Source: a virus
Taxonomy: Duplodnaviria > Caudoviricetes
DNA: 64,000 bases
Strand: one strand, 5' to 3'
Virus record (IMG/VR): IMGVR_UViG_3300048881_000780
The notes under the pieces are model-generated. The model worked only from the letters and a program-made list of their open reading frames with translations, made no database searches and was not told the DNA's origin. Shown one piece after another: positions 1 through 64,000 of the stretch. Numbering within the stretch: position 1 is the first letter of the stretch; each line of letters starts with the position of its first letter. Both the position numbers and the translations under genes were made by a program.

Positions 1-114
1 GGAGTACAGAAGAGAAAAAACAACTTGAGCCAACTCTTGCGTATATGAGATTTTTAGAATTAAAACTCTTTTTCCATAGTTATTAATGTTAATAATCGCA
101 TATTTATTTTTCAT
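1..114 (-). CDS. 5' part of a hypothetical protein (continues off the left edge)
   Basis: ATG at 114 opens a frame (MKNKYAII...) with no stop before the window edge; AAGGA RBS and a TG-T-TATAAT promoter upstream. Confidence 0.5.
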   Translation of the reverse strand, partial: MKNKYAIININNYGKRVLILKISYTQELAQVVFSLLYS

Positions 115-140
115 ACTTTCCTTATAAGACCTTTATATTA

Positions 141-155
141 TAACACGGTGTGTCA
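141..155. promoter_or_regulatory. TAACAC-N3-GTGTTA-family palindromic box overlapping an extended -10
   Basis: TAACAC-GGT-GTGTCA; the minus strand reads ...GTGTTATAAT upstream of the ORF starting at 114. Confidence 0.7.
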
Positions 156-191
156 CGGTACGGCCCTATAGGCGATAGGAATCTACGCAGT

Positions 192-1535
192 TCATAGTTT
201 TGGGTTTTTCTTCTCCCATTTTGATAAACTAGAGCTAACCTCTTGAATTTCTTCAATTAGTTTCTCTGTTAATCGTTCTTTTGACTTGAATATCTTCTTA
301 AATTCTTTCATTTTCTGAGTCTCGTCCTTAACTAATAGCTTCTTTTCCTTAACTTCTTTCTTTGTCATTCGGTAGATGGACATATCAGCTAAATAATCAC
401 AATTCACAAACTTCTTTTTCTTCAGATACTCGATATATGTCTTTCTATCTTCAAGCTTGTGGGCCTTCTCAAAGTGCTTCTCTTCGATGAATCTAATGAT
501 TTCATTACTTTTGTTAATTGCATTTATCGAAGACTCCAATAGTAGCTCATATCTTCTTTTAACTACCTTTAAGCGCTCTTTTGTGAATATTTCAATGTAC
601 TCTCGTGGATCATTAAAGGTCCACACGGTGTTATCTTTGATTAGATTGTAAACGGGAGAAAAACTAACTCTTGTTTCAAGTAGGGACTCAATGTCAGCTA
701 TTTTCAACTTCCTCCCCTTATGAAATACAAGCTCAATATTTACATTATTTTTCTTTGATCTATCTAGATAATCCTTAAGACTTCCCTCTTCTATGAGATC
801 TCCCAATTTTTGGTTAATTTTCTTCGCGTCCATTCCTCTTGGTAATTCAGTTATATAGAACTTTCCTTTTACTTCACTAACTCCTAATTCAGTGTAGAAT
901 TTGCCATCATCTTCCAAGACTTTCTTAGTATATCCTCTATACTTAGGGATAAGTTTAGATACCCTTTTTCCTTCTAAAAATTGAATCATGGCCTTACAGA
1001 TATCTTTATGATGAAACGAAGGAATATTTGTTCTATAGCCCGAAGCGATCCCCTCTGCTCCATTTAATAGAACAAGAGGTAATTTAGGGAGAAAGAATTC
1101 GGGTTCAAAGTCTTTTTCATCGTAACTAGGTATCATATTCACTTGGTTTAGATCACCTAATAGTAAAAGTTTAGCAATTTCTCCAAGTTTACATTCGATA
1201 TACCTCGCTGCCGCAGGAGTTGTCTCCATTCTCTCTCCGAAACTACCTTTTCCTTCAATTAATGGATAATTATTTGCAAATACATAATCTTGAGATAATT
1301 TTACAAGAGTAGATTCAACTGATGTATTTCCGTGAGGATGTAGAGTTAGTGTATAACCCGCGGCGGAAGCAACCTTTAACAGACCCTTTGATAAATTCTT
1401 GTATAAAATCCAAAGTGCTCTTCTTTGACCAGGTTTTAGACCATCTGTACTATATGGTATAGCTCGATCTTTAAGAGTATAAATTTGATACTCATAATAT
1501 TCTGATAAGATCACTTTCTTAGTTTCATTTGTCAT
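192..1535 (-). CDS. Type IIA DNA topoisomerase subunit A (GyrA/ParC/T4 gp52-like, no C-terminal domain)
   Basis: DGLKPGQRR, HPHG, PLIEGKGSFG, AAARY (catalytic Tyr), LPLVLLNGAEGIASG motifs; only 447 aa. Confidence 0.93.
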   Translation of the reverse strand: MTNETKKVILSEYYEYQIYTLKDRAIPYSTDGLKPGQRRALWILYKNLSKGLLKVASAAGYTLTLHPHGNTSVESTLVKLSQDYVFANNYPLIEGKGSFGERMETTPAAARYIECKLGEIAKLLLLGDLNQVNMIPSYDEKDFEPEFFLPKLPLVLLNGAEGIASGYRTNIPSFHHKDICKAMIQFLEGKRVSKLIPKYRGYTKKVLEDDGKFYTELGVSEVKGKFYITELPRGMDAKKINQKLGDLIEEGSLKDYLDRSKKNNVNIELVFHKGRKLKIADIESLLETRVSFSPVYNLIKDNTVWTFNDPREYIEIFTKERLKVVKRRYELLLESSINAINKSNEIIRFIEEKHFEKAHKLEDRKTYIEYLKKKKFVNCDYLADMSIYRMTKKEVKEKKLLVKDETQKMKEFKKIFKSKERLTEKLIEEIQEVSSSLSKWEKKNPKL

Positions 1536-1572
1536 TATATTCTCTTTTGTTTAGCTTCATTTAAATATTTTC

Positions 1573-3507
1573 TCATATTGAATCAACTCCATTTCTAAAG
1601 AGTTCTTTTCGAGGGCCTGAATCTTTAGAAAAGCAAATAGATAGTACTTTTTGGATTTCACTTTCATCATCGATTAGCAATGTTTGATACTCAGTCTCTT
1701 TCATTAAGTAATCCCAGGCTTCTCTACTCATTTCACCAAGACCTTTATTCCTATTTATACGTTTAATTTTTAAACTTTTTTTACTCTTTAATTTTTCCAA
1801 TTCACTATCAGTTGAGCAAAATAATAGCCCCTTATTTGTTTCTAATTCATAGAGTGGAGCTTTTGCTAACTTAACTTGTCCATTTTTAAAAAGCTCAGGC
1901 CAAAACTTAAAAAAGAAATTAATTAGGAGTGTATTTATATGGCCCCCATCAACATCCGAATCTGCAAGAAATACTATTTCTGGAAATCTCATCTCTTCTC
2001 TATCTGAAGACTTTGATAAATCTAATCCAATTGCAGATATAATATCTTGATACTCTTGGTTTTTAATTACGTCCTTAATGTCGCACGATAAAACATTTAA
2101 AGGTTTTCCCTTAAGGGGTATCCCACCTTGAGTTTCTTGATCACGAGAACTTCTAAGTCCGGCGATCGCAGAGTCTCCCTCGCATATAAATAGTTGACAC
2201 TTACTTCTATCTTTTCTTGCATTGGCATCTAATAATTTTGCTACTTTCTTTTTTCTAGATTTTTTTGCAAGCTTTGATGCCTCTTTTAAAAAATCCTGCT
2301 GTTTTCTCTTTTTAGCTCGCTCAATAACTTGTTCTAAAAAGTCCTTGTTTCTTCTGAAAAACAAAGACATTGATTCACCCATTGCACTCTCTATGGCCTT
2401 TTCTAGAAATGAGTGTTTCACCATCTTTCTCTTAGTTTGAGATTCAAATCTGGCGTTTGGAATAACTAGATTTATGACAAATACCATTCCCATACATATA
2501 TCTAAATCAGATATATCAATCTTTTGTCTCTTGGCCTCTTTCTTTAATTTATCTTTTATCGAATTAATAAAGAACCTTCTAACCTTATCGTGATGATAAC
2601 CACCATCAAAAGTTGGTGTTGAATTTACAAATGAAATAAACTCTTCTCTTTCAGCTGACTTTTTATTAAAAAAAGTAAGTATATCTAAATCAATTAACCC
2701 CTTTACAGGTTTCTTCTTAGAGTCTTTTGTTACATATGTATGTTGATATCTTTTAACTAGGTAATTACCTTTATGACTAGGAAGTAGAGGTATTAACTCT
2801 TCTAATCCCTTTTTAGTAAAAAATACTTCTTTATTAAACGTAAATTTAAGACCTGGGTTTATATATGATAAATCGATAATTCTTTTTCTTATATAGGATT
2901 CATCAAGGAGTGCGTCCCCATATACTTCAGGAGACAACTTAAGAGTTATTTTTACACCAGATTTTCCTGAAAATTTCTTGGTTCTTTTTTCTTTTATTTT
3001 ATTTGCACCATCAACAAATACAACAGTCTTCTCTTTTTTCTTTGATTTGTGTCTAACTGTTACCTCAAATAAATCAGAAGTTAAGCATGTGGCAGATGAA
3101 CCTACTCCATTTTGCCCAAGTGTTCTAGAGAGGTAGCCATTCTCATCTGATTCATTATCACCAAACTTTGACCCTACTCGGTACTCAGAGTAAACAGGTA
3201 CTATCTTACTAACATCGAAACCAATACCGTCATCTTCAATAGTAATAGTCTCTCTATCCTCACTTAGAGTTACTTTTATATGTTTAACATTACCTCTTAA
3301 GTATTCATCAATAGAGTTGTCTATAATCTCCTCGATGGCCTTATTTTTTGCCTGGTGAAATTGAAATTCAGAAAAAACTAATTCTTTATCTTTGTAAGTA
3401 TGTGTTTTTAGACCTTCTATACTATTTGAACCAAATGTTAATTCTACCCTATTTCTAGAATGCCAACGCTGTGACTTTTTCTCGATAATAGCTTCTTTTT
3501 TTGCCAT
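1573..3507 (-). CDS. Type IIA DNA topoisomerase subunit B (GyrB/ParE-like)
   Basis: GHKL motifs EIIDNSIDE, DDGIG, GQNGVGS; TOPRIM motifs EGDSA, PLKGKPLN, DSDVDG, KGLGEM. Confidence 0.94.
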   Translation of the reverse strand: MAKKEAIIEKKSQRWHSRNRVELTFGSNSIEGLKTHTYKDKELVFSEFQFHQAKNKAIEEIIDNSIDEYLRGNVKHIKVTLSEDRETITIEDDGIGFDVSKIVPVYSEYRVGSKFGDNESDENGYLSRTLGQNGVGSSATCLTSDLFEVTVRHKSKKKEKTVVFVDGANKIKEKRTKKFSGKSGVKITLKLSPEVYGDALLDESYIRKRIIDLSYINPGLKFTFNKEVFFTKKGLEELIPLLPSHKGNYLVKRYQHTYVTKDSKKKPVKGLIDLDILTFFNKKSAEREEFISFVNSTPTFDGGYHHDKVRRFFINSIKDKLKKEAKRQKIDISDLDICMGMVFVINLVIPNARFESQTKRKMVKHSFLEKAIESAMGESMSLFFRRNKDFLEQVIERAKKRKQQDFLKEASKLAKKSRKKKVAKLLDANARKDRSKCQLFICEGDSAIAGLRSSRDQETQGGIPLKGKPLNVLSCDIKDVIKNQEYQDIISAIGLDLSKSSDREEMRFPEIVFLADSDVDGGHINTLLINFFFKFWPELFKNGQVKLAKAPLYELETNKGLLFCSTDSELEKLKSKKSLKIKRINRNKGLGEMSREAWDYLMKETEYQTLLIDDESEIQKVLSICFSKDSGPRKELFRNGVDSI

Positions 3508-3530
3508 TTTTCATAATCCTTAATATATGT

Positions 3531-3545
3531 TAACACTTTGTGTTA
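3531..3545. promoter_or_regulatory. Perfect TAACAC-N3-GTGTTA box upstream of the topoisomerase operon
   Basis: TAACAC-TTT-GTGTTA, about 24 bp from the subunit B start; the minus strand gives TG-T-TAACAT followed by an AAGGA RBS. Confidence 0.75.
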
Positions 3546-3788
3546 TCGTATATTTTAACATGTGATTCACTAATTATTTAAAATTTGGTAAGACCCAACC
3601 TAAAAACAACATGTTAAGATTGAAGAATATTGAAATTATCGTGTACACAATAATTATAGTGCTATCTAAAAAAAATATTAAAATAACGAAAATACCTAAT
3701 GAGTAAACAGTGACTTATAGTTGCAGACAATATGAAAAACCTGTAATAACAGTAATGTAACCAGTTAACCTAAACTCAACCTTTTTAC

Positions 3789-3817
3789 TTGAGTGACGCA
3801 CTCAGTCATGCTAAAAT
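3789..3817 (+). promoter_or_regulatory. Sigma70-like promoter of the 3857 lipoprotein with an overlapping palindrome
   Basis: TTGAGT-17bp-TAAAAT (with TG extension); TGAGTG-ACG-CACTCA inverted repeat at 3790-3804. Confidence 0.55.
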
Positions 3818-3856
3818 TAATTAATTTGAACGTTATCAGTAATTTGGAAGAGGTTT

Positions 3857-5470
3857 ATGAGATTTATAGCAATACTAACATTACTACTTGTCGTATCATG
3901 TCAACCTAGCAAAAAGAAGAAGGTTGTTAAATCACCATTGGCCCCTCCAGTTAACAATGAGAACCCAAACACTCAGGGTGGGATATCAAGTCAAATTTAT
4001 GCACTAGAGGACCTGGTGAGTTTTAACAATAGCGCAACTCCAATCGAGGATTCTTACAACTCTTTTAATCTACCTCTTTCATCCTTCTCTGGAATAAATA
4101 TCGTAGGTAGAGATGTCGATAATTTAGCATTTTCAACTTACAATGAGTCAAATATCTCTAAGGCACATGCTTTAAAATATTTAATTACAAATGAAGTTGA
4201 TACAACTATTGAACACTTTCAAAATAACGAACTTACTTTAATCACTGAAACAAACGGTAGAGCTTATTACATCATTAAAGAAATTGACAATGAGATATTT
4301 ATTCATTCGGGTAAAAATAATAACAGCTCAAAGGTTTTATTGTCTGATAGTCATGTATTAGTTTACAACACTGTAGATTACACGCATGTTAACTACTATA
4401 AAGTTCCAAACACTAAAAGTGATTCTTTAAATATTTCTCTACTTACTCTTCCCTATACTTTTTCTAGATCTGGGGATTCTGTAACAGGTAACGTTCAAAT
4501 CGTTACAGATCAACACTCGGGTGGAGTGGCGATAAATTCTTCTAATGATTATTCTTTTAATTACTTTGATAAAGATACATCATCGTATATCCCACTTGAT
4601 TTTACTGGTGCCATGAAAACTGAAGTTCATAATCACCTAGTGACCAACTACGATATAATTTCGACTTATGCAGAAGGAACTACATTTATTTTAACACTAT
4701 CTCATCGCACTGATGGAGATATTATTGAATACGCCCTATATGGATACAAGAGTGGTGTTACTTGGACTTCTAAACAACTTAGACTTACAACTGAGGGTGA
4801 AGACGCTAGACCGTACGATATTATTAAATCAAACTATGGATTAGTTGAATATTTTTATGACAGCAATGAAGTAGGGAAATATCTACTAGATGATAAAATT
4901 TCTCCACAGTTTCAGTCATATATTACGACCTTTGGGAACAATTTAAACATAACAGATATTATCTTAGTTAAGAATAATCAAAATCTTTGTCTTGGTAAAT
5001 TAACAGGTGAGACTAGATGCTTTGGTCACAACAACCTATCTACTTCTCATATTAATGAAATATCACCCTTAAAGATGTTTGTGGGTGGAAGTAATTCTAT
5101 CTTTGCTCTATACGAGAATGGAAAAATTTATGCTATTGAAAAATACTCTCCAAACAGTGATGTTTTCTTAAGTGGATTTTCCACCAGTGAAGCCGAAAAA
5201 CAAATATCAGGCACAGTTAGAGAGATTGGCCTTGTAGAAGATTTAAGATCTAAGAGACTCACTCTATTTGCCATTCAAAATAACGGAGAAATCGTTATTA
5301 TCGGTAATAGAATTGGTCAAACTTTTGGATCAACTAGTTATGATAATCACAGATATCAACTAGAATACTTCTTTGTTGGATATAATTACATAGGTTTACA
5401 GGCCTCCAATGGTGATCCAAGTTTTATCACTCCTAAGGGGCAGAACTTTATCAATTCAAACGCCTTTTAA
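3857..5470 (+). CDS. Putative lipoprotein, beta-rich
   Basis: Signal peptide with lipobox (MRFIAILTLLLVVSC), low-complexity linker, N/S/T-rich extracellular composition; GAGG RBS. Confidence 0.75.
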   Translation: MRFIAILTLLLVVSCQPSKKKKVVKSPLAPPVNNENPNTQGGISSQIYALEDLVSFNNSATPIEDSYNSFNLPLSSFSGINIVGRDVDNLAFSTYNESNISKAHALKYLITNEVDTTIEHFQNNELTLITETNGRAYYIIKEIDNEIFIHSGKNNNSSKVLLSDSHVLVYNTVDYTHVNYYKVPNTKSDSLNISLLTLPYTFSRSGDSVTGNVQIVTDQHSGGVAINSSNDYSFNYFDKDTSSYIPLDFTGAMKTEVHNHLVTNYDIISTYAEGTTFILTLSHRTDGDIIEYALYGYKSGVTWTSKQLRLTTEGEDARPYDIIKSNYGLVEYFYDSNEVGKYLLDDKISPQFQSYITTFGNNLNITDIILVKNNQNLCLGKLTGETRCFGHNNLSTSHINEISPLKMFVGGSNSIFALYENGKIYAIEKYSPNSDVFLSGFSTSEAEKQISGTVREIGLVEDLRSKRLTLFAIQNNGEIVIIGNRIGQTFGSTSYDNHRYQLEYFFVGYNYIGLQASNGDPSFITPKGQNFINSNAF

Positions 5471-5516
5471 ATAGATCTTTTTTATGATAACTCATGTCCT
5501 CAAATAAAGAGGTTCT

Positions 5517-6425
5517 ATGAGTTCAATACATTTAAAAAGACGTCTACAAAAAGAGTTCTTCAAAAGAGAATCGAAAGTAAATGATCAATTTCTTCAAGCG
5601 CTTCATTCAATATATAAAATTACGAATGAGGATATTATTGATAGAACTTCTTCAGAATGGTTAAAGTTTGACCTACCTAAGTACCAAAATAAAATTAAAG
5701 ATGATCCTAATTACTCTAAAATGGGATGGTACATAAATCAAATGGCCATGGATCAGATATTACCTGAAACTATATTTCTAGCAAAAGATATAGAAAGTAG
5801 ATCAGTTAAAAACTTTGTTGTATCTAAGAACTTATCTAAGGCCCTGTCTGAAGTTGGAACAAGAGTAAAAATTGGTAGTTTTCTTGAAATGTCTAGTCCG
5901 TACTATATTGAAATGGATGGCCTAGAAGTAAATGGCTCTAGCTTGAGATTCGCCTATATAGACACACCCTATCTTTGTGACGATAAAGTAATGATCCGAT
6001 TCTTTATATACTATATTGACGAAAACAAAGAAACATCAACAATTATGAAGCAATTTGAGGCATCTGAGGACGTATCAATTGAGGAAATTGTTAAAGTAGA
6101 ATACTATAACGAGGTAGATAAATTTTTAATTCAATCGATATTTGCTAGTTGTATCTATATTCTAGGAAATAACGAAGAGCTCAAAGAAAAAGTTAATACA
6201 TTTGCTGGTAGTAAGAAGGCCATTGAAACTCAAAAGAATAGCTTCTCAACTGAAGCATTTCATTTAATGGGAGAAGATTTTAAATATCTAAGATTATTAA
6301 AGGGCGATAAGTTCTCCGTTAAGGGGCATTTTAGATGGCAGAGATGCGGGAAAGATTTAAAAGATATTAAGTTAACTTTTGTTACTCCTCATGAAAGGGC
6401 CCTAAATTCCAATATTTTAAAATAA
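5517..6425 (+). CDS. Hypothetical protein with a C-terminal VKGHFRWQxxG...PH motif typical of phage/plasmid proteins
   Basis: 302-aa ORF, GAGG RBS; motif recognised from memory of mobile-element hypotheticals. Confidence 0.7.
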   Translation: MSSIHLKRRLQKEFFKRESKVNDQFLQALHSIYKITNEDIIDRTSSEWLKFDLPKYQNKIKDDPNYSKMGWYINQMAMDQILPETIFLAKDIESRSVKNFVVSKNLSKALSEVGTRVKIGSFLEMSSPYYIEMDGLEVNGSSLRFAYIDTPYLCDDKVMIRFFIYYIDENKETSTIMKQFEASEDVSIEEIVKVEYYNEVDKFLIQSIFASCIYILGNNEELKEKVNTFAGSKKAIETQKNSFSTEAFHLMGEDFKYLRLLKGDKFSVKGHFRWQRCGKDLKDIKLTFVTPHERALNSNILK

Positions 6426-6427
6426 AA

Positions 6428-6781
6428 CTAGGTTGGTAGAATTCTAACTTTCCCATCTGATAAGTGAGCAACTTTACACGATGTCCAGGTTTCTTTTTTC
6501 TTATTTCTTGTTGTCCAGTCTGCGACGAGATATGGATCATAGAAAATCTCTACACTCCATTTATGATTACTATTTTCAAACAAAGAAACTAACTCTCCCT
6601 CAATAAATGCGTGTACATTTTTTTGCCTCTCTCTTAGTACTCTCTCCCTTCCCTTTTTACCTACAACTAATCTGCAATTGATAAGAGTTATAGCATTAGT
6701 GTAAGCGATTACCTTACCAGTCTTTTTATTTCTTACTGAAAAACAGCCTTTATGTAAGTTTTTATATACTTGGACAATCAT
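6428..6781 (-). CDS. Conserved phage-type hypothetical protein
   Basis: VYKNLHKGCFSVR...GRERVLRERQKNVHAFIEG...YDPY pattern; start reassigned to ATG 6781, which overlaps the dam stop (ATGA). Confidence 0.75.
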   Translation of the reverse strand: MIVQVYKNLHKGCFSVRNKKTGKVIAYTNAITLINCRLVVGKKGRERVLRERQKNVHAFIEGELVSLFENSNHKWSVEIFYDPYLVADWTTRNKKKETWTSCKVAHLSDGKVRILPT

Positions 6782-7533
6782 TTCTTCACCCACAAAACCT
6801 CTAATCTCTTTGAGTTTTGAGTATCGATTGTCTTATAAAGCTTTTTCCACCCTAGTTGATCGTAAATCTCATTATCATATCCAGATAATAGGCAATGGCC
6901 TTTAATCTTGCTTAAAACATTTACTAGTTCTTGATGATCAGTATTTGTTAATTCAAACTTGTATGATTTTTTTGATACCCTTAGATTATGTAGATATGGA
7001 GGATCAATATAGAAAGTCGTATGTGACTTATCATATCTTTGTATACAGTCCTTCCAATCAAGTCTCTCTATGATAACTCCTCTTAATCTCTCACTAAAGA
7101 ATTCTAAATATTCTAAATAATTCTTAAATCCTGTTGCGGGAGAGGAGTTTTGAGAAATCGAATTCCTAAATCCGGTGTTATTATTTATAGAATCACCAAT
7201 ACCCATAAATGATTTTATGATTGTTTTGGCCGCTCTCTCTACGGGACAAAATGAATATAATCTGGCCTCGTCGTATACCTCTCTTGAGTATGGGGTAAAT
7301 TGGAGATATCTCTTAAGTTCTTGATATCGATCTCTAACTACTTTAAAAACATTAACTATTTCACCGTCTATATCATTATAGACTTCATTTTTAACTCTAT
7401 CTTTAAATAATAGAATTGTTCCACCTCCCCCAAAAGGTTCTACATATGTCTTAGATGGAGGTAGATTAGCTAAAATCCATTTCCTTGATGTGAACTTACC
7501 GCCAAAATAATTTATAAGAGGTCTTTGCTTCAT
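6778..7533 (-). CDS. dam: DNA adenine N6-methyltransferase (Dam/D12 class)
   Basis: YFGGK, YVEPFGGGG (SAM binding), YNDID, DPPY catalytic motif; target sequence not determinable. Confidence 0.9.
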   Translation of the reverse strand: MKQRPLINYFGGKFTSRKWILANLPPSKTYVEPFGGGGTILLFKDRVKNEVYNDIDGEIVNVFKVVRDRYQELKRYLQFTPYSREVYDEARLYSFCPVERAAKTIIKSFMGIGDSINNNTGFRNSISQNSSPATGFKNYLEYLEFFSERLRGVIIERLDWKDCIQRYDKSHTTFYIDPPYLHNLRVSKKSYKFELTNTDHQELVNVLSKIKGHCLLSGYDNEIYDQLGWKKLYKTIDTQNSKRLEVLWVKK

Positions 7534-7567
7534 ACATCTATTTTAATATATACATCAGTGCATATCT

Positions 7568-7582
7568 TAACACCTCGTGTCT
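7568..7582. promoter_or_regulatory. Palindromic box between divergent dam and SNF2 genes
   Basis: TAACAC-CTC-GTGTCT in the 80-bp divergent gap. Confidence 0.65.
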
Positions 7583-7613
7583 ATATTACTACTATGTAGT
7601 ATATAATAGTTAT

Positions 7614-9713
7614 ATGAGTATTTTAGATATTGAATTTGGGCAAAATAAGACTACGATGTACGATGTTGTAAATGCATTAAGTACTTTTAATAATTACGAT
7701 CAGGATGAAAAAAGATGGCAAGAAATGCTAGAAATCCATTTTCAAAAAATTGGTCGAACTTATGAAAGAGAAGTTCATATATCTAAAGAGAGTATTATCG
7801 ACTTTAAAATGGACCGCATAGGCATTGAACTTAAGACAAAAGGCCGAGTTAGAGATGTATATCGTCAAATAAAGAGATACCTAGAAACCGATGAGATTGA
7901 TGAGATCGTATTACTTACAACAAAGAATTTTTCACTACCATCAAAAATAAATGGAAAAACTGTAAGAGTTATCAATAAAAGTTTCAATATCCTTAAAAAT
8001 CAAAAAAGTAAGAATAGAAATATAGAGAGAGACCCTGGTACTTATGGCACAATCGTTTACTCAAGTGAAATTAATTCTTGGAAACTAGATGTTGACGCAA
8101 ATGTCTCCATGAGACTTAAGAGAATTTTAGATTTCTTACCTAAGACATCGAGACCGCCATTTATTATTAAGAATACACCGGAAAGGTGCGCTGACTTAAA
8201 TTGGGTTATGACTAGATATCCTCTTACTATATCTAAAAAGGATCATAAGTTTCTAAACAAAAAAGAAAGTGAGTTTAAAGAGTTTATTTCTTCTTGTGAT
8301 GAAATACTTATGAATAAATCATACTCTATTGATGTTGATCTAACTGATACATATAAATTAAGAAGCTATCAATCTCAATATGTTGGATTAGCTGGAAAAG
8401 TTAAAAGAATCTTTAATGCCGATGACACTGGTCTTGGAAAGACTTTAGAGTGTCTTGCTCATATCGTAGACGTTGGCAAATTTCCAGTAGTCATATGTTC
8501 ACAAACAACTAATCAGATACAATGGTTTGAAGAAGCTTCAAAGGCAACTAATTTAAAAATTGCTTTTTTATCAAAGGGTAAACTTAAAGAATCTGACTTA
8601 GATGCAGATATCTATATAACTAGGTACTCACTACTTGCTAAACATATGGACTACTTTCTCGCTAAAGATATCGACTCTATTCACTTTGACGAAATTCAGG
8701 AACTTAGAAATTCTGGTAGTGATAAATACAATGCGGCCTATACATTATCTCAATTTTGTAACGGAGTAACTGGTTACTCAGCAACCCCGATCTACAATAG
8801 AGGTAGTGATGTTTTTAATATTTATACTATTATTGATAAATCAATTCTAGGGAGTTGGTCTGAATTTTCAAGAGATTGGTGTATTAACACATTTCAAGAC
8901 GATAAAGGTGATATTAAAGATCCTGTTGCACTAAGGTCATACCTTATTGAGATAAATAAAATGATCAGAAGAACAAGAGAAGATGTTCAATTAGAACTTC
9001 CACCTCTAGATATTACACCATACCTAATTGAGCACGATAAAAAAGAAATCGATCGATTTGAATCTCTACTAAAAGATCTAGCTATTAAAACTCTTGAAAG
9101 TAAGGATGAATTCGAAAGAGGTCGCTTATCTAACCAGTTAGATATGAAAGCTCGTGAGATGACTGGTATTTCAAAAGCCCGCACGGCGGCGGCTTTCATT
9201 AGGGATTTAATTGACCAAGGTAGACGGCCTGTTGTTGTTGGTTGGCACCGAGAAGTATGGAATATACTGAGTGAGGAGTTATCTGATAAAAACCTTGTTT
9301 TCATAACTGGAAATGAAAATCCAAAACAAAAAGATCTAAATAAGAAGAAGTTTATAAATGATGAAGCTGACGCTCTTTGTGTTTCAATCAGAAGTTGCGT
9401 TGGTATTGATGGTCTTCAGGAAGCCTCTAGCGATATTGTATTCATTGAATTTGATTGGTCGCCAGCTGTCCATAAACAAGTAATAGAGAGACTTTGGCGA
9501 TTTAAACAGCGTAATACTACAAGTGTTTACTACTTAATAGCTGAAGCTGGTACAGATCCAGCTATGATTGAAAAACATGGTGTCAAGAAACAACAATTAG
9601 AAGGCTTTGTAAATGGTGAACAATTGGATGAAAATGCATTTGGTGGATCAAAGAGCAATAGACCTTCTGGAATTGAATTTGCTAACTCTATTTTAAAAGG
9701 GAAGAAGAAATAG
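7614..9713 (+). CDS. SNF2-family helicase/ATPase with an N-terminal PD-(D/E)XK-like nuclease domain
   Basis: DDTGLGKT (Walker A), FDEIQ (Walker B), SATPIYN, GIDGLQ, WSPAVHKQVIERLWR; N-terminal EREV...IDF...GIELK...QIKRY. Confidence 0.85.
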   Translation: MSILDIEFGQNKTTMYDVVNALSTFNNYDQDEKRWQEMLEIHFQKIGRTYEREVHISKESIIDFKMDRIGIELKTKGRVRDVYRQIKRYLETDEIDEIVLLTTKNFSLPSKINGKTVRVINKSFNILKNQKSKNRNIERDPGTYGTIVYSSEINSWKLDVDANVSMRLKRILDFLPKTSRPPFIIKNTPERCADLNWVMTRYPLTISKKDHKFLNKKESEFKEFISSCDEILMNKSYSIDVDLTDTYKLRSYQSQYVGLAGKVKRIFNADDTGLGKTLECLAHIVDVGKFPVVICSQTTNQIQWFEEASKATNLKIAFLSKGKLKESDLDADIYITRYSLLAKHMDYFLAKDIDSIHFDEIQELRNSGSDKYNAAYTLSQFCNGVTGYSATPIYNRGSDVFNIYTIIDKSILGSWSEFSRDWCINTFQDDKGDIKDPVALRSYLIEINKMIRRTREDVQLELPPLDITPYLIEHDKKEIDRFESLLKDLAIKTLESKDEFERGRLSNQLDMKAREMTGISKARTAAAFIRDLIDQGRRPVVVGWHREVWNILSEELSDKNLVFITGNENPKQKDLNKKKFINDEADALCVSIRSCVGIDGLQEASSDIVFIEFDWSPAVHKQVIERLWRFKQRNTTSVYYLIAEAGTDPAMIEKHGVKKQQLEGFVNGEQLDENAFGGSKSNRPSGIEFANSILKGKKK

Positions 9714-9715
9714 AA

Positions 9716-9775
9716 AACGTACGTCATATTTAACGTACGTCATATTTAACGTACGTTAGAAATAACGTACGTTAA
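9716..9775. repeat. Four 16-bp-period repeats with palindromic core (T)AACGTACGT(T/C)A
   Basis: Copies start at 9716, 9732, 9748 and 9764; the last two contain perfect TAACGTACGTTA. Confidence 0.92.
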
Positions 9776-9785
9776 GTGACTTAAA

Positions 9786-11024
9786 TTAGATTGATTCTAG
9801 ACGAATATTATCAATTAGAGCACCGGAAGTATTATTATCCTCAATGGCCCTAAATTCCACCTTCATTAGATCACCAGTTCCAAGCAATTCATACTCAAAT
9901 GTTTGCCATTGTTTCTCTTGAGAACTTATGTAGTCCATAACTTCTCCATCAATAACAACTTCCATATCAGAACTCTCTGTTCCTGTCCTAGAGAAGTAAT
10001 CTAGTGATAATCTATATTTTTCTACTGAACTTGTCTCAATCATTTGAAAGATAGAAACGTCACTATCTGTAAAATGACTATTCTTATGAGCGTCCAGTTC
10101 AATTTTCACATTTCCAGAACTTGGAGCAATTCCACCAGTATTTCCGTATTGAACCTCTACTCCAGAGTTTGAATATTCAAGATTAATATCAAATCCATAT
10201 AAAGAATCAGTCACATACCAACCACTCTCTCTTTCTAGCTCCATTTCAAAATCACCATTAAGAACTAGGTTTTTCTGATAATTTGGATTAGAAACCTCTT
10301 CTCTTAAAAGAGATGAAGTATTGAAGTGTTTTCTTTTTGCCTGAGGAATAGTAATTGTCATATCTCCAGATCTTACGAGTAATTGTCCGGCCATTCTCAA
10401 AGAACCATCAGTCGAGTCCTCAGTTGGACATGAATATCCCGCTCTTTTTTGATCATTTGTAAGTTCTTCACAGCTAACAATTGATCTACATACTTGATCT
10501 TGAGAATTCGCTCTTTCACAAATTGGAGACTTTTCATAAGAAAGTAGTAACTCTCTATACTTTTCCATAACTCTAAAATACTTCTCTTGAAGCGATTCAA
10601 TTTTTTCATTATTTTGAGTATCAAACTCTGTTCTAATTCCAAGCTCCACATTTAAAGAACGCTCAATTTTAGAGAGTCTATACTCGAGTATCTCAAGTCT
10701 AACATCAGAAATTCTCTCAGATTGCTCCTCTTTCTTTGTGTTTAACAATAAAAGAAGAATTTTTCTTTCTAGAATATATCTGTCTTGTTCTACCAAGTTC
10801 TTAATTCTCTTTTCGATTCGTCTATATCTAGGAGAATCAGACAGTTCACTAAGCTTTTGCTGAAGAACGACAACTCTTGCTCTATTAGAATCCTGTTTTC
10901 TTTCAAATTTGTGTAACTTACCTTCTTGTTTTGGCTCAAGCTTCGTTCCAAATACATGATTATTACATGCTCCTAATGTAGGAAGAACTAATGCTAAAAG
11001 TACGAATGATTTGATTTTTTTCAC
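9786..11024 (-). CDS. Lipoprotein with coiled coil and C-terminal galactose-binding/DUF642-like domain
   Basis: Lipobox LGAC; helical middle; NLVLNGDFE...ELDAH...GALIDNIRL jelly-roll signature. Confidence 0.75.
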   Translation of the reverse strand: MKKIKSFVLLALVLPTLGACNNHVFGTKLEPKQEGKLHKFERKQDSNRARVVVLQQKLSELSDSPRYRRIEKRIKNLVEQDRYILERKILLLLLNTKKEEQSERISDVRLEILEYRLSKIERSLNVELGIRTEFDTQNNEKIESLQEKYFRVMEKYRELLLSYEKSPICERANSQDQVCRSIVSCEELTNDQKRAGYSCPTEDSTDGSLRMAGQLLVRSGDMTITIPQAKRKHFNTSSLLREEVSNPNYQKNLVLNGDFEMELERESGWYVTDSLYGFDINLEYSNSGVEVQYGNTGGIAPSSGNVKIELDAHKNSHFTDSDVSIFQMIETSSVEKYRLSLDYFSRTGTESSDMEVVIDGEVMDYISSQEKQWQTFEYELLGTGDLMKVEFRAIEDNNTSGALIDNIRLESI

Positions 11025-11082
11025 AATAACCTCGTTATTATAATTTCTAATATATTCATTATATTAATAATTAAGTGATAAT

Positions 11083-11355
11083 TTATTTCTTTAAGAAATC
11101 AATCAGACCAAGGTATCCCGTTTTGCTATCTCCGATATCAATCTTAACAACTTCATTATCCACAACCTCAAGTAGTGCAGGAATTGTCCACTTATTTTCT
11201 TTAAACATTTTAAAATCTATACTAACTTCTTTTAGATCTAGATTGCGTTGCTCTACCTCAAACTTATCGCCATCTACATGCTCTTTAAATATTGGTGCAA
11301 ATATTTGACATGACTTACACCAAGATGCCGTAAAATAAATTAGTTTTCTTTTCAT
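11083..11355 (-). CDS. Thioredoxin-like protein
   Basis: FTASWCKSC (WCxxC) and TIP cis-Pro loop; GGAG RBS. Confidence 0.8.
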   Translation of the reverse strand: MKRKLIYFTASWCKSCQIFAPIFKEHVDGDKFEVEQRNLDLKEVSIDFKMFKENKWTIPALLEVVDNEVVKIDIGDSKTGYLGLIDFLKK

Positions 11356-11366
11356 ATAGTCTCCAG

Positions 11367-14300
11367 TTAAAAAACACCCTCGGTTAGTTCGACAAACTCT
11401 AGATACAGAGAGCTTTCACCATCTGAAAGAAACGGTGTTCCCTGATATCCGGGCTCCTCTTTTGGGGTAACCATTAAAAAATGCTCATTATCATCATTTA
11501 TAAATTCTCTTGGATCAATACTTGAAACATCACCATCTTTAAATTCCAAAAGATATTCCATAGGTCTATCTTTCATAAGAAATAGCGACGACTCATTAGA
11601 CTCACTCATTAATATCCATTGATCTTCAATGAAATTATATGCATAAAGCTGAACCCCATATACATTACTAAGCCCTGCAACTGTTGAGGCCTTTGCGATA
11701 GCATTAACTTTAATATTTAATTTTCGTGCGAATTCTTTTGCGTGATCACGAAGTGACATCTTAACCATTAATGCCGACTTGTGACCTGGTAGAGAGTCGA
11801 AAACGCTAACTTTTCCAGGTGTTCTATCTCGATCCCCTCTACTATAAAATAAATATCTATTAGTCACTTCGTTGTAGACGATCTCATCTCCAACAAATTG
11901 ATCACCAAATATATCAAAGGAGCTCACTTCAAAGCTAATCCCAGAAAGTAGATCTAATTGAAATACTTTATCATCTGAAAAGTAATGAGTTTTTCTAGTG
12001 GCACTATCAAATATAACTTTCCCGTTATAAAGATTGTCGCTAATTACTTTAGTTTTTTCAGCTATAGTATCTAAATTATCCTCTTCCCCATCATCAATTA
12101 CAAATGCATCAATAATCGCTGACACTACTGATGTAGAGACACTAGGAAGGCCACAACCTTTACACACTCTAAACCACTGAACTTCTCTATCTTCTTCAGT
12201 TGGTTCAAACGACCAAATCTCATCTAAGTATTCCCACTCTCCAGTTTGAGAGTTTACGGCAAATCCTCCAATAATATAGACCTTTTCATAGATTGAACTA
12301 TAGTGAACTATTGGTGAAAACCTAGCTTGAGGCATTCCAAAATTTGGATCGGCGACAACTCCTTTTTCAATAAAAACGATAGGAACTGATTCTGGACCAA
12401 TTGGTGCTCTAGCTAAAGTTACCTTTGAACTACTTTGCATTTGAGATCCAACAGACTTAAGTCCTCCATAAATAAATATTCCCAGTGGAGTTTCTTCACT
12501 AATACCTGGAAACAATGCCCCCTCAGGAAATGGGACTTGAGAATTTGTAAATTTTTCAAATGAAAGAGAGTCTAGGTTATTCTTCAGTAAAGATGGATAT
12601 TTATAAGTTCCAAATTTATTATTAATTCTAAGTGAAGAGTCATCAAAGTCATGAGATAGACCACCATAGATATAGTAAATATCACTATCTTTTAGATATA
12701 GAGTATTAGCATACATTATATTATTGGTTCCAAATGCTCTCGAGTCAGTGGTAGCGAAATCCAACCATCCCGCGAGATCATTTCCATTAGATCTAAATAC
12801 ATTTAACTCTCCACCATAAAATAAGCTATAACTTCTATCTGAACCACCCCTATCTATCAGTCCTCGGGCCGAGTTATGAACTTCCATCGTACATGGCCCC
12901 CATACGAAAAAATCAACCACTGAGGCAATGCAATTTGATGACATAAATGGAAAGTTATAATTAACTTCAAAGATTTTTTTTGAATAATTCGTTTGAGATA
13001 TAAATTGTCCACTGTTTTTCTCAATTGCAGTTGTAGGCCCCTGGTAAGGAAACCAATTTGCAGAAAAAGGAGGAACTTCTAATGAAGGAGAAAAGATAGA
13101 GTTAACATTCGTCTTATAAAGGTTTAATCGATTATTAGAATCTTTAAATCTATAAGTCTCTCTTCCTACTGATTGAATCTGCTTAGATACTGATTTGGAG
13201 TTGAGTGTACCTGTAATAGTGATAGGACCTTTAATTCCTATTCCCCTAACAACAAATGTGGCCAAAGAGTCTGACCCTGTAGTTACAGTAAAGACAGATC
13301 TCCCCTCTGATATACCACCATGTGCTACTGCATTGTACAGAGAGACATCGATTGGTGTTCCGGCCCCAACAGGATTTCCTTGCGGATCCTTTGCTGGGCC
13401 AATTACTACACTTGTTGTTGAAGGATATTCTAAATCTCCAAACTCATAGTAAATTGAGGGTTCAGATGTGTTTATCTCAAAGTCTCCGGATGGCGCTGAA
13501 GGAACTAATGTTATGCTATTTTGTCCATTTGCTCCATATCCAAGAAGATGACCCTCCCCACTATATAGTGGATTTGATTTCATTCTAAATCTAACTTCAC
13601 CAGTAGATAATGAAGCTGTATACTTAATAAATGCCTCTCCATTAACCGTATAGGCCTTTTCTACTGAAGATCTATCGTTAAAGGTACCACTTCCTTCAAA
13701 TATTTCAAATTCGACCTCAGTTCCGTCATCTACAACATCCCCGTTTACATTTAACAGAGGTCTTGTTCTAAGTACTACTGAATTCGCTCCATTGGCCCTT
13801 AGTATATTATTGTAAGGAAATAGAGATATCTCTCCCACTGCTGGGCCAGAAGTATAAGGAATAGTTATTGCTCCAAGTGCTAAACTAGAAGAAACAGTAA
13901 AACTTGCTTCACCTGTTGTTGATCCACTTTTAAACTTAATTAATGCCACTCCATTTTGTGTTAAAACTGTTTGATCAACCACTTCCAGTATTGAGTTAGT
14001 TGTAGAAATTTGCGCTAAGGTTCCATCACTTACTGCATTTCCAAATTCATCTGTAACAATGGCCTCACATTCTTGCAGTAGTGGGTCATCAACATTTAAT
14101 TTAATAGGACAGTTTCTAAAAGAAATTATTCCCGATGGGTCACCCGGATAAACATCGGCATTGTATGTAATACTACTTCTTACACTATCATTAACCTTCA
14201 TTTCTAATTTATCTGAAACTAGCCCTGAATAAATTTCTCTGAATTTAATTTCAATCTGACATTGCTCACCTGGTCTTAATCCAAGTTCTGGGCAATTTGT

Positions 14301-14837
14301 ATAACTAGTTGTAAAACGAGTTGTATCTACTGGAAATGGAGTCTGAATAAGTTCTGTTCCAGTGTTTTCAATTAAAAAAGTCTTAGTTATTCTTTCTCCA
14401 GCTCTAGCTTCACCAATGGCCCAAGAGTTCGGAAAAATAGAAAACCTTCCTCCACCAATTGCCTCTCCGGTAACAATTAGAGATTCTCCATAGAAATTTA
14501 AAGTAATCGACTTATTACCTTCCGTTGTTGGTGTAAAATGAAATACATATGTACAAATAGTCTGAGGAGGTATGGAGCTAAATGAACACCCATTTGTTGC
14601 AGATTTAAAAACTAACTCATTACTACTCATCGATATTTGAGGACTAAGTGAGTTACTTGATGAATTTCCAACCTTTACACTAATCTCAGATGATAGACCA
14701 ATCTTTACTTTTCCGGCCTTTAGAACGCTGGAAATAACTCCTTCAACCTGTGGTACAGATGTATCAGCCTCTTTACTTTTCTTATTCTGACAAGATACTA
14801 AAGCAAATAAAAGTACTAGAAATAATAGATGTTTCAT
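11367..14837 (-). CDS. Large surface lipoprotein with Ig-like (ASH/invasin Big_1-type) domains and kelch-like repeats
   Basis: Lipobox LVSC; NTG...C...L.PGEQC Ig pattern; repeated D..GN.V.DGT motifs; YIYGG, FIYGG, YIIGG kelch-like blades. Confidence 0.8.
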   Translation of the reverse strand: MKHLLFLVLLFALVSCQNKKSKEADTSVPQVEGVISSVLKAGKVKIGLSSEISVKVGNSSSNSLSPQISMSSNELVFKSATNGCSFSSIPPQTICTYVFHFTPTTEGNKSITLNFYGESLIVTGEAIGGGRFSIFPNSWAIGEARAGERITKTFLIENTGTELIQTPFPVDTTRFTTSYTNCPELGLRPGEQCQIEIKFREIYSGLVSDKLEMKVNDSVRSSITYNADVYPGDPSGIISFRNCPIKLNVDDPLLQECEAIVTDEFGNAVSDGTLAQISTTNSILEVVDQTVLTQNGVALIKFKSGSTTGEASFTVSSSLALGAITIPYTSGPAVGEISLFPYNNILRANGANSVVLRTRPLLNVNGDVVDDGTEVEFEIFEGSGTFNDRSSVEKAYTVNGEAFIKYTASLSTGEVRFRMKSNPLYSGEGHLLGYGANGQNSITLVPSAPSGDFEINTSEPSIYYEFGDLEYPSTTSVVIGPAKDPQGNPVGAGTPIDVSLYNAVAHGGISEGRSVFTVTTGSDSLATFVVRGIGIKGPITITGTLNSKSVSKQIQSVGRETYRFKDSNNRLNLYKTNVNSIFSPSLEVPPFSANWFPYQGPTTAIEKNSGQFISQTNYSKKIFEVNYNFPFMSSNCIASVVDFFVWGPCTMEVHNSARGLIDRGGSDRSYSLFYGGELNVFRSNGNDLAGWLDFATTDSRAFGTNNIMYANTLYLKDSDIYYIYGGLSHDFDDSSLRINNKFGTYKYPSLLKNNLDSLSFEKFTNSQVPFPEGALFPGISEETPLGIFIYGGLKSVGSQMQSSSKVTLARAPIGPESVPIVFIEKGVVADPNFGMPQARFSPIVHYSSIYEKVYIIGGFAVNSQTGEWEYLDEIWSFEPTEEDREVQWFRVCKGCGLPSVSTSVVSAIIDAFVIDDGEEDNLDTIAEKTKVISDNLYNGKVIFDSATRKTHYFSDDKVFQLDLLSGISFEVSSFDIFGDQFVGDEIVYNEVTNRYLFYSRGDRDRTPGKVSVFDSLPGHKSALMVKMSLRDHAKEFARKLNIKVNAIAKASTVAGLSNVYGVQLYAYNFIEDQWILMSESNESSLFLMKDRPMEYLLEFKDGDVSSIDPREFINDDNEHFLMVTPKEEPGYQGTPFLSDGESSLYLEFVELTEGVF

Positions 14838-15021
14838 ATAGAATTCTCCATATGTCTATTTTAAGAAAATAGAAGTCATACTAAAAAGAAATTGGAAGTG
14901 AATGATAACTTCCGTTTTTTTCCGGAACCCCTAGTAACAAAGATAACCCACTAAAATTACTAGGGTTTTATTTTGTGTATTAATCTCCATAAGTTTGTTG
15001 AGGTTAGTACACAATTCTTAA

Positions 15022-15594
15022 TTAGGCGACGTCATCAAAATCTGTTCTCATTTTTAGATTTTTACAATTTTCATGAACCTCTCTTAAATTAATCATAAAT
15101 TCCTGATCTGAAAATTCTTCTAGTTTCTTTTTTAATGAGTTGTAAATTAATTCTGCACTTTGAAGCTTCTTTTGATCAAACTCTGAACCTGAATTTTCTT
15201 CGGACATACAGCTAATCATTGACTGTAAATTATCCTCCATTTCCATTAAATGTGAAATAAGTCCAACATATCTCTTTGCATAAGAATAATCGAAATCATA
15301 TGCGTTCATTTTGTATAAATGAGGCATATTTAAGAGAACTTCTTCATTTAAAACTAGGTTCTTTCTAAATTCATCCTTCATCTTAAATAGAATCTCAAAT
15401 AATCTAACGTCATCCTCGTTTTCTTCTATTGGAATATCGAATCCATAAAACTCTAATTCGTCATTCAATTGCTTTATTAATTGTCTGGCCTTTTGCACGA
15501 TAATTGCCGGAACTAATTGGTAATAGGATTTACCTTCATCTGCAATAAGCTTTGATATTAACTGTCTATGTAGTGATAGTATCGTCTCTGTCAT
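15022..15594 (-). CDS. Hypothetical protein (alpha-helical)
   Basis: 190-aa ORF with GGGGGA RBS. Confidence 0.7.
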   Translation of the reverse strand: MTETILSLHRQLISKLIADEGKSYYQLVPAIIVQKARQLIKQLNDELEFYGFDIPIEENEDDVRLFEILFKMKDEFRKNLVLNEEVLLNMPHLYKMNAYDFDYSYAKRYVGLISHLMEMEDNLQSMISCMSEENSGSEFDQKKLQSAELIYNSLKKKLEEFSDQEFMINLREVHENCKNLKMRTDFDDVA

Positions 15595-15652
15595 TTAAAT
15601 CCCCCAATGAATGACTATCACTACACTTATCGTAAATAATTAAACTAATTAG

Positions 15653-16216
15653 TTAATTCTTACCAGTTGAGCCAAAACCACCACTTCCTCGTTCAGTTTT
15701 ACTTAATTCTTTAACTTCTTTGATTTTTAACTGTGTTGCTGGTGATATTACACCTTGGGCCAGTCTATCGCCTTTTTTTACTTCATAAGCATTTTCACTA
15801 GTATTAAAGAATGCTAAGTAGATGACACCACGATAGTCAGAATCTACACATCCAATACCATTGGCAAGCATCAGTGGAGTTTTAGAAATTGAACTTCTTG
15901 ATTGTACTCTTAATTCAAATCCAAGTGGAACCTCGGCCATGACACCAGTAGAGATAAGCCTTCTTCCTCCTGCTGGAATTGAGACATCCTCATTACAGAT
16001 AAAATCAAATCCCGCCGCGCCAACTGTCTTATATGATGGAATTTTGGCATCTTTATTTTCCTTGGAAAATTTAATCTCCAATAGACCCATTTTGAATTTT
16101 ATATGATTCATAACTAGCTTTAAATTATTAGTATCTTTATTTTCGTCAAAGAATTTACTAACTTTTAGCTGGATTTTTTCAACTTGTACTTTTAAGAATG
16201 CGATAAATTTATTCAT
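15653..16216 (-). CDS. dut: Trimeric dUTP diphosphatase with N-terminal extension
   Basis: AAGFD, RSSI, GCVDSDYRG, GDRLAQ, RGSGGFGSTG motifs I-V. Confidence 0.95.
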   Translation of the reverse strand: MNKFIAFLKVQVEKIQLKVSKFFDENKDTNNLKLVMNHIKFKMGLLEIKFSKENKDAKIPSYKTVGAAGFDFICNEDVSIPAGGRRLISTGVMAEVPLGFELRVQSRSSISKTPLMLANGIGCVDSDYRGVIYLAFFNTSENAYEVKKGDRLAQGVISPATQLKIKEVKELSKTERGSGGFGSTGKN

Positions 16217-16266
16217 AATAACTCCCTAGTTACTATATTTATCGTATTCTTAATCGATCTGGGGAA

Positions 16267-19200
16267 CTAGGCCACTAACTTATCAAATGACCCAGATACT
16301 TTAGATAACTCTGGAAATAAACTTCTGATTGAACCCTTAGGAGATGTCGACACTTCCATATTAAATGCAAAATTGATAGAAATAGTACCCCTAAAAAGTA
16401 CTGGCGTATAATTCTTCATTGTCTTCTCGATAGGTCCTTCCTCTTCATTGGTGAAGATATATTTATCCGCAGACCAAATATTTAACTTAATAACAGACTC
16501 TTCGTTTACTAAGTTATACTTAAGACACTTAGATCTCTTTATACCGCTTCCATACTCAAATCCTCTATCTCTTTTGTCGTCTGGAATAAAGGCAGTGGCA
16601 GAGATGACATGTTGATCTTTTAAAAATTGCTGATCACTCTCGGTAAAAACAATATCGGACATATTATGTTTTTCAAGTAAGTTCTCTTCTTTAGCGTTGA
16701 TAATTTCTTTAAAATTATCTTTAATCTCCTCAACGTTAATATTTAAAGCTTTTTTATATTTTTCTAAAAATGACATTCTATTGTCTTTATTAATTCTTAA
16801 TCTAGTAATCAAAGAAGATACAAATGCTAAATTCTCTCTGTTTTTTCCCTGAATTGCTAGTAATGCATCTCTTCCTGTTCGACCACCATCTAGAATAAGT
16901 AAGAATAAATATAGATTTAAGAAACTTTCACTTGGTACAGTAATTTCTTGATGAGAATTAATATCATCCAACTCTGGCAACTTAGAACCTAAAATAGTGG
17001 AGAGTTCAGATCTTAATTTACTGTCAATTACATGTGCTAAATTTAAGTTAACTTTCTTATCAAAGAACCATCCCTTAGGTCTTCTAAAATTCATTAAAGA
17101 TAGTGTTTTAAGAATCTCATTTGATAAATCCCTATCAATTAAACTAAAGAAGAATCCTGCTTTATCTTCGATGATTCCCTTCTTAATATCTCTGAAATTT
17201 AAAATGTTGGTGAGATTTTTAAATACCTCATTTAACATAGAACAGGCCTCAATTTTTCCAATTGATTCCTCTGAGAACATAGTTAATATAGTATTTACAC
17301 TTCCTAAGGTCTTGTCATACTTTTCAACGATAGGATTGGTCATTTTCAGTATCTCGTCTGGTCCCCATACTCTCGCTCCTGAGAACTCTCTATTGACGCA
17401 AGATCTAATTATTGGAGACAGGTGATCATTAAAATTAAAACTAGAGAACCCAAGGGCCTCTACTTCTCGTAAAACGATATTCATATCGTTAAGTATTTCA
17501 ATGTCCTTTAATTTCTCTTCATACTCGCCCATCTCTTTTTTTGTAAGATGATTTTTTACAACTTTTGTAGGTATTCCACCCTTTTTATCTTTTAATAACT
17601 CTATTTCTAGAGGTTGAAGATTTAAAAGATTCTCATCTTTTAGAATCTGATAGTGGGCCCTATTAAAATCCTCTACCGATAGTGACGCTTTTAATTTTTT
17701 TCTTACAGAATCGCTTACCTTTCTATAATAGTAATTTCCAAAGTACTCACATAACTTCTTTTTTCTAAACTCTGATTTTGAAAAATTAGAAGATTCATTT
17801 ATTTCTTTTAAGAAAAAATCTATTTCTTTTTTATCTAATGCTATCTCATTTTCAAGTTTTTCGATAATATACAAAGATTCCTCTTCTTCGCTATACTTGC
17901 TCTTTCTAATAATAGATATTAACTCTAGCGATAAATCCTCATCAATATTATTTTCCTTTATCATCGCTAGCTTATCTTCTCCAATAGAATTTTCAAGATA
18001 GAACATATCATCAAATCCACCAGCAAAAATCAACTTCTCCATAGATCCACTACCGACAATACCATAGACTTTGTTTTTACACGCAAAATCTCTAAACGAA
18101 TTATAAGGTCTGTTTTCAATAATCTTAGAGCTCTCTTTTTTTCCAACTCCTTTAAGAGAATAGAGTGGCATATAGATAAGATCATCTTTAATCTCATATC
18201 TATAAGTTGAGGTCATAACTGAAGGTGGTCTAATTAGATGTCCCCACTTTCTTTGATAAATTTTAAAATTGGCCTTATCTTTTTCACCATTTTTATTAGA
18301 AGATCTAGTAAAGATGGCCGCAACGTACTCAATTTCATAGTGATATCTTGTCCATGCGCTTACATAACTTAGACACGCATATGCAAATGCGTGAGATTTA
18401 TTGAATCCATAACCAGCAAAGGCATACATGAGATCAAAGAGCTCTTGGGCCTTATTTTTGTTAATTCCTCTAGATACTGCGCCAGCAATAAATTTTTCAC
18501 CATATTGAGCAAGTAAGTTTACATCCTTTTTTCCCATGGCCTTTCTAAGTTTATCTGACTCAAATGGAGTAAAACCACCAATATTAACTGCGATTTTCAT
18601 AACCTGTTCTTGGTAACAAATAATTCCAAGAGTTTCTTTTAACTCTTCTTCAATTTCAGGAATTAAGTATGTAACCGCTTCTACGCCATTCTTTCTTCTA
18701 ATAAAAGTATTATCCATACCCATGGACATAGGACCTGGCCTATTAATGGATGTTATTGTTGATAAATCAAATACCAGGTAATCAAGATTACTCAATCGCT
18801 TTAACATATTTACATTAATTGGCGTATTAAATTGAAAATTTGAGATCGTATCACCTTTTAAATAGGTCTCCCAAATAGGTCGGTTTTCCTCTTTATTTGC
18901 GCCATTAACAATCTCTTCCATTTTAAGGAAGAGATTTACATTATGGCGCTCTAGAATCATTAAAAAAGCATCTCTTAACTCTTCTAATGTTGAAAGGCCT
19001 AATAGATCATTCTTAGTTAGGCCGTAATATTCAGCATCGTTTTTATCTAACATTGTTACATAGATACCCATATCCTTATCAAACCAACAAGGACAGTGAT
19101 CAATCAAAGACACTCCAGGTACTACAGCGGCGGCGTGCTTTCCATAAGCATTAATAATACCTAGTACTTCTTCAACTTTATCTTGAATAGAGACGATTTC

Positions 19201-21738
19201 TCCGTTTTTCATTTTAAAGCTTTTATTCTTACTAAAGAATTGTCTAAATTCACTACTTGTCTCAAGTGCCACTCTAAATAGATGTAACTCACCTTCTGCC
19301 ATATCAAATTCACTAAAACCTCTTTCAACTTGACTATAAGGCTTTGTAACAGAGTTTGCTTCAGAGTCACTAAAACCTAAAACTCTTAGAACCATTTTAA
19401 TAGCAGATTTTACTTTTAGAGATAGCTCTGTTCCAATGGCCAAAACTTGCTCTTTACCGTAGTATTTAAGATTGAATCTAACTAGTAAATCCCTATTAGA
19501 TGAATCGAAATCAATATCAGGAAGTGAAGGAGCTGTCCCCTCTAGTCCTGACAAACTTAAAAGATCTTTATCCGAATCCTTCATTATAATTGAAACTATC
19601 ATAGAGTTTGAATCATTAGATTTAATATCTTCAGACTTAATTAGTGTCGCCCAATGTGGATTACAATATAAGTAAAATAATTCTTCCTCTAAGCGTTCTT
19701 TAAATTCTGGTTTTTCCAAATATTTTGAAACTTGATCATATATCCATTTATAATTTTCATAATGATAGAATTCAGTATCTTCAACGGCGCTTTTACCATT
19801 TACCTTAAAGTATGAAACACCAATTCTAGCTTTTGAGATAAATCTTTCAAAGATTAAACCACTTTCAAGAGGATTAACGGAGGTAATTCCAAAAGAGTAA
19901 CTAAATAAAGATCCGGCAGCTGACCCTCGACCAGGTCCAGGTAGTTCAAAACATGACTCTAGAAGAAATACATATTCCTCAAATTGCATATAATAATCGA
20001 CAAGTCTAACCTTTCCATTTAATTGAAGCGTATCAAACTCATAAAAGAACTGATCTCTATGGTCTTTTCTTTTTATATCTAATCTACCATATGTAAGTGC
20101 AACCATTAAAGCTGTTAGAGTCTTTGAATTTGGTTTAACGTATGGTAGATCCCCGTCAATATCTCTTAGAATCTTAGTTAAGTAATATTCTTTATTAAAA
20201 AATTCTGCTCTTAACCAATCTATATCTTTTTTTGCCTGTTCTATCTTTAATAGCAATGCACTGGTTTTATTTTCATCAATAAAGTCTGAGATATCAAATT
20301 CAACACCATGAACTGTTTTTTGTTTATTAAGATGTGCTTCTTTAATATCTAAATTTAAGATAAAATAATCTTCATCTTGAAATGAGTCTTGATTACCTGG
20401 AATAGGGAAATTTTTAGAAAATTCTTTTACTTTTTCTATATTAAGAACAAGAGGATTATTTATATAGTGGTTTGCATAATTGATTTCCAGTAATTTAATG
20501 GATCTATCAATTTTAAACCTTTCTACCTTATTCAAGACATTCATAGTGTTGCTACACCACTTCTTAAACATTTCATCAGTGTAAATAGATTTATCTGAAT
20601 CATTCTCTCGGTATAGACGACACATTTTATGGTACATCTCTTCTACGGAGTGTAAGTAGTATGCTTCAGGAAAGTGAAATCCTGCGCTATTTGAAGAATC
20701 CGAAATCATCATCATTTTTTGCTTTTCGTAGTCTTCCTCTCTTGGCATATGAGAATCTTGAGTAACGTAAATATTATCGAGAATATTAAATTTCTTTGAT
20801 AGCTCTATTAGTCGGTTGTTAACATTTTTTTGAGGATTACTCTCTCCTCTGACGTGAGATTTTGTAAACTTATTCCAGTCCCAAGAAAGATCAGAAAATT
20901 GAAGTTCAATATAGAAATCATCACCCAGCTCATCAATAAATCTCTTTAGAAGATCTTCTTCATCTCCAACACCTCTATGAATACTTCTAGCTAGTGGACC
21001 ACCAAAGCAAGCACTTCCGGCCATAACTCCATCTTTAAGTTCAAAAAGCCTAGACATTCTAACTCTAGGACGTAAATAGAAATTACCTGGTAAATGGGCC
21101 TCACTAACCATACGATTAATATTTTGATGGCCTTTTTCATTCTTGGCCATCACAACAAGGTGAGTATATTTATTTGTCTGACAACTAGTACTCTTTTTAG
21201 CAACCTCTAAAGTTAGATCTATGATTTTAGCAATTACTTCATCATCTCGTTCAGAGTCTTCTAACTTAAGTAAGGTTTCCCCAATTTTTTTAGAGTCTTT
21301 TTCAACTTTACTATTTCCAGTAAAATCGACCGTAGCACTAGATACGATAGAATCGAAAATAGATTCATAAAGAGGATTGCTTTTCATTTGATTTAAATAC
21401 GTAAATATTTCTTCAATTTTATTTTGTTGCGCTAAGTTCTCAAGTATTACTTGAGCTCTATCGTCTGCCATGTAAATTTCAGAACCCATAACAACAGGAA
21501 AATCATTGACACCATACTCCAAAAAGGCCTTCTTAATCGCTTTATCACCCTTTTCATTAAATTCTAATTGCTTTAGTTTATAGGCCGCAGCGTAGTGACC
21601 ATGATCAGTTAAACATGCTCCTTTATGGCCTACTTCTAGACACCTTAGAAAATACTGTTTAGGCGTACCTATTCCGTCTAATTTAGAGTAATGAGAGTGT
21701 GCGTGTAAATTTATAAATGGAATATCTTTAAAGTTCAT
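16267..21738 (-). CDS. dnaE: DNA polymerase III alpha subunit (family C), unusually long
   Basis: PHP LHAHSHYSKLDG and LTDHG; GPGRGSAAGSL; PDIDFD; DLLGL; YQEQVM; GYGFNKSHA. Confidence 0.95.
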   Translation of the reverse strand: MNFKDIPFINLHAHSHYSKLDGIGTPKQYFLRCLEVGHKGACLTDHGHYAAAYKLKQLEFNEKGDKAIKKAFLEYGVNDFPVVMGSEIYMADDRAQVILENLAQQNKIEEIFTYLNQMKSNPLYESIFDSIVSSATVDFTGNSKVEKDSKKIGETLLKLEDSERDDEVIAKIIDLTLEVAKKSTSCQTNKYTHLVVMAKNEKGHQNINRMVSEAHLPGNFYLRPRVRMSRLFELKDGVMAGSACFGGPLARSIHRGVGDEEDLLKRFIDELGDDFYIELQFSDLSWDWNKFTKSHVRGESNPQKNVNNRLIELSKKFNILDNIYVTQDSHMPREEDYEKQKMMMISDSSNSAGFHFPEAYYLHSVEEMYHKMCRLYRENDSDKSIYTDEMFKKWCSNTMNVLNKVERFKIDRSIKLLEINYANHYINNPLVLNIEKVKEFSKNFPIPGNQDSFQDEDYFILNLDIKEAHLNKQKTVHGVEFDISDFIDENKTSALLLKIEQAKKDIDWLRAEFFNKEYYLTKILRDIDGDLPYVKPNSKTLTALMVALTYGRLDIKRKDHRDQFFYEFDTLQLNGKVRLVDYYMQFEEYVFLLESCFELPGPGRGSAAGSLFSYSFGITSVNPLESGLIFERFISKARIGVSYFKVNGKSAVEDTEFYHYENYKWIYDQVSKYLEKPEFKERLEEELFYLYCNPHWATLIKSEDIKSNDSNSMIVSIIMKDSDKDLLSLSGLEGTAPSLPDIDFDSSNRDLLVRFNLKYYGKEQVLAIGTELSLKVKSAIKMVLRVLGFSDSEANSVTKPYSQVERGFSEFDMAEGELHLFRVALETSSEFRQFFSKNKSFKMKNGEIVSIQDKVEEVLGIINAYGKHAAAVVPGVSLIDHCPCWFDKDMGIYVTMLDKNDAEYYGLTKNDLLGLSTLEELRDAFLMILERHNVNLFLKMEEIVNGANKEENRPIWETYLKGDTISNFQFNTPINVNMLKRLSNLDYLVFDLSTITSINRPGPMSMGMDNTFIRRKNGVEAVTYLIPEIEEELKETLGIICYQEQVMKIAVNIGGFTPFESDKLRKAMGKKDVNLLAQYGEKFIAGAVSRGINKNKAQELFDLMYAFAGYGFNKSHAFAYACLSYVSAWTRYHYEIEYVAAIFTRSSNKNGEKDKANFKIYQRKWGHLIRPPSVMTSTYRYEIKDDLIYMPLYSLKGVGKKESSKIIENRPYNSFRDFACKNKVYGIVGSGSMEKLIFAGGFDDMFYLENSIGEDKLAMIKENNIDEDLSLELISIIRKSKYSEEEESLYIIEKLENEIALDKKEIDFFLKEINESSNFSKSEFRKKKLCEYFGNYYYRKVSDSVRKKLKASLSVEDFNRAHYQILKDENLLNLQPLEIELLKDKKGGIPTKVVKNHLTKKEMGEYEEKLKDIEILNDMNIVLREVEALGFSSFNFNDHLSPIIRSCVNREFSGARVWGPDEILKMTNPIVEKYDKTLGSVNTILTMFSEESIGKIEACSMLNEVFKNLTNILNFRDIKKGIIEDKAGFFFSLIDRDLSNEILKTLSLMNFRRPKGWFFDKKVNLNLAHVIDSKLRSELSTILGSKLPELDDINSHQEITVPSESFLNLYLFLLILDGGRTGRDALLAIQGKNRENLAFVSSLITRLRINKDNRMSFLEKYKKALNINVEEIKDNFKEIINAKEENLLEKHNMSDIVFTESDQQFLKDQHVISATAFIPDDKRDRGFEYGSGIKRSKCLKYNLVNEESVIKLNIWSADKYIFTNEEEGPIEKTMKNYTPVLFRGTISINFAFNMEVSTSPKGSIRSLFPELSKVSGSFDKLVA

Positions 21739-21739
21739 A

Positions 21740-22147
21740 TTACTTATTATCGTTAAATTCGTTAATTGCTAATGCCGTGGCCTCTAAGCATGAAAAATGA
21801 AGACTATCTCTTTTTGATGTGAAATATTCATTATTAGGAAGTTCATTTTTCCACTCTTTTGTATAATATAGTTGGCATTCATTAGTTTCAGGTTGGAATC
21901 TATTTAGTTTTACATCATGTTTTATATTTAGAAATTCCCAGACAGGCAGGAACGAATCAATCGACTTTCCATAAGGAAGCTCTTCAAAATCAAGGAAACC
22001 ATCTCTATTAAAATTCATTGATTCCTCTAGTACTTTTAAGTCTTTAGAAGGATGCTTACTTCTATCAACCCAGCGAACTCTCCCTAGAATCTCAATAGGT
22101 TCATAATTCATATACATGGCAATGACTTTAATATATTCTTTTTTCAC
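21740..22147 (-). CDS. Hypothetical protein, first gene of the dnaE operon
   Basis: GTG start with AAGGAG RBS; stop 1 bp from the dnaE ATG. Confidence 0.75.
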   Translation of the reverse strand: MKKEYIKVIAMYMNYEPIEILGRVRWVDRSKHPSKDLKVLEESMNFNRDGFLDFEELPYGKSIDSFLPVWEFLNIKHDVKLNRFQPETNECQLYYTKEWKNELPNNEYFTSKRDSLHFSCLEATALAINEFNDNK

Positions 22148-22168
22148 TTAGTCTCCTTTTTACTATTA

Positions 22169-22183
22169 TAACACTGCTTGTTA
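22169..22183. promoter_or_regulatory. Palindromic box overlapping the extended -10 of the dnaE operon
   Basis: TAACAC-TGC-TTGTTA; the minus strand reads GTGTTATAATAGTAAAAAGGAG..GTG. Confidence 0.75.
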
Positions 22184-22285
22184 ACTATATAAAGTTGCAA
22201 AGTATGACTAATATTCAAAAAACACACAAAAACAAATAAGTACTTAATATTACGAAGCACACCTCACGCCATCGGCTTTATTTGT

Positions 22286-22300
22286 TAACACAACTTGTTA
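22286..22300. promoter_or_regulatory. Palindromic box upstream of the dnaB-primase operon
   Basis: TAACAC-AAC-TTGTTA. Confidence 0.7.
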
Positions 22301-22355
22301 AAGTGTCGATAACTACGATATAATTTAACACAACACACTAAACAAAAAGAGAATT

Positions 22356-24443
22356 ATGTCCCAAATTAGATCAAAAGCCCTAGCTCCTGAGTTTCAAAAG
22401 GAAATTATTTCCCTTATTGTCAGCTCAAATAACTTCTCAAATGGTTTTTTTAGTTTAATTAAGGGTGTATCTAATAACGAAATGATTAAGAATCTGAGAA
22501 TTTTCTCAGACCCTACAATTCATGAAATTTATAAACAATTCAGTGAATGCAAGAAAGAGAAAGATTATCACCCTAGTAGAGGTGAATTTATTCAATTTAT
22601 TCACGACAATTTTCATAACGAAAATAGAGATACCTTAGTTCAAAGAATTAACTCTCTATATGAAATGAAGGTTGAGTCAACAAAAGAACACGAGCAAACA
22701 GTACTTAATCTCGTTATTATGGCCAAGGTACTAAACCATTTAAATCATATTCCAGATTTAACTGAATCAAAGAATGCTCAAGAAGATATCCTGAAAATTA
22801 GTGATGATATCGTATCTTTTGCTGAAGATATTAAGAATACAAGTTTTACAAAAGCTAATGTGATTGATGTAACAGACCCATTTTCTCTAATAAAAGAGTA
22901 TGCTGTTACAGCAGGACAAAAAATTCAGCTTGGGCACCCAGATCTTGATGATGCACTTAACGGAGGAATTGGCCGTCAAGAAGTAACAGTTCTTATCTCT
23001 CGAGTTAATGGTGGTAAATCAATACTACTGGTAAATATATGTGCAAATGCACTAAGACAATATCCTGATGAAAATATTGCCTTTGTTGTTATGGAGGGGA
23101 AGAAACTCCAGACACCAATTAGATTAATGAGTAATCTAACAGATATTCCCTATGAGATTCTATCAAATGCTAAAAAAACCATAGATGAAAGCTCTTCAAA
23201 ATCTGACCTAGCAAGGTATTTCAAACAATACTACGGATTCTTTAAGAGTCGCTTCTCACTAGAGAAATTCTTCGAGGCCCATGACCCAAAAGATTTTAAT
23301 AACGACGAATCTTTTTCCAATTGGTGTATGGATAAACTTGATAAGTACGAAAAAGAGTTTGGTCACAGGATATCAATGATTGACTGTACTCAGGACTCAA
23401 GTCTTGAATCTATTCTTCTTAGTATAGAACAAGAATCCAAGAGACTTGGTGGGTTTTCTATCACCTCTATTGATTATGGACAGCTAATTAAAGTAGCAAA
23501 TTTAAAGTTTGCGACTACAGATTTAGAGCTTAAACACATATTTAGAGAATTAGAGAAATTATCTTCTAGAATTTACACATCTTGTATTGTACCAATGCAA
23601 GCAAAAACTGAAGCGATGAGAAAGCTTGAAGATCAAATCGAAAAAGGAACAAGATTTCCATATTACGATATTGCAAGTTGTGCAGACTCTAAAAAGCCAG
23701 CAGATTCTTCTGCAACAGTTCTTGCTTGGACTAGAACAAATGAAGAAAATAAAATGGGAAGAGGTAGAGTAACTGTTGTAAAATCTAGAGAGTCTCGAAC
23801 TGATTTTCAAATCGGATTTATTCCAAGATGGGATATCTGTAAAATTATGACCGATGATATCTATTTCAAAGGTTTTGGTGACGAGAATCAACTACAACAA
23901 TACAAGAATGATCAAGAAGCAACTAGTGATTTCTTTGCATCAAAAAAAGATAACGTAACTCCTTCTACACAAGAGGATGATTCACCTAAAGAAATTATAG
24001 CTAGTGAGTTTATAGAAGCTTCAAACATACTATCAGAACTCTTTTCTCAGTGGGATTATGAGAAAACTACTGAAATTCGTGATCAACTAATTCACCTTTT
24101 ACAAAAAGAAGAAGAGACTATTAAAGAGAGAGTTAAACTCAAATCATTAGATGTTTCTGATGAAAATTTTGATCTATGTGAAGAAAAGATTGAACTGAAT
24201 ATGCAAGAAATTAGTAATATAAGAGAAGAGTTACCTGATATTACTTATAAGCTTGGAAGTAATGATGAAAAAAATGGACCACTAGAGCTGACTCTAAGTT
24301 CAAATGGGCTATTTAAAATCGCATACAAGAAAGCTAAAAAGGCATTAGAGTTCATTTCAGAACAAACCACAGAAAAAGAAATTCTTGAGCTCTTTTGTGA
24401 AATTAACGAAATTGTTTTAAAAATCGAGGCCCTCGATGACTAA
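22356..24443 (+). CDS. dnaB: Replicative DnaB-like (SF4, T4 gp41-like) helicase with long acidic C-terminal extension
   Basis: LDDALNGG, Walker A RVNGGKS, vMEG, IDYGQLI, PMQ, VVKSR arginine finger. Confidence 0.85.
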   Translation: MSQIRSKALAPEFQKEIISLIVSSNNFSNGFFSLIKGVSNNEMIKNLRIFSDPTIHEIYKQFSECKKEKDYHPSRGEFIQFIHDNFHNENRDTLVQRINSLYEMKVESTKEHEQTVLNLVIMAKVLNHLNHIPDLTESKNAQEDILKISDDIVSFAEDIKNTSFTKANVIDVTDPFSLIKEYAVTAGQKIQLGHPDLDDALNGGIGRQEVTVLISRVNGGKSILLVNICANALRQYPDENIAFVVMEGKKLQTPIRLMSNLTDIPYEILSNAKKTIDESSSKSDLARYFKQYYGFFKSRFSLEKFFEAHDPKDFNNDESFSNWCMDKLDKYEKEFGHRISMIDCTQDSSLESILLSIEQESKRLGGFSITSIDYGQLIKVANLKFATTDLELKHIFRELEKLSSRIYTSCIVPMQAKTEAMRKLEDQIEKGTRFPYYDIASCADSKKPADSSATVLAWTRTNEENKMGRGRVTVVKSRESRTDFQIGFIPRWDICKIMTDDIYFKGFGDENQLQQYKNDQEATSDFFASKKDNVTPSTQEDDSPKEIIASEFIEASNILSELFSQWDYEKTTEIRDQLIHLLQKEEETIKERVKLKSLDVSDENFDLCEEKIELNMQEISNIREELPDITYKLGSNDEKNGPLELTLSSNGLFKIAYKKAKKALEFISEQTTEKEILELFCEINEIVLKIEALDD

Positions 24444-26031
24444 AACATACGTTATGAAAATTAAAGTCAAAGATTATCTCGAGAGAAATGATATCGATCC
24501 CTCTCGAGAGAATGCCAAAGGATTTATTCAGACTGATTGTCCTGCATGTGATGGAAAGAAAAAAGTTCACATACTAGTTAGTCCCGATAAGTATTCCGAT
24601 GAGTTGCCATATGGATTTAGTAAGTGTCAAAAAGGATGCTTTATTGGTGGCTTTGAGAAATTCGTTTCCATAGTAGAAGGAATAGAACCCGAAGAGGCCT
24701 GGAAGAAAATATTCACGGTTAAAAATTCAAAAAGTAAGAAGAAATCTCCATATACCCTATCTACTGATAATGAGCAGAAAGTCAGAAAAAAAAGAGAAAT
24801 ACCACCCGTTCTACCTATTGAGATTCCTCACTTAGCAACAAAATTAACAAACGATTCTCCAAGTTTTCAACACAAATTAGCAAGGGCCTTTTTAGTTGGA
24901 AAAAGAGGTGTTAATAGTAGCGATCTCGATAAACTTGAAATCTATGTCATTCCATATGACGCGAAAAGTACTCAAAAAATGATAGCTAATAAGCACAATA
25001 TTGAACTAGCGTCATTACTAGATTTTTATAAAAAAACGAAGACTGAACTTAATCACCTAAAAATATTTAGCGCTGGAGATATAACTGTTAAAAACTCTAA
25101 GGACGTTGATCAATACTTTAAAGTCGATGGAATCTCACTAGCAATTAGAGACTTATATAATCACTACCTTCATCTAAATAGGGCCATTATGACTATCAAG
25201 TACAAGAGGAAGATAGTTGGATTTGTATCTAGAGCAGTAACCGATAAATTTATTGGACCAAAGGTATTAAACTCCTCTGGGCCATTACAAAGCTATTACT
25301 TTTGGAATTATCACAATTTAGTTAAATCCGGCGTAGAAGAGCTTGTTCTATGTGAAGGTATTTTAGATGCCTACCACTGTGGAATTGATAGATCTATGGC
25401 CATTCTTGGTCTAAGCCTAGGAACAGAGGAGAGAACTCTTCTTATTAGTAAATTACTTAAACCAAAGAAGGTTATAGTTTACTTTGACCCTGGCGCAGAA
25501 GATAAGGCATTGGTTTACGCTGAAAATCTATCTAAAGAAGGACTTAACGTAGAAATTACCTTCTTAGATCACTTATGCCACTGGGATTTAGACAGAGAAA
25601 AACAATTTAAAGATTTTCTAGAGATCACTGGTTCTATATCCAAGAAATCAAAAAAGGATACTAATAACTTAAAAGAGATCCCATATGATGATTATATGAG
25701 ACTAAAATGTATTCTATCTTTTTTTAAAAAAGCAAATGACCACGATTTATCAACGGCCAAATCTAAAATTTTAAAAATTCCACAATATAAAGAAATATTT
25801 CCAGAAATTGAAGAGAGCTCTAAAAAACTATATCTACACTTTAAAAGAAACCTAAGTGATGTAGTTGATTTTATCTCCCCTATTTGTGATCTCTCATATA
25901 TCGATGCTGGAGATTTATCTAAAGAAGAAAATACTAAAATAACCAATAACTCCTCTGCGCTTGGAAACCTAGTTGATCTAAAGATTAAGAAGTTAAAAAA
26001 GAGAAGAATTAAATTTGGAGAAAGAAAATGA
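24436..26031 (+). CDS. DNA primase (zinc-binding domain plus TOPRIM), phage-type
   Basis: CPAC...CQKGC zinc ribbon; GFVSR; LCEGILDA; YFDPGA; DAGDL; overlaps the helicase stop. Confidence 0.85.
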   Translation: MTKTYVMKIKVKDYLERNDIDPSRENAKGFIQTDCPACDGKKKVHILVSPDKYSDELPYGFSKCQKGCFIGGFEKFVSIVEGIEPEEAWKKIFTVKNSKSKKKSPYTLSTDNEQKVRKKREIPPVLPIEIPHLATKLTNDSPSFQHKLARAFLVGKRGVNSSDLDKLEIYVIPYDAKSTQKMIANKHNIELASLLDFYKKTKTELNHLKIFSAGDITVKNSKDVDQYFKVDGISLAIRDLYNHYLHLNRAIMTIKYKRKIVGFVSRAVTDKFIGPKVLNSSGPLQSYYFWNYHNLVKSGVEELVLCEGILDAYHCGIDRSMAILGLSLGTEERTLLISKLLKPKKVIVYFDPGAEDKALVYAENLSKEGLNVEITFLDHLCHWDLDREKQFKDFLEITGSISKKSKKDTNNLKEIPYDDYMRLKCILSFFKKANDHDLSTAKSKILKIPQYKEIFPEIEESSKKLYLHFKRNLSDVVDFISPICDLSYIDAGDLSKEENTKITNNSSALGNLVDLKIKKLKKRRIKFGERK

Positions 26032-26354
26032 GCAAAAAGACATTAAAAAACGATGAATTATATAAGACAAATTTAACTAGTCATATCGTTAAGCATAAAG
26101 ATCTAAGGGTTGATCTATGTGAACATTCCTTTTCTCAAAAAAAAGCAAAGAGAGGAAAGATATTTCTCTCCCTTAATTTAGCTCTAGTTACTGAAAAATC
26201 CAGAATTTCTCTAGAAAAGATTAGATCATTTATTCTTACAGAAATAGGGCTGGTCTCTCTAAGTGATCTAGAAGAAATGTTAACAGAAAAGCAGTTTTTA
26301 AACTTAAATAAGAAATTAGCAAAGAAGTACGAATTAGACGTTAAGAAGGACTAA
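26028..26354 (+). CDS. Hypothetical protein
   Basis: ATGA overlap with primase, GGAG RBS. Confidence 0.65.
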   Translation: MSKKTLKNDELYKTNLTSHIVKHKDLRVDLCEHSFSQKKAKRGKIFLSLNLALVTEKSRISLEKIRSFILTEIGLVSLSDLEEMLTEKQFLNLNKKLAKKYELDVKKD

Positions 26355-26357
26355 GTA

Positions 26358-26621
26358 ATGACAAAAGATAAAGAAGAGTGCGTCGCTGGGTGCAATGTAT
26401 TTAACGGTGGAGAAATAAGACACCACGAGAATTGCCCATTCTATCCAGAAAGTCTAACGGAGATGTACGAGAGAAAAGATAGAGATAACGAAACTCTAAT
26501 AAAGGGTATCTCCTATTTGGAGAGTATTAGTAATGACCCCATTCACCCTGATCTTCTCGGGGCGTTTTTGCGAGACTTACTCGACCAAGTTGGAATTAAA
26601 AAGAGGTCAAATAAAAAGTGA
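26358..26621 (+). CDS. Small hypothetical protein with Cys/His cluster (CVAGC...HHENC)
   Basis: AAGGA RBS; possible metal-binding motif. Confidence 0.65.
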   Translation: MTKDKEECVAGCNVFNGGEIRHHENCPFYPESLTEMYERKDRDNETLIKGISYLESISNDPIHPDLLGAFLRDLLDQVGIKKRSNKK

Positions 26622-27049
26622 AAGAATTTATTTTAAAAAATATCAGTTTCTTAATAGGGCTAATTATAGGAGCAGTCATTGGTGTCACAGGGATTGCAAC
26701 TTGTGTATATATTAAAACCTCACAAATGCATTCTACTATCTACATGAAAAAAAGAATCAGCTCTAAGAAAACTCCTTTAAAACTAAAGAGAGTATTATGT
26801 AACGCCCTTATGGTTGATACAGGACTTATTAATTCACAATGTATTATGAATTTTGGATTAAGCTATTTAAGCACTTACCCTGAAACTATTCTACCTTATA
26901 TCACTAGAAAGAATACTCTCAAGAAATTTATTTCAATACCATATCTAAAGAGTGTTCAATTCCTACATAAAGAAAGGTTGATCACCACTGAAGATATAAA
27001 TAATTCTGAATCACTTTCTTATATATTAAACTCACAGGAGATTATATGA
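26618..27049 (+). CDS. Membrane-anchored protein, paralogue family A copy 1
   Basis: One N-terminal TM; aligns by eye with 28619..29053 (LC.A...DT...N.QCI..FGL; LI..ED..NS..LSY). Confidence 0.75.
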   Translation: MKEFILKNISFLIGLIIGAVIGVTGIATCVYIKTSQMHSTIYMKKRISSKKTPLKLKRVLCNALMVDTGLINSQCIMNFGLSYLSTYPETILPYITRKNTLKKFISIPYLKSVQFLHKERLITTEDINNSESLSYILNSQEII

Positions 27050-27625
27050 ATTCATTTATGAACGATCTGGCCACTAAATTAGTATTTGAAAATGCAGGAT
27101 CTTTTGTTGACCCTGAAATAATATTAGGAGTATATACATTTATAGTCGTTGGAAGCTTATTTGGTATATATGTCCTTAGAGTAAAAGTACAAGGAGTCAA
27201 AAATGGAGAGAGCATATCCCCTCAACCTAGGGATCGTTTTATTTTCTTCTCTTTTATTATAGCTTATTCACTAATTGGAATAATTGGAATAATTGATCTT
27301 TTTACTCTTAGATATCCACCTGAAAAGGTACTATGCTTTAATGTTAATTACAGAAATAATCCAAAAACTAGAATTGGTTATTTAAATGACACCCGACGCT
27401 TTGTTAACTTAAGTGATTTACCATCAGGTAATATATCATTCTTTGAACCCAATTCATTCACTCTAAAAGATTATCAAGCTTGTAATAATGAAGAGCTAGA
27501 TTTCATTAAAGAAGTCGATTCAGCAAGAATCAAAGTCTATCAAGACTCAAATTCTATTAAACATTAATTAATAAACTCACAGGAGATTATATGAATTCAT
27601 TTATGAACGATCTGGCCACTAAATT
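27027..27625 (+). repeat. 54-bp exact direct repeat (27027-27080 and 27572-27625) spanning RBS and first codons of two paralogues
   Basis: TAAACTCACAGGAGATTATATGAATTCATTTATGAACGATCTGGCCACTAAATT occurs twice. Confidence 0.92.
27046..27567 (+). CDS. Two-TM membrane protein, paralogue family B copy 1
   Basis: MNSFMNDLATK start; two TMs, then LCF...RIGYL...FVNLSDL...YQAC. Confidence 0.8.
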   Translation: MNSFMNDLATKLVFENAGSFVDPEIILGVYTFIVVGSLFGIYVLRVKVQGVKNGESISPQPRDRFIFFSFIIAYSLIGIIGIIDLFTLRYPPEKVLCFNVNYRNNPKTRIGYLNDTRRFVNLSDLPSGNISFFEPNSFTLKDYQACNNEELDFIKEVDSARIKVYQDSNSIKH

Positions 27626-28127
27626 TGTATTTAATAATACCCCAGGTTTAAGAGACTCTCCGGAAGCAGTCTTAGGGGTGTTCATTTTTTTAATAATCAT
27701 GAGTTTAATGGGTCTCTATACGTTAAGACAATTAGAAGTTAAAGGCCACATTGAAAAATCGTCAAATAACAAAGTTCACTATACTTTCTTTATTGTTGGC
27801 CTAATTTTTTCAAGTCTTGGACTGTTAAGAAACTTAACTCTTGAGTCACCACCAAATAAACTACTTTGTTTTGAGGTCGATTATCAAAAACAAGGTGGGT
27901 ACATAGATTTAAAAAAAAATCAACATACAACAACTAAAACCAACTCAAAGACTAGAGTTGGATATTTAAAGAATATTAGAACTTTTATAGACTTAAACGA
28001 TCTATCTGTAATTAATGTAAATACACCATCTCACATTAAATACCAAGAGTGCACTAATCGTGATCGTAAATTGATTAAAGATGTTATTTCTTCAATTACA
28101 AACTTTAAAAATCTAACTAAGGATTAA
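27591..28127 (+). CDS. Two-TM membrane protein, paralogue family B copy 2
   Basis: Identical N-terminus to copy 1; LCF...RVGYL...FIDLNDL...YQECT. Confidence 0.8.
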   Translation: MNSFMNDLATKFVFNNTPGLRDSPEAVLGVFIFLIIMSLMGLYTLRQLEVKGHIEKSSNNKVHYTFFIVGLIFSSLGLLRNLTLESPPNKLLCFEVDYQKQGGYIDLKKNQHTTTKTNSKTRVGYLKNIRTFIDLNDLSVINVNTPSHIKYQECTNRDRKLIKDVISSITNFKNLTKD

Positions 28128-28129
28128 AA

Positions 28130-28609
28130 ATGGATTTCTTATACAAAGTAAGCCTTGAAACACTTCTAGAACAATTGGGGTATCATCAAAACATCACTAT
28201 TGTTTTCTATTCACTACCCCTATTTATTATTGTCTGGTTAATGTTAAGACAGGCGGAGAATAAAGAAATAAAAATATCTCATATGTTTGTATTTTTTGTT
28301 TCAGCAATGTTTATGATATTTTTTAACACTCAGATTTTTAATCCCGAATTGGAATGTGTTGGCAGTAAAACATTAGAATTTAAAAGGGAATATGGAGAAA
28401 TTAAAGCATTTACATCTAGATATATTGTTCTTTCAAATTCTAAGAGCGGATTAAAACTTATAAACCCTAAAACTAATCAAATAAAATTCAAGAGTAACTC
28501 GGATCAATTTGCTAGCTGTACAGACAAAGAGAGAGAAATACTTGAAAGAATCAAGACTTTTAAAGCTGGAAAAGTTACAGAAATTTCTACAACAAAAGAA
28601 TTTAAGTAA
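28130..28609 (+). CDS. Two-TM membrane protein, divergent family B copy 3
   Basis: Two TMs, LECV...FASCTDKE with the same two-Cys layout. Confidence 0.7.
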   Translation: MDFLYKVSLETLLEQLGYHQNITIVFYSLPLFIIVWLMLRQAENKEIKISHMFVFFVSAMFMIFFNTQIFNPELECVGSKTLEFKREYGEIKAFTSRYIVLSNSKSGLKLINPKTNQIKFKSNSDQFASCTDKEREILERIKTFKAGKVTEISTTKEFK

Positions 28610-28618
28610 AAGGATTTT

Positions 28619-29053
28619 ATGAAAGAAGAAAACAAAAACTTATTCAATGAGTTGCAATTTTTTTTATTAGGTAACGCAATTGTGCTAATTATCATTTTCT
28701 CATTATTTAGTATCGGGAATGCAATCGTTACATATAAAAGGCCATCTACAACCTATATAAATAAAAGAGTTACTGATTCAAAAGTTCCCACAAAAGTAAA
28801 GTGGATACTATGTGAAGCTTTCCTTTTTGATACTAAAGCTCTTAATATTCAATGCATTAAGAGATTCGGGTTAAATCATCTTAAAAATTTTCCCGTCGCC
28901 CATTTCTACATAGGTTTTAATTATCTACATCCATTCTCTAAAGAAGTTAATCTTCTTTATGAGCAAGGATTAATTAGGCAAGAAGATCTTGAAAACTCAA
29001 CGACTCTTAGCTACTTCATCAATAGAAGGGATATTGTATTATGGAAGAATTAA
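28619..29053 (+). CDS. Membrane-anchored protein, paralogue family A copy 2
   Basis: Similar to 26618..27049; AAGGA RBS. Confidence 0.75.
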   Translation: MKEENKNLFNELQFFLLGNAIVLIIIFSLFSIGNAIVTYKRPSTTYINKRVTDSKVPTKVKWILCEAFLFDTKALNIQCIKRFGLNHLKNFPVAHFYIGFNYLHPFSKEVNLLYEQGLIRQEDLENSTTLSYFINRRDIVLWKN

Positions 29054-29541
29054 TGAAACTACTCTTTGTTGAGAATGTATTTAGAGATTTATTATTTAAT
29101 AATTTTATATCTATTGCTGGGAAAATAGAGCTTGTAGTAATAAGCATATTAGGCCTTCAGTTTATTTTCATCCTATCGTTTTTATTTAACGATATCCAAA
29201 TGTTACGATTAAAAACAGTAAGTACTACTAAGAAAATATTTATTCTTTCTTCCTTTATTGCTCTATCTCTAATGCTCTATGCCCCATTGTGGGTACTAAG
29301 TAGCGCTCCAAAGGGATATCTTTGTTTTCAAAGTGTTGAAGATAATTCTAGAGGTGAAATAATTCGCTATGGTAATATCCCTTCAGAGAGACATATAATC
29401 AATCTTAATAATTTAAACGAAGTAAAACTATTTAACTTCCCTAAAAATATGATCAAGTACTCAAAGTGTACAAGTGATGAGGAGCTAACACTCTCAAGAA
29501 TTGAGATGATGAATAATAATGCCAAAATTTTAAATAATTGA
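29041..29541 (+). CDS. Two-TM membrane protein, paralogue family B copy 4
   Basis: LCF...RYG...IINLNNL...YSKCTSDE. Confidence 0.75.
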   Translation: MEELMKLLFVENVFRDLLFNNFISIAGKIELVVISILGLQFIFILSFLFNDIQMLRLKTVSTTKKIFILSSFIALSLMLYAPLWVLSSAPKGYLCFQSVEDNSRGEIIRYGNIPSERHIINLNNLNEVKLFNFPKNMIKYSKCTSDEELTLSRIEMMNNNAKILNN

Positions 29542-29555
29542 TCACTAACGAAGTG

Positions 29556-32500
29556 TTACCTTTTAAGTAGCACTTCGACTGCTCCATCTTGACCAGGGTT
29601 ACCTACAGAGTTTAAAATAACACCCACGCCACTTCCTCCAGCTGAAGATCCTCCAAGACCTTGACCATTTAACCGAATATTCCCATCTGCACCAAATCCA
29701 CCACCTGGCCCAGCTCCCTTTGAGCCTCTAACTAGAACACTACCTAATACAGGATCTAAATAGGCCATAGAGCCTCCGCCTCCTCCTGAGGAAATTGCTA
29801 CTATATTATCATCAACTACAATAGCACTTGCACCACCACCTGATGGAGCTCTATATTCGTAATTGTCATAATTCAATTCATCTGATAACTCAGTCTTATT
29901 TCTAATTGTTGGTTTCGTTGGATTTTCATATCCCCAAAACCTATCTAGAAAGTCATAACAAAAGCCTAAACATTTAAGAGAAGGAGATCCTCCGACTCCT
30001 ACATAAAACTTTACATGTTTTCCTACAATACCATTAACCTCTACACTAAGAGTCTCACCACTTCCCCCATCTGATTGATGAAGAGCATCGGAATAACCAC
30101 CACCTCCGGCACCTGAAATTAACGCGGTAGCGCCAGCAGTAAAGTGAGACGGGATATCAATTGAGTAAACTGAATCCCGTGGAGAAAAGATTAATCTAGC
30201 GTTATTACCTTCAGATGTACAAGTAACTCCCGAAGGAAGAGAGATACCAGCGCAAGAGTCTGCTATAGAGATCATTTGTCCACTCTTATTTAGCCAATAA
30301 CTCTCTGTAGTAAGCCTATTAAAGTAATACCTAGGGGCCGCAATAAACTTATTTCCACCTCCCAAGTTCTCTAATAAGCAATCTAGATCATCCAAACAAG
30401 ACGTCTCAAAAACAAACAATGAATTATTATACTCTTCAACAATATAACTTCCGCTATTATTGTAAAATAACTTATTTTCTGTTTTCTCTCCATCAAACTT
30501 GATGTCTCTCCAAAAAGACTGATCTTGAGAGTGTACAATATATCCGTAATTTCCTTCACCAGCTAAGTAACTATTCATTTCAGGAAAATCTAAAAGATTA
30601 ATAGAATAACTAAATTCATAATTTGAGCTATCTATATTTGACCACTCAAATAAGAATGTATCTAATTGTCTTTTAATTTTAACTTTAACCTCTTTACCAC
30701 TCCATCCATCTCCACCTAGAGCATTTTCACTACATGGTAATTCAAATTTTTGAAACAATGGTATCTTGGTATTACCATCAAAATAGTAAATAAAAGTATT
30801 TGGAACATCACAAGATTGTGTTCTTTCAAATGATAAATACCTATTTAGACCACCAGATCGTTTAAAAGTTGCAATAACTCCCACAAAGTCATCATCGGAT
30901 CCATTACTACTTAAAGTTACTTCGTGAATATAATTTTGCTCTATAGTTGATGAAATAAAACCAATTGGATTAGTAGAATGTACCGAAGAACTAATATCCG
31001 ATCCAACATAACTCCAACTAGTAGCATCTCCTACAACAGTATCCTTTGTGTAAAGAGGAGAATTAAGTTCAAACCTATACCAGGTATTAAATATATCTGC
31101 GACACTAGGTGGACTATATGTAGACTTAGCGTTATTAAAAAGTAGTAAATTATTAAAAACTAGAGCGTTTTTTTGATCCAGTGAACCTATATTAAAACTT
31201 GCTATAGAATCAACAAAATTTCCGATAGAATCACTTACTCTATACTTTATATAAGCCGGGTCTCCCGCGTAACTAAGTGATTTAAACTGCAATCCATCAG
31301 GTCTCGCTGTTACCTCTCCACCTACTACTTCTAAAATTTCAGAAAAACTTAAAGGTGATGGATTAGTAAGAAGAGAAGAGTCGTTTTCAAGCATTTTTGC
31401 AAAAGATAGAAAGTATTCATGACCCTGTTTTAAATCTATAATATCTTCATTGGCCTCAATCGCTGGCGTAATATTAATTGGTATAGTGTGATATAAAGAT
31501 GCTCCTTTATCATCCTCTGCTCTAACTAACAATTCACCTCTTCTTGTATTGCCAGGTGTTGCTCCATATCTAACTCTAGATGCTCCAAGATCGATTAAAT
31601 TTCCTTCTTTTTGAGAAATTGGAGTTATCTGAGGTGGTAGAACACCATCTGGGTCAGAGACAAAATCTAGAAGATTTACATCTATTGAATTTGACGCCAT
31701 AACTTCAATTGAGCTATCCACAAAGAATGGTAAATGATTGTTAACTGTAATATCTATAGTTGCCAATTCAATGGATTCTGCTCCCAGTGGGTCAATGGCC
31801 TTCAAAGTAAATGAATCAGTCCCATTAAACTTTCCAGTTGGAGTGTATACGTATGAATTATTATTAGAAATTTGCACATTTCCAAACTGTGGCTCATCTA
31901 CGATCTCAATGGCCACCTGAGATATCAAATCATCACTATCAAGCTTCTTAATATCTTTTTCAACGGCTACTGTCCCGATTGTTGAAACCGAATCAGATAG
32001 TATTTCTGGAGGTCTATTTAGAATATTAACACTTGCTGTATATGGACCAGATTCTCTTCCATCACTATCAGAAACCATAAAATCAAAAGAGTCTGGCTCA
32101 ACTGGAGTTTTAATCATTGGCCCACTTGGGTAATAAGTATAAGAATCCGTAATTTCATTATAAGTTAGATCACCTAGTCTAGGTGGTGAAACTATAGTAA
32201 CAGTTGTTTGGGTTTCTTCTGGATCACTTCTTTCTATAGTGAAGGTTTTTGAAGACCCTGAAAGTAATTCAATAGCAAAGTCTTCAGATATTGGTTTTCT
32301 ATTTTTTATACTTAATTTGATAGTTACTAAATCACTAGTATTGTGACCATCAAATAGTCTTAAAGTAAATTCATCTTCATAGTTTGAATTCTGATACTCT
32401 GGCAAATATGAAATTTCAACTCCAGTACTAAATGGATAGCGACCAAGTCCTTCTCTAGTTAGAATCAATGGCCCTTTAGTAGTTGGTGAAACTATGAACA

Positions 32501-34106
32501 CCTTCATGTCATCAGGAAAGGAATCTGCGTCACTATAATTTAAAGTGAAAACAAATGGTTCGTTATCAATATTAGAAGGTACCTCGATTAATTGATTAAT
32601 GGCGATACTCGGGGCGACTGAAGTGATCTCATATGTAACAGTTGCTACATTTGAGTATAGTTCACCGTCTGTACATCTATAAGTATAAGTTACAACCCCT
32701 ACGTCATTAGGAGCGGCCTCAAAGGTTGCTAATCTGTTATCTAGAGACTTAAACCTCACTAATCCTCTTTGTGGATTATCAACGATTGAGTAGCTCATTG
32801 AAGTATTTTCAGGGTCACTACAAAGCAAGATTGCATCATCAAAACTATTTGAACTAATCGTCTTTGATATATCTTGGGCCACTGGAGCCCTATTTTGAAT
32901 CAATATCGGAACTTCATATTCATCTGTTTGCCAAGACCCATCATCAACTTTAAATCTAAAGAAGTCATAACCTGTGTAATTTCCTTCAGGTGAAAACGTG
33001 AATATCCCATCTCCAGTTAAAGTTAACCTCCCATTTTCTGGCATTTTAGTGATAACAAAATTTAGATCTTCATAATTTGTCTCTTGATCAGTAACATCTA
33101 AAACAAAGTTTAAATCTTCTCGAGACAAAGTCGAAAGAGCTTTTTGTTTATACTCTGGCCCAGTGTTAACAACATTTACATATGCCAATCTTAATGGAGA
33201 AGTTACTCCTTGATTATTAGTCACTCTATAAGAAAATTGATCAATACCAACAAATCTACCCAGAGGCCTATAATTATAATCTCCAATTGATCTTCCATCA
33301 TCCTCTTCGATACTTAGGAGATCTCCACTTGGTGAAGAGCTTACTATATCGATCTTAGTTTTATTTCCGACTTGAGAACCTAGAATGATATCAATCGAAC
33401 TTCCGGCACTAACTTCAAAGAAATCATAACTTCCATCAACACTTGGTCCAATAACTTTAAAGACAATTGAAGCGCTCGAGCTTGATTTCCCATCGGAAAC
33501 AGTAAAACTGATACCATCTCGACCTAAGAAACCAGGGTTTGGGAAATACCTAAAATACTCCGGACTTAACATTTCTACTGTACCATTATTGGGCATTGAG
33601 ATTATTGTTGTCGTTAATAGACTATTGGGATCACTTTCATCATTTAACGGGAATTTAATAGTATTTGGAGAGTCTGCTCTAACAAAGACTTCAACTGAAT
33701 TTGTACTAGGTGCAATATTTACCACACTTAAATCAATCACTCCTTCTAAATCTCCCTCGATCACAGTATTTTCTGGGTCAATATTGACTAGTCTATAACT
33801 AAATGAGTCTTCTCCAACAAAGCTTGCTCTTGGTCGATATTGAAATTTATTTGATATTAAATGTAATTCTCCATTTTGAGGATCAGTTGTTATCTCGATA
33901 TCGACACCAGCGACCATTGCTAACTCAGAAAGTCTATTTAGATCTATATTGTGATCATGAACGAGCTCCACTCTATATGATATGGCATCTATTTTTATAG
34001 ATTTCTTTAAAATAGTTTTGGTGTCAGGAATATTAACGACTTCAGAACTCTTTGAACAAGCTCCTAAAAACAAAGACAAAATAATACAAATAATGGCCAC
34101 TCTCAC
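29556..34106 (-). CDS. Giant adhesin-like lipoprotein with tandem Ig-like (Big_9/cadherin-like) repeats, a lectin/TSP-C-like domain and a Gly-rich C-terminus
   Basis: Lipobox LGAC; about nine repeats of N.AP...D.....P..G.l...Y.P...F.G.D.F.y.v.DG; DDDFVGV motif; GAGGGG-type tail. Confidence 0.85.
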   Translation of the reverse strand: MRVAIICIILSLFLGACSKSSEVVNIPDTKTILKKSIKIDAISYRVELVHDHNIDLNRLSELAMVAGVDIEITTDPQNGELHLISNKFQYRPRASFVGEDSFSYRLVNIDPENTVIEGDLEGVIDLSVVNIAPSTNSVEVFVRADSPNTIKFPLNDESDPNSLLTTTIISMPNNGTVEMLSPEYFRYFPNPGFLGRDGISFTVSDGKSSSSASIVFKVIGPSVDGSYDFFEVSAGSSIDIILGSQVGNKTKIDIVSSSPSGDLLSIEEDDGRSIGDYNYRPLGRFVGIDQFSYRVTNNQGVTSPLRLAYVNVVNTGPEYKQKALSTLSREDLNFVLDVTDQETNYEDLNFVITKMPENGRLTLTGDGIFTFSPEGNYTGYDFFRFKVDDGSWQTDEYEVPILIQNRAPVAQDISKTISSNSFDDAILLCSDPENTSMSYSIVDNPQRGLVRFKSLDNRLATFEAAPNDVGVVTYTYRCTDGELYSNVATVTYEITSVAPSIAINQLIEVPSNIDNEPFVFTLNYSDADSFPDDMKVFIVSPTTKGPLILTREGLGRYPFSTGVEISYLPEYQNSNYEDEFTLRLFDGHNTSDLVTIKLSIKNRKPISEDFAIELLSGSSKTFTIERSDPEETQTTVTIVSPPRLGDLTYNEITDSYTYYPSGPMIKTPVEPDSFDFMVSDSDGRESGPYTASVNILNRPPEILSDSVSTIGTVAVEKDIKKLDSDDLISQVAIEIVDEPQFGNVQISNNNSYVYTPTGKFNGTDSFTLKAIDPLGAESIELATIDITVNNHLPFFVDSSIEVMASNSIDVNLLDFVSDPDGVLPPQITPISQKEGNLIDLGASRVRYGATPGNTRRGELLVRAEDDKGASLYHTIPINITPAIEANEDIIDLKQGHEYFLSFAKMLENDSSLLTNPSPLSFSEILEVVGGEVTARPDGLQFKSLSYAGDPAYIKYRVSDSIGNFVDSIASFNIGSLDQKNALVFNNLLLFNNAKSTYSPPSVADIFNTWYRFELNSPLYTKDTVVGDATSWSYVGSDISSSVHSTNPIGFISSTIEQNYIHEVTLSSNGSDDDFVGVIATFKRSGGLNRYLSFERTQSCDVPNTFIYYFDGNTKIPLFQKFELPCSENALGGDGWSGKEVKVKIKRQLDTFLFEWSNIDSSNYEFSYSINLLDFPEMNSYLAGEGNYGYIVHSQDQSFWRDIKFDGEKTENKLFYNNSGSYIVEEYNNSLFVFETSCLDDLDCLLENLGGGNKFIAAPRYYFNRLTTESYWLNKSGQMISIADSCAGISLPSGVTCTSEGNNARLIFSPRDSVYSIDIPSHFTAGATALISGAGGGGYSDALHQSDGGSGETLSVEVNGIVGKHVKFYVGVGGSPSLKCLGFCYDFLDRFWGYENPTKPTIRNKTELSDELNYDNYEYRAPSGGGASAIVVDDNIVAISSGGGGGSMAYLDPVLGSVLVRGSKGAGPGGGFGADGNIRLNGQGLGGSSAGGSGVGVILNSVGNPGQDGAVEVLLKR

Positions 34107-34185
34107 AGCATCTCCTATATATATTATTATAAATTATTAGAAGGTGCTATTAATGGGTAAGATCTAGAATATTTCTCTTTAATTT

Positions 34186-34605
34186 CTAGTACTTAATGAT
34201 CTCTTCTTCACTTGTTAGACTACTTGTCCCGTCACCTTCGAACTCTTCTAACTTTTGTGCGAATTCAACATAGTTCATGGGATAGTTTTGATTATCAATT
34301 ATTAACATATTTAAAAGAGATACGAGGGCCCCGATTGCGAGAATTACATAGTAGTAGATAGAGTGAGTAATTAAAACCCAGAGAACTACCTGGATAGAGA
34401 ATAGAGTAATAATAAAACGAATTCCCTTAGCTTTTAAATATCTCGCATAGTCTAATTTTAAATTATAACGCCTAATCTTTATAATGAGCTCTGCAATATA
34501 GAATATATTAAAAAAAGGTCCTCCCAATATGTTGAAAAAATTTAAACATATTAATAAAGTAAGAACCACTTTATTAGACCCTTTAAAGAATTTTTCAATA
34601 TCCAT
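34186..34605 (-). CDS. Hypothetical integral membrane protein
   Basis: Three to four hydrophobic segments; AGGAG RBS. Confidence 0.7.
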   Translation of the reverse strand: MDIEKFFKGSNKVVLTLLICLNFFNILGGPFFNIFYIAELIIKIRRYNLKLDYARYLKAKGIRFIITLFSIQVVLWVLITHSIYYYVILAIGALVSLLNMLIIDNQNYPMNYVEFAQKLEEFEGDGTSSLTSEEEIIKY

Positions 34606-34622
34606 ATAATACTCCTAATATA

Positions 34623-34665
34623 TGAGCATCACAGTAGGCACGACTATTTATTACTGTGATGCTCA
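34623..34665. terminator. 14-bp perfect stem-loop between the Clp ATPase and the membrane gene
   Basis: TGAGCATCACAGTA-15nt-TACTGTGATGCTCA; no U-tract on the coding strand. Confidence 0.5.
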
Positions 34666-34678
34666 ATAAACCTATAAC

Positions 34679-37468
34679 TTAAACAGCTACAGGTTCACCT
34701 TTTTGTTTTTTATTATTCTTTCTAACTGGTCTAGTTGGGTTATTCTCTACAATTTGAATAGTTCCATCTTTAGTAACTTTACTTTTAATAATCTTAACAC
34801 CTGGATTCGTGGCGATAAATTTTGCCACAGGCATCAGAAGATTCTTTTCAATTACTTTAGATATTGGTCTAGCTCCCATCTTCTCATCATAATTAATGCT
34901 AGCAAGTTGTAATAAAGACTTATTATCTACATTAAGAATTATCTCAGACTCTTTAAGAAGTTCGCAGTTTTCAGACACTTGCTTTTTTACAATCTCAAAG
35001 TAGACATCTTTAGAGATGGCATTAAAAGAAAGAATTGAGAAGAATCTATTTCTAAATTCTGGCGAAAATACTTCATTTAACCCCTCTTTAGAGACAGTTG
35101 GTTTTGATACACTCTCACTTTTTACGAGACCAACCTTTTTATTTGAGTCCACAACAGCGCATCCAGCATTAGTAGTCATTAGAATTACTATATTTTTACA
35201 ACAAATTTCATCCCCTCTTCCATCAACGAATGATCCGTTATCTAGAACCTGTAAGAATATATTAAAAACTTCAGGAGTTGATTTCTCTAATTCGTCGATT
35301 AATATAACAGAGTATGGATTCTCTTTAATGCAATTACTTAAAACCCCACCATCATCGCTACCGTGAAATCCTTTAGTAGAACCAATCAGTTTAGTTACCC
35401 CCATCTCTCCTTTATATTCGGACATATTGAAGTTATATAGTGGGATATTCATATACTCCGCTACTTTCTTTGCCATCTCGGTTTTACCAACACCAGTTGG
35501 TCCCTGACACAGAAAGCTCAGAGGTCTATCATCATTTTTACAAAGAGGTGAATTTCTAAAGGTAATAGCATCACAAACTTCATTAATGGCCTCATCTTGA
35601 CCGATAACACATTTTTTTAATTGATCATTAAATTGAGTTAAATCGTTTGAAGTTTTCTCTTTGTTAATATTAGAGATATTACTCATATTGGAAACTACCT
35701 CATATAGCATTTCAATCTGAGTCGACTCTCTTTTTGAGAGTTTAATTCTAGAACAAAGCTCATCTAAGATATCAATTGAGATATCAGGGTTACATCTAGA
35801 AGGAATATATCTAGTTGCCAAATCTACCATAATGGAAAGTAACTCTTTTTCTACTTCTACATTATGGTACTTTTCATAAATTGGAAGAATACTCTTTAGA
35901 ACTTTAATAGTTCCGTCTTTAGATAATTCTTTAATATCGGTCTTCTTAAATCTTCTAGCAAAGGCCTTGTCTGGTTGAATAAATTCATTATATTCAGCGT
36001 AAGTTGTGGCACCAATAATAGAAAAATCATTCTTTGATAGCAGAGGCTTTAATTGGTTACCTATTGTCATTCCTGTAGAAGGATCTCCTCCCTTTACAAT
36101 TTGATGAAATTCATCGACAAATAGAATAACTTTTTTCTCAGAATCTTTAGATAATCTTGCTAATTCTGAAAATAAATCCTTAACTCTTTGCTCCAAATCT
36201 CCTCTAAATTTTGTTCCGGCCAATAAATCACTTGTGGACAGAGAAAAGAGATAGGCCCCTTTAAGATTATCACTTAATAGCCCATCCTTAATTTTAATTG
36301 CTAAGTCTTCAGCAATAGCACTTTTTCCGACACCAGGTCGACCTATTAATATAGGGTGATTCTTTTGCTTTCTCGATAAAGTATATACTACACTTTGAAC
36401 TTCATTTTCTCTTGATATAGCGGGAGATAGTTCCCCTCTAGATGCTTCGTCAATTAAATCCCGACAAAGAGTAGCTATAGTTTTATACTTTCTTAGAGAA
36501 TTTCTTCTCTTTTGTTCTTTGTGTTCCGATAAACTAGTTACATTATCTCTAGCAACTTCGGTTGCTGTTGTTACTGAAGTACGCTCATTTGTGACAAAAG
36601 CATTAGCAATAGTTAAAAAATTTAAAATATCATCTAATTGTTCGTGTGTTAGTGAATAAAAAATTTCTGTAACATTTTCTTTAAAAAATAGAAAAACAGT
36701 TGAAGCAATACAAGCATTTTCAATTAGACCTCTTTCATTAAATATATCCCAAATACTAGTATATGGAATTTTTAAATTAGGCGCCCCACTACAGGCATCA
36801 ATGGCCAACTGGGCACTAACACCAACAGGTGGATTGTAGAAATTTAGATATTGATAAACCGGATGAGATACAATATGAACCATAAAATCTGATAGGTACA
36901 CATATCTAGACTCTACATTATCTTCATCTTCATCGAGATCGGTGTGAACCAAATCTTTAAGAATATACATAAATTGATTATGATCAGCATAGCTATTAGC
37001 GATGTGAAAAACTGGATCATTATTATGAATTTCATGCAAACAAACAAATCTATTAATTTGTTTTAAAAGAAGTGGGTTAACATCAAGCCTGCTTTCATAA
37101 AAGAGGATACACGTTAAGAATAGGATAATCTCTTCTTTATCGTTTACAAACTCTCTTTCTTTTAAAACGTTGTCGTAAAAATCTCTTTCATTTATAATAT
37201 GATAGACAACTTCACTACATCTAGGAGAACTGGGGTCATCTTTATTGACTCTCTTAGTGTAAAGAGAATCATCAACTATAGTCTCACTAGCTTTTCCCAC
37301 CATAGAAAGTAGATCATTATACATTCTTAAATAAAATGAACTTTGAAATATATTAAAAAGAGATTTAGATGTTAAAAAATGTCTAACAAAGTTTTCATCT
37401 GTTATAACATCTTTATTGCTATTGCTCAAAAGCCTTGCAAACTCTTTTTTTAATACTTCTGTTTTCAT
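34679..37468 (-). CDS. clpA: ClpA-like Hsp100 AAA+ ATPase with atypical N-terminal domain
   Basis: GRPGVGKS/LFVDEFH and GPTGVGKT/IDELEK; AGTKFRGDLEQR; no ClpB middle domain; VGL ClpP-docking-like loop; FSPEFRNR; GARP. Confidence 0.88.
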   Translation of the reverse strand: MKTEVLKKEFARLLSNSNKDVITDENFVRHFLTSKSLFNIFQSSFYLRMYNDLLSMVGKASETIVDDSLYTKRVNKDDPSSPRCSEVVYHIINERDFYDNVLKEREFVNDKEEIILFLTCILFYESRLDVNPLLLKQINRFVCLHEIHNNDPVFHIANSYADHNQFMYILKDLVHTDLDEDEDNVESRYVYLSDFMVHIVSHPVYQYLNFYNPPVGVSAQLAIDACSGAPNLKIPYTSIWDIFNERGLIENACIASTVFLFFKENVTEIFYSLTHEQLDDILNFLTIANAFVTNERTSVTTATEVARDNVTSLSEHKEQKRRNSLRKYKTIATLCRDLIDEASRGELSPAISRENEVQSVVYTLSRKQKNHPILIGRPGVGKSAIAEDLAIKIKDGLLSDNLKGAYLFSLSTSDLLAGTKFRGDLEQRVKDLFSELARLSKDSEKKVILFVDEFHQIVKGGDPSTGMTIGNQLKPLLSKNDFSIIGATTYAEYNEFIQPDKAFARRFKKTDIKELSKDGTIKVLKSILPIYEKYHNVEVEKELLSIMVDLATRYIPSRCNPDISIDILDELCSRIKLSKRESTQIEMLYEVVSNMSNISNINKEKTSNDLTQFNDQLKKCVIGQDEAINEVCDAITFRNSPLCKNDDRPLSFLCQGPTGVGKTEMAKKVAEYMNIPLYNFNMSEYKGEMGVTKLIGSTKGFHGSDDGGVLSNCIKENPYSVILIDELEKSTPEVFNIFLQVLDNGSFVDGRGDEICCKNIVILMTTNAGCAVVDSNKKVGLVKSESVSKPTVSKEGLNEVFSPEFRNRFFSILSFNAISKDVYFEIVKKQVSENCELLKESEIILNVDNKSLLQLASINYDEKMGARPISKVIEKNLLMPVAKFIATNPGVKIIKSKVTKDGTIQIVENNPTRPVRKNNKKQKGEPVAV

Positions 37469-37538
37469 TAAATTCCCTTTCTGTGCGTATGTGTGTTACA
37501 TATAGAGTACAACCCATACTGCACTTGGTCAAGAATAT

Positions 37539-37553
37539 TAACACTAAGTGTTA
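37539..37553. promoter_or_regulatory. Perfect palindromic box upstream of the Clp ATPase
   Basis: TAACAC-TAA-GTGTTA; minus strand TG-T-TAATAT. Confidence 0.75.
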
Positions 37554-37688
37554 AGAAATGTATCGGCTAACACACCGTATTTATTTAGGCTTTTATACTT
37601 TTTTTAGGTCTTTTTAGTAGACGACGTAAATGAATAGTTACATTACGATATTCTTTTGAAGTGATTTACCAGCTCTTTATAAGGTAGT

Positions 37689-38165
37689 TTAATTAGAATG
37701 ATTTATTAAAGTTTGATCAAAATAATAAAAGGCCTTGTCCATATAATTTAAAGATCTAGATTCTTGTATTACTTTCTCTAAAACAGACCCTTTAAAGCAT
37801 TTGCAAAAGACAATTTTTCTTAATTGTTTAACATTAAATTTAGATATTATCGCCAAAGTGATGGTATGGATAATTTCCTTTTCATCTTCGCTAAGGAGAT
37901 TAAAGGAAGTTGGTATATAATTTGTTATTTTTTTTAATTCATACTGGTCGTATTCATCCCAAAAGATCTCACTAAAAATTATGTTATTTTGGTATACCTC
38001 TGGATGATTGTGTAAGCGAATTCTTTTTAATTCATTATTTTTAAAACTGACCATTTGTAGAACTATCAGAGCACCCATTAACTCAAAAGCATTAATATAG
38101 ATTTCATTTTCAATGAATATTTTCAATACTTCGTTTTTAATTTGTGCATCTTTTGTATTAATCAT
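37689..38165 (-). CDS. Hypothetical protein
   Basis: 158-aa ORF downstream of the helicase in the recA operon. Confidence 0.65.
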   Translation of the reverse strand: MINTKDAQIKNEVLKIFIENEIYINAFELMGALIVLQMVSFKNNELKRIRLHNHPEVYQNNIIFSEIFWDEYDQYELKKITNYIPTSFNLLSEDEKEIIHTITLAIISKFNVKQLRKIVFCKCFKGSVLEKVIQESRSLNYMDKAFYYFDQTLINHSN

Positions 38166-38184
38166 ATACCCACATTAAACCTTA

Positions 38185-39924
38185 TTATCTCAGACCGCCG
38201 ATCTTCTGCCAGGCTTTTTCGACATAACTAACTGTCTTGTCTTTTTCATAGTATTCTTCAAATAACTTTTTTCTTAAATACGAGTGCTCTCTTAATTTGT
38301 CATGAAACCAATCATTCATATCGTGAACTTGAAACAAGAATCTCTTACAGAATTCATTTACTCTTAATCCACGACCAATTCTTTGAAGCATTCTTATAGG
38401 AGACTTTCTTGTATCAACTAGAAAAACATCTGTTATATTTTGCATGTCGGTACCCTCACCAATGGCCATCGTTCCAACAACAATTGCGGGTCTCTCTCCT
38501 TCACTAGCTGAGAGTTCTCGCTCTCTTCTCTCTTTTTTTGAAACTCCTCCATGTATCACATAATAATCAAAATCCGGAGAGTTCATCTCTTCTAATTTCT
38601 TTTCAAAGTAAAAACAATGGGCCTCTTCTGTCATAGCGAGAAAGATTCTTCGACCTTGGGCCATTAACTCGAAACACTTATCTAAGATAAAATCATTTCT
38701 GGCCTCATTGGCAATAATACCAACTGACATAATAACATTGAAGTCCTTTTCCTTATACTTAGAAAGTCTCTTACCGGATTCATCTCTTCTTAGATCTTGT
38801 AACCAGTAATTCTTTCCACCGACTATGCAACCAGGTGTTTCGTATTGCTTATAAATAGGCCTTTGAACAGTACCTCTTTTCATACTCTCTTGTGGTTTAA
38901 TTTCATAAATTAAACTCTTGCCGATCGCCGCACATAATAGTTCCATTTGGGCCTTAGACTCTTTAAATGGCGTCGCTGAAAGCGCAAATCTATAGTACGC
39001 ATTACTCATCTCTCTCGTGGCCTCTAAAATAGTGTCACATGAGGCCCAGTGGGCTTCATCAATGATTAAACAACCAACTGACTGTAAATAATCGTATGAA
39101 AGTCCCGGTAGAGATTGAAAACAAACAACACTTACAGCGGGATAGGAACTAGCATTCTTTTTTCCGCGAATTAATCCTTTGTCACTATCTTGGGTTTTTC
39201 TATATTTTCCAAATTCAAGAGTCATCCCCTTGGCCGCAAGAATTTGTTCAGATAGAGATTGGGAACTAAAATCCTCTTCTCTCTTATTGCTTTGATTTTT
39301 CTTATATTCAATAGCTTCCTTTAAAGTAACTCCCGATCCTTCAGACTTTGGAGGTGACTTAGAAACCATACTAGGTCCAAAATATTGGCATAGTTTTTTA
39401 TAAAGTCCATTTTGAACGGATGTATTAGGAACTACTATTAGAGTAGTTTTTGAGTATTTTTGAACTAATCTAGCGATGAGATAACTCTTTCCCTCACCAG
39501 TCATTGCGCAAAATAGACCCCTATGAATAATGAGATCTAACATTTCATCAATCTCATCGAGTTTTGCAAGAGCTTCCTCTTGCCACTCCCTTGGTTCTTC
39601 GAATTTTCCATCAGAAAAAGAATGCTTATCTAAGACATCTGCAAAATACTCATCAAAATCTGCTTCAATCTCTAATTCCTCACCTCTTTTGTCATAGATC
39701 TCAGAGAGTCTCTCATCCAATCTCGTTAGATATGGTGTTGGAAAACTTAAAAAGTTCTCCCCCTCTTTTCGCAGAAGATTCACTCTCTTTTTAATTTCTC
39801 TTCTACCATTTATATAGTTGTACTCTGTGATCACCAGGCAATCTTTAATAAGGGCCCTCTCTTCATTAGAGAGGGTCTTATTATCGATTAAACAAATATG
39901 AGGTTTAACAACTAGTGAGATCAA
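38185..39924 (-). CDS. Superfamily 2 DEAH helicase (UvsW/XPB-like)
   Basis: PREWQ, TGEGKS, IIDEAH, LSATP, EGTD, QRIGRGLR. Confidence 0.9.
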   Translation of the reverse strand: MISLVVKPHICLIDNKTLSNEERALIKDCLVITEYNYINGRREIKKRVNLLRKEGENFLSFPTPYLTRLDERLSEIYDKRGEELEIEADFDEYFADVLDKHSFSDGKFEEPREWQEEALAKLDEIDEMLDLIIHRGLFCAMTGEGKSYLIARLVQKYSKTTLIVVPNTSVQNGLYKKLCQYFGPSMVSKSPPKSEGSGVTLKEAIEYKKNQSNKREEDFSSQSLSEQILAAKGMTLEFGKYRKTQDSDKGLIRGKKNASSYPAVSVVCFQSLPGLSYDYLQSVGCLIIDEAHWASCDTILEATREMSNAYYRFALSATPFKESKAQMELLCAAIGKSLIYEIKPQESMKRGTVQRPIYKQYETPGCIVGGKNYWLQDLRRDESGKRLSKYKEKDFNVIMSVGIIANEARNDFILDKCFELMAQGRRIFLAMTEEAHCFYFEKKLEEMNSPDFDYYVIHGGVSKKERRERELSASEGERPAIVVGTMAIGEGTDMQNITDVFLVDTRKSPIRMLQRIGRGLRVNEFCKRFLFQVHDMNDWFHDKLREHSYLRKKLFEEYYEKDKTVSYVEKAWQKIGGLR

Positions 39925-39933
39925 GAATATCTC

Positions 39934-41214
39934 TTAAGCTGACTCAGGAAGATTATCTAAATCTTCAGCTGATAGATCTTCATCTTCGTCTTCAGTATTA
40001 GCATTAATACTAGAAATTCGAGTTCCGCTATCATACATTTTAATAGCTTCTTCTTTTAGACCAGCAAAATCAGTTCCGTTAACTAGATTTGCTCTGGTTT
40101 TACCATCTTCAATGGCTTTTCTTTTGATTTCTACTTTTTGAAGTTCAAAGTAAACAATACTCTTATAGTATAGCTCTTGAAATAATTCAGGAAGCTCTCT
40201 TAAAGAAGTTTCAAGCTGACCAACTCCGTGCCACTTGTGAAGAGTTCCGTTCTTATCTGTATATTGCCATCTCTTATTAGAAGTCTCTTCAATAACTCCA
40301 AGAGGTAAGAGAGCGTTGTGAATAATATCGTGAAAACGACAGAAACCAGCACCTAAGATAAGCTTCATAGTTACGGATCTTGCTAGACCCATTCTATTTT
40401 TTTCTGGAACAATTTCAGTATATCTTCCAATTGAATTTCCATTTTCATCTAAAATCTGTTTGTCCTTGGCCATACTCTTTTTAACTTTTGCTCTAACGGA
40501 AGTATAGAACTCAGTTGCGTTACCACCTGTTGATTTATCAGGAGCTCCATAGCCACCAATATTTGTTCTAGCTTGATTTACAACAATCATCGTGGCGCCA
40601 CTCTTGCCAAGTCTAGCGGTTAAGATTTGCCACATCTTAGAAATTAATCTTGCTTGAGATCCCATTTCATGATCTTCAGCACTACCATCTCTCATTTTCT
40701 TTGGAGTTAAGTTCTTCATACTATCAACGATAATAAAATCAATTGCTCCCGCATCTAGCGCCTGCGCAACTGTATCAATTCCCTCTTCACCATCAGCTGG
40801 TTGAAAAATTTGAAATAGACCCGATTCAACATCGATTCCAAGACTAGTTGCGTAGTCTTTATTAATAGCGTATTCCGTATCAACATAGAGAACAGTCTTT
40901 CCCTTTTTTACAAAAGAAGCAGAATAGATCATGCCAATAGTTGATTTAGATCCACCAGACGGACCCCAAAACTCTGAAATTCTACCAATAGGTAATCCAC
41001 CCGCTGCCATTAATCCATAATCAAGGCCAAGAAAACCAGAAGGCATCACTTCTTGCTCCTTTAATTTGGTAAAAGAAGACTCTAATTCTCCATTAAATTT
41101 AGAAGATTTTTCTAGTGACTTAAAGAAGTTAGCAAATAACTCTTTTTTGTTATTTTTAACTTCTTTAGTATCAGATTTTTTCTTTGTTTTTGCTTTAGTT
41201 TTTTTAATGGCCAT
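39934..41214 (-). CDS. recA: RecA/UvsX recombinase, divergent
   Basis: GGLPIGRISEFWG, YVDTE, IIVDS, QARLIS, NQAR, STGGNATEFYTSVR, KNR; AAGGAGG RBS. Confidence 0.93.
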   Translation of the reverse strand: MAIKKTKAKTKKKSDTKEVKNNKKELFANFFKSLEKSSKFNGELESSFTKLKEQEVMPSGFLGLDYGLMAAGGLPIGRISEFWGPSGGSKSTIGMIYSASFVKKGKTVLYVDTEYAINKDYATSLGIDVESGLFQIFQPADGEEGIDTVAQALDAGAIDFIIVDSMKNLTPKKMRDGSAEDHEMGSQARLISKMWQILTARLGKSGATMIVVNQARTNIGGYGAPDKSTGGNATEFYTSVRAKVKKSMAKDKQILDENGNSIGRYTEIVPEKNRMGLARSVTMKLILGAGFCRFHDIIHNALLPLGVIEETSNKRWQYTDKNGTLHKWHGVGQLETSLRELPELFQELYYKSIVYFELQKVEIKRKAIEDGKTRANLVNGTDFAGLKEEAIKMYDSGTRISSINANTEDEDEDLSAEDLDNLPESA

Positions 41215-41236
41215 AGCGCCCTCCTTTTTTAAATAA

Positions 41237-41251
41237 TAACACCTAGTGTTA
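41237..41251. promoter_or_regulatory. Perfect palindromic box overlapping the recA promoter
   Basis: TAACAC-CTA-GTGTTA; minus strand TG-T-TATTAT then AAGGAGG and ATG. Confidence 0.78.
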
Positions 41252-41461
41252 ACTATTCCACTTTATTAATTTAGATTTCTTTAATCTAATTAAATTATCG
41301 CTTATTTTTCAGTGTCTTAAGAATGCTAAATTACCCATTTAACAGGTTAAAAAGGGTGAATATCTGCCAAAGAGAGTTTAGTCTGAGGGGAATTATTGAG
41401 AAAACAGATATTTAGCATAGAGAAGATCTATTCATAGTTAAATATCATTACTTGAGATTTT

Positions 41462-41476
41462 TGACAGGACATGTTA
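41462..41476. promoter_or_regulatory. Degenerate box with extended -10 upstream of 41499
   Basis: TGACAG-GAC-ATGTTA running into TG-T-TAATAT and AAGGAG. Confidence 0.5.
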
Positions 41477-41498
41477 ATATATCAAAAAGGAGTTTTAC

Positions 41499-41978
41499 AT
41501 GAAGTATATCATAGTCTTTTTATTAGTGCTTAATTCTTGGAGTTTTCCCACTCCTGACAAAGTTGAAGAAAAATTAATTTGTAAAAATGGAACTTGTAAA
41601 AAAGAAGTTGAATTCACTAAAAATCAGGCCAGCGTCTATGATGTTGACGATATAATTTATCAAACTGAGAAATATCCAAATTATATGTGCTTCTTTTCTC
41701 CTAATTCCAATAATGTATACTATCAAATTAGATATATTCACAAATATCAACAAACCTACCGAAAACCTGATTTATACTATGCTATAATTAAAGATAGAAA
41801 TACCATCATTCTAAAGAGAACTGATTATTACAAGAATGAGAAGTTTTCTGGATATTTTCTAGATTGCAAGGAAACTCCTTTTGCAAGATGGGAAAAGGAA
41901 ATTGAGAGAACTCTAAGAGGAACGAAGAAAACGACAGTTGGTAGATTTACAATTATTCACGATCGTAAATTTTATTAA
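41499..41978 (+). CDS. Secreted hypothetical protein
   Basis: Signal peptide, four Cys, AAGGAG RBS. Confidence 0.7.
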   Translation: MKYIIVFLLVLNSWSFPTPDKVEEKLICKNGTCKKEVEFTKNQASVYDVDDIIYQTEKYPNYMCFFSPNSNNVYYQIRYIHKYQQTYRKPDLYYAIIKDRNTIILKRTDYYKNEKFSGYFLDCKETPFARWEKEIERTLRGTKKTTVGRFTIIHDRKFY

Positions 41979-41992
41979 AATAGGAAGTTATT

Positions 41993-42502
41993 ATGTGGAA
42001 CAAAACTAGAGAATTCAATGTTGAAGTATTAACAACAGAAGAACACGATAGAATAATGAAAGAACATAGAGAAGGTGCTGTTCGCTACCCTCTATTAGTT
42101 ATTAGAGAAAATATCTTTCGTCATATCAAGTCTCTTAATGATAACTACTCGAGAGATGAAGTTATAGGTCTATATCAAGATGTTTACAGAAAAGAAGACC
42201 TCTTTGATATGTGTATAAAGAAAGAGATTCCTTTTGATATTTTATTTTCAAAGCAATTTATTCACATGTTATTTCTAATCTCTAAAGATTGCGATATTTC
42301 TTATATCAAAGGTGTTGAGAAAGACTCTAAAGAGAGACTTATCCGTGGTGGAGAAGTAACTCTTTGGCGCCTTGATGAGGCCCGAGAAAAGATCAAGCAA
42401 TTCAAAGATGAAAATGAAAAGCACGATCTATTACAAAAAAGAAGAACTGCTGAAACTCCAATGAGAGACTTCATGCACGAAATCAAAAAGACTATTGCTT
42501 AA
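41993..42502 (+). CDS. Hypothetical protein
   Basis: 169-aa ORF, AGGA RBS. Confidence 0.7.
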   Translation: MWNKTREFNVEVLTTEEHDRIMKEHREGAVRYPLLVIRENIFRHIKSLNDNYSRDEVIGLYQDVYRKEDLFDMCIKKEIPFDILFSKQFIHMLFLISKDCDISYIKGVEKDSKERLIRGGEVTLWRLDEAREKIKQFKDENEKHDLLQKRRTAETPMRDFMHEIKKTIA

Positions 42503-42512
42503 ACCAATAAAA

Positions 42513-42535
42513 GTGGTCACTTTTCTAGTGACCAC
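42513..42535. terminator. Stem-loop after 41993..42502
   Basis: GTGGTCACT-TTTCT-AGTGACCAC. Confidence 0.5.
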
Positions 42536-42632
42536 CCTCATATAACTATCTAATAATTCAATATTAACATTCTCATCATATTTTGGTGTTATACTCTCTT
42601 CGCACAAAAAATATCCCACGGGAGTTAAATAT

Positions 42633-43001
42633 ATGAGTCACCTAACTAAAGAGTTTATTGAAAAACAAAGAAAGCTTCTACTTTCGCAAAAGAGCTCAAT
42701 ATTAAATCACATGAAGTTAAATGAAATAGAAGACCTCAGACCAGATCCGGACCAGATTGTAGAAGAGGTGGAAAAGGGACAGGTATATGCATCTCAGAGC
42801 TTAAGCATGAACTTGAGAGAGCGAGAGCTTAAGAATCTCCATGAAATAGAAGAGGCCCTCTATAGAATTGAGGTGGGTAGTTATGGTATATGTGAAGAAA
42901 CGGGAGAGGAAATAACTATTGCAAGACTTGAAAAGATTCCTTGGGTAAGACTATCTGTTGAGGCGCAAGAAGAAATAGAGAGATCTCAAATGGCCGCGTA
43001 A
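42633..43001 (+). CDS. dksA: DksA/TraR-family transcription factor (one-Cys, zinc-free type)
   Basis: Coiled coil, then IEEALYRIEVGSYGICEETGEEITIARLEKIPWVRLSVEAQE. Confidence 0.9.
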   Translation: MSHLTKEFIEKQRKLLLSQKSSILNHMKLNEIEDLRPDPDQIVEEVEKGQVYASQSLSMNLRERELKNLHEIEEALYRIEVGSYGICEETGEEITIARLEKIPWVRLSVEAQEEIERSQMAA

Positions 43002-43010
43002 TATTGAATT

Positions 43011-43042
43011 TACTTATATATACAATTTTGTATATATAAGTA
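43011..43042. repeat. 32-bp near-perfect AT-rich palindrome between convergent genes
   Basis: TACTTATATATACAA-TT-TTGTATATATAAGTA; second hairpin at 43092-43121. Confidence 0.8.
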
Positions 43043-43142
43043 GATTAATGTGAAAACTAAATTCGGGTAAGAGTGGAATTTAAACGTTAAAAATCACTAG
43101 ATATGATCACATTTAGTGATTACATTCCTATGAAACTGGAAA

Positions 43143-43916
43143 CTAAGTGTGAAATAACTCATCCTCTTGAGACTTATTATCTTTCTCGCTTTTACTTCTG
43201 GCGGCGAGTTCAATAATTTTTAAATGTAGATATTCATTCCAAAAATCAAGTTCATCCTCATCTTTTAGATCTAAATGAGCTGATAGGTGATCTTTGAAAT
43301 TCTCAATATCTTTACCCAGGTAGAGCCCTAAAATCTCATAAATTGAAGAGAGAACAGGATTGTAAACACTCTCATCTCTAACGACTTCTTTTAATTCATT
43401 TGCGAGTGGAACAAATAATTCCAATCGCTCTCTGGAGTCTATATTGTGATCACCATCAAATGTATAGAAGTGGGTCTTAACATCAACTAAACTATCTCTT
43501 TCTATAGAGTCAGCTATATAAATTGAAGCAAAGGTATTTGCCCTAGAGTGCTCCGCAAGAAGCATTTCAAGAAACTCAGAAAATATTGCAAAGTCCTTAT
43601 CTCGTCTTTGAAAGAGCGTAAATTCAACACTACTGTATTTAAAATCTACAAATAAGTAGAAGCAAATATGATTTTTATCGAGTTCATTTCTTTGTTCAAT
43701 GAGCTCCATTTTCTTTGCTTCAACATGTTTAAAGAATGCTGTTTCATCTTGATCTCTAATAATTCTTAAAAATTGTGAGTCAATACCATCAATCTTTGGA
43801 GATACCCTGATGTCGAGATCTAAATCCTTTATTCCAACTTCTGTATAATTTAAATTGGAAGACTTTGTAATATTATCTAAAATCTCAGCTACTTTTGCTT
43901 CTCTATCTCTTATCAT
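43143..43916 (-). CDS. Hypothetical acidic protein coupled to the exonuclease
   Basis: 257-aa ORF starting 1 bp after the exonuclease stop. Confidence 0.7.
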   Translation of the reverse strand: MIRDREAKVAEILDNITKSSNLNYTEVGIKDLDLDIRVSPKIDGIDSQFLRIIRDQDETAFFKHVEAKKMELIEQRNELDKNHICFYLFVDFKYSSVEFTLFQRRDKDFAIFSEFLEMLLAEHSRANTFASIYIADSIERDSLVDVKTHFYTFDGDHNIDSRERLELFVPLANELKEVVRDESVYNPVLSSIYEILGLYLGKDIENFKDHLSAHLDLKDEDELDFWNEYLHLKIIELAARSKSEKDNKSQEDELFHT

Positions 43917-43917
43917 A

Positions 43918-44877
43918 TTACTCTCTCACTAATCTTGAGTTTCTATATATTTTTGACAGCATCCCATCAATTTTATCTACAAAGTTATACACTGGCGGAG
44001 CATGAAATTTTTGTAATGAATAAGGTCTCTTTGATTTCATGTAACCACTATCTTTAATTGCTTTATTTAAAGTTTCTAGGGTTTCTTCTACCTCGTCAAC
44101 ACAAACTTTCTTATACCAAACTTTATTATCATTATACCATACAGGACGAATAGCTTCTTTCGCCACGTCTTTTACGTCATATTGTAATCCAACTAGAAAT
44201 AAGTATACCTTATCTTTTAGACCTCTCTCAATCATGACTTTTAAATAGTCTTTCATTGTAAGAAGAAGAGAAAGGGCTTTAACGTCATTTATGGCCTTAT
44301 GACCAATAAACTCAACCCCATGATATGTCATCAAACTTTCTTGCTTGTGATTAATGAACTCAGTCCACGGACCATCTTCGTAAGAACAGAGACAAGTTGG
44401 AACTTCATCTTTAGTGAATCCCATCTTTTTAAAACCCTGTTTATCAAAGGACATATTGTGAGCAATAATAAAATCAACATCCTTTAAAAAATCTTTCACT
44501 TCTTGATTATCTATTTTATGTCCGGCCACCATTTCATCATCAATACCCGTAAGCTCAGTAATAAATTCAGATATCGGCATACCTGGATCATTATATCGAT
44601 GAAGGGTTCCTAGTTGCCCTAAGAACTTAAAGTTCTCATCAAAACAAAGCTTTACCATAGCAAGCTCTATAATTTCATCAGTGGTTGATAATTTGGTACC
44701 AGTTGTCTCGAGATCAAAAGTCACTAGAACTTTAGACCCTTCAGGTGCCTTATCCAATTTAGGAAAAGTTAAATCAAATAGCTTTTCTAGATTCTCATCA
44801 TCTAATTTTGATACTTCAACCTTTGGGACTTCTAACCCTTTGATATCAATAAAATTTTCATTAAAAAACTTTTTCAT
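43918..44877 (-). CDS. DEDDh 3'-5' exonuclease (DNA polymerase III epsilon-like)
   Basis: FDLETTG (ExoI), AHNMSFD (ExoII), HKAINDV (ExoIII). Confidence 0.92.
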   Translation of the reverse strand: MKKFFNENFIDIKGLEVPKVEVSKLDDENLEKLFDLTFPKLDKAPEGSKVLVTFDLETTGTKLSTTDEIIELAMVKLCFDENFKFLGQLGTLHRYNDPGMPISEFITELTGIDDEMVAGHKIDNQEVKDFLKDVDFIIAHNMSFDKQGFKKMGFTKDEVPTCLCSYEDGPWTEFINHKQESLMTYHGVEFIGHKAINDVKALSLLLTMKDYLKVMIERGLKDKVYLFLVGLQYDVKDVAKEAIRPVWYNDNKVWYKKVCVDEVEETLETLNKAIKDSGYMKSKRPYSLQKFHAPPVYNFVDKIDGMLSKIYRNSRLVRE

Positions 44878-44933
44878 AATTTTTCTCCTAATTCTATGAT
44901 AGCACGCACAAAAGAGCTCAACAACTTATTTAT

Positions 44934-44948
44934 TAACATATTACGTTA
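44934..44948. promoter_or_regulatory. Variant palindromic box upstream of the exonuclease
   Basis: TAACAT-ATT-ACGTTA. Confidence 0.55.
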
Positions 44949-44952
44949 TAGT

Positions 44953-47346
44953 TTAATTACCGTCTCCCTTTAGGACCTTTAAGCGCTTTTTAGCGCCATT
45001 GATGATACTTTTAGGGATTCCGGAGGTTTGTGCTGTATAGATACCAAATGCTTGCTCTGTGATGCCATTAACGACCTCATAGAGGTACTCCACACTCCCC
45101 TCTTCAGGATTTGCTCGATAATTCATATAAACGCTCATGCAGTCAGCCTTATCAGAATTCTCTCTAACTACATCTAGAAAGTGGGAAGCGAAAAATACCT
45201 GAGACTCATTATTATTTATCAATTCAGATAAAAGTGATCCAGCGATGGCCTCTCCTTCTTTTGGAGTGGTTCCCCTACCTACTTCATCTAAAAAGAGAAT
45301 AGATTCTTTATTCTTTGCATTTAATACGTATGACAACTCGAGCATTTCTGTTTGAAATGTACTGGCCTCTTTATCTTGAGTATCTAATTTTGTCAGAATA
45401 TGATTATAGGGATATGTTGCAAAATCGTTAAATACATAACCACCTATCCTAGACATTACAATTAACTCAGCCATTGTTCTCATGAGATATGATTTACCTG
45501 ACCCATTTGGGCCTGTTAGCATGACAACCTTATTCTTGGCATCTATTGATAATGGGACCAAGTCTTCATTTTTTATTTCCTGCATTTGAGTACATCTAAT
45601 GCCATTTTTCATAACTACTTTTCTTTCGACAAGAAATTCTGGCCTTCTTAAATTAAGTTCTATGGCCTGGGCAGTAAAGGCCAATAGACAATCAATCTGA
45701 GCAATGTGCCAATCTAGAATATTTAGCGAATCCTGAATAGACAGTACAAATTCAGATAATTCTTTAATTAAGTTATCTTCAAATTCCTTTAGATTATCGG
45801 TAAATGTTTGCAGTCTTACTGACAGTTTTCTCATTTCCTTAGTTTCAAATTTTGAACTATTCTTTAATCCCTTCACTAGAACTGCGTCAGGATAAATTTC
45901 TTTAAATTTTTCGATATTTTTAAGATTAACTTCAATTGTTATATCATTTTTTTGAGTCTTCTTAATCTTACAAGGAAACCCACATTTCTTAGATAAATCT
46001 AACTCTCTTTTAACTAAGGTTTCCTTAATATTTACATTACTGTCTACTAATTCGTAATACTCAGGAAACTTATCTTCACTAAGAGGGAAACCTTCTTTTG
46101 TAATAAAATAGTCTTCGTTAAAACAAGAACTTAATCTATTTGAGATTTTATTGAATGATTCATTTAACTGATATTCTTTAATATTTAATTTCTTTGAAAC
46201 TTTTAAATGGGATTCTATAGATCTTCCCAGTTTAAAAAAATCTCTTAAATTTGATTTGTTTTTTAGAGTTTTTCCAACCATTAATCTGTAATTAATGATC
46301 GATCCTAGTTGATTAACTAAATCACCTACCTCTTTAGGTTTTAATAGAAGTTCTGATATATACTCATGAGATCGATTAGTCATTTCAAACTCTGGAAAAA
46401 ATCTGACCCTATTAGAAAATTCTCTCTTACCTTGTGGTGTCTTTAAATATTTCTCATAAAATAAAGACTCTAAACTATCTATCCTTAGAGACTTAATGCT
46501 ATTCTCATTAAGAGAGCGTGTCACTTCTCTCATGTTGTTAAATTCAAAAGTAGTCCCCTTTTTATAAAAGAATGATCGAGAAACTAGAATTAATCGTGAC
46601 AACATCTCAAAGTGTTTTAAAGTCTCATCATCTAGACCTTGTTTTAGAATCTGAGGGTTCACTTGTTTCAGATTCACATACCCTTCCTGATAAGATAGTG
46701 AGCAAACACTTTCAATCTTCTTGAACTCTTTAACTAAAGCACTCTCTTCTCCGTATGAGAAATCATGATTTACATAGAATACATCTTTCATGTCATTTGA
46801 GATCACTTCCGATAGGAAGTTCTTCATGTCTCCATCAAATAAAGGCCCTACATCAAATTTAAGGTTTATAGTATCTATACTGACATATGTAATTTGTGAT
46901 TTACTATTTTTATAAATTAAGCACTTATTGAATCTTTGTTCTTGGTGAGTATTTATTGATAAAGGGTTTGATGCTGTGATGATATCAGTGATTTCTCTTA
47001 TCTTAGAGCCATCCTCCCTAGATCCCACCTGGTCAGCGATAGCAAAGTTTATTCCATCCCCCTGAAGTTTTAATGCCCAATCCTCGAGCTTTGAAAGTGG
47101 AAAACCACCCATAGGAATCTTACTCTCCCCTAAATTTCCTCTGTGAGTAAGGGTTAAATTTAGCTTATCAGACATAACTCTAGCGTCATCAAATAATACC
47201 TCATAGAAGTCCCCAAGAGCGAATAACAGTATATAATCACTAGGGATACTAGTTCTTAAATTGTAATACTCTTCAATCGTTTTAGTGAATCTCAACCCTT
47301 TTTGACGTGCTTCTTTTAATATCATTACCGTCTTATTCATTAACAA
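44953..47346 (-). CDS. mutS: MutS1-type mismatch-recognition ATPase, divergent
   Basis: GDFYE mismatch motif; LTGPNGSGKS, STFQTEM, LDEVGRGT, FASHF, FGIYTA. Confidence 0.92.
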   Translation of the reverse strand: MLMNKTVMILKEARQKGLRFTKTIEEYYNLRTSIPSDYILLFALGDFYEVLFDDARVMSDKLNLTLTHRGNLGESKIPMGGFPLSKLEDWALKLQGDGINFAIADQVGSREDGSKIREITDIITASNPLSINTHQEQRFNKCLIYKNSKSQITYVSIDTINLKFDVGPLFDGDMKNFLSEVISNDMKDVFYVNHDFSYGEESALVKEFKKIESVCSLSYQEGYVNLKQVNPQILKQGLDDETLKHFEMLSRLILVSRSFFYKKGTTFEFNNMREVTRSLNENSIKSLRIDSLESLFYEKYLKTPQGKREFSNRVRFFPEFEMTNRSHEYISELLLKPKEVGDLVNQLGSIINYRLMVGKTLKNKSNLRDFFKLGRSIESHLKVSKKLNIKEYQLNESFNKISNRLSSCFNEDYFITKEGFPLSEDKFPEYYELVDSNVNIKETLVKRELDLSKKCGFPCKIKKTQKNDITIEVNLKNIEKFKEIYPDAVLVKGLKNSSKFETKEMRKLSVRLQTFTDNLKEFEDNLIKELSEFVLSIQDSLNILDWHIAQIDCLLAFTAQAIELNLRRPEFLVERKVVMKNGIRCTQMQEIKNEDLVPLSIDAKNKVVMLTGPNGSGKSYLMRTMAELIVMSRIGGYVFNDFATYPYNHILTKLDTQDKEASTFQTEMLELSYVLNAKNKESILFLDEVGRGTTPKEGEAIAGSLLSELINNNESQVFFASHFLDVVRENSDKADCMSVYMNYRANPEEGSVEYLYEVVNGITEQAFGIYTAQTSGIPKSIINGAKKRLKVLKGDGN

Positions 47347-47363
47347 AAATCCTTTTTAATTCA

Positions 47364-47399
47364 TAACGCTATATGTTATAATGTTAACAAGAAGTGTTA
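47364..47399. promoter_or_regulatory. Tandem pair of palindromic boxes in the divergent mutS / ATP-grasp gap
   Basis: TAACGC-TAT-ATGTTA (47364-47378) and TAACAA-GAA-GTGTTA (47385-47399), 21 bp apart, with TG-T-TATAAT overlapping the first. Confidence 0.72.
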
Positions 47400-47421
47400 A
47401 CTTAAGCAATGAGCTTTAAAA

Positions 47422-48141
47422 ATGAAACAACTATGCCTTTTTGACAATAATAACAACCAAATGGATCCATTTGTTGAGAAGCTCGTTCAACTCCACAGTT
47501 TACAAGGTGGACAAATAAAAAAGATTTCTTATTTCAATAGTTTAAAAAAGGGAGACCTTCTGGTTCCATTCTCATTTAGTGATGAATGGAGAGAATTTAT
47601 GGAGTCAAATGAGGATCTATTAGAGTATACATTCTCTAAAGATGCAAACTTCATGTCTCGAGTAGAATTTACAAATTATCTAATAGAGAAAGATATCCCA
47701 ACACTTTGTCATCTTGATCATAAAACTTGCGAACTCCCATTTATCCTAAAGGGAATGTCTTCCAACAGAAAGAGTAAAACTACTGAAATCAAATCACTAA
47801 ATGACTATAGTTGTGCAGTGGAGCAATTTGATAGCTTTATAGTTCAAGAAAAGAAAAATATTGAAGAAAATTTAAGAGTTCTGATTGTAAACTCTGAACC
47901 TGTCCTCTTTTATGTTAAATCCAAAAGTAACCCAATAGAAAAAGGCGTTATCCCTGAGGATATAATGAAATATGTTACATACATTATTAAAGATCTCAAT
48001 TTATCCCTGGCAAATATCTGCATAGTTAAGAGCGCTGGAACATTATACGTAAACAAGATCAACTTTTTTCCATGCTTACATAATTCTTTAAAAATTAATG
48101 AAAATATTCATGAAGTTATATGGAGTCACTATTTGAAGTAG
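47422..48141 (+). CDS. Degenerate RimK-like ATP-grasp fold protein
   Basis: PFILK, FIVQE, NLRVLIV, LNL..., INFFP follow ATP-grasp order; catalytic acids and Gly loop not conserved. Confidence 0.6.
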   Translation: MKQLCLFDNNNNQMDPFVEKLVQLHSLQGGQIKKISYFNSLKKGDLLVPFSFSDEWREFMESNEDLLEYTFSKDANFMSRVEFTNYLIEKDIPTLCHLDHKTCELPFILKGMSSNRKSKTTEIKSLNDYSCAVEQFDSFIVQEKKNIEENLRVLIVNSEPVLFYVKSKSNPIEKGVIPEDIMKYVTYIIKDLNLSLANICIVKSAGTLYVNKINFFPCLHNSLKINENIHEVIWSHYLK

Positions 48142-48188
48142 ATCATTTTACGATAATAGATATATAGACAAAAAAAGAGGAAAATTTT

Positions 48189-48500
48189 ATGAGAGAATCC
48201 ATTATTGAATTAATCGAAGAATGCCACCCAGATGGACTTACTTTTCATTCAGATATTATTCATGGATGGATCGAAGTAAAGAGAGAGGTACTTGAAATAC
48301 TTGGAATCGCAGATAAAATCAGCTCTCACTCATCGCAAGAGGGAGATAGAGTATTTCTTGAAAGTGATGTCGACTCTAAGATATTTCTATCCGCCCTTAG
48401 GCAATTTGAAATTAATGAAGAGGATTATCTAATAAGACGAAAAGAGTATGAAAACACTGCCACCATTAGATTTTACGATAATTACTGCAATTTCAACTAA
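48189..48500 (+). CDS. Conserved small phage/plasmid hypothetical protein
   Basis: HSD..HGW..V.....LGI...IS..S...G..VFLE.D.D pattern; GAGG RBS. Confidence 0.7.
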   Translation: MRESIIELIEECHPDGLTFHSDIIHGWIEVKREVLEILGIADKISSHSSQEGDRVFLESDVDSKIFLSALRQFEINEEDYLIRRKEYENTATIRFYDNYCNFN

Positions 48501-48530
48501 GTAGAAGGAAGGATTTCTTACTTTCAAAGT

Positions 48531-48549
48531 TAACGCTCTGTGTTACTAT
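48531..48549 (+). promoter_or_regulatory. Palindromic box with extended -10 of a probably leaderless gene
   Basis: TAACGC-TCT-GTGTTA running into TG-T-TACTAT, 6 nt before ATG 48556. Confidence 0.7.
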
Positions 48550-48555
48550 TAAAAC

Positions 48556-49026
48556 ATGAAAAGCACACACATAAAAATACTTACTGCCATCCTAATTACA
48601 TTTAACATCTCTGCATTCACTTGCAAGACAGAGAATCAAAAGAGAACGAATTACTGTAAATGCGTAACAAAAAAGACTAAATCTCTTGGTAAAGATGCAA
48701 TCTTTGAAAGAGAGAAGAGATTAGAATACAGTGAAATATGTTCCAAGAGGCACAATAGACTTCTTGAACATAACCAAGTTATGCGTAACTTATTTGATAG
48801 AGTTAATGAGGATTATAAAAATCAGCTAACTCAAAGATATGACACTATGTTAATGAGTGATGCCGAGTTCTTTTTACATTGTAATTACGTAAAAATTAAA
48901 GCTCTCTGTAGCGATTATAATACCCCATCGGGATTATTTAGATGCTACAAGAATGTCGAAATAGAAACTTATGATACCGTCTATAGGTCTTGTTTAAATC
49001 CTGTTCATAGACAAGTAAATATATAA
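48556..49026 (+). CDS. Secreted Cys-rich hypothetical protein
   Basis: Signal peptide ending ISA; eight Cys. Confidence 0.7.
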   Translation: MKSTHIKILTAILITFNISAFTCKTENQKRTNYCKCVTKKTKSLGKDAIFEREKRLEYSEICSKRHNRLLEHNQVMRNLFDRVNEDYKNQLTQRYDTMLMSDAEFFLHCNYVKIKALCSDYNTPSGLFRCYKNVEIETYDTVYRSCLNPVHRQVNI

Positions 49027-49036
49027 GAGTATCTGC

Positions 49037-50005
49037 CTACACTTTAAAGTAGGCAGTATTATCATCTCTGATTACTCTCTTATAGTTTTTTGCATCTTTT
49101 AGCTTTTTAAAATCTGACAAAGTTCCATAAAGAAGAACCTCTTCAACACCTTTAATTTTAGAAATTCCTCTAATCGATCTCTTAGAGATATCAATAACAG
49201 CAACTCTTTGTTTAGGTCCCTTAGTTGAAGTAGCCTTGTCAATCGTATTAAAAATTATCTCAAAATCGTAATCTTTAGATGAACCAACATCTCTAACAGT
49301 GATCTTATCAACAACATTCTTTAGTCCCATTAGGACTTTGAAATCCTTTCTCTGTGGGATACCAATTGTTGAAGTAATAATAGGATCAAGCGCCTTATAA
49401 CTTCTACTAAAGTTCTCTACACCAGATCTTCTAAGCACTGAGCTTGCTACTTTAGATTTACTTCCTTCACTTGATCTCTTAGTTTTTCTTGATTTAGTCA
49501 TAAGTTGACTCTCTAGAATAGTCTTAAACTCTACTTTATTTCTAGAGTCGCTATATGCCATCTCTAATGCATGTAAGATAACATCAGCTGTGTAATCTCT
49601 TTTTAATCTACTCGATAAAGTTGGGCCTAAGTAACCGTCTCTATCTGCTTGGATCGCTAACTTCATTGCCTCAAATGAAAGATTGATATCTTTAAACTTT
49701 ACAGCATTAACAATTCTCACATACCTCTTAATAGATGAGATTATTTCTTTTTCAGAGATTATATATTTCTTTTCTTTAGCTGTACTTTCAATAAATAGAA
49801 ATACTCTTGCTAGATTTTGAACTGTATCTTTATTTCTAACAAATGCGCTGTCACCAACTTTCTCTTTTACAGTTTCTCTAAGCCAAACTCTTGCTTCTTG
49901 AGTCTTTGTCAATTCTGGACGTGCCTTAGTTACTGTCTTTTTACGAACTGTTGATACTTTTTTCTTAGCTGTCTTCTTTGATTTCTTAGTTACTGCCACA
50001 CTCAC
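49037..50005 (-). CDS. Very basic hypothetical protein with Lys-rich N-terminal tail
   Basis: GTG start with AAGGAAGG RBS; KKSKKTAKKKVSTVRKK. Confidence 0.75.
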   Translation of the reverse strand: MSVAVTKKSKKTAKKKVSTVRKKTVTKARPELTKTQEARVWLRETVKEKVGDSAFVRNKDTVQNLARVFLFIESTAKEKKYIISEKEIISSIKRYVRIVNAVKFKDINLSFEAMKLAIQADRDGYLGPTLSSRLKRDYTADVILHALEMAYSDSRNKVEFKTILESQLMTKSRKTKRSSEGSKSKVASSVLRRSGVENFSRSYKALDPIITSTIGIPQRKDFKVLMGLKNVVDKITVRDVGSSKDYDFEIIFNTIDKATSTKGPKQRVAVIDISKRSIRGISKIKGVEEVLLYGTLSDFKKLKDAKNYKRVIRDDNTAYFKV

Positions 50006-50220
50006 AACACACCTTCCTTAATATATTTCAAACTTTTATTAAAAGTCTTTTCAATTTAATTCTATTACTGATAAATCGGCTCTTCAAGAAAAATAGTATA
50101 ACGAATTTTGTTATATTTTAAATTTGCCTATTTTCAACCACTTATACACATACATTCTAGTTTTCTTGAGCGATTCTAAAGAAACCTTAAGAAAAATTTG
50201 CCAAATATTCTTGATACTAA

Positions 50221-50245
50221 GGTTCGATTCTCGCCACCTCCACCA
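50221..50245 (+). other. Orphan 3' end of tmRNA (or tRNA-Ala); att-site-like
   Basis: GGTTCGATTCTCGCCACCTCCACCA = T-loop, 3' T-stem, 3' acceptor strand, discriminator A, CCA; 5' T-stem strand and gene body absent. Confidence 0.7.
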
Positions 50246-50298
50246 AAAATGTTGATTAATAAAGGGTATCGGAATGATTTGTGAAAAATATTAAAAAA

Positions 50299-50313
50299 TA
50301 ACACTAAATGTCA
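50299..50313. promoter_or_regulatory. Variant palindromic box
   Basis: TAACAC-TAA-ATGTCA. Confidence 0.55.
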
Positions 50314-50357
50314 AGATTTATGTAAACTTAAGGAGTGGAAACATTTTTTATTTAAGA

Positions 50358-50378
50358 GGGCCCAAAGAATCTGGGCCC
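50358..50378 (-). terminator. GC-rich hairpin after the SGNH lipoprotein
   Basis: GGGCCCA-AAGAATC-TGGGCCC just past the stop at 50387. Confidence 0.55.
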
Positions 50379-50386
50379 ATAGATAT

Positions 50387-52447
50387 TTAGTTAACTGGAA
50401 AAACTCCATCGCCAGAACCACTCGTATTATCTGTCCATGCCGCATGTACAGGGTCACCAAAGGCCAACTCATTAGTAGTCTCTTTAAGCGTCCAGCTACC
50501 AATCGTATTGTCAGATAGGATATCTAATTGTGTTAGATCCTCACTTGCCTCCCACATAATTGCGTAGTGATAATGAAGTCCATTTACGGTGTCAGCATCG
50601 ACAATTCCAGATCTAAATAATTCTGCGTATTTTCTTGGATTACTATTTTGAACATTTTGAATGGCCACTCTAATTGGAACGTGATTATCTGCAATTTTTC
50701 TCAAAAAGATATCCGGTGAAGAAGCTGGTAGCGGGTCTACTAGATCGTGCATATAGAGCATATAGAACTTCCCTCTAGTATTTCTTGGTAGAATATCTAC
50801 AGCTGTACCTTTATCCGAAGTCTCTTCATTAATCTTTACCCACGATGAGTGGTTAATGTCATCAATGGAAGCAGGATTATCTGAAAGATATAATTCATAT
50901 GTATTCATCTCTCTAGAAATACCGTTTCCTGCGACAAGTCCAGTTACTTCAAGAGCAGTTGGTACCCCTTCACTCGCAAAAGTCATACTCGTCGGAAATT
51001 GTGATGAACCATTGTAAAACCCTCCATATGGAGCGGTAATATCACCAAAGAGTCCCTCATAACTGTAGACATTAGATGAGTCGTGAATACCTGGATGAAG
51101 AACTGTGTTTGGAGAATTAATATTTCTAAATCCAACATACTTAGATGGCTCTGTAGACATTGTCCCCTGGGCCACCAATTTATAGTAATTAATAATTGGA
51201 CCATATTGATTACCAACAATTGAGTCATATAGTACACAATCCGCATATAATCTCTTTGCCTCTGTACCTGTATAATCAGGGTGAACTCCATCTGGAACAA
51301 GAGATTCCACATTGTACTTATTTACATAACTTCTAATTCCAGTATGAGAATCAATATAAAGGTAACCATAGTCTTGGCCATATTGTTCAAGTCCTGAATT
51401 CCAATCTAGATATCTCGCGTCTGTTAACTCTCTACCAAGAGCTGAGTATAAATCATCCCAATATGAAGGCCAAATAGAAGCTATAACAACCTCTGCGCCA
51501 TCCTGGGCCAATCTTGATACAATTTGATCGATATTATCTAAGTAATCAGTTTTGTTGGTAGCTCCCCTTGCATCATTATATCTAGCATCATTAATACCTA
51601 TGGCAATAAAGTAGAGATCTGCATCTTCCGCTGCGATTGTATCAATCATGGCCAATGTGTCTTTTGTAGTATGTCCACCAACACCATGATTGACATAATT
51701 GGCACCTGGGTATTTATTTTCTATAAAAGTCGTAAACCCCGTAATCTTACCAGGCGTACCATTACCTTGTTCGGTAATTGAATCCCCAACCCAAACTACT
51801 TTCATCGCATTATCAGACATATTAGAAAGTAGATCATTTAAAATTTCTTTATTAGTTCTATCTTCAAAAACTGCGGAAACATATGTTTTAGCAATAGTGA
51901 AACTACCTACTGACGAACCATCAACTGATACGTCAAAAGACCCTTTATTAGTTGACGAGACAAACATGTAATTTCCATTCATCAAAACAGAAGATCCACC
52001 CTGAGTAACGCTAACGACTCCATTTCCTGAGACGGGAACCTTTACCCACTGAGAAACCCCTTGAGGTACCTCAATATTTATTCCGCCAGCAAGAGAAGCA
52101 TCTGACCCAGGGAAGACAAATGCCATCATTTTTCCATTTATAGTACTGTAAACAATTGCTTCTTTATCAGGAGCAGTTGCCAAAATAGAGGCCTTATGAA
52201 CACTTCCATCGAAGCTAAACTCTAAAAACTGAGCAAGCCTATCTGGAACAGTTAAAACAGTATTTCCAAGCAGGGCCGCGTCACCTAGAACGACTTCATT
52301 TACACTATCTAACCTGATTTCATAAATGGCCTGAATTGGGTTTTGTTTTTCAATTTTAGGGTCAAATTTTCTCTTAAATGATAGATTCTTGTCACAACCT
52401 ACAAATGATAAAAGTAATGACAAGGTGATAAGTAACTTGAATTTCAT
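50387..52447 (-). CDS. Lipoprotein with SGNH/GDSL hydrolase domain
   Basis: Lipobox FVGC; GDSIT, NHGVGG, GIND, DGVHP catalytic blocks. Confidence 0.88.
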   Translation of the reverse strand: MKFKLLITLSLLLSFVGCDKNLSFKRKFDPKIEKQNPIQAIYEIRLDSVNEVVLGDAALLGNTVLTVPDRLAQFLEFSFDGSVHKASILATAPDKEAIVYSTINGKMMAFVFPGSDASLAGGINIEVPQGVSQWVKVPVSGNGVVSVTQGGSSVLMNGNYMFVSSTNKGSFDVSVDGSSVGSFTIAKTYVSAVFEDRTNKEILNDLLSNMSDNAMKVVWVGDSITEQGNGTPGKITGFTTFIENKYPGANYVNHGVGGHTTKDTLAMIDTIAAEDADLYFIAIGINDARYNDARGATNKTDYLDNIDQIVSRLAQDGAEVVIASIWPSYWDDLYSALGRELTDARYLDWNSGLEQYGQDYGYLYIDSHTGIRSYVNKYNVESLVPDGVHPDYTGTEAKRLYADCVLYDSIVGNQYGPIINYYKLVAQGTMSTEPSKYVGFRNINSPNTVLHPGIHDSSNVYSYEGLFGDITAPYGGFYNGSSQFPTSMTFASEGVPTALEVTGLVAGNGISREMNTYELYLSDNPASIDDINHSSWVKINEETSDKGTAVDILPRNTRGKFYMLYMHDLVDPLPASSPDIFLRKIADNHVPIRVAIQNVQNSNPRKYAELFRSGIVDADTVNGLHYHYAIMWEASEDLTQLDILSDNTIGSWTLKETTNELAFGDPVHAAWTDNTSGSGDGVFPVN

Positions 52448-52613
52448 TAATGCTCCGATAAAGGGTTTCTTTATACTATTTTAATGTTTTAGATAAATTT
52501 ATCCCTTTTTATACATGTATTACTTTAAATTATAACACGCATCGGTATGATTTAGATCAATCATTAGTGATTTTATGGCCATTAGAGGTGATTAAACGCT
52601 TAATTTGTCCTAT

Positions 52614-53051
52614 TTATTTAAATAATCCGATAAAATAGAATCTCGATCTTTCACAAAAGTATCCACTCCCAGTCTTATACAGGAAGCCACTTTCATGTAA
52701 TCTCAAAAGTATAAGGTTTGATATTTTCAAAGAAGTTCTGATTTTTGATTTAATAAATTCGCTAGAAACCTTAAACTTATAGTTTTTACTGGCATCAACC
52801 TCCTCTTTTAAAATATATAGAAGTTTCTGTACTTTGGATTCATATTTTGAGTTAAATTTCTCTACATCAATAAATGATTTCTTAAAATTCTCCTTAGATC
52901 TATAGAATTTTGGAATATCACATTCATACATTGGCATATACTCAACTATATATTGCCAAGAGTCAGATTCCTTATACTTAACAAATTTAGTGATCACATA
53001 TAACTTGCCATTTGATTTACAAATATAAATACTATCTTCTCTAAGTTTCAC
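52614..53051 (-). CDS. Hypothetical protein; N-terminus resembles DUF1653, C-terminus a possible winged helix
   Basis: GKLY...IVEY..MY....FYRS...F...F pattern; GTG start with AGGAG RBS. Confidence 0.6.
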   Translation of the reverse strand: MKLREDSIYICKSNGKLYVITKFVKYKESDSWQYIVEYMPMYECDIPKFYRSKENFKKSFIDVEKFNSKYESKVQKLLYILKEEVDASKNYKFKVSSEFIKSKIRTSLKISNLILLRLHESGFLYKTGSGYFCERSRFYFIGLFK

Positions 53052-53062
53052 TAGAAAGCTCC

Positions 53063-53908
53063 TTATTCATCACTGGTAAAATTAACGCCATCAACTAGAA
53101 TTGATTCTAGATACTTTCTCGTTACGTGATCAAGCCCCTGCATGATCTCGGTTTTCTTCTTTTTTGGGCCAATAATTGAAGCTCCACCATTATTTCCATT
53201 TTCACCTTGAACTATTGGTCTCCAATTTATTTTTTGAATATATAACTCTGGACTATAAGCGTAGACACTAGAAACTCCATCTGTCACGGCGTCTCTAAGT
53301 TTTACGCAATATCTAATATTATCTAAATCATTAGGAAGATCAGCTACTCCGCCAAGACCACCAATACCTGGTAGATTTTCAGCTGTATAATTAAAGATTT
53401 TAAAAGAAAAGATATCCGCGTATCCCGCGGCGGTTCCCTTAACTCCTGAAGTTGGATTTAATACTGTAAAAATCTCTTCTCTTTCTACAATTTCTTGATA
53501 AATATTACATTCTTTTCCAATTCCACACTCAAGAACTTCTTGTCCATTTTCAGCACTTGAAACTAATCCTAAATCGACCCATGTAACTCTATTGTGAGGA
53601 TCTTGAGGATGACCCAAGTCTATTGCTGGTTGGCAGTCATTATATGTTGGTGCAATCGATACTGAAATATTAGAAACCTTCTCGCCTGCATCATAAACAA
53701 ACCCTTGTTCATCATGCTCACTACAATCACCCATGTGAGAAGTAGAAAGCCTCACTTCCCAATCTGAACCTGGTAGAGGTTCCTTAGTGGCCTCATTTAA
53801 TCCAATAGTAAACTCTTCTTGAGTAACAGTTACTCTAATTTTAGATGCCGCCCCATGGGAGTTAAAATTAATTAACATCAAAAAAAGAACTAAAATATAA
53901 TTTTTCAT
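53063..53908 (-). CDS. Secreted hypothetical protein
   Basis: Signal peptide, several Cys, GAGG RBS. Confidence 0.75.
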   Translation of the reverse strand: MKNYILVLFLMLINFNSHGAASKIRVTVTQEEFTIGLNEATKEPLPGSDWEVRLSTSHMGDCSEHDEQGFVYDAGEKVSNISVSIAPTYNDCQPAIDLGHPQDPHNRVTWVDLGLVSSAENGQEVLECGIGKECNIYQEIVEREEIFTVLNPTSGVKGTAAGYADIFSFKIFNYTAENLPGIGGLGGVADLPNDLDNIRYCVKLRDAVTDGVSSVYAYSPELYIQKINWRPIVQGENGNNGGASIIGPKKKKTEIMQGLDHVTRKYLESILVDGVNFTSDE

Positions 53909-53919
53909 ACTTCTAACCT

Positions 53920-55473
53920 CTACAAGAATCCATTAAATAAACAACTAGACTCATTGTACTTATAGTAAAATCTATATGTCGGACCATCGTCTCTCTTATA
54001 TGTAACATCAACAAAATACTCTCCGTTTCGATAGATTAAACTCTCATCTGAACCAGCCAGTATCGTTGCACCAAATAGTTCATCTTTAAATATCTGAGGT
54101 ATTGTTGAAGAAATACAGCTTGGTGCATCTCCTTGAATAACATTTGCACCAAGATCAATATCCGAATTATTTTCAGGTTGAATTAAGAATGTTCTACTGT
54201 ATTTAGTATCATTTCCACCTACGATTAAATTAAACTCACTTGACTCTGCTCCAAATTGATCAGTTAGAGACATAACCATTACAAATGATTCCGTTTTTGC
54301 GCTTAACTCACATCGAATATCTGTAACATCACTTTGATCCATGCCAAGACAATTTCGAAGTGTTACTCCACTTGTTAATCCTAGGATATTGTTTATATTA
54401 AAGCTAACAACTCTAACATCTCCGTCATCTGTATTTGGAATAAGTTGAGGAAGTTTTATATCAAAGCTTAAACCATTTCTAGAATCCTCGACTCCGTTAT
54501 GAAGAAGAGGAGTAAAACTATCTTCTCCAAGTTGCCATTCAACATTAAAACTAGTTTGACCACTTGATAGAGCTAATTGACAGGCATACTGAGAACCCCT
54601 CTCTAGAATCGAGCTTTCATCAACAATGAACTCTCTCTCTAAATATGACCCCGAATTTCGTGCCGCGATTTCATTTGGGTCTTGAGGATTGACTTTAATT
54701 TTTTCTGTACAAGAGTACGGATCACATGGCCAACCAATTGGAGATGAAACCCATTTTAAATCACTAGTATTCATTGAGTTCGCATTTCTAATTAATTGAT
54801 CTTGCACACTAGATCCACTTGGAGCACAATTACAATATGGCCCAATGATATCCATTCTACATTTAATTTTCTTTCTTCTTTTTACACAGTATCTTTGTTC
54901 AAAGGTAGCATTACAAACTCTCTTTGATTTATTGATTACAATATTCTGTATACCTTGCAATGCACTCTTATCTTCATAACCAGCTGGACATGAAAAGGTT
55001 TGTTCAATTTTTTGAATATCTGAAGGAGTACATCTTGAAGTATCTACATTGTGATCTAATAGAAATTGATTCTTTATTGATTGTCCGTAATCTCCATTCA
55101 TTATATTGCTGGCGCAAATTTCTGAACTATCTATACCTCTCTCACCACTTCTTCCATTTAAGTTGATAGAGATATTATCAAGTAGTCCCGTTAAAAATAC
55201 TATATTTGAAGCATTCTCATCTACATTTCTAGAGGGCATATTAATACTAGTAGACCTTAGCTCCTTTGAATAAAATCTAAATTCATCTATATTTTCGAAT
55301 ATAGGATCAGTAATAAAGTTTAATACTTCTTCTTGTGCCCAATATGTCGGTACAATAGTTCCTAAGTCATTAATATCATCATTTATACAACCCAAATTAG
55401 ATGAACAAGTCACCTCTTGAGAGTAACTACATAATGTAATTATAAATATGAAAAAAACCCTTAAGTACTTCAT
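53920..55473 (-). CDS. Secreted Cys-rich hypothetical protein
   Basis: Signal peptide; well over a dozen Cys, CPAGY motif. Confidence 0.75.
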   Translation of the reverse strand: MKYLRVFFIFIITLCSYSQEVTCSSNLGCINDDINDLGTIVPTYWAQEEVLNFITDPIFENIDEFRFYSKELRSTSINMPSRNVDENASNIVFLTGLLDNISINLNGRSGERGIDSSEICASNIMNGDYGQSIKNQFLLDHNVDTSRCTPSDIQKIEQTFSCPAGYEDKSALQGIQNIVINKSKRVCNATFEQRYCVKRRKKIKCRMDIIGPYCNCAPSGSSVQDQLIRNANSMNTSDLKWVSSPIGWPCDPYSCTEKIKVNPQDPNEIAARNSGSYLEREFIVDESSILERGSQYACQLALSSGQTSFNVEWQLGEDSFTPLLHNGVEDSRNGLSFDIKLPQLIPNTDDGDVRVVSFNINNILGLTSGVTLRNCLGMDQSDVTDIRCELSAKTESFVMVMSLTDQFGAESSEFNLIVGGNDTKYSRTFLIQPENNSDIDLGANVIQGDAPSCISSTIPQIFKDELFGATILAGSDESLIYRNGEYFVDVTYKRDDGPTYRFYYKYNESSCLFNGFL

Positions 55474-55518
55474 ATCTCTATTATATTCTTTTTTTAGGCA
55501 CTATTATTGTTCCAAAAC

Positions 55519-55548
55519 TTGACACGCTACGTTAACCATGGTTATAAT
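55519..55548 (+). promoter_or_regulatory. Consensus sigma70 promoter with overlapping box, HNH gene (leaderless)
   Basis: TTGACA-18bp-TATAAT, ATG 6 nt later; TGACAC-GCT-ACGTTA at 55520-55534. Confidence 0.72.
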
Positions 55549-55554
55549 TGAAGC

Positions 55555-56277
55555 ATGAATAATAATAACGGCGCTGGCCTGATAAAGAAATTCATCCCCC
55601 TAATCCCTGGTAGTATTAAAGTCGTGGGACTCTTCTTAGTCTTAAAGATTTCATGTCATATATTAGGACTTCAGAACATACCAGATTGGGTTTTTGGACT
55701 ATTTTCTCTTCCGGCCCTCTTAATGGGAAAGAGTGCCTACTTTGCTACATTCTTTGCAATGTCTACAAATAATGCATTTAAAATGTACTTAGAGGGTGAG
55801 AAGAATTATGATCTCATCGTTGCTGGACTAACTTTAGCAGTTTCTTTCTACGTCATAGGATTCTTAATTAATCCCATGAAGTCTCTACTATTTAGACTTA
55901 ATCCCTTTTCATATCTCTTTAAAAGAAGAAGATATAAAAAAGGTCAGGAAGTTTCTTATCATGTGGATCACATATTTCCTCGAAGTTTATTTCCGCACTT
56001 ATGCTTAGAACCAAGGAACCTACAAATTCTTTGTAATTTTTGTAATATAAAAAAGTCAAATCACACATTCATTGACTATAGGGGTGACCAGAAAAGATAC
56101 GTCAATCAGCCAGTTGCGATTAATTTAAGTAATCATCCAACTGGACAAAAGGGAATGGCCCTTGCAGAAATTGGCGTTCGAGACGACTTCTACTCTAGTT
56201 CTCTTTGGAGAAAGCAGAGAAAGAAGGCCCTCGATAAGTATGGTAAGAAATGTATGAATAAGTCATGTCCTCACTGA
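55555..56277 (+). CDS. Membrane-anchored HNH endonuclease with permuted domain order
   Basis: About three N-terminal TMs; HVDHIFPRS...NLQILCNFCNIKK; C-terminal FYSSSLWR...KCMNKSC. Confidence 0.8.
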   Translation: MNNNNGAGLIKKFIPLIPGSIKVVGLFLVLKISCHILGLQNIPDWVFGLFSLPALLMGKSAYFATFFAMSTNNAFKMYLEGEKNYDLIVAGLTLAVSFYVIGFLINPMKSLLFRLNPFSYLFKRRRYKKGQEVSYHVDHIFPRSLFPHLCLEPRNLQILCNFCNIKKSNHTFIDYRGDQKRYVNQPVAINLSNHPTGQKGMALAEIGVRDDFYSSSLWRKQRKKALDKYGKKCMNKSCPH

Positions 56278-56304
56278 AGAGAGACAGAATTTTAAACAAG
56301 GTGT

Positions 56305-56724
56305 GTGTGTATGTGTACGGCTACGTCAATGAAAAGTTATCTGGAAGATAACTGGTCTAAAGTTCCTTATCCAAAATTAGTAAAAACTGTAAAGTCTGCG
56401 CTTAAGAGAGAGAAAAACTTGAGACGAAATACTCGAGTATGGAGAGAGATCCTCTCTTTATTTGAACCAGGTGAATTCATTAGCTCAAAAGCTGAAAGGG
56501 AGTTTTATGACTCACTAGATGAATCTTTTATGGCATTTCGAGGTGATTCTAGAAAGTGTGATACTCCTAGAAAGGTTCTTTGGCAACAGGATGAATCTGA
56601 GGCGAAAGCAAGAAATTGTGACGTTAAAGATGGTACAACTTTTACAGTCTTTTATAGAAAGATTTTTAAAGAAAAAATTCTTGGCGTGTTTCCAGATAGT
56701 GGAGAAATTATCTATATAGACTAA
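56305..56724 (+). CDS. Hypothetical protein (start uncertain), weak ADP-ribosyltransferase-like pattern
   Basis: FRG...W...A...I.K..IL..F....EII pattern. Confidence 0.55.
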   Translation: MCMCTATSMKSYLEDNWSKVPYPKLVKTVKSALKREKNLRRNTRVWREILSLFEPGEFISSKAEREFYDSLDESFMAFRGDSRKCDTPRKVLWQQDESEAKARNCDVKDGTTFTVFYRKIFKEKILGVFPDSGEIIYID

Positions 56725-56726
56725 TT

Positions 56727-56936
56727 CTAATCAGGTCTTCTAATCTGGTTGATATCATAATTAGTTTCAGTAAAGTAATCGTTACCGTTTCTATATTTTG
56801 GTGTCCCTTCACAGAAAACCTTTTTTGTCTCAGGGTCTTGAGCACAAATTTTACCAGTCTTAGAATATCCTCTAAATTCACTACTGGCACAAGATGTCAG
56901 TAGTGTTAACAGAACTAATATATTTAGATAATACAT
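56727..56936 (-). CDS. Small lipoprotein at the end of the T4SS operon
   Basis: Lipobox LTSC, 69 aa, TAATG coupling to the upstream gene. Confidence 0.7.
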   Translation of the reverse strand: MYYLNILVLLTLLTSCASSEFRGYSKTGKICAQDPETKKVFCEGTPKYRNGNDYFTETNYDINQIRRPD

Positions 56937-57676
56937 TACTTTTCCTCTTTCACTCTAAGATCATCAACTTTTTGATTAACATCTTTTTTCTCTTGAACTT
57001 GAACCTTAGTATCGTAGAGTTCATCACTTACAAGCAAGCTCATCACTTCATTTGCAACCTTAGCAAGCTCTTCTTTTGTCATTTCCTTAGAGGCATTAAG
57101 TTTTGACTCTTTGACCATTTTTTGAACAGTAGATTCCAATTCTTTTTTAAACTTATCAAAATCAGACTTTTTAACGATAGTCTTCATTCTTCTCTTTACG
57201 TAAGAGCGCATCTTTTTAGCGACTTCCTTTCTCTCATCTTTATCTCTATCAATTGAGGCCATAATCTCTTGCTTCACTCTCATGAAGATCTCGTTATTTC
57301 CACTCATAATTTGTTTTTCAACTTCCTTGGCCATCAGATCTTTAAACACCACTTGCTCTTGGTACATCTGTCCCTGAAGCTGAACAATTGCCTCTGAAGA
57401 CTCTTTAATAAAAGATGCTAACATCTTTTCCATCTCCTCTTCTCTATCGTGAGCGTTCTTATTTGAAAGATAATCTAGTCCCTCATATAATCCTGCGATT
57501 GCACAAACACCAGCAGAAGCAATAGCTTTATTTTTAGTCTCTTCAATTGTCATAAACACGGTCGCACTACCAACGGCACAAACGGCTCCCCATTTTGTCC
57601 ACTTAGATTCGTACCACTCTTTAGCAACTAAAGACTGTGATAAAACTAAAGTCAAAATCAATATAATATTTTTCAT
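56936..57676 (-). CDS. Exported protein with glycine-zipper-like hairpin and long coiled coil
   Basis: Signal peptide; GAVCAVG...AGVCAIAG; AGGAG RBS. Confidence 0.75.
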   Translation of the reverse strand: MKNIILILTLVLSQSLVAKEWYESKWTKWGAVCAVGSATVFMTIEETKNKAIASAGVCAIAGLYEGLDYLSNKNAHDREEEMEKMLASFIKESSEAIVQLQGQMYQEQVVFKDLMAKEVEKQIMSGNNEIFMRVKQEIMASIDRDKDERKEVAKKMRSYVKRRMKTIVKKSDFDKFKKELESTVQKMVKESKLNASKEMTKEELAKVANEVMSLLVSDELYDTKVQVQEKKDVNQKVDDLRVKEEK

Positions 57677-57685
57677 AGCTAACTC

Positions 57686-58264
57686 CTACTTAATATTCTT
57701 TCCATACAAGAAACGACACAGACTCATATTGGCCTTAACTCTTTTTCTTGTTTCTGATTCATATTTTTTGTCACACTTATAATCTTTCTTTATTTGATTA
57801 ATTTCTTTTAAATAATCATTTCTCTTGTTAACATCTTCATTGGCAAAATCGGCCATCAATCGCCTGAGAACTTCTCCCACTTTTTCAGCACACTTCATTT
57901 TCTCACTATGAATATTTAAATACTCACCATCTACTTCACAAGCTAAACTCGTATTACTATAGTGAACACGTACTTTTACTCCATCAAAATCCACAAAAAA
58001 GTAATACATTAAATCTTCGTCAAAATCAGGATTCAACTCCTTCATCTCCTTAACAAACTCTGTATATTTCTTACGTGAAATTTCATCGACCATTCTATTT
58101 TCTTTATAGTGCTCCATCATTGAGTTCTTAGAAACTCTATCAAATTTCATTATCTTATAATCAGAAAGAACTTTATCAATAGCCGACTCCAATCTTGTCC
58201 TTGGTGGTTGCATTGCTAGAATATTAATTGATAATACAAATATTAGAAAAATCTTAGTTGCCAC
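57686..58264 (-). CDS. Secreted hypothetical protein
   Basis: Start reassigned to GTG 58264 (AAGGGAG RBS), which exposes signal peptide MATKIFLIFVLSINILA. Confidence 0.7.
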   Translation of the reverse strand: MATKIFLIFVLSINILAMQPPRTRLESAIDKVLSDYKIMKFDRVSKNSMMEHYKENRMVDEISRKKYTEFVKEMKELNPDFDEDLMYYFFVDFDGVKVRVHYSNTSLACEVDGEYLNIHSEKMKCAEKVGEVLRRLMADFANEDVNKRNDYLKEINQIKKDYKCDKKYESETRKRVKANMSLCRFLYGKNIK

Positions 58265-58706
58265 GAAGAAAACTCCCTTGTTCTGTTCTACCTTCCAGAT
58301 AGAATTCATAACTTCCCTCTTCAATAGACCCGTCACTTCTTCTTGTACCTGGTACATAAACGGGTCTAACCTTTACTGGGTAATCATCTGGAACATCACT
58401 AGACATTGACATTACCATTTCGTTAATTATCTTTTCCTTTTCCTTGAAAATCTTCTTTTCTTTATTACCGTATTTTTCATCGTAGTGATCAAAGATAAAG
58501 TACCCTGCACCTCCTAGAGCAACACCTACAAGTAAGCTTGTTTTGATATCTTGGCCAGATAAGTACATAGCACTGGTACCACCAACGAATCCAACAGTTG
58601 TCTCGAGCATAGGACCTTGAACCCATCTATCAAGTAGAGTTCTCTCGCTTGCTAAAGAAGAAAACGTAATTAAGAATGCTGTAAGTAATACTAAAATAGT
58701 TTTCAT
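58254..58706 (-). CDS. Exported glycine-zipper-like protein, C-terminus weakly TraV-like
   Basis: Signal peptide; VGFVGG...VGVALGGAG; VYVPG....DG.IEEGSY. Confidence 0.7.
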   Translation of the reverse strand: MKTILVLLTAFLITFSSLASERTLLDRWVQGPMLETTVGFVGGTSAMYLSGQDIKTSLLVGVALGGAGYFIFDHYDEKYGNKEKKIFKEKEKIINEMVMSMSSDVPDDYPVKVRPVYVPGTRRSDGSIEEGSYEFYLEGRTEQGSFLRGN

Positions 58707-58714
58707 CTCTTATC

Positions 58715-59137
58715 CTATAGATCATTTCCAGAGTAATTAAATTTATACCTAGTCTTTCCACCTCTAAGTACACCATTAGTCTCTTGGATAGTTCCTCTAA
58801 TGACTTCAATATTTACTGGTGCCTTGCCATTTTTCATGTACTGGGCCTGCAATTCTTTTAATGCTTCTATTTGCGCCGTTTGTTCACGATGCTTGGCTTC
58901 ATAATTATAACCAATTCTATTCTTATACATTTTATTAACTAAATAACCTGTGATCGTTCCTGCCAGACAACCTGTTCCAAGTCCCATCATCTTGTCATCT
59001 TCCGAACTTAGATAGTACATGGTTCCACCAACAGCAACACATCCAATAAGAGGTTCAGAAAACTCAATTTCACTTAACCAATTGGCATAGATGCTTTGGT
59101 TTATTAGTAGTAAAAGTATTAATAATAATTTCTTCAT
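58715..59137 (-). CDS. Exported glycine-zipper-like protein
   Basis: Signal peptide; IGCVAVGG...GTGCLAGTITG. Confidence 0.7.
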   Translation of the reverse strand: MKKLLLILLLLINQSIYANWLSEIEFSEPLIGCVAVGGTMYYLSSEDDKMMGLGTGCLAGTITGYLVNKMYKNRIGYNYEAKHREQTAQIEALKELQAQYMKNGKAPVNIEVIRGTIQETNGVLRGGKTRYKFNYSGNDL

Positions 59138-59145
59138 AACTAATC

Positions 59146-59898
59146 CTAAAATACCAAGAGTGGATTTCTATGCATATTTGTATAGTAATCTTCAATATAT
59201 TTAGATGTAATGGCCTCTTTTTTAAATGAAATTACATAAAGTCCATTTTTGTTTCTATGCGCTTTACCATCAGCAGTCCTAAGAGGAAAACCTTGTCCCA
59301 CAAGGAGGCTAATTCTAACCGCACCAGCAGTTCTATCAAAAACCTCATCTCTCTTTTTCTTGCTTCGATCAAATAACTGAATTCTCTCTCCAATAATGGA
59401 TACATAGAAATTTCCATTTGGAGTTTTTCTAATATCTTCAATGGCGGCAATTCCAAAATACCAAGAACAAGCACATCTCTCGAGCTCCTCTGCTCTCTTT
59501 CCAGAGAACGCGAACTCTTCTTCAACCTTTAATCTCTCTGGACCAATTGAATAGAATATGGCCTTCTTAAGAGAGTGGTTGATTCCATCAAGCTTATATC
59601 GATTTCCATTAATATCTTCAGAGAAATTAATAAGACTCTCATTCATTCTTAGTTGAGTATACTTAAGAGAGAATTGATACAGATTTGCTAAATCATTTTG
59701 CATAGATGTACTCTGCATTCCCATGACCATAGGAAATGTATAAAAATTCTTCGAAGGATCAAGAACAACTGTCTCTTCTCTCGACTTCCAAATTAGTACA
59801 CTTAAGCTTAGAAATATTAAGCAAAGAATAGATACAAACCCTAGAGACAGAGCGATCTTTTCATATTTTGAAATTTTGTTTATATCAATTATCTTCAT
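59146..59898 (-). CDS. Bitopic membrane protein, possible VirB8/TraE-like T4SS subunit
   Basis: Single N-terminal TM, helix-then-strand periplasmic domain ending N..GLYVISF as in VirB8-family proteins; T4SS context. Confidence 0.55.
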   Translation of the reverse strand: MKIIDINKISKYEKIALSLGFVSILCLIFLSLSVLIWKSREETVVLDPSKNFYTFPMVMGMQSTSMQNDLANLYQFSLKYTQLRMNESLINFSEDINGNRYKLDGINHSLKKAIFYSIGPERLKVEEEFAFSGKRAEELERCACSWYFGIAAIEDIRKTPNGNFYVSIIGERIQLFDRSKKKRDEVFDRTAGAVRISLLVGQGFPLRTADGKAHRNKNGLYVISFKKEAITSKYIEDYYTNMHRNPLLVF

Positions 59899-59912
59899 GA
59901 ATCTATTATAAA

Positions 59913-60815
59913 TTATTTATCAGTGGTTCTGATGCGATTTAACAATTGTCGATACTCATTATCTATGGCCTTAAAGCTTGCGAGATCTCCTTTTCCAGAG
60001 AATTCTTTTTGAATATCTTTTTTAGTAATATCAAATACATAGCGAAGGATTACATAGCGATAACACTCCGGAGAAATATCATCCATGTAGTCATTTAAAA
60101 TATGGATTAGTTTGGTATCTTTAACTACCTTAGTAAAATCAATCTCTTCACCTCTTGATATCTCCAGGTGATTCAATTCTAATTTATCCATCAACTCCTT
60201 AAAAGAAGTGAGATAATCCCTCTCAATGCCTCCTGCTGAGTTAACTAGTTGATGAATGGAATTAACTTTATCAATAGCATCGATATAATCTCGATATAAA
60301 GATTTCTCATCTTCAGTTAATTCTTCATTGATTTTTATCTTATCGAAAACTTTATTTTCTTTTAGCTTTTTTTGAATAATTAAAATTTGGCGCTCTAAAT
60401 TTCCCTTGTTAGTTGTAATATAGCGAGATCTCTTTTCATCAAGGATATGATTGGCCAGAAGTTTTTGAGCAAAACCTGTAAAGAAGTCATCATATGAAAT
60501 ACTCTCGACCTTATATAAGGACTTATCAAATTTATCTAATACTTTATTAAATAACTCCCATGCGTAGCCCAAGTGAGGGCCTTCAAACTGTCCTTTAGTT
60601 AAATCCCAGTTATTTTCATATGGAGCACTCTTACAGATCAATCGATTGGCATCTGAACTCATTTTAAAGCAAAATCTTTTAAAGAAAAAAGAAAAGTGCT
60701 TATTAAAAAAATGGTCCCTCTCTTTTTTATTAAGAGGACTTTTAGGAGGTGTCGCAGTCTTATATATTTTTGGACTGTGATCTTTTCCCTCTTTAATTGA
60801 AAACAAGTCTTCCAT
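59913..60815 (-). CDS. Divergent sigma-70-family RNA polymerase sigma factor (FliA/WhiG-like)
   Basis: Region 2-like KVLDKFD...FTGFA...HILDEKRS; region 4-like ISPECYRYVILRYVFDITKKDI. Confidence 0.6.
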   Translation of the reverse strand: MEDLFSIKEGKDHSPKIYKTATPPKSPLNKKERDHFFNKHFSFFFKRFCFKMSSDANRLICKSAPYENNWDLTKGQFEGPHLGYAWELFNKVLDKFDKSLYKVESISYDDFFTGFAQKLLANHILDEKRSRYITTNKGNLERQILIIQKKLKENKVFDKIKINEELTEDEKSLYRDYIDAIDKVNSIHQLVNSAGGIERDYLTSFKELMDKLELNHLEISRGEEIDFTKVVKDTKLIHILNDYMDDISPECYRYVILRYVFDITKKDIQKEFSGKGDLASFKAIDNEYRQLLNRIRTTDK

Positions 60816-60822
60816 AATGATC

Positions 60823-63171
60823 CTAGTTTGAATAAATCACAATCATCTTTTTCTTATTTGCATAGAACACTTCAGAAGAAGAACCAATATCTTTAACTAG
60901 AAAATCTGAAACCGTCTGAGTTGTCGCTTGCCCAGCAGATACAAGTCCACCAGTAATCTCATTGGCAACTGTATCCTCTCCATTTTCATCACTTGGAGCA
61001 AGAACACCAATTGATTTAATTAAAGTTTGTACAATCTCTGAAGCGAAGACCTCTCCAATCTTAGATAATCTATTACCCCAAGCTTGACCTCTTAGTTCTC
61101 CAGTAAAGTTAACTGTATGAGTCTTTCCGCCTATTCTTAGAGTATTAAAATTAATAGTAGCTACTTTAGTATCTAGAGAGAAACTTCCTGTTTTACCAAT
61201 TAAAATACTCCCCTCAGGGATAACGATTTCACCCGTAGTTGGATGACGTATATCACGAGTGATTAAGGCCTGAGATCTCTTGGCCTTTACATTATCTGAG
61301 ATATATGTCTCCGTAACCATAACCGCCTGAAGTTCTTCACCTGGTGGAAGTATAGATTTCTTTCTAGGATCTTTAGAGTATACTGACAGTTTTGACAGAT
61401 CACCTCTAAGTTCTCCGTCTTTGTTAATAGAAGAAGGGTCTACACTAGCAAACTCATCTCTAATAGAGTTATTGTCACCATCTATATCGTCATTAAGTAA
61501 GTCTTTTAACTCATTAGTACTCATATCATTTAAAGTTTTACCATAAACAACCTTTTGAGCTCTCTCGTTAAATCCTTTATCTTTTTGAATCTTATTAATT
61601 AATTTCTTTTTAAGTAAATTACCTGAACTACTTAAAGATTTTTTATTTCTAATGAAGTATCTATTCTTAATTAGATCCTTGTTAATTAAAATGTCATCGC
61701 ATTTAACAAGTTTAATATCACTATCGCTTAAGGCGTCACCGTAAACCTTAGAAATAGATTTTTGAGAAGAATATAAATCCTTCTTAATCTTCTTAGCGTC
61801 AATTGAAAAATCTCTCTCTAGCTTCTTAAGTAATAATGCCTTCGACCTAATTTTTTCTCTAATGGCCTCACAAGTTTTGTGAAGTTTGAATTCATTTGGA
61901 GATAGAACATCTCCGGCCTTAAGTTTATCTATAATCTTTTCATATTTCTCACCAGAGCAGTTTTCCTTTAAAAACTGTCTGAGCTTTTGGATATCCGAAA
62001 AGTTATCTAGTAAATTATCTGCTAGATCTACAATATTAGAATCTTTATTACTTGCAAATAATGTTGAACCAAATAAGTCCTTGGCCCTATCTTTAAGATC
62101 TCCATCTAGAGAGTCAAATAGTCCCGCCAAAAGTCCAGAGTCTCTAAGTTTCTTAAGAAGAGCATCCCTTTGTTTTTCAGATAGATTATCTAATAAACCT
62201 TGATCAAATAACTCCTTCATCGCATCTTCATCAATTGAACCGGAATCTATACCCTGATTAATTAAATCTAATAAATTATTCTTATCTAAATCCTTTAAAT
62301 TATCAGAAATATCTTTAATACTTTGTGGACTTAGAGTATTTCCTGAGTTTAAAAATTCAGAAAGTGCTTTTGAAACCTCATCATTATCTAATTTTTTAAG
62401 CGCGTCTCCAATTAGAGGAATAGGTAGTCCATCAGGTCTCTCTCCCTCTCCTTTTAACCAAGAAAGTAAATCGTCCTTTTGTTTCTCGTCAAGGGCCATG
62501 ATCTCAGCAAGATTTCCGATTCTCTCACCATCTAGTAGCTTATTGGCCAAATACTCCTCTAAGCTTCCTTCTTTAATATCACCGCTGGCAACCTTTTTGA
62601 GTAAATCGATCTCCGCGTCGGATAGACCAAGCTCTTTGGCCTTTTTTAACATTTCAATTGCTTTTAATTGAGAATCCGATAAACCACCAGGGTTTTCATC
62701 TAGACATTGTTTATAAGTTTGCTCTTCTTCTTTGGTTAACTCTTTACCGGAAATTACTTTATCAAATAAATCCTGACAAATATCTGGATCTATATCTAAA
62801 TCGTTAGTCGCTGCAATTTGATTATTTTGTGATCTACGATTTAATTCATCTTTGATTTTTTTAATTTGTTCTTTTTGTCGCTTTACTAAATCAGTATCAG
62901 TATCCAGCTTATCTTGCTCTCTTTCTGTGTCATTAAATTCTTTCTTAGTCGCATCAAATGTATTGATATCATCTTTCGTTGTAACTAAAGACATAATCAA
63001 TACGGCCAGAATCCCACTCACAACCAGCGTGATACCAATAGGTTTCATTTTAGAAGGAGTAAACATCTTTCCATTTGAAACTTCGTCTCTTTTATCTAAT
63101 GTTTTATTTTTTTTCTTATCGACTCTATCTTTTATCCAAAGATAAGCGTCTCTTATTTTATTTTTAATCAT
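60823..63171 (-). CDS. VirB10/TrbI/TraB-like T4SS core protein
   Basis: N-terminal TM, long helical linker, C-terminal LPPGEELQAVM.TE...SD...A.ITRDI....G.IVIPEGSILIG beta-barrel signature. Confidence 0.75.
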   Translation of the reverse strand: MIKNKIRDAYLWIKDRVDKKKNKTLDKRDEVSNGKMFTPSKMKPIGITLVVSGILAVLIMSLVTTKDDINTFDATKKEFNDTEREQDKLDTDTDLVKRQKEQIKKIKDELNRRSQNNQIAATNDLDIDPDICQDLFDKVISGKELTKEEEQTYKQCLDENPGGLSDSQLKAIEMLKKAKELGLSDAEIDLLKKVASGDIKEGSLEEYLANKLLDGERIGNLAEIMALDEKQKDDLLSWLKGEGERPDGLPIPLIGDALKKLDNDEVSKALSEFLNSGNTLSPQSIKDISDNLKDLDKNNLLDLINQGIDSGSIDEDAMKELFDQGLLDNLSEKQRDALLKKLRDSGLLAGLFDSLDGDLKDRAKDLFGSTLFASNKDSNIVDLADNLLDNFSDIQKLRQFLKENCSGEKYEKIIDKLKAGDVLSPNEFKLHKTCEAIREKIRSKALLLKKLERDFSIDAKKIKKDLYSSQKSISKVYGDALSDSDIKLVKCDDILINKDLIKNRYFIRNKKSLSSSGNLLKKKLINKIQKDKGFNERAQKVVYGKTLNDMSTNELKDLLNDDIDGDNNSIRDEFASVDPSSINKDGELRGDLSKLSVYSKDPRKKSILPPGEELQAVMVTETYISDNVKAKRSQALITRDIRHPTTGEIVIPEGSILIGKTGSFSLDTKVATINFNTLRIGGKTHTVNFTGELRGQAWGNRLSKIGEVFASEIVQTLIKSIGVLAPSDENGEDTVANEITGGLVSAGQATTQTVSDFLVKDIGSSSEVFYANKKKMIVIYSN

Positions 63172-64000
63172 CTATAACTCCACGCCCATCTTCTTAAATT
63201 TCTTGTAACCCTCTCTAAGATTAATCAAAGTCTTTGAGTAACTCTTATGGTCATGATCAATCATATATAAATAAAAGAATCCTCTCTCTTTTATATATTT
63301 CTTTGAGACAAATAATTTAAAGTCCATGGCCCAAGTTGGCATACCTTTTTGTTTAGTTTCGTATTGAGTAACATAAGGAAGAACTCTGTACTGAATTGGC
63401 AATAAATTAAACTCGAGGGAATCAAATGCTTTAAACTCAATCTTTTTTAGATTTTTAATTTTGACATGCTCAGGATTAATATTTACAGAAATAGAAAGAG
63501 AGATGAAATCTTCTTCACTACTTGCGGCTAAAGCATCATAGTTGACTTGATAATACTCGCCCGTTCTTTCGTAGTTATAGGTATTTTCAATAATAAAATT
63601 TCTTGGGTGAAGCATTACTGAATTCTTACTATTGGTTACCTTCTTTCCAATTTCAGCTGAAATAGGATAATCATCAGCACCTCTACAGTCAGTACCAATG
63701 ATCTCAAAGTTATAAGAGTCTCTCGTGGCATTATCTAACTCTACTCTAATTCCAGATAGAACTTTAATTCGTTTCTTTGATAATTTAACAGGTTCCTTTA
63801 GCTGGACTTTTACGGCCCTTTTAGACTTCGTCATGCTAACATCAATAAGGTCATTATATTTACTTACATCGTGGACATCCTCAATAAATGTCTCATCAAA
63901 TTCAATTGTTAAATACCTATTAAAACAAACAAAAACTTCCGCAGTATCTCCAGGGCCCATTAATTCTTTTACAATTCTTGGGTCGTTTCTTCTTACAGAA
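63172..64000 (-). CDS. Probable VirB9/TraK-like T4SS protein (5' end outside the window)
   Basis: Frame stays open to 64000; beta-rich; abuts the VirB10-like gene; functional call is mainly positional. Confidence 0.5.
   Translation of the reverse strand, partial: SVRRNDPRIVKELMGPGDTAEVFVCFNRYLTIEFDETFIEDVHDVSKYNDLIDVSMTKSKRAVKVQLKEPVKLSKKRIKVLSGIRVELDNATRDSYNFEIIGTDCRGADDYPISAEIGKKVTNSKNSVMLHPRNFIIENTYNYERTGEYYQVNYDALAASSEEDFISLSISVNINPEHVKIKNLKKIEFKAFDSLEFNLLPIQYRVLPYVTQYETKQKGMPTWAMDFKLFVSKKYIKERGFFYLYMIDHDHKSYSKTLINLREGYKKFKKMGVEL

Follow-up and report, generated by a model that had tools for sequence, protein, structure and literature searches.

The window analysed here is a stretch of 64,000 nucleotides, bases 32001–96000 of a 361,129-bp contig from a hydrothermal vent; gene content was examined for these 64 of the 361 kb. 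Its GC content is 33% and even along its length (32–35%). Window open reading frames (ORFs) of at least 100 aa were scanned with Pfam, except those at 58254–58706 and 63172–63960, which were searched with NCBIfam only. The features are as follows, in window coordinates:

192–1535, − strand: topoisomerase II small subunit, 447 aa (Pfam DNA_topoisoIV, E 1.4e-84, residues 24–430)
1573–3507, −: topoisomerase II large subunit, GyrB-like ATPase plus Toprim (HATPase_c, DNA_gyraseB, Toprim)
3530–3546: putative operator just 5′ of the large subunit gene
6428–6793, −: mycobacteriophage L5 gp82-like gene, overlapping the preceding Dam gene (Phage_L5_gp82, E 8e-30)
6778–7533, −: Dam methyltransferase (MethyltransfD12, E 2.7e-20)
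7567–7583: putative operator 5′ of the SNF2 gene
7614–9713, +: SNF2-family helicase/translocase (SNF2-rel_dom, E 9e-17)
15653–16216, −: dUTPase (dUTPase, E 1.2e-26)
16267–21738, −: DnaE, C-family replicative polymerase, 1823 aa (PHP, DNA_pol3_alpha, finger, HHH_6)
22168 and 22285: putative operators 5′ of the DnaB-like helicase gene
22356–24443, +: DnaB-like replicative helicase, 695 aa (DnaB_C, E 1.4e-9; phrog_19, E 5.5e-23)
24436–26031, +: DnaG-type primase, zinc finger plus Toprim core (profile against PDB)
34679–37468, −: two-ring Clp/Hsp100-type AAA+ ATPase, 929 aa (AAA_2, AAA, AAA_lid_9, ClpB_D2-small)
37538–37554: putative operator, perfect copy, 5′ of the Clp/Hsp100-type ATPase gene
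38185–39924, −: UvsW-like SF2 helicase (ResIII, Helicase_C)
39934–41214, −: RecA recombinase (RecA, E 4e-48)
41236–41252: putative operator 5′ of the RecA gene
42633–43001, +: DksA/TraR-type zinc-finger regulator (zf-dskA_traR, E 5e-11)
43143–43916, −: 257-aa protein of no named family, downstream in the apparent MutS operon
43918–44877, −: DnaQ-like exonuclease (RNase_T)
44953–47346, −: MutS (MutS_I, MutS_III, MutS_IV, MutS_V)
47384–47400: putative operator 5′ of the apparent MutS operon
53063–59137, −: exported proteins of 281, 517, 246, 223, 150 and 140 aa (signal-peptide-like N-termini)
59146–59898, −: candidate VirB8-like bitopic protein, 250 aa, transmembrane segment at about residue 12 (ESM Atlas)
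60823–63171, −: VirB10/TrbI-like core protein of a type IV secretion system (T4SS), 782 aa (Pfam matches of homologs, modelled fold)
63172–64000, −: conserved partner directly 5′ of the virB10-like gene, cut by the window edge

The gene classes named in the original prediction, made from the sequence alone, were all recovered at the level of Pfam, PDB or fold. It had also claimed an absence of ribosomal, metabolic and virion genes, which holds in the window: Pfam gave no family of ribosomal, central-metabolic or virion proteins, and a scan of 30 unannotated ORFs against PHROG gave nothing structural. The 64 kb likewise yielded no tRNA gene and no match to any Rfam family. Lipobox lipoproteins and several lipoprotein adhesins are encoded, and the Clp/Hsp100-type ATPase bears a 350-aa N-terminal region of no recognised kind.

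Among the replication proteins, the topoisomerase II small subunit comprises only the GyrA N-terminal breakage-reunion domain, the architecture of T4 gp52, with no GyrA C-terminal domain according to Pfam. The large subunit resembles T4 gp39+60, and its best phage matches are from a 636-kb uncultured phage and T4-like proteins named ‘topoisomerase II large subunit’, at ~30% identity over 97–99%. DnaE has large insertions and a C-terminal extension of ~570 aa; across the alignment of its family (A1) there is no variation in the PDIDYD motif or in nine candidate PHP ligands. The primase has no Pfam match, and was identified by a four-sequence profile (A4) that matches DnaG catalytic cores in PDB (E 2e-12); its gene overlaps that of the helicase by 8 nt. 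A sliding clamp, clamp loader, SSB or ligase was not recognised in the window, and the proposed ‘self-sufficient replisome’ was thus not borne out.

Of the recombination and repair proteins, MutS has E. coli MutS as its best PDB match (E 6e-47) and retains the GDFYE mismatch motif and Walker A. Together with the DnaQ-like exonuclease and 257-aa genes it apparently forms one operon (43143–47346, −), on the same strand with gaps of 1–75 nt. The top PDB match of the UvsW-like helicase is T4 UvsW (2oca), although weak (E 1e-4). T4-type topoisomerase II, UvsW-like helicases, dUTPase and L5 gp82-like proteins are typical of large phages.

A 17-bp palindrome occurs at eight sites in the window against 0.33 expected. 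All eight are intergenic, in short gaps 5′ of replication or repair genes or operons, and may be operators through which a single element-encoded repressor would control the DNA-metabolism genes jointly, turning them on and off.

The VirB10-like protein has an N-terminal cytoplasmic tail, one transmembrane segment at about residue 41, a long coiled region, and a C-terminal β-barrel with a two-helix antenna. It scores 22 bits against Pfam TrbI, under the cut-off of 35, but an exhaustive search gave 37 distant homologs, of which 34 match TrbI (best E 7e-18) and seven match TraM. An AlphaFold model of residues 560–782 has a core with pLDDT >90, for which Foldseek against PDB gave 25 matches at E ≤ 0.001, from 4e-8; among the matches listed, all are VirB10-type chains (for example VirB10, TrwE, DotG, TraF, CagY and ComB10). 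Because of the TrbI matches and this fold we consider 60823–63171 a real VirB10. The prediction spoke of VirB10-like genes in the plural; a second is better read as VirB8-like (59146–59898), and this is a lead. In the ESM Atlas its product reaches a feature score of 0.94 with a cluster made up to 87% of PF04335 VirB8, and a TM-score of ~0.5 to VirB8/TrbF, DotI and TraE models. The run of exported proteins shares the strand of the T4SS genes, with two + strand genes intervening (an HNH gene, 55555–56277, and 56305–56724). These exported proteins match no Pfam or PHROG family, and family searches including NCBIfam gave no assignment for the gene at 63172–64000.

Of 72,556 PLSDB plasmids, only pBdHM1 is matched by the VirB10 domain, and it is likewise the only one matched by the primase; neither protein has a match in 50,697 phage records. 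pBdHM1 is a 160,999-bp circular record from cultured Bdellovibrio sp. HM001, its plasmid status being the depositors’ label only. It has 12 genes in common with the window, among them T4SS partners of no assigned family, whose order is also kept. Protein similarity is low (20–33% identity), and GC content is 49% in pBdHM1 against 33% in the window. Dam and the DnaB-like helicase have pBdHM1 homologs, the latter encoded directly after the virB10-like gene there, and the window RecA is 33% identical to pBdHM1 recA_2. The VirB8-like homolog (E 8e-10) lies directly 5′ of a VirB4-type ATPase gene, overlapping it by 1 nt. The homolog of 63172–64000 (E 8e-9) is a 490-aa signal-peptide-bearing protein, again encoded directly 5′ of the virB10-like gene; 53920–55473 matches two adjacent paralogs (E 2e-12 and 2e-7), and 58715–59137 matches pBdHM1 117395–117889. 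pBdHM1 further encodes a TrbI match at 49 bits, a VirB4-type P-loop_TraG ATPase and ParA-type ATPases. PLSDB types it as non-mobilizable, and neither a relaxase nor a coupling protein was found in it or in the window by Pfam and targeted searches; the description ‘conjugation-type’ was consequently not supported. Neither its 44 largest unannotated ORFs nor targeted six-frame searches, for which positive controls worked on the same record, gave a Pfam family of terminase, capsid or portal.

The window DnaE belongs to a clade of ~18 proteins of ~1800 aa, found only in metagenomes, on contigs of up to 277 kb, and 30–36% identical over the full length. The clade groups with the pBdHM1 DnaE and one further protein (P0019) at an SH-like support of 0.996, separate from the sampled bacterial DnaEs, and no member of the ~1800-aa family was found in IMG/VR. 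In three independent metagenome contigs (L014–L016) the order UvsW-like helicase, primase, helicase and then divergent DnaE is kept; their UvsW-like homologs are 30–32% identical, and their flanks hold DNA-metabolism genes only. Flanking the relatives are genes for dNMP kinase, thymidylate synthase, dCMP deaminase, NAD ligase and SSB. P0138, of the VirB10 family, and P0002, of the DnaE family, are each recorded on a 199,351-bp NCBI contig, which is probably one contig carrying both markers, the records being paired by equal length and not by sequence.

We read the window as belonging to a plasmid-like extrachromosomal element, giant in size (361 kb) and low in GC, whose host is a diderm bacterium, probably of Bdellovibrionota, and which falls in an essentially undescribed lineage with its own C-family polymerase clade and a divergent T4SS (probability roughly 0.7). 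The plasmid reading is supported by the VirB10, primase and DnaE clade shared with pBdHM1, which also has ParA and a VirB4-type ATPase. A diderm host is hinted at by the lipobox lipoproteins and by the outer-membrane antenna of VirB10; Bdellovibrio as host of pBdHM1 and an ‘Oligoflexia bacterium’ MAG as source of one DnaE family member (P0009) are further host hints.

An unlikely alternative is a jumbo phage or phage-plasmid whose virion module lies in the other 297 kb, the VirB10/VirB8-like genes being cargo or an unusual entry or exit device. The split T4-type topoisomerase with its best match in a 636-kb phage, UvsW as top PDB match, the L5 gp82-like, dUTPase, Dam and HNH genes, and many IMG/VR contigs pairing DnaE with RecA are in its favor, as are the nucleotide and DNA genes flanking the relatives (dNMP kinase to SSB), as in jumbo phages. 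Capsid genes of jumbo phages are, moreover, often missed by Pfam and PHROG searches. Against it stand 64 kb without a structural match in either, the failure to find the DnaE family in IMG/VR or the primase and VirB10 family among the phage records, the several lipoprotein adhesins, and pBdHM1 itself, which has ParA and gave no terminase, capsid or portal match in the searches made.

It is very improbable that the window derives from a chromid or secondary chromosome, or from a cellular genome that has been strongly reduced, with the organism’s only dnaE, recA and mutS. The contig is large, and a chromosomal location is usual for MutS, RecA, DksA and Clp/Hsp100 genes, but tRNA, rRNA and other Rfam matches and ribosomal or metabolic Pfam families are lacking over 64 kb, DnaE falls apart from the sampled bacterial enzymes, and the topoisomerase is phage-type, not gyrase. 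The pBdHM1 annotations recA_2, dut_2 and clpX_2 also imply, by their suffixes, first copies on the Bdellovibrio chromosome.

That an assembly chimera joined phage-like and T4SS genes, sets usually from different kinds of element, is hardly credible even for a metagenome, since a 145,297-bp Logan contig from a second assembler, probably using the same reads, covers 44001–64000 (MutS to VirB10) with 0 differences and even ~51x coverage, near-identical fragments are present in a second vent study, GC is uniform, the same putative operator recurs across the window and the closed plasmid pBdHM1 holds the same mixture.

The prediction is thus supported in that the element represents a class, so far little described, of very large plasmid-like elements combining phage-style DNA metabolism with a T4SS, the combination recurring in pBdHM1 and probably on the 199-kb NCBI contig. 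Since the sole catalogued relative is the undescribed pBdHM1, the element most likely represents a lineage, as yet barely known, of giant plasmids that are unusually self-reliant. It encodes the catalytic core of a replisome, namely a DnaE whose polymerase motif is intact and whose set of PHP ligands is fully conserved, a separate DnaQ-like exonuclease, and the overlapping, possibly co-translated pair of DnaB-like helicase and DnaG-type primase, so that fork assembly would need little host polymerase, helicase or primase. Clamp, clamp loader, SSB and ligase may be borrowed from the host, unless encoded elsewhere on the element. The T4-type topoisomerase II could unlink daughter molecules, and RecA, the UvsW-like and SNF2 helicases, MutS, dUTPase and Dam make up a recombination and repair set. 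An envelope-spanning T4SS, with its VirB10 core and antenna, VirB8-like protein and exported partners, would deliver the element, or else proteins, to other cells, filling the role that the capsid has for a jumbo phage.

We read the window as part of a giant element, plasmid-like in kind, whose host is a diderm and probably a member of the Bdellovibrionota, and put the probability of this reading at roughly 0.7. The element would represent an undescribed lineage that combines a private clade of replicative polymerase, a helicase-primase pair and a divergent type IV secretion system (T4SS). All of the replication and repair genes named in the original prediction were identified in the window with Pfam and a PDB profile search: DnaE, a DnaQ-type exonuclease, a DnaB-like helicase, a primase, topoisomerase II, RecA, a UvsW-like helicase, MutS, dUTPase and Dam. 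Pfam further identified an SNF2 protein, a DksA/TraR zinc finger protein and a Clp/Hsp100 ATPase of the two-ring type. The window spans bases 32001-96000 of a contig of 361,129 bp, and its GC content is uniformly low (32-35%).

The polymerase gene (16267-21738, minus strand) encodes a C-family replicative polymerase of 1823 aa in which the PHP, palm, fingers and HhH Pfam domains were all found. It is not an ordinary dnaE product. Ordinary DnaEs align to only ~28% of it, and some 18 proteins of ~1800 aa, on contigs of up to 277 kb, align with it over the full length at 30-36% identity; one of these carries the label of an Oligoflexia MAG. Across the aligned family, the catalytic motif PDIDYD and a third Asp are invariant, as is the H-H-D-H-E-H-C-D-H series of the PHP domain, which we take to be the full set of PHP metal ligands. 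The OB-fold family PF01336, present in most ordinary DnaEs, was undetected in this clade, which instead has a conserved C-terminal extension of ~570 aa whose final conserved block has the consensus GTVFRPEKKKF. Searches of GTDB representative genomes, IMG/VR, and phage and plasmid records turned up no ~1800-aa family member; the GTDB representative matches were only ordinary Peregrinibacteria DnaEs sharing the motif patterns, and were rejected.

A FastTree phylogeny of the palm-fingers region (699 columns, limited sampling, midpoint root only) united the ~1800-aa family with an intermediate relative, P0019, and with a DnaE piece from pBdHM1, the Bdellovibrio sp. HM001 plasmid AP029175.1. This clade (SH-like support 0.996) is separate from the bacterial, CPR and IMG/VR DnaEs sampled. 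Three metagenome contigs bearing family DnaEs (L014-L016) keep one layout: a UvsW-like helicase, primase and helicase, then DnaE transcribed divergently. Further genes near their DnaE encode SSB, NAD ligase, dNMP kinase, thymidylate synthase, dCMP deaminase, C5 methylases and a sigma factor. The sole non-replisome gene that the window has in common with these loci encodes a family-less protein of 103 aa (48189-48500), 44% identical to L016:22228-22623.

The helicase (22356-24443, plus strand) is DnaB-like by Pfam and by phrog_19, and its gene is overlapped by 8 nt by that of the primase (24436-26031, plus strand). The primase ORF had no Pfam match; its sequence has a CPxC...CxxC zinc finger and an EGxxDA Toprim motif, and its four-sequence profile matched DnaG catalytic cores in the PDB (E 2e-12). 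Downstream of this pair, at 26618-29541 (plus strand), six small membrane proteins of 143-178 aa are encoded in a row, each with one or two TM segments and none with a family match; among them are the paralog pairs 26618/28619 (35% identity) and 27046/27591 (36% identity).

Topoisomerase II (minus strand) is of the T4 type by Pfam, being encoded in two genes, 192-1535 and 1573-3507, whose proteins of 447 aa and 644 aa separate a GyrA-like breakage-reunion subunit from a GyrB-like ATPase/Toprim subunit; the 447-aa small subunit showed no GyrA C-terminal wrapping domain in Pfam. Matches that each cover 80% or more of the large subunit come from 1653 phage records, the best of them annotated as topoisomerase II large subunit, and its best phage matches are T4-type genes of that name and a 636-kb uncultured phage (~30% identity, 97-99% covered). 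Domain layout and best phage matches thus agree with the T4-like character first proposed for this enzyme. T4 UvsW was the top PDB match of the ResIII/Helicase_C helicase, a weak one (E 1e-4). MutS keeps the GDFYE mismatch-recognition motif and Walker A, and its best PDB match is Escherichia coli MutS (E 6e-47). A 121-aa gene at 6428-6793, which overlaps the end of the Dam gene, matches the mycobacteriophage L5 gp82 family (PF25735, E 8e-30).

A 17-bp palindrome, TTAACAC-N3-GTGTTAA, occurs eight times in the window at up to two mismatches, against 0.33 copies expected. The copies are as follows.

Copies of the 17-bp palindrome in the window
3530-3546, upstream of the topoisomerase operon
7567-7583, in the gap between Dam and SNF2
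22168-22184, in the gap between DnaE and helicase
22285-22301, in the same gap
37538-37554, upstream of the Clp ATPase gene
41236-41252, upstream of the RecA gene
47384-47400, upstream of the MutS operon
48530-48546, before a small gene at 48556

All eight lie in short intergenic gaps and seven precede replication or repair operons, a placement that fits a single element-wide repressor, which would co-regulate the genes of DNA metabolism. Five predicted lipoproteins, with signal peptides ending in Cys, are encoded at 3857-5470, 9786-11024, 11367-14837, 29556-34106 and 50387-52447. They include an Ig-like protein of 1156 aa, a protein of 1516 aa with Big_9/cadherin repeats and a GDSL esterase of 686 aa, and look like surface or adhesin cargo among the replication genes.

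The only direct T4SS match in the window was to TrbI (Pfam), at 22 bits against a cut-off of 35, in the product of 60823-63171 (minus strand). A single-sequence PDB search with this protein found nothing, word-index searches for homologs returned only the query, and its profile A2 gave weak PDB matches to TraF and ComB10 (E ~0.04) amid coiled-coil noise. An exhaustive HMMER search recovered 49 distant homologs of 640-840 aa; among the 37 aligned, 34 match TrbI themselves (best E 7e-18) and seven match TraM, the Bacteroidota VirB10 equivalent. An AlphaFold model of residues 560-782, built on the homolog alignment, shows a beta-barrel whose pLDDT exceeds 90, together with two long helices (model residues 143-163 and 177-204). 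Foldseek returned 25 PDB matches at E <= 0.001 (E from 4e-8, probability 1.00), and those listed are all of the VirB10 type: Xanthomonas citri VirB10, TrwE, DotG, TraF, CagY, F-plasmid core-complex chains and ComB10. An N-terminal tail and a single TM segment agree with VirB10 topology. The TrbI matches of the homologs, taken with a modelled barrel bearing antenna helices, make this protein a VirB10/TrbI outer-membrane core subunit.

The second gene for which a VirB10-like product had been proposed instead reads as probably VirB8-like. It lies two genes downstream (59146-59898, minus strand) and encodes a 250-aa bitopic protein with an ESM Atlas feature score of 0.94 to a VirB8 cluster and TM-scores of ~0.5 to the VirB8, TrbF and DotI models there. 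Its bitopic topology fits VirB8. A two-sequence profile found no PDB match, and the single-sequence AlphaFold model (pLDDT 41) was too poor for use. The T4SS core genes of the window are thus one proven, VirB10-like, and one probable, VirB8-like, amid exported family-less proteins. The searches run assigned no family to the gene upstream of the VirB10-like gene or to the 300-aa gene at 59913-60815, where a Pfam search turned up no sigma-70 domain. On the other strand, midway in this string of exported-protein and T4SS genes, 55555-56277 encodes an HNH-motif protein for which two TM segments are predicted.

The window resembles the VirB/Trb-type and Bacteroidota Tra-type systems of conjugative plasmids and ICEs in the C-terminal VirB10/TrbI barrel with antenna helices and in VirB10 topology, and probably in the bitopic VirB8-like protein nearby. 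It differs from them in the length of its VirB10-like protein (782 aa), which has a long coiled middle and falls below the Pfam cut-off, and in a non-canonical gene order interleaved with replication genes. Pfam recognised no VirB4-family ATPase and no relaxase (MOB) or type IV coupling protein family among the window ORFs.

A circular relative carries much of the same gene mix. The plasmid pBdHM1 (160,999 bp, 49% GC) is annotated almost throughout as 'hypothetical protein' and is typed by PLSDB as non-mobilizable. Among the 72,556 plasmids of PLSDB it was the sole match to the VirB10 domain, and it was also the sole PLSDB match to the primase; neither the VirB10-like protein of pBdHM1 nor the primase had a match in 50,697 phage records. 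Twelve window ORFs have pBdHM1 homologs by BLAST, at identities of only 20-33%. The replication genes in common are DnaE, the DnaB-like helicase, the DnaG-type primase, RecA and Dam. The VirB10-like gene and its upstream partner stand in the same order in both, and the VirB8-like protein has a homolog, as do a small exported protein and an exported protein of 517 aa, the latter matching two paralogs. Weaker matches link the Clp-type ATPase to clpX_2 (E 2.5e-5) and an Ig-like-domain surface protein to a plasmid counterpart (E 2e-7). The plasmid also encodes dUTPase, SSB, an RNase_T exonuclease, dNMP kinase, a Clp ATPase and ParA. It differs from the window element in being less than half the size, in GC content (49% versus 33%), and in having no BLAST-detectable homologs of the topoisomerase II, MutS, UvsW-like and SNF2 genes. 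Its DnaE, in two genes ~90 kb apart, does not have the 1800-aa format. The two pieces, a PHP-side piece beside Dam (L131:37684-39042) and a palm-fingers piece (L129:44517-46877; both handles denote pieces of pBdHM1 sequence), are each closest to the clade of the window DnaE. Should both predicted pieces be functional, pBdHM1 would have a C-family polymerase that is split naturally.

The VirB10-like gene of pBdHM1 scores 49 bits to TrbI, and a 966-aa gene directly 3' of the VirB8-like gene matches the VirB4-type model P-loop_TraG above the cut-off (33 bits). This model is that of the Bacteroidota TraG, and the TraM matches of some VirB10-family members likewise recall the Bacteroidota Tra-type systems. 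At L129:34537-38433 the helicase gene directly follows the virB10-like gene, and the dUTPase, VirB8-like and VirB4-like genes come after it in the same direction, so that a single string of genes mixes replication with secretion. At the thresholds applied, neither the window nor pBdHM1 showed a member of the VirB11, VirB6 or VirB9 families. A Pfam census of the 44 largest unannotated pBdHM1 ORFs yielded ATPases of the ParA type along with nucleases and methylases; families for capsid, terminase, portal, relaxase and coupling protein were absent from it. Six-frame searches of pBdHM1 with PF02534, PF03135, PF03237, PF05065 and PF03432 were all negative while positive controls worked; two of these models, PF02534 and PF03432, covered the relaxase and coupling protein. 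As neither protein was found in the window or in pBdHM1, the label 'conjugation-type' given to the system goes beyond the evidence. Divergent versions of both may possibly exist, and we consider self-transfer and protein delivery by the T4SS about equally probable.

A further link comes from P0138, a VirB10-family protein, and P0002, the best DnaE relative, each recorded on a 199,351-bp NCBI contig, most simply the same one. P0138 came from a second batch of VirB10-family matches; none of the 10 best matches is on a contig equal in length to one that bears a family DnaE.

The chief competing reading is a huge phage or phage-plasmid whose virion module is unread or unrecognisable, and the DNA metabolism of the window has much in common with that of T4-like and huge phages. 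Both have a two-subunit topoisomerase II (phage gp39/gp52) lacking the GyrA C-terminal domain (~30% identical over 97% of length), adjoining helicase and primase genes (phage gp41/gp61), a RecA-family recombinase beside a UvsW-like helicase (phage UvsX/UvsW), dUTPase and Dam, and, for the window probably, overall autonomy from the host in DNA metabolism. Unlike T4, the window has a C-family DnaE in place of the B-family gp43, and DnaB, DnaG and RecA of bacterial type in place of gp41, gp61 and UvsX. Unlike T4-like phages it has MutS and T4SS genes, and virion, tail and terminase genes were not found. Major capsid protein, portal and large terminase were found neither in the window (Pfam, PHROGs) nor in pBdHM1, a negative that weighs little since the searches used sequence only and 297 kb of the contig lies outside the window. 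We regard the phage reading as unlikely.

Less probable still, at long odds, is a chromid or reduced genome. Pfam covered all window ORFs of at least 100 aa but two, which were searched with NCBIfam only, and PHROGs covered 30 unannotated ORFs. Ribosomal, central-metabolic and virion Pfam families were absent from the ORFs scanned, those 30 unannotated ORFs gave no structural PHROG match, and the window contains no tRNA and no Rfam family; for the ORFs scanned, this agrees with the absence of such genes noted from the sequence. That the juxtaposition of phage-like and T4SS genes is an assembly chimera is hardly credible, as a 145,297-bp contig from a different assembler (run X1) spans 44001-64000, from MutS to VirB10, with even depth and 0 differences, albeit probably from the reads of the source assembly, and the helicase gene of pBdHM1 directly follows its virB10-like gene. 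The stretch is present in a public run labelled hydrothermal vent metagenome. In run X2, from a second vent study, 44001-64000 is covered by small low-depth fragments only, 34 of 36 at least 99% identical, a sign that this element, or a strain very near to it, is present in at least two data sets.

The plasmid-like reading is retained, and the closed circle and ParA-type ATPases of pBdHM1 lend indirect support to an autonomous replicon. 'Self-sufficient' overstates the replisome of the window, in which Pfam found no sliding clamp, clamp loader, SSB or ligase family and which is to that extent incomplete; SSB and NAD ligase beside DnaE in relatives, and SSB in pBdHM1, suggest that these may lie elsewhere on the element. 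Replication may be independent of the host replisome, and transfer may proceed through the T4SS. Borgs (PMC12660748), Inocles (PMC12340149) and Enterobacteriaceae megaplasmids (10.1101/2025.09.30.679422), giant extrachromosomal elements for which metagenomes are the sole source, likewise reach hundreds of kb, carry mostly unknown genes and are hard to call as plasmid or virus; they have other hosts, and the comparison with the window is by description, not by sequence. Our literature search found no paper on pBdHM1, strain HM001 or an element of this type, and with the same gene mix in a circular plasmid the proposal of a little-described megaplasmid class is supported.

Plasmids use the host replisome in the textbook view, while it is large viruses that typically encode a polymerase, helicase, primase and topoisomerase of their own. 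A conserved plasmid lineage with its own replicative-polymerase clade and secretion system and no capsid would, if confirmed, blur that divide, and would add a new deep branch to the C-family polymerases and to the VirB10-type proteins. Through the MutS, RecA and Dam that it encodes, such a lineage could also reveal what keeps mobile elements of great size stable. More tentatively, at slightly under even odds, we suggest an old, undescribed lineage of giant plasmids in Bdellovibrionota-like diderms, with jumbo-phage-grade autonomy (the DnaE clade, helicase-primase, topoisomerase II, and recombination and mismatch-repair genes) governed by a single operator across the element, that spreads or acts by a divergent T4SS with no recognisable relaxase or coupling protein. 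Because a relative resides in a cultured Bdellovibrio, the need for its own DnaE, its transfer and the cargo of its T4SS could be tested at the bench in a predatory bacterium. Such plasmids would be the capsid-less counterpart of jumbo phages, with pBdHM1 as their culturable representative.

Follow-up and report, generated by a model that had tools for sequence, protein, structure and literature searches.

The stretch of DNA analysed here, a 64-kb window, belongs to a 361-kb orphan plasmid-like element, and it raises the question of whether the palindrome TAACAC-N3-GTGTTA, which recurs between its genes, is the binding site of a single regulator and, if so, which genes that regulator would control and in what manner. 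An earlier note had listed 15 copies, and the motif was present at all 15 positions (15/15). Three further copies were added to that list (37568, 3602, and 50099), and the resulting set comprised three perfect copies, five with one mismatch, four with two mismatches, and six with three mismatches.

141 to 155, minus strand: copy with one mismatch, reading TGACAC-acc-GTGTTA and then TAAT; after about 30 nt comes an ORF whose start is near 114 and which extends past the left edge of the window.
3531 to 3545, minus strand: perfect copy before the GyrB-like topoisomerase gene (1573 to 3507, minus strand); the proximal half is TGTTAACAT.
3602 to 3616, plus strand: weak copy with three mismatches, TGTTAAGAT, 245 nt before 3857 (plus strand); it may be a chance match.
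7568 to 7582, minus strand: copy with two mismatches in an 80-bp divergent gap, forming the extended -10 TGTTAAGAT of the Dam-like methylase gene (7533, minus strand) and also over the -35 region of a probably leaderless SNF2 gene (7614, plus strand).
22169 to 22183, minus strand: copy with one mismatch, GTGTTATAAT, 26 nt before the GTG of a 135-aa ORF heading the DnaE operon.
22286 to 22300, plus strand: copy with one mismatch, the right half of which (TTGTTA) takes the -35 position, 18 nt before the TATAAT of the DnaB-operon promoter; an extra TTAACAC half-site lies at the predicted start site of this promoter.
37539 to 37553, minus strand: perfect copy, TGTTAATAT, that stays perfect when extended to 17 bp (TTAACAC-N3-GTGTTAA); the Clp ATPase gene (34679 to 37468, minus strand) begins 75 nt downstream.
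37568 to 37582, no strand assigned: auxiliary copy with two mismatches, 29 bp from the 37539 copy and with no -10 of its own.
41237 to 41251, minus strand: perfect copy, TGTTATTAT, 27 nt before the recA ATG (39934 to 41214, minus strand); the predicted leader is about 12 nt and begins at the Shine-Dalgarno sequence.
41462 to 41476, plus strand: copy with three mismatches, TGTTAATAT, 27 nt before 41499 (plus strand), the gene of a signal-peptide protein.
44934 to 44948, minus strand: copy with three strict mismatches, exact to TRACRY-N3-RYGTYA, upstream of the exonuclease promoter and not on it.
47364 to 47378, plus strand: left member of a tandem pair, two mismatches, TGTTATAAT for the plus direction (47422), located where transcription from the opposing mutS promoter would start.
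47385 to 47399, minus strand: right member of the pair, one mismatch, TGTTAACAT for mutS, over the start site of the plus-strand promoter.
48531 to 48545, plus strand: copy with one mismatch, TGTTACTAT, with only 6 nt from the hexamer to the ATG at 48556.
50099 to 50113, minus strand: weak copy with three mismatches, CGTTATACT, 94 nt before the gene of a basic 322-aa protein (49037 to 50005, minus strand).
50299 to 50313, minus strand: copy with two mismatches, the distal half of which reads TTGACA with the preceding T and the proximal half of which is TGTTATTTT, 298 nt before 50005.
52533 to 52547, minus strand: weak copy with three mismatches, the proximal half perfect (GTGTTATAAT) and the distal half poor (TACCGA), 90 nt before a GDSL lipase-like gene.
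55520 to 55534, plus strand: copy with three strict mismatches, exact in the RY-degenerate form, overlapping the -35 and spacer of the HNH gene promoter (55555, plus strand) and also 46 nt before 55473 (minus strand).

Exact matches to TAACAC-N3-GTGTTA numbered three in the 64-kb window versus 0.00 expected, and 14 matches were found over the whole window at up to two mismatches, versus 2.64 expected. Intergenic DNA makes up 3,604 bp (5.6%) of the window, and it held 12 of these 14 sites, compared with 0.27 expected from a first-order Markov model of intergenic composition (maximum of 3 across 2,000 trials), while the 60 kb of coding DNA contained just two, which is the chance level. When up to three mismatches were allowed, 18 intergenic sites were observed versus 2.65 expected; thus, approximately two or three of the six sites with three mismatches could have arisen by chance. 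The degenerate form TRACRY-N3-RYGTYA gave nine exact matches, all nine of them intergenic, versus 0.11 expected. A frequency no higher in intergenic than in coding DNA had earlier been named as grounds for discarding the motif; the enrichment stands, and the motif with it.

The distal half was also conserved beyond what an extended -10 element supplies. When the position 9 bp upstream of each GTGTTA hexamer was scored for a partner half, at most two mismatches were found in 14 of 19 intergenic cases versus 1 of 20 coding cases. The gene-facing half was nearly invariant (GTGTTA), and the distal half was weaker yet clearly conserved; the stronger conservation of the proximal half means that part of the signal is simply the promoter. 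The pooled half-site read W-T-A-A-C-R-y, and the spacer was fixed at 3 bp with no conservation of its sequence, separating perfect 6+6 arms in three copies. Twenty-five of the 28 deviating arm positions altered one arm only and 2 were compensated. Such deviations break the symmetry rather than compensate for one another, which argues for a protein site and not a hairpin.

The proximal half GTGTTA ran in fixed register into the -10 hexamer, giving TG-n-TA-nnn-T, and the earlier suggestion that it forms an extended -10 was borne out: TG-T-TA was present in 14 to 15 of the 15 oriented sites, the sixth base of the hexamer was T (at -7) in 14 of 15, and the full TATAAT hexamer occurred at four of the 15. 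In six cases (3531, 22169, 41237, 41462, 47385, and 141), the TG lay 26 to 32 nt before the start codon, and TG-n-TA-nnn-T at a plausible distance before start codons is the pattern of a sigma-70-type extended -10. No conserved -35 was seen ahead of most sites. As the -10 hexamers are good and the TG extension is present, the predicted promoters should fire unaided. The distal half appears to be dispensable for making such promoters, since one of them lacks it:

42584 to 42597, plus strand: control promoter of the DksA/TraR-like gene (42633 to 43001), with a GTGTTA-type extended -10, TGTTATACT, and the distal half absent.

Judged from the sequence, each site coincided with one of three features, namely an extended -10, a consensus -35, or the transcription start of an opposing promoter, and the site centres relative to the -10 varied, mostly lying at about -18 and otherwise at about -26, at about -38, or at +1 to +15. 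Every placement would be occluding and yet the positions vary, which fits a repressor, while an activator would need one fixed position. Another extended -10, TGTTAAAAT, lies just upstream of the 3531 copy together with a TACGATAA box, and thus the 3531 site also spans about +3 to +17 of that second promoter. The tandem copies at 47364 and 47385 are spaced by 21 bp, or two helical turns, and each carries one -10 and covers the start of the other promoter; the ATG at 47340 is the more likely start of mutS. The HNH gene promoter at 55520 is a 12/12 consensus (TTGACA-18-TATAAT), and so no activator should be needed there. The mRNA of the 48556 gene is predicted to be leaderless, and the 50299 promoter, which is 298 nt from 50005, may drive a noncoding RNA or a long leader. 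Leaders of about 12 nt are predicted at 22169 and 41462 as well as at 41237, with transcription beginning about 7 nt past the TA-nnn-T hexamer. The 44934 copy lies approximately 45 to 59 bp upstream of the likely exonuclease start site, which is served by a compact TGCTATCAT promoter without the palindrome, and this copy may not be a working operator. Separately, the TACGATAA box, which is free of the palindrome, marks other gene starts and hints at two promoter classes.

The gene labels given in the earlier note agreed with Pfam (type II topoisomerase, Dam/SNF2, DnaE, DnaB, Clp ATPase, RecA, exonuclease, MutS, and HNH). Sites were found in about 18 of the 27 upstream gaps of at least 40 bp in the window, or about two thirds, which covers nearly every recognisable promoter. 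Besides replication and repair genes, they preceded 41499, which encodes the signal-peptide protein, 48556, the product of which is Cys-rich and secreted or lipoprotein-like, the gene of the GDSL lipase-like protein (50387 to 52447), and the genes of two proteins of no assigned function, one acidic and of 517 aa (55473) and the other the basic 322-aa protein (50005). A regulon restricted to DNA metabolism is therefore not supported. The same note had offered two analogies, of which KorA/KorB-type global control fits these data and SOS control does not.

What the sequence shows directly is where the sites lie, how strongly they are enriched, that they are symmetric but lack compensatory changes, and that they keep register with promoter elements. 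These observations support one sequence-specific dimeric factor acting at many promoters with its site covering the promoter. With moderate confidence, we take the palindrome to be the operator of one sequence-specific homodimeric repressor that would hold the element under global control and that is most likely encoded by the element outside the window. We infer protein binding, repression, an element-encoded regulator, and a physiological logic of the following kind. Promoters of the element would mostly be of a -35-less extended -10 type (RTGnTAnnnT) with the operator fused to them in fixed register, so that the gene-proximal GTGTTA would provide the TG extension and the first two bases of the -10 hexamer, the operator centre would lie at about -18, and a bound dimer and sigma would be in direct competition for the one strong element of the promoter. 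A few promoters would differ in that the site covers either the -35 with the spacer or the transcription start of an opposing promoter. The outcome would be global negative control of nearly all transcription units: expression would stay low at steady state and be buffered against changes in copy number, and it would surge once the DNA reached a repressor-free cell. The protein may represent a new repressor family with a half-site that mimics an extended -10 and with control over more than 100 promoters. Against a repressor, a site on nearly all promoters might just as well mark the element's promoters in a positive sense, and keeping down the genes of its own polymerase, helicase, and topoisomerase would seem costly if repression were complete.

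In an alternative reading, the palindrome is a positive promoter code: a factor specific to the element would recognise it and would be required to initiate transcription at -35-less promoters, and the element would then have a private transcription programme. The factor could be a dimeric activator that replaces -35 recognition or an orphan protein (59913 to 60815) that by visual inspection resembles a sigma factor, having segments similar to regions 2 and 4. A site on about two thirds of the upstream gaps would be expected of a promoter signature no less than of an operator, most sites have no conserved -35 ahead of them, and the two promoter classes hinted at by the palindrome-free TACGATAA box also agree with such a code. 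However, activators are not known to bind with a centre at -18, within the RNA polymerase footprint and atop the TG extension, the site moves relative to the -10, the 55520 copy sits on a full consensus sigma-70 promoter, and the DksA/TraR-like promoter shows the same type of -10 with no distal half. Additionally, sigma factors are not known to read two-fold symmetric sites at a half-site spacing of 9 bp. We consider a positive promoter code unlikely, and slightly less probable again is its specific form in which a dimeric factor, possibly with the orphan sigma-like protein, reads the palindrome at about -18 and licenses host RNA polymerase at -35-less promoters; if that form were true, the 361-kb element would have an orthogonal transcription system of an undescribed kind. 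It is just as unlikely as the general promoter code that the sites are bound by a host global regulator and that the element's promoters are tuned to a host signal. No regulator gene was found within the 64 kb and the proximal half matches an extended -10 of the generic low-GC type, both of which would suit a host protein, but a density of more than 15 sites per 64 kb is unusual for host regulons, our literature search found no published operator of such symmetric form, and plasmids and phages normally bring their own global repressors, such as KorA (PMC2665229).

The perfect box on recA itself (41237), together with the boxes on mutS, exonuclease, helicase, polymerase, and topoisomerase genes, recalls LexA, which also has a palindromic box on recA and repair-gene promoters that overlaps core promoter elements. 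A private SOS regulon was one of the pictures drawn in the earlier note. In such a regulon, DNA damage would lead the RecA of the element to switch off a LexA- or CI-like repressor. Unlike in the SOS system, the targets here are not limited to repair genes or to DNA metabolism, and Pfam detected no S24 peptidase and no LexA-like gene combining this domain with an HTH within the window. The motif also matches none of the LexA boxes known to us, and we regard a private SOS regulon as highly improbable. Another reading is structural: with a 6-bp stem and a 3-nt loop, the inverted repeat might form a DNA cruciform or hairpin and serve as a promoter like those of the N4 virion polymerase, or it might form a hairpin in the RNA close to the ribosome-binding site. 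The 6-3-6 geometry resembles that of N4 early promoter hairpins, and several sites lie only 22 to 26 nt from a start codon. Such a structural role we consider extremely improbable, since nearly all of the arm deviations described above break pairing, the in-register TA-nnn-T puts the palindrome upstream of the start site and thus outside the RNA, and Rfam found no family within the window, which also contains no tRNA. Two further readings were rejected: a bidirectional-promoter artefact, because most sites flank a gene on one side only, and a sigma-factor -35/-10 pair, because the half-sites are spaced by 9 bp and not by about 23 bp.

With regard to the gene of the proposed repressor, no recognisable candidate had been seen in the window earlier, and searches against Pfam (E up to 1), PHROGs, and PDB sequences gave the same result, with nothing DNA-binding among all of the window ORFs of no assigned function. 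The 64-kb window contained no confident HTH or RHH protein and no Xre HTH, and the Dam-like methylase gene (6778 to 7533) has a site but no C gene. The basic 322-aa protein had no match in the protein atlas, and gaps of at least 200 bp held no plausible small ORFs. One weak regulator candidate was found:

52614 to 53051, minus strand: orphan protein of 145 aa and pI 9.5; a beta domain makes up its N-terminal part, and the C-terminal part is probably a winged helix.

The winged-helix lead came from the protein atlas, and this was the only DNA-binding-like small protein found in the window; nothing ties it to the palindrome. Its AlphaFold models had pLDDT values of 42 and 45, and its single relative, 38% identical, was on contigs shorter than 1 kb.

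The closest parallels to the proposed repressor are found in the IncP-1 plasmids. KorA of RP4 is a 101-aa dimer that acts on a 12-bp symmetric operator at seven promoters, with perfect high-affinity and degenerate low-affinity classes (PMC2665229), and in RK2/RP4 the KorA/OA operators sit within the KorA/KorB/TrbA/KorC network (PMC4889941, PMC11790492). As with KorA/OA, many promoters of a single mobile element share a short symmetric operator, read by a dimer in KorA and proposed to be so here, with both perfect (strong) and degenerate (weak) classes; the operator lies inside the core promoter, where it would occlude RNA polymerase, here as deduced from sequence alone; and replication, transfer, and maintenance genes are jointly controlled under IncP-1 Kor control in a similar way. 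In contrast, the KorA operator is GTTTAGCTAAAC, of 12 bp, while the site here is TAACAC-N3-GTGTTA, of 15 to 17 bp and locked in register with the extended -10; KorA acts at 7 sites over 60 kb, while the window has about 15 to 18 on 64 kb; and no KorA homologue, KorB-type partner, or ParB domain was found within the 64-kb window. Mollicute C-proteins repress via GTGTTA cores that overlap TRTGnTAWAAT promoters, and inverted-repeat versions of the C-box occur in M. mobile and M. conjunctivae (PMC5282649). HsdC of Mycoplasma gallisepticum shares with the present motif the GTGTTA core, the TG of which is the extension of the TRTGnTAWAAT promoter, and its binding represses (PMC5282649). However, HsdC sites are direct repeats, (GTGTTA-N5)x2, and not inverted with a 3-bp spacer, HsdC controls one restriction-modification operon and a few extra promoters, while the sites here are spread element-wide, and it is an Xre-type gene beside its own site, which has no adjacent counterpart here. 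In Cluster A mycobacteriophages, one immunity repressor acts at dozens of stoperators to silence nearly everything, and these sites, like ours, are scattered over a mobile genome mostly in short intergenic gaps (PMC9283540, PMC6550527). Stoperators differ in being asymmetric 13-bp sites that are read by a monomer, depend on orientation, and block elongation, whereas the sites here are symmetric and lie on core promoters.

The element had no match among phage records, plasmid records, or viral contigs, and the nearest relatives of its RecA were only 35 to 42% identical. Contigs from a second vent run (X2) were identical fragments of the element and showed no site variation. A metagenome scan with TTAACAC-N3-GTGTTAA returned scattered single matches only, none of them from the contig of this element, apart from two multicopy loci (L004 and L032), which were rejected as unrelated tandem repeats.

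The palindrome finding alone does not answer any long-standing question. The box nevertheless offers a practical map of promoters and transcription units for an element of mostly orphan genes, the 41237 recA box is a precise bait for finding the regulator, and the compact 50-bp promoter-operator-RBS module is a testable orthogonal control part. If one protein reads the box, a single switch would govern almost all genes of this uncultivated 361-kb element, including the element's own replisome, recombination, and repair genes, and this would be KorA-type global control at a scale and site density undocumented for plasmids.

The palindrome TAACAC-N3-GTGTTA was present in the window as three exact matches (0.00 expected) and as 14 matches when up to two mismatches were allowed (2.64 expected). 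Every coordinate listed in the earlier note was confirmed, and further copies were found at 37568, 3602, and 50099. Twelve of the 14 matches with at most two mismatches fell within intergenic stretches, which total 3.6 kb and for which a composition-matched model expects 0.27, and the two coding matches (13313 and 35605) were at chance level. An RY-degenerate form gave nine exact matches versus 0.11 expected, all nine of them intergenic. Six sites had exactly three mismatches, against approximately 2.4 expected, and part of these copies may be due to chance. The palindrome and its placement are solid observations.

When 15 sites were each oriented toward the gene that they face, the proximal half read G/A-T-G-T-T-A, with G12, T13, T14, and A15 invariant, and the four bases 3' of it ended in A-T (A in 13 and T in 14 of the 15 sites). 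Owing to these invariant positions and the A-T ending, the composite RTG-T-TA-nn-A-T has the form of an extended -10 promoter in a fixed register. No conserved -35 was seen upstream of the 15 sites, and the 3-bp spacer carried zero information. The distal half, T(13) A/G(11/4) A(14) C(14) A/G(11/4) C(9), was less conserved than the proximal half, yet far above background. Its conservation beside GTGTTA, which the earlier note had chosen as a test of its proposal, was borne out, with a partner half in 14 of 19 intergenic versus 1 of 20 coding cases. Among 28 deviating arm positions, only one arm was changed in 25 and the change was compensated in 2; thus, the constraint acts on sequence rather than pairing, which disfavors a hairpin and points to a two-fold symmetric protein as the probable reader of the palindrome.

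At six sites (141, 3531, 22169, 41237, 41462, and 47385), the TG was located 26 to 32 nt upstream of the start codon, so that leaders of approximately 12 nt starting at the Shine-Dalgarno sequence are predicted. For genes 48556 and 7614, leaderless mRNAs are predicted, since the hexamer is only 6 nt from the ATG. The differently placed sites (55520, 22286, 3531, and 47364/47385) were still within the core promoter.

Arrangement of individual promoters and sites
48540-48558, gene 48556: GTGTTACTAT, then 6 nt and ATG, with no Shine-Dalgarno sequence
7600-7616, gene 7614: separate TATAAT, then 6 nt and ATG, with no Shine-Dalgarno sequence
55520: over the -35 and spacer of a TTGACA-18-TATAAT promoter (12/12 consensus)
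22286: serves as the -35 for the promoter of the dnaB operon
3531: another extended -10 lies directly upstream of the site as well
47364/47385: pair 21 bp apart, each holding the -10 for one direction and overlying the start site of the other

The site at 44934 did not overlap the compact exonuclease promoter but lay upstream of it; this site is doubtful as an operator.

A site was present in 18 of the 27 upstream gaps of at least 40 bp in the window. Three of the nine site-free gaps had another box, TACGATAA, one preceded a DksA/TraR-like gene and contained a GTGTTA-type extended -10 without the distal half, and the rest were short same-strand gaps. The genes behind the sites encoded secreted and unknown proteins alongside replication and repair proteins, so the putative regulon appears to span the whole element rather than the DNA-metabolism program that had been proposed. 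Of the two analogies offered with that proposal, the KorA-like one remains apt, and the SOS-like one does not, because the sites are element-wide and not confined to replication and repair genes. The element-encoded DksA/TraR-type zinc-finger protein (42633-43001, +) would bind RNA polymerase; its promoter is among the very few lacking the distal operator half, and the gene may therefore escape global control.

Several other motifs were noted. The TACGATAA box was found at 3543-3550, 15627-15634, 16239-16246, 48149-48156, and 48474-48481, with a variant, TACGATAT, at 22314. It occurred in short gaps without the palindrome, was always oriented toward the downstream gene, and in four cases was 30 to 43 nt upstream of the start codon; a second class of promoters without an operator may use it as the -10 (TACGAT), or the sigma-like protein encoded at 59913-60815 may recognize it. 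The SNF2 gene and a 412-aa gene converge on a gap (9714-9776) that is filled by four copies of AACGTACGT[C/T], which forms the core of a 12-bp palindrome TAACGTACGTTA; the copies have an exact 16-bp period (5 matches versus 0.6 expected). The half-site is similar to TAACGT, an operator variant, but has no spacer, and the array could be a site array of another DNA-binding protein, an iteron, or a centromere. In the 381-bp gap 50006-50386, the promoter-operator at 50299 was 298 nt from the next gene, and a tRNA 3'-end-like stretch, GGTTCGATTC...CCACCA, was found at about 50222-50250 (+) without a full tRNA gene; a small RNA may be encoded here, or the gap may contain a long leader or what is left of an attachment site. 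A separate 5-3-5 palindrome, GAGTG-acg-CACTC (about 3795-3815), directly upstream of a TGCTAAAAT extended -10 and about 50 nt upstream of gene 3857 (+), may be the site of a different regulator.

The window has a G+C content of approximately 33% and is densely coding, with an intergenic share of only 5.6%. Pfam identified a split type II topoisomerase, a Dam-like methylase, an SNF2 helicase, a dUTPase, a DnaE-type polymerase of 1,823 aa, a DnaB-like helicase, a Clp ATPase, a DEAD/ResIII helicase, RecA, a DksA/TraR-like protein, a DnaQ-like exonuclease, MutS, a GDSL lipase-like protein, an HNH protein, and a TrbI-like T4SS component. The polymerase (16267-21738, -) and the DnaB-like helicase (22356-24443, +; 695 aa) were far beyond the usual length, and inteins or additional domains are possible in both, as their Pfam matches were split or partial. 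The RecA protein is on record from one contig (361,129 bp), and its closest relatives were only 35 to 42% identical. The element was not found in phage, plasmid, or viral-contig collections. Short contigs identical to it (window positions 37000-56900) were present in a second hydrothermal-vent metagenome from a different study, showing that it is not restricted to one sample.

The earlier note had recognized no repressor in the window, and our Pfam, PHROGs, and PDB sequence searches likewise gave no open reading frame with a confident DNA-binding domain. An orphan protein (52614-53051; 145 aa, pI 9.5, GTG start preceded by AAGGAG) had the predicted secondary-structure order helix-strand-helix-helix-strand-strand, and a protein atlas grouped its C-terminal part with HTH_36, IclR, and MarR-type winged helices (feature score 0.94; structure TM 0.55 to 0.59), making a C-terminal winged helix no more than a lead. 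It had one full-length relative only (38% identical) and nothing linking it to the palindrome, and as a weak candidate it is very unlikely to be the regulator. A basic 322-aa protein (49037-50005), whose tail is rich in lysine and whose gene is preceded by two sites, had no matches in sequence searches or the protein atlas. A 300-aa orphan protein within a T4SS-like operon (59913-60815, -) showed, by eye, segments resembling ECF-sigma regions 2 and 4 and had zero matches in Pfam, PHROGs, and PDB sequence searches.

The palindrome is best read as the binding site of a homodimeric repressor, which would compete with sigma for the extended -10. This is suggested by the two-fold symmetry, a placement that varies but is occluding in all cases, the helical phasing of the tandem pair 47364/47385, promoters of good quality unaided, and the existence of a same-type promoter without the distal half. 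In the main rival reading, the box would instead mark the element's promoters as a positive signature, which would suit its near-universal presence and the sigma-like orphan protein of 59913-60815; however, a center at -18 and the consensus promoter at 55520 fit it poorly. That a single regulator would act on the palindrome is a reasonable proposal.

The closest functional analogue of this putative repressor system is KorA of RP4, a dimeric protein of 101 aa whose 12-bp symmetric operator occurs at seven promoters, in perfect and degenerate affinity classes (PMC2665229). At the site level, it is the Mollicute C-protein box, which shares the GTGTTA core; there, the core overlaps a TRTGnTAWAAT promoter and repression has been demonstrated (PMC5282649). 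The stoperators of cluster A mycobacteriophages are likewise scattered over the whole genome, but they are asymmetric (PMC9283540). A full-text literature search found no description of the TAACAC-N3-GTGTTA operator. The palindrome would represent a known control strategy in a new form, on an unusual element.
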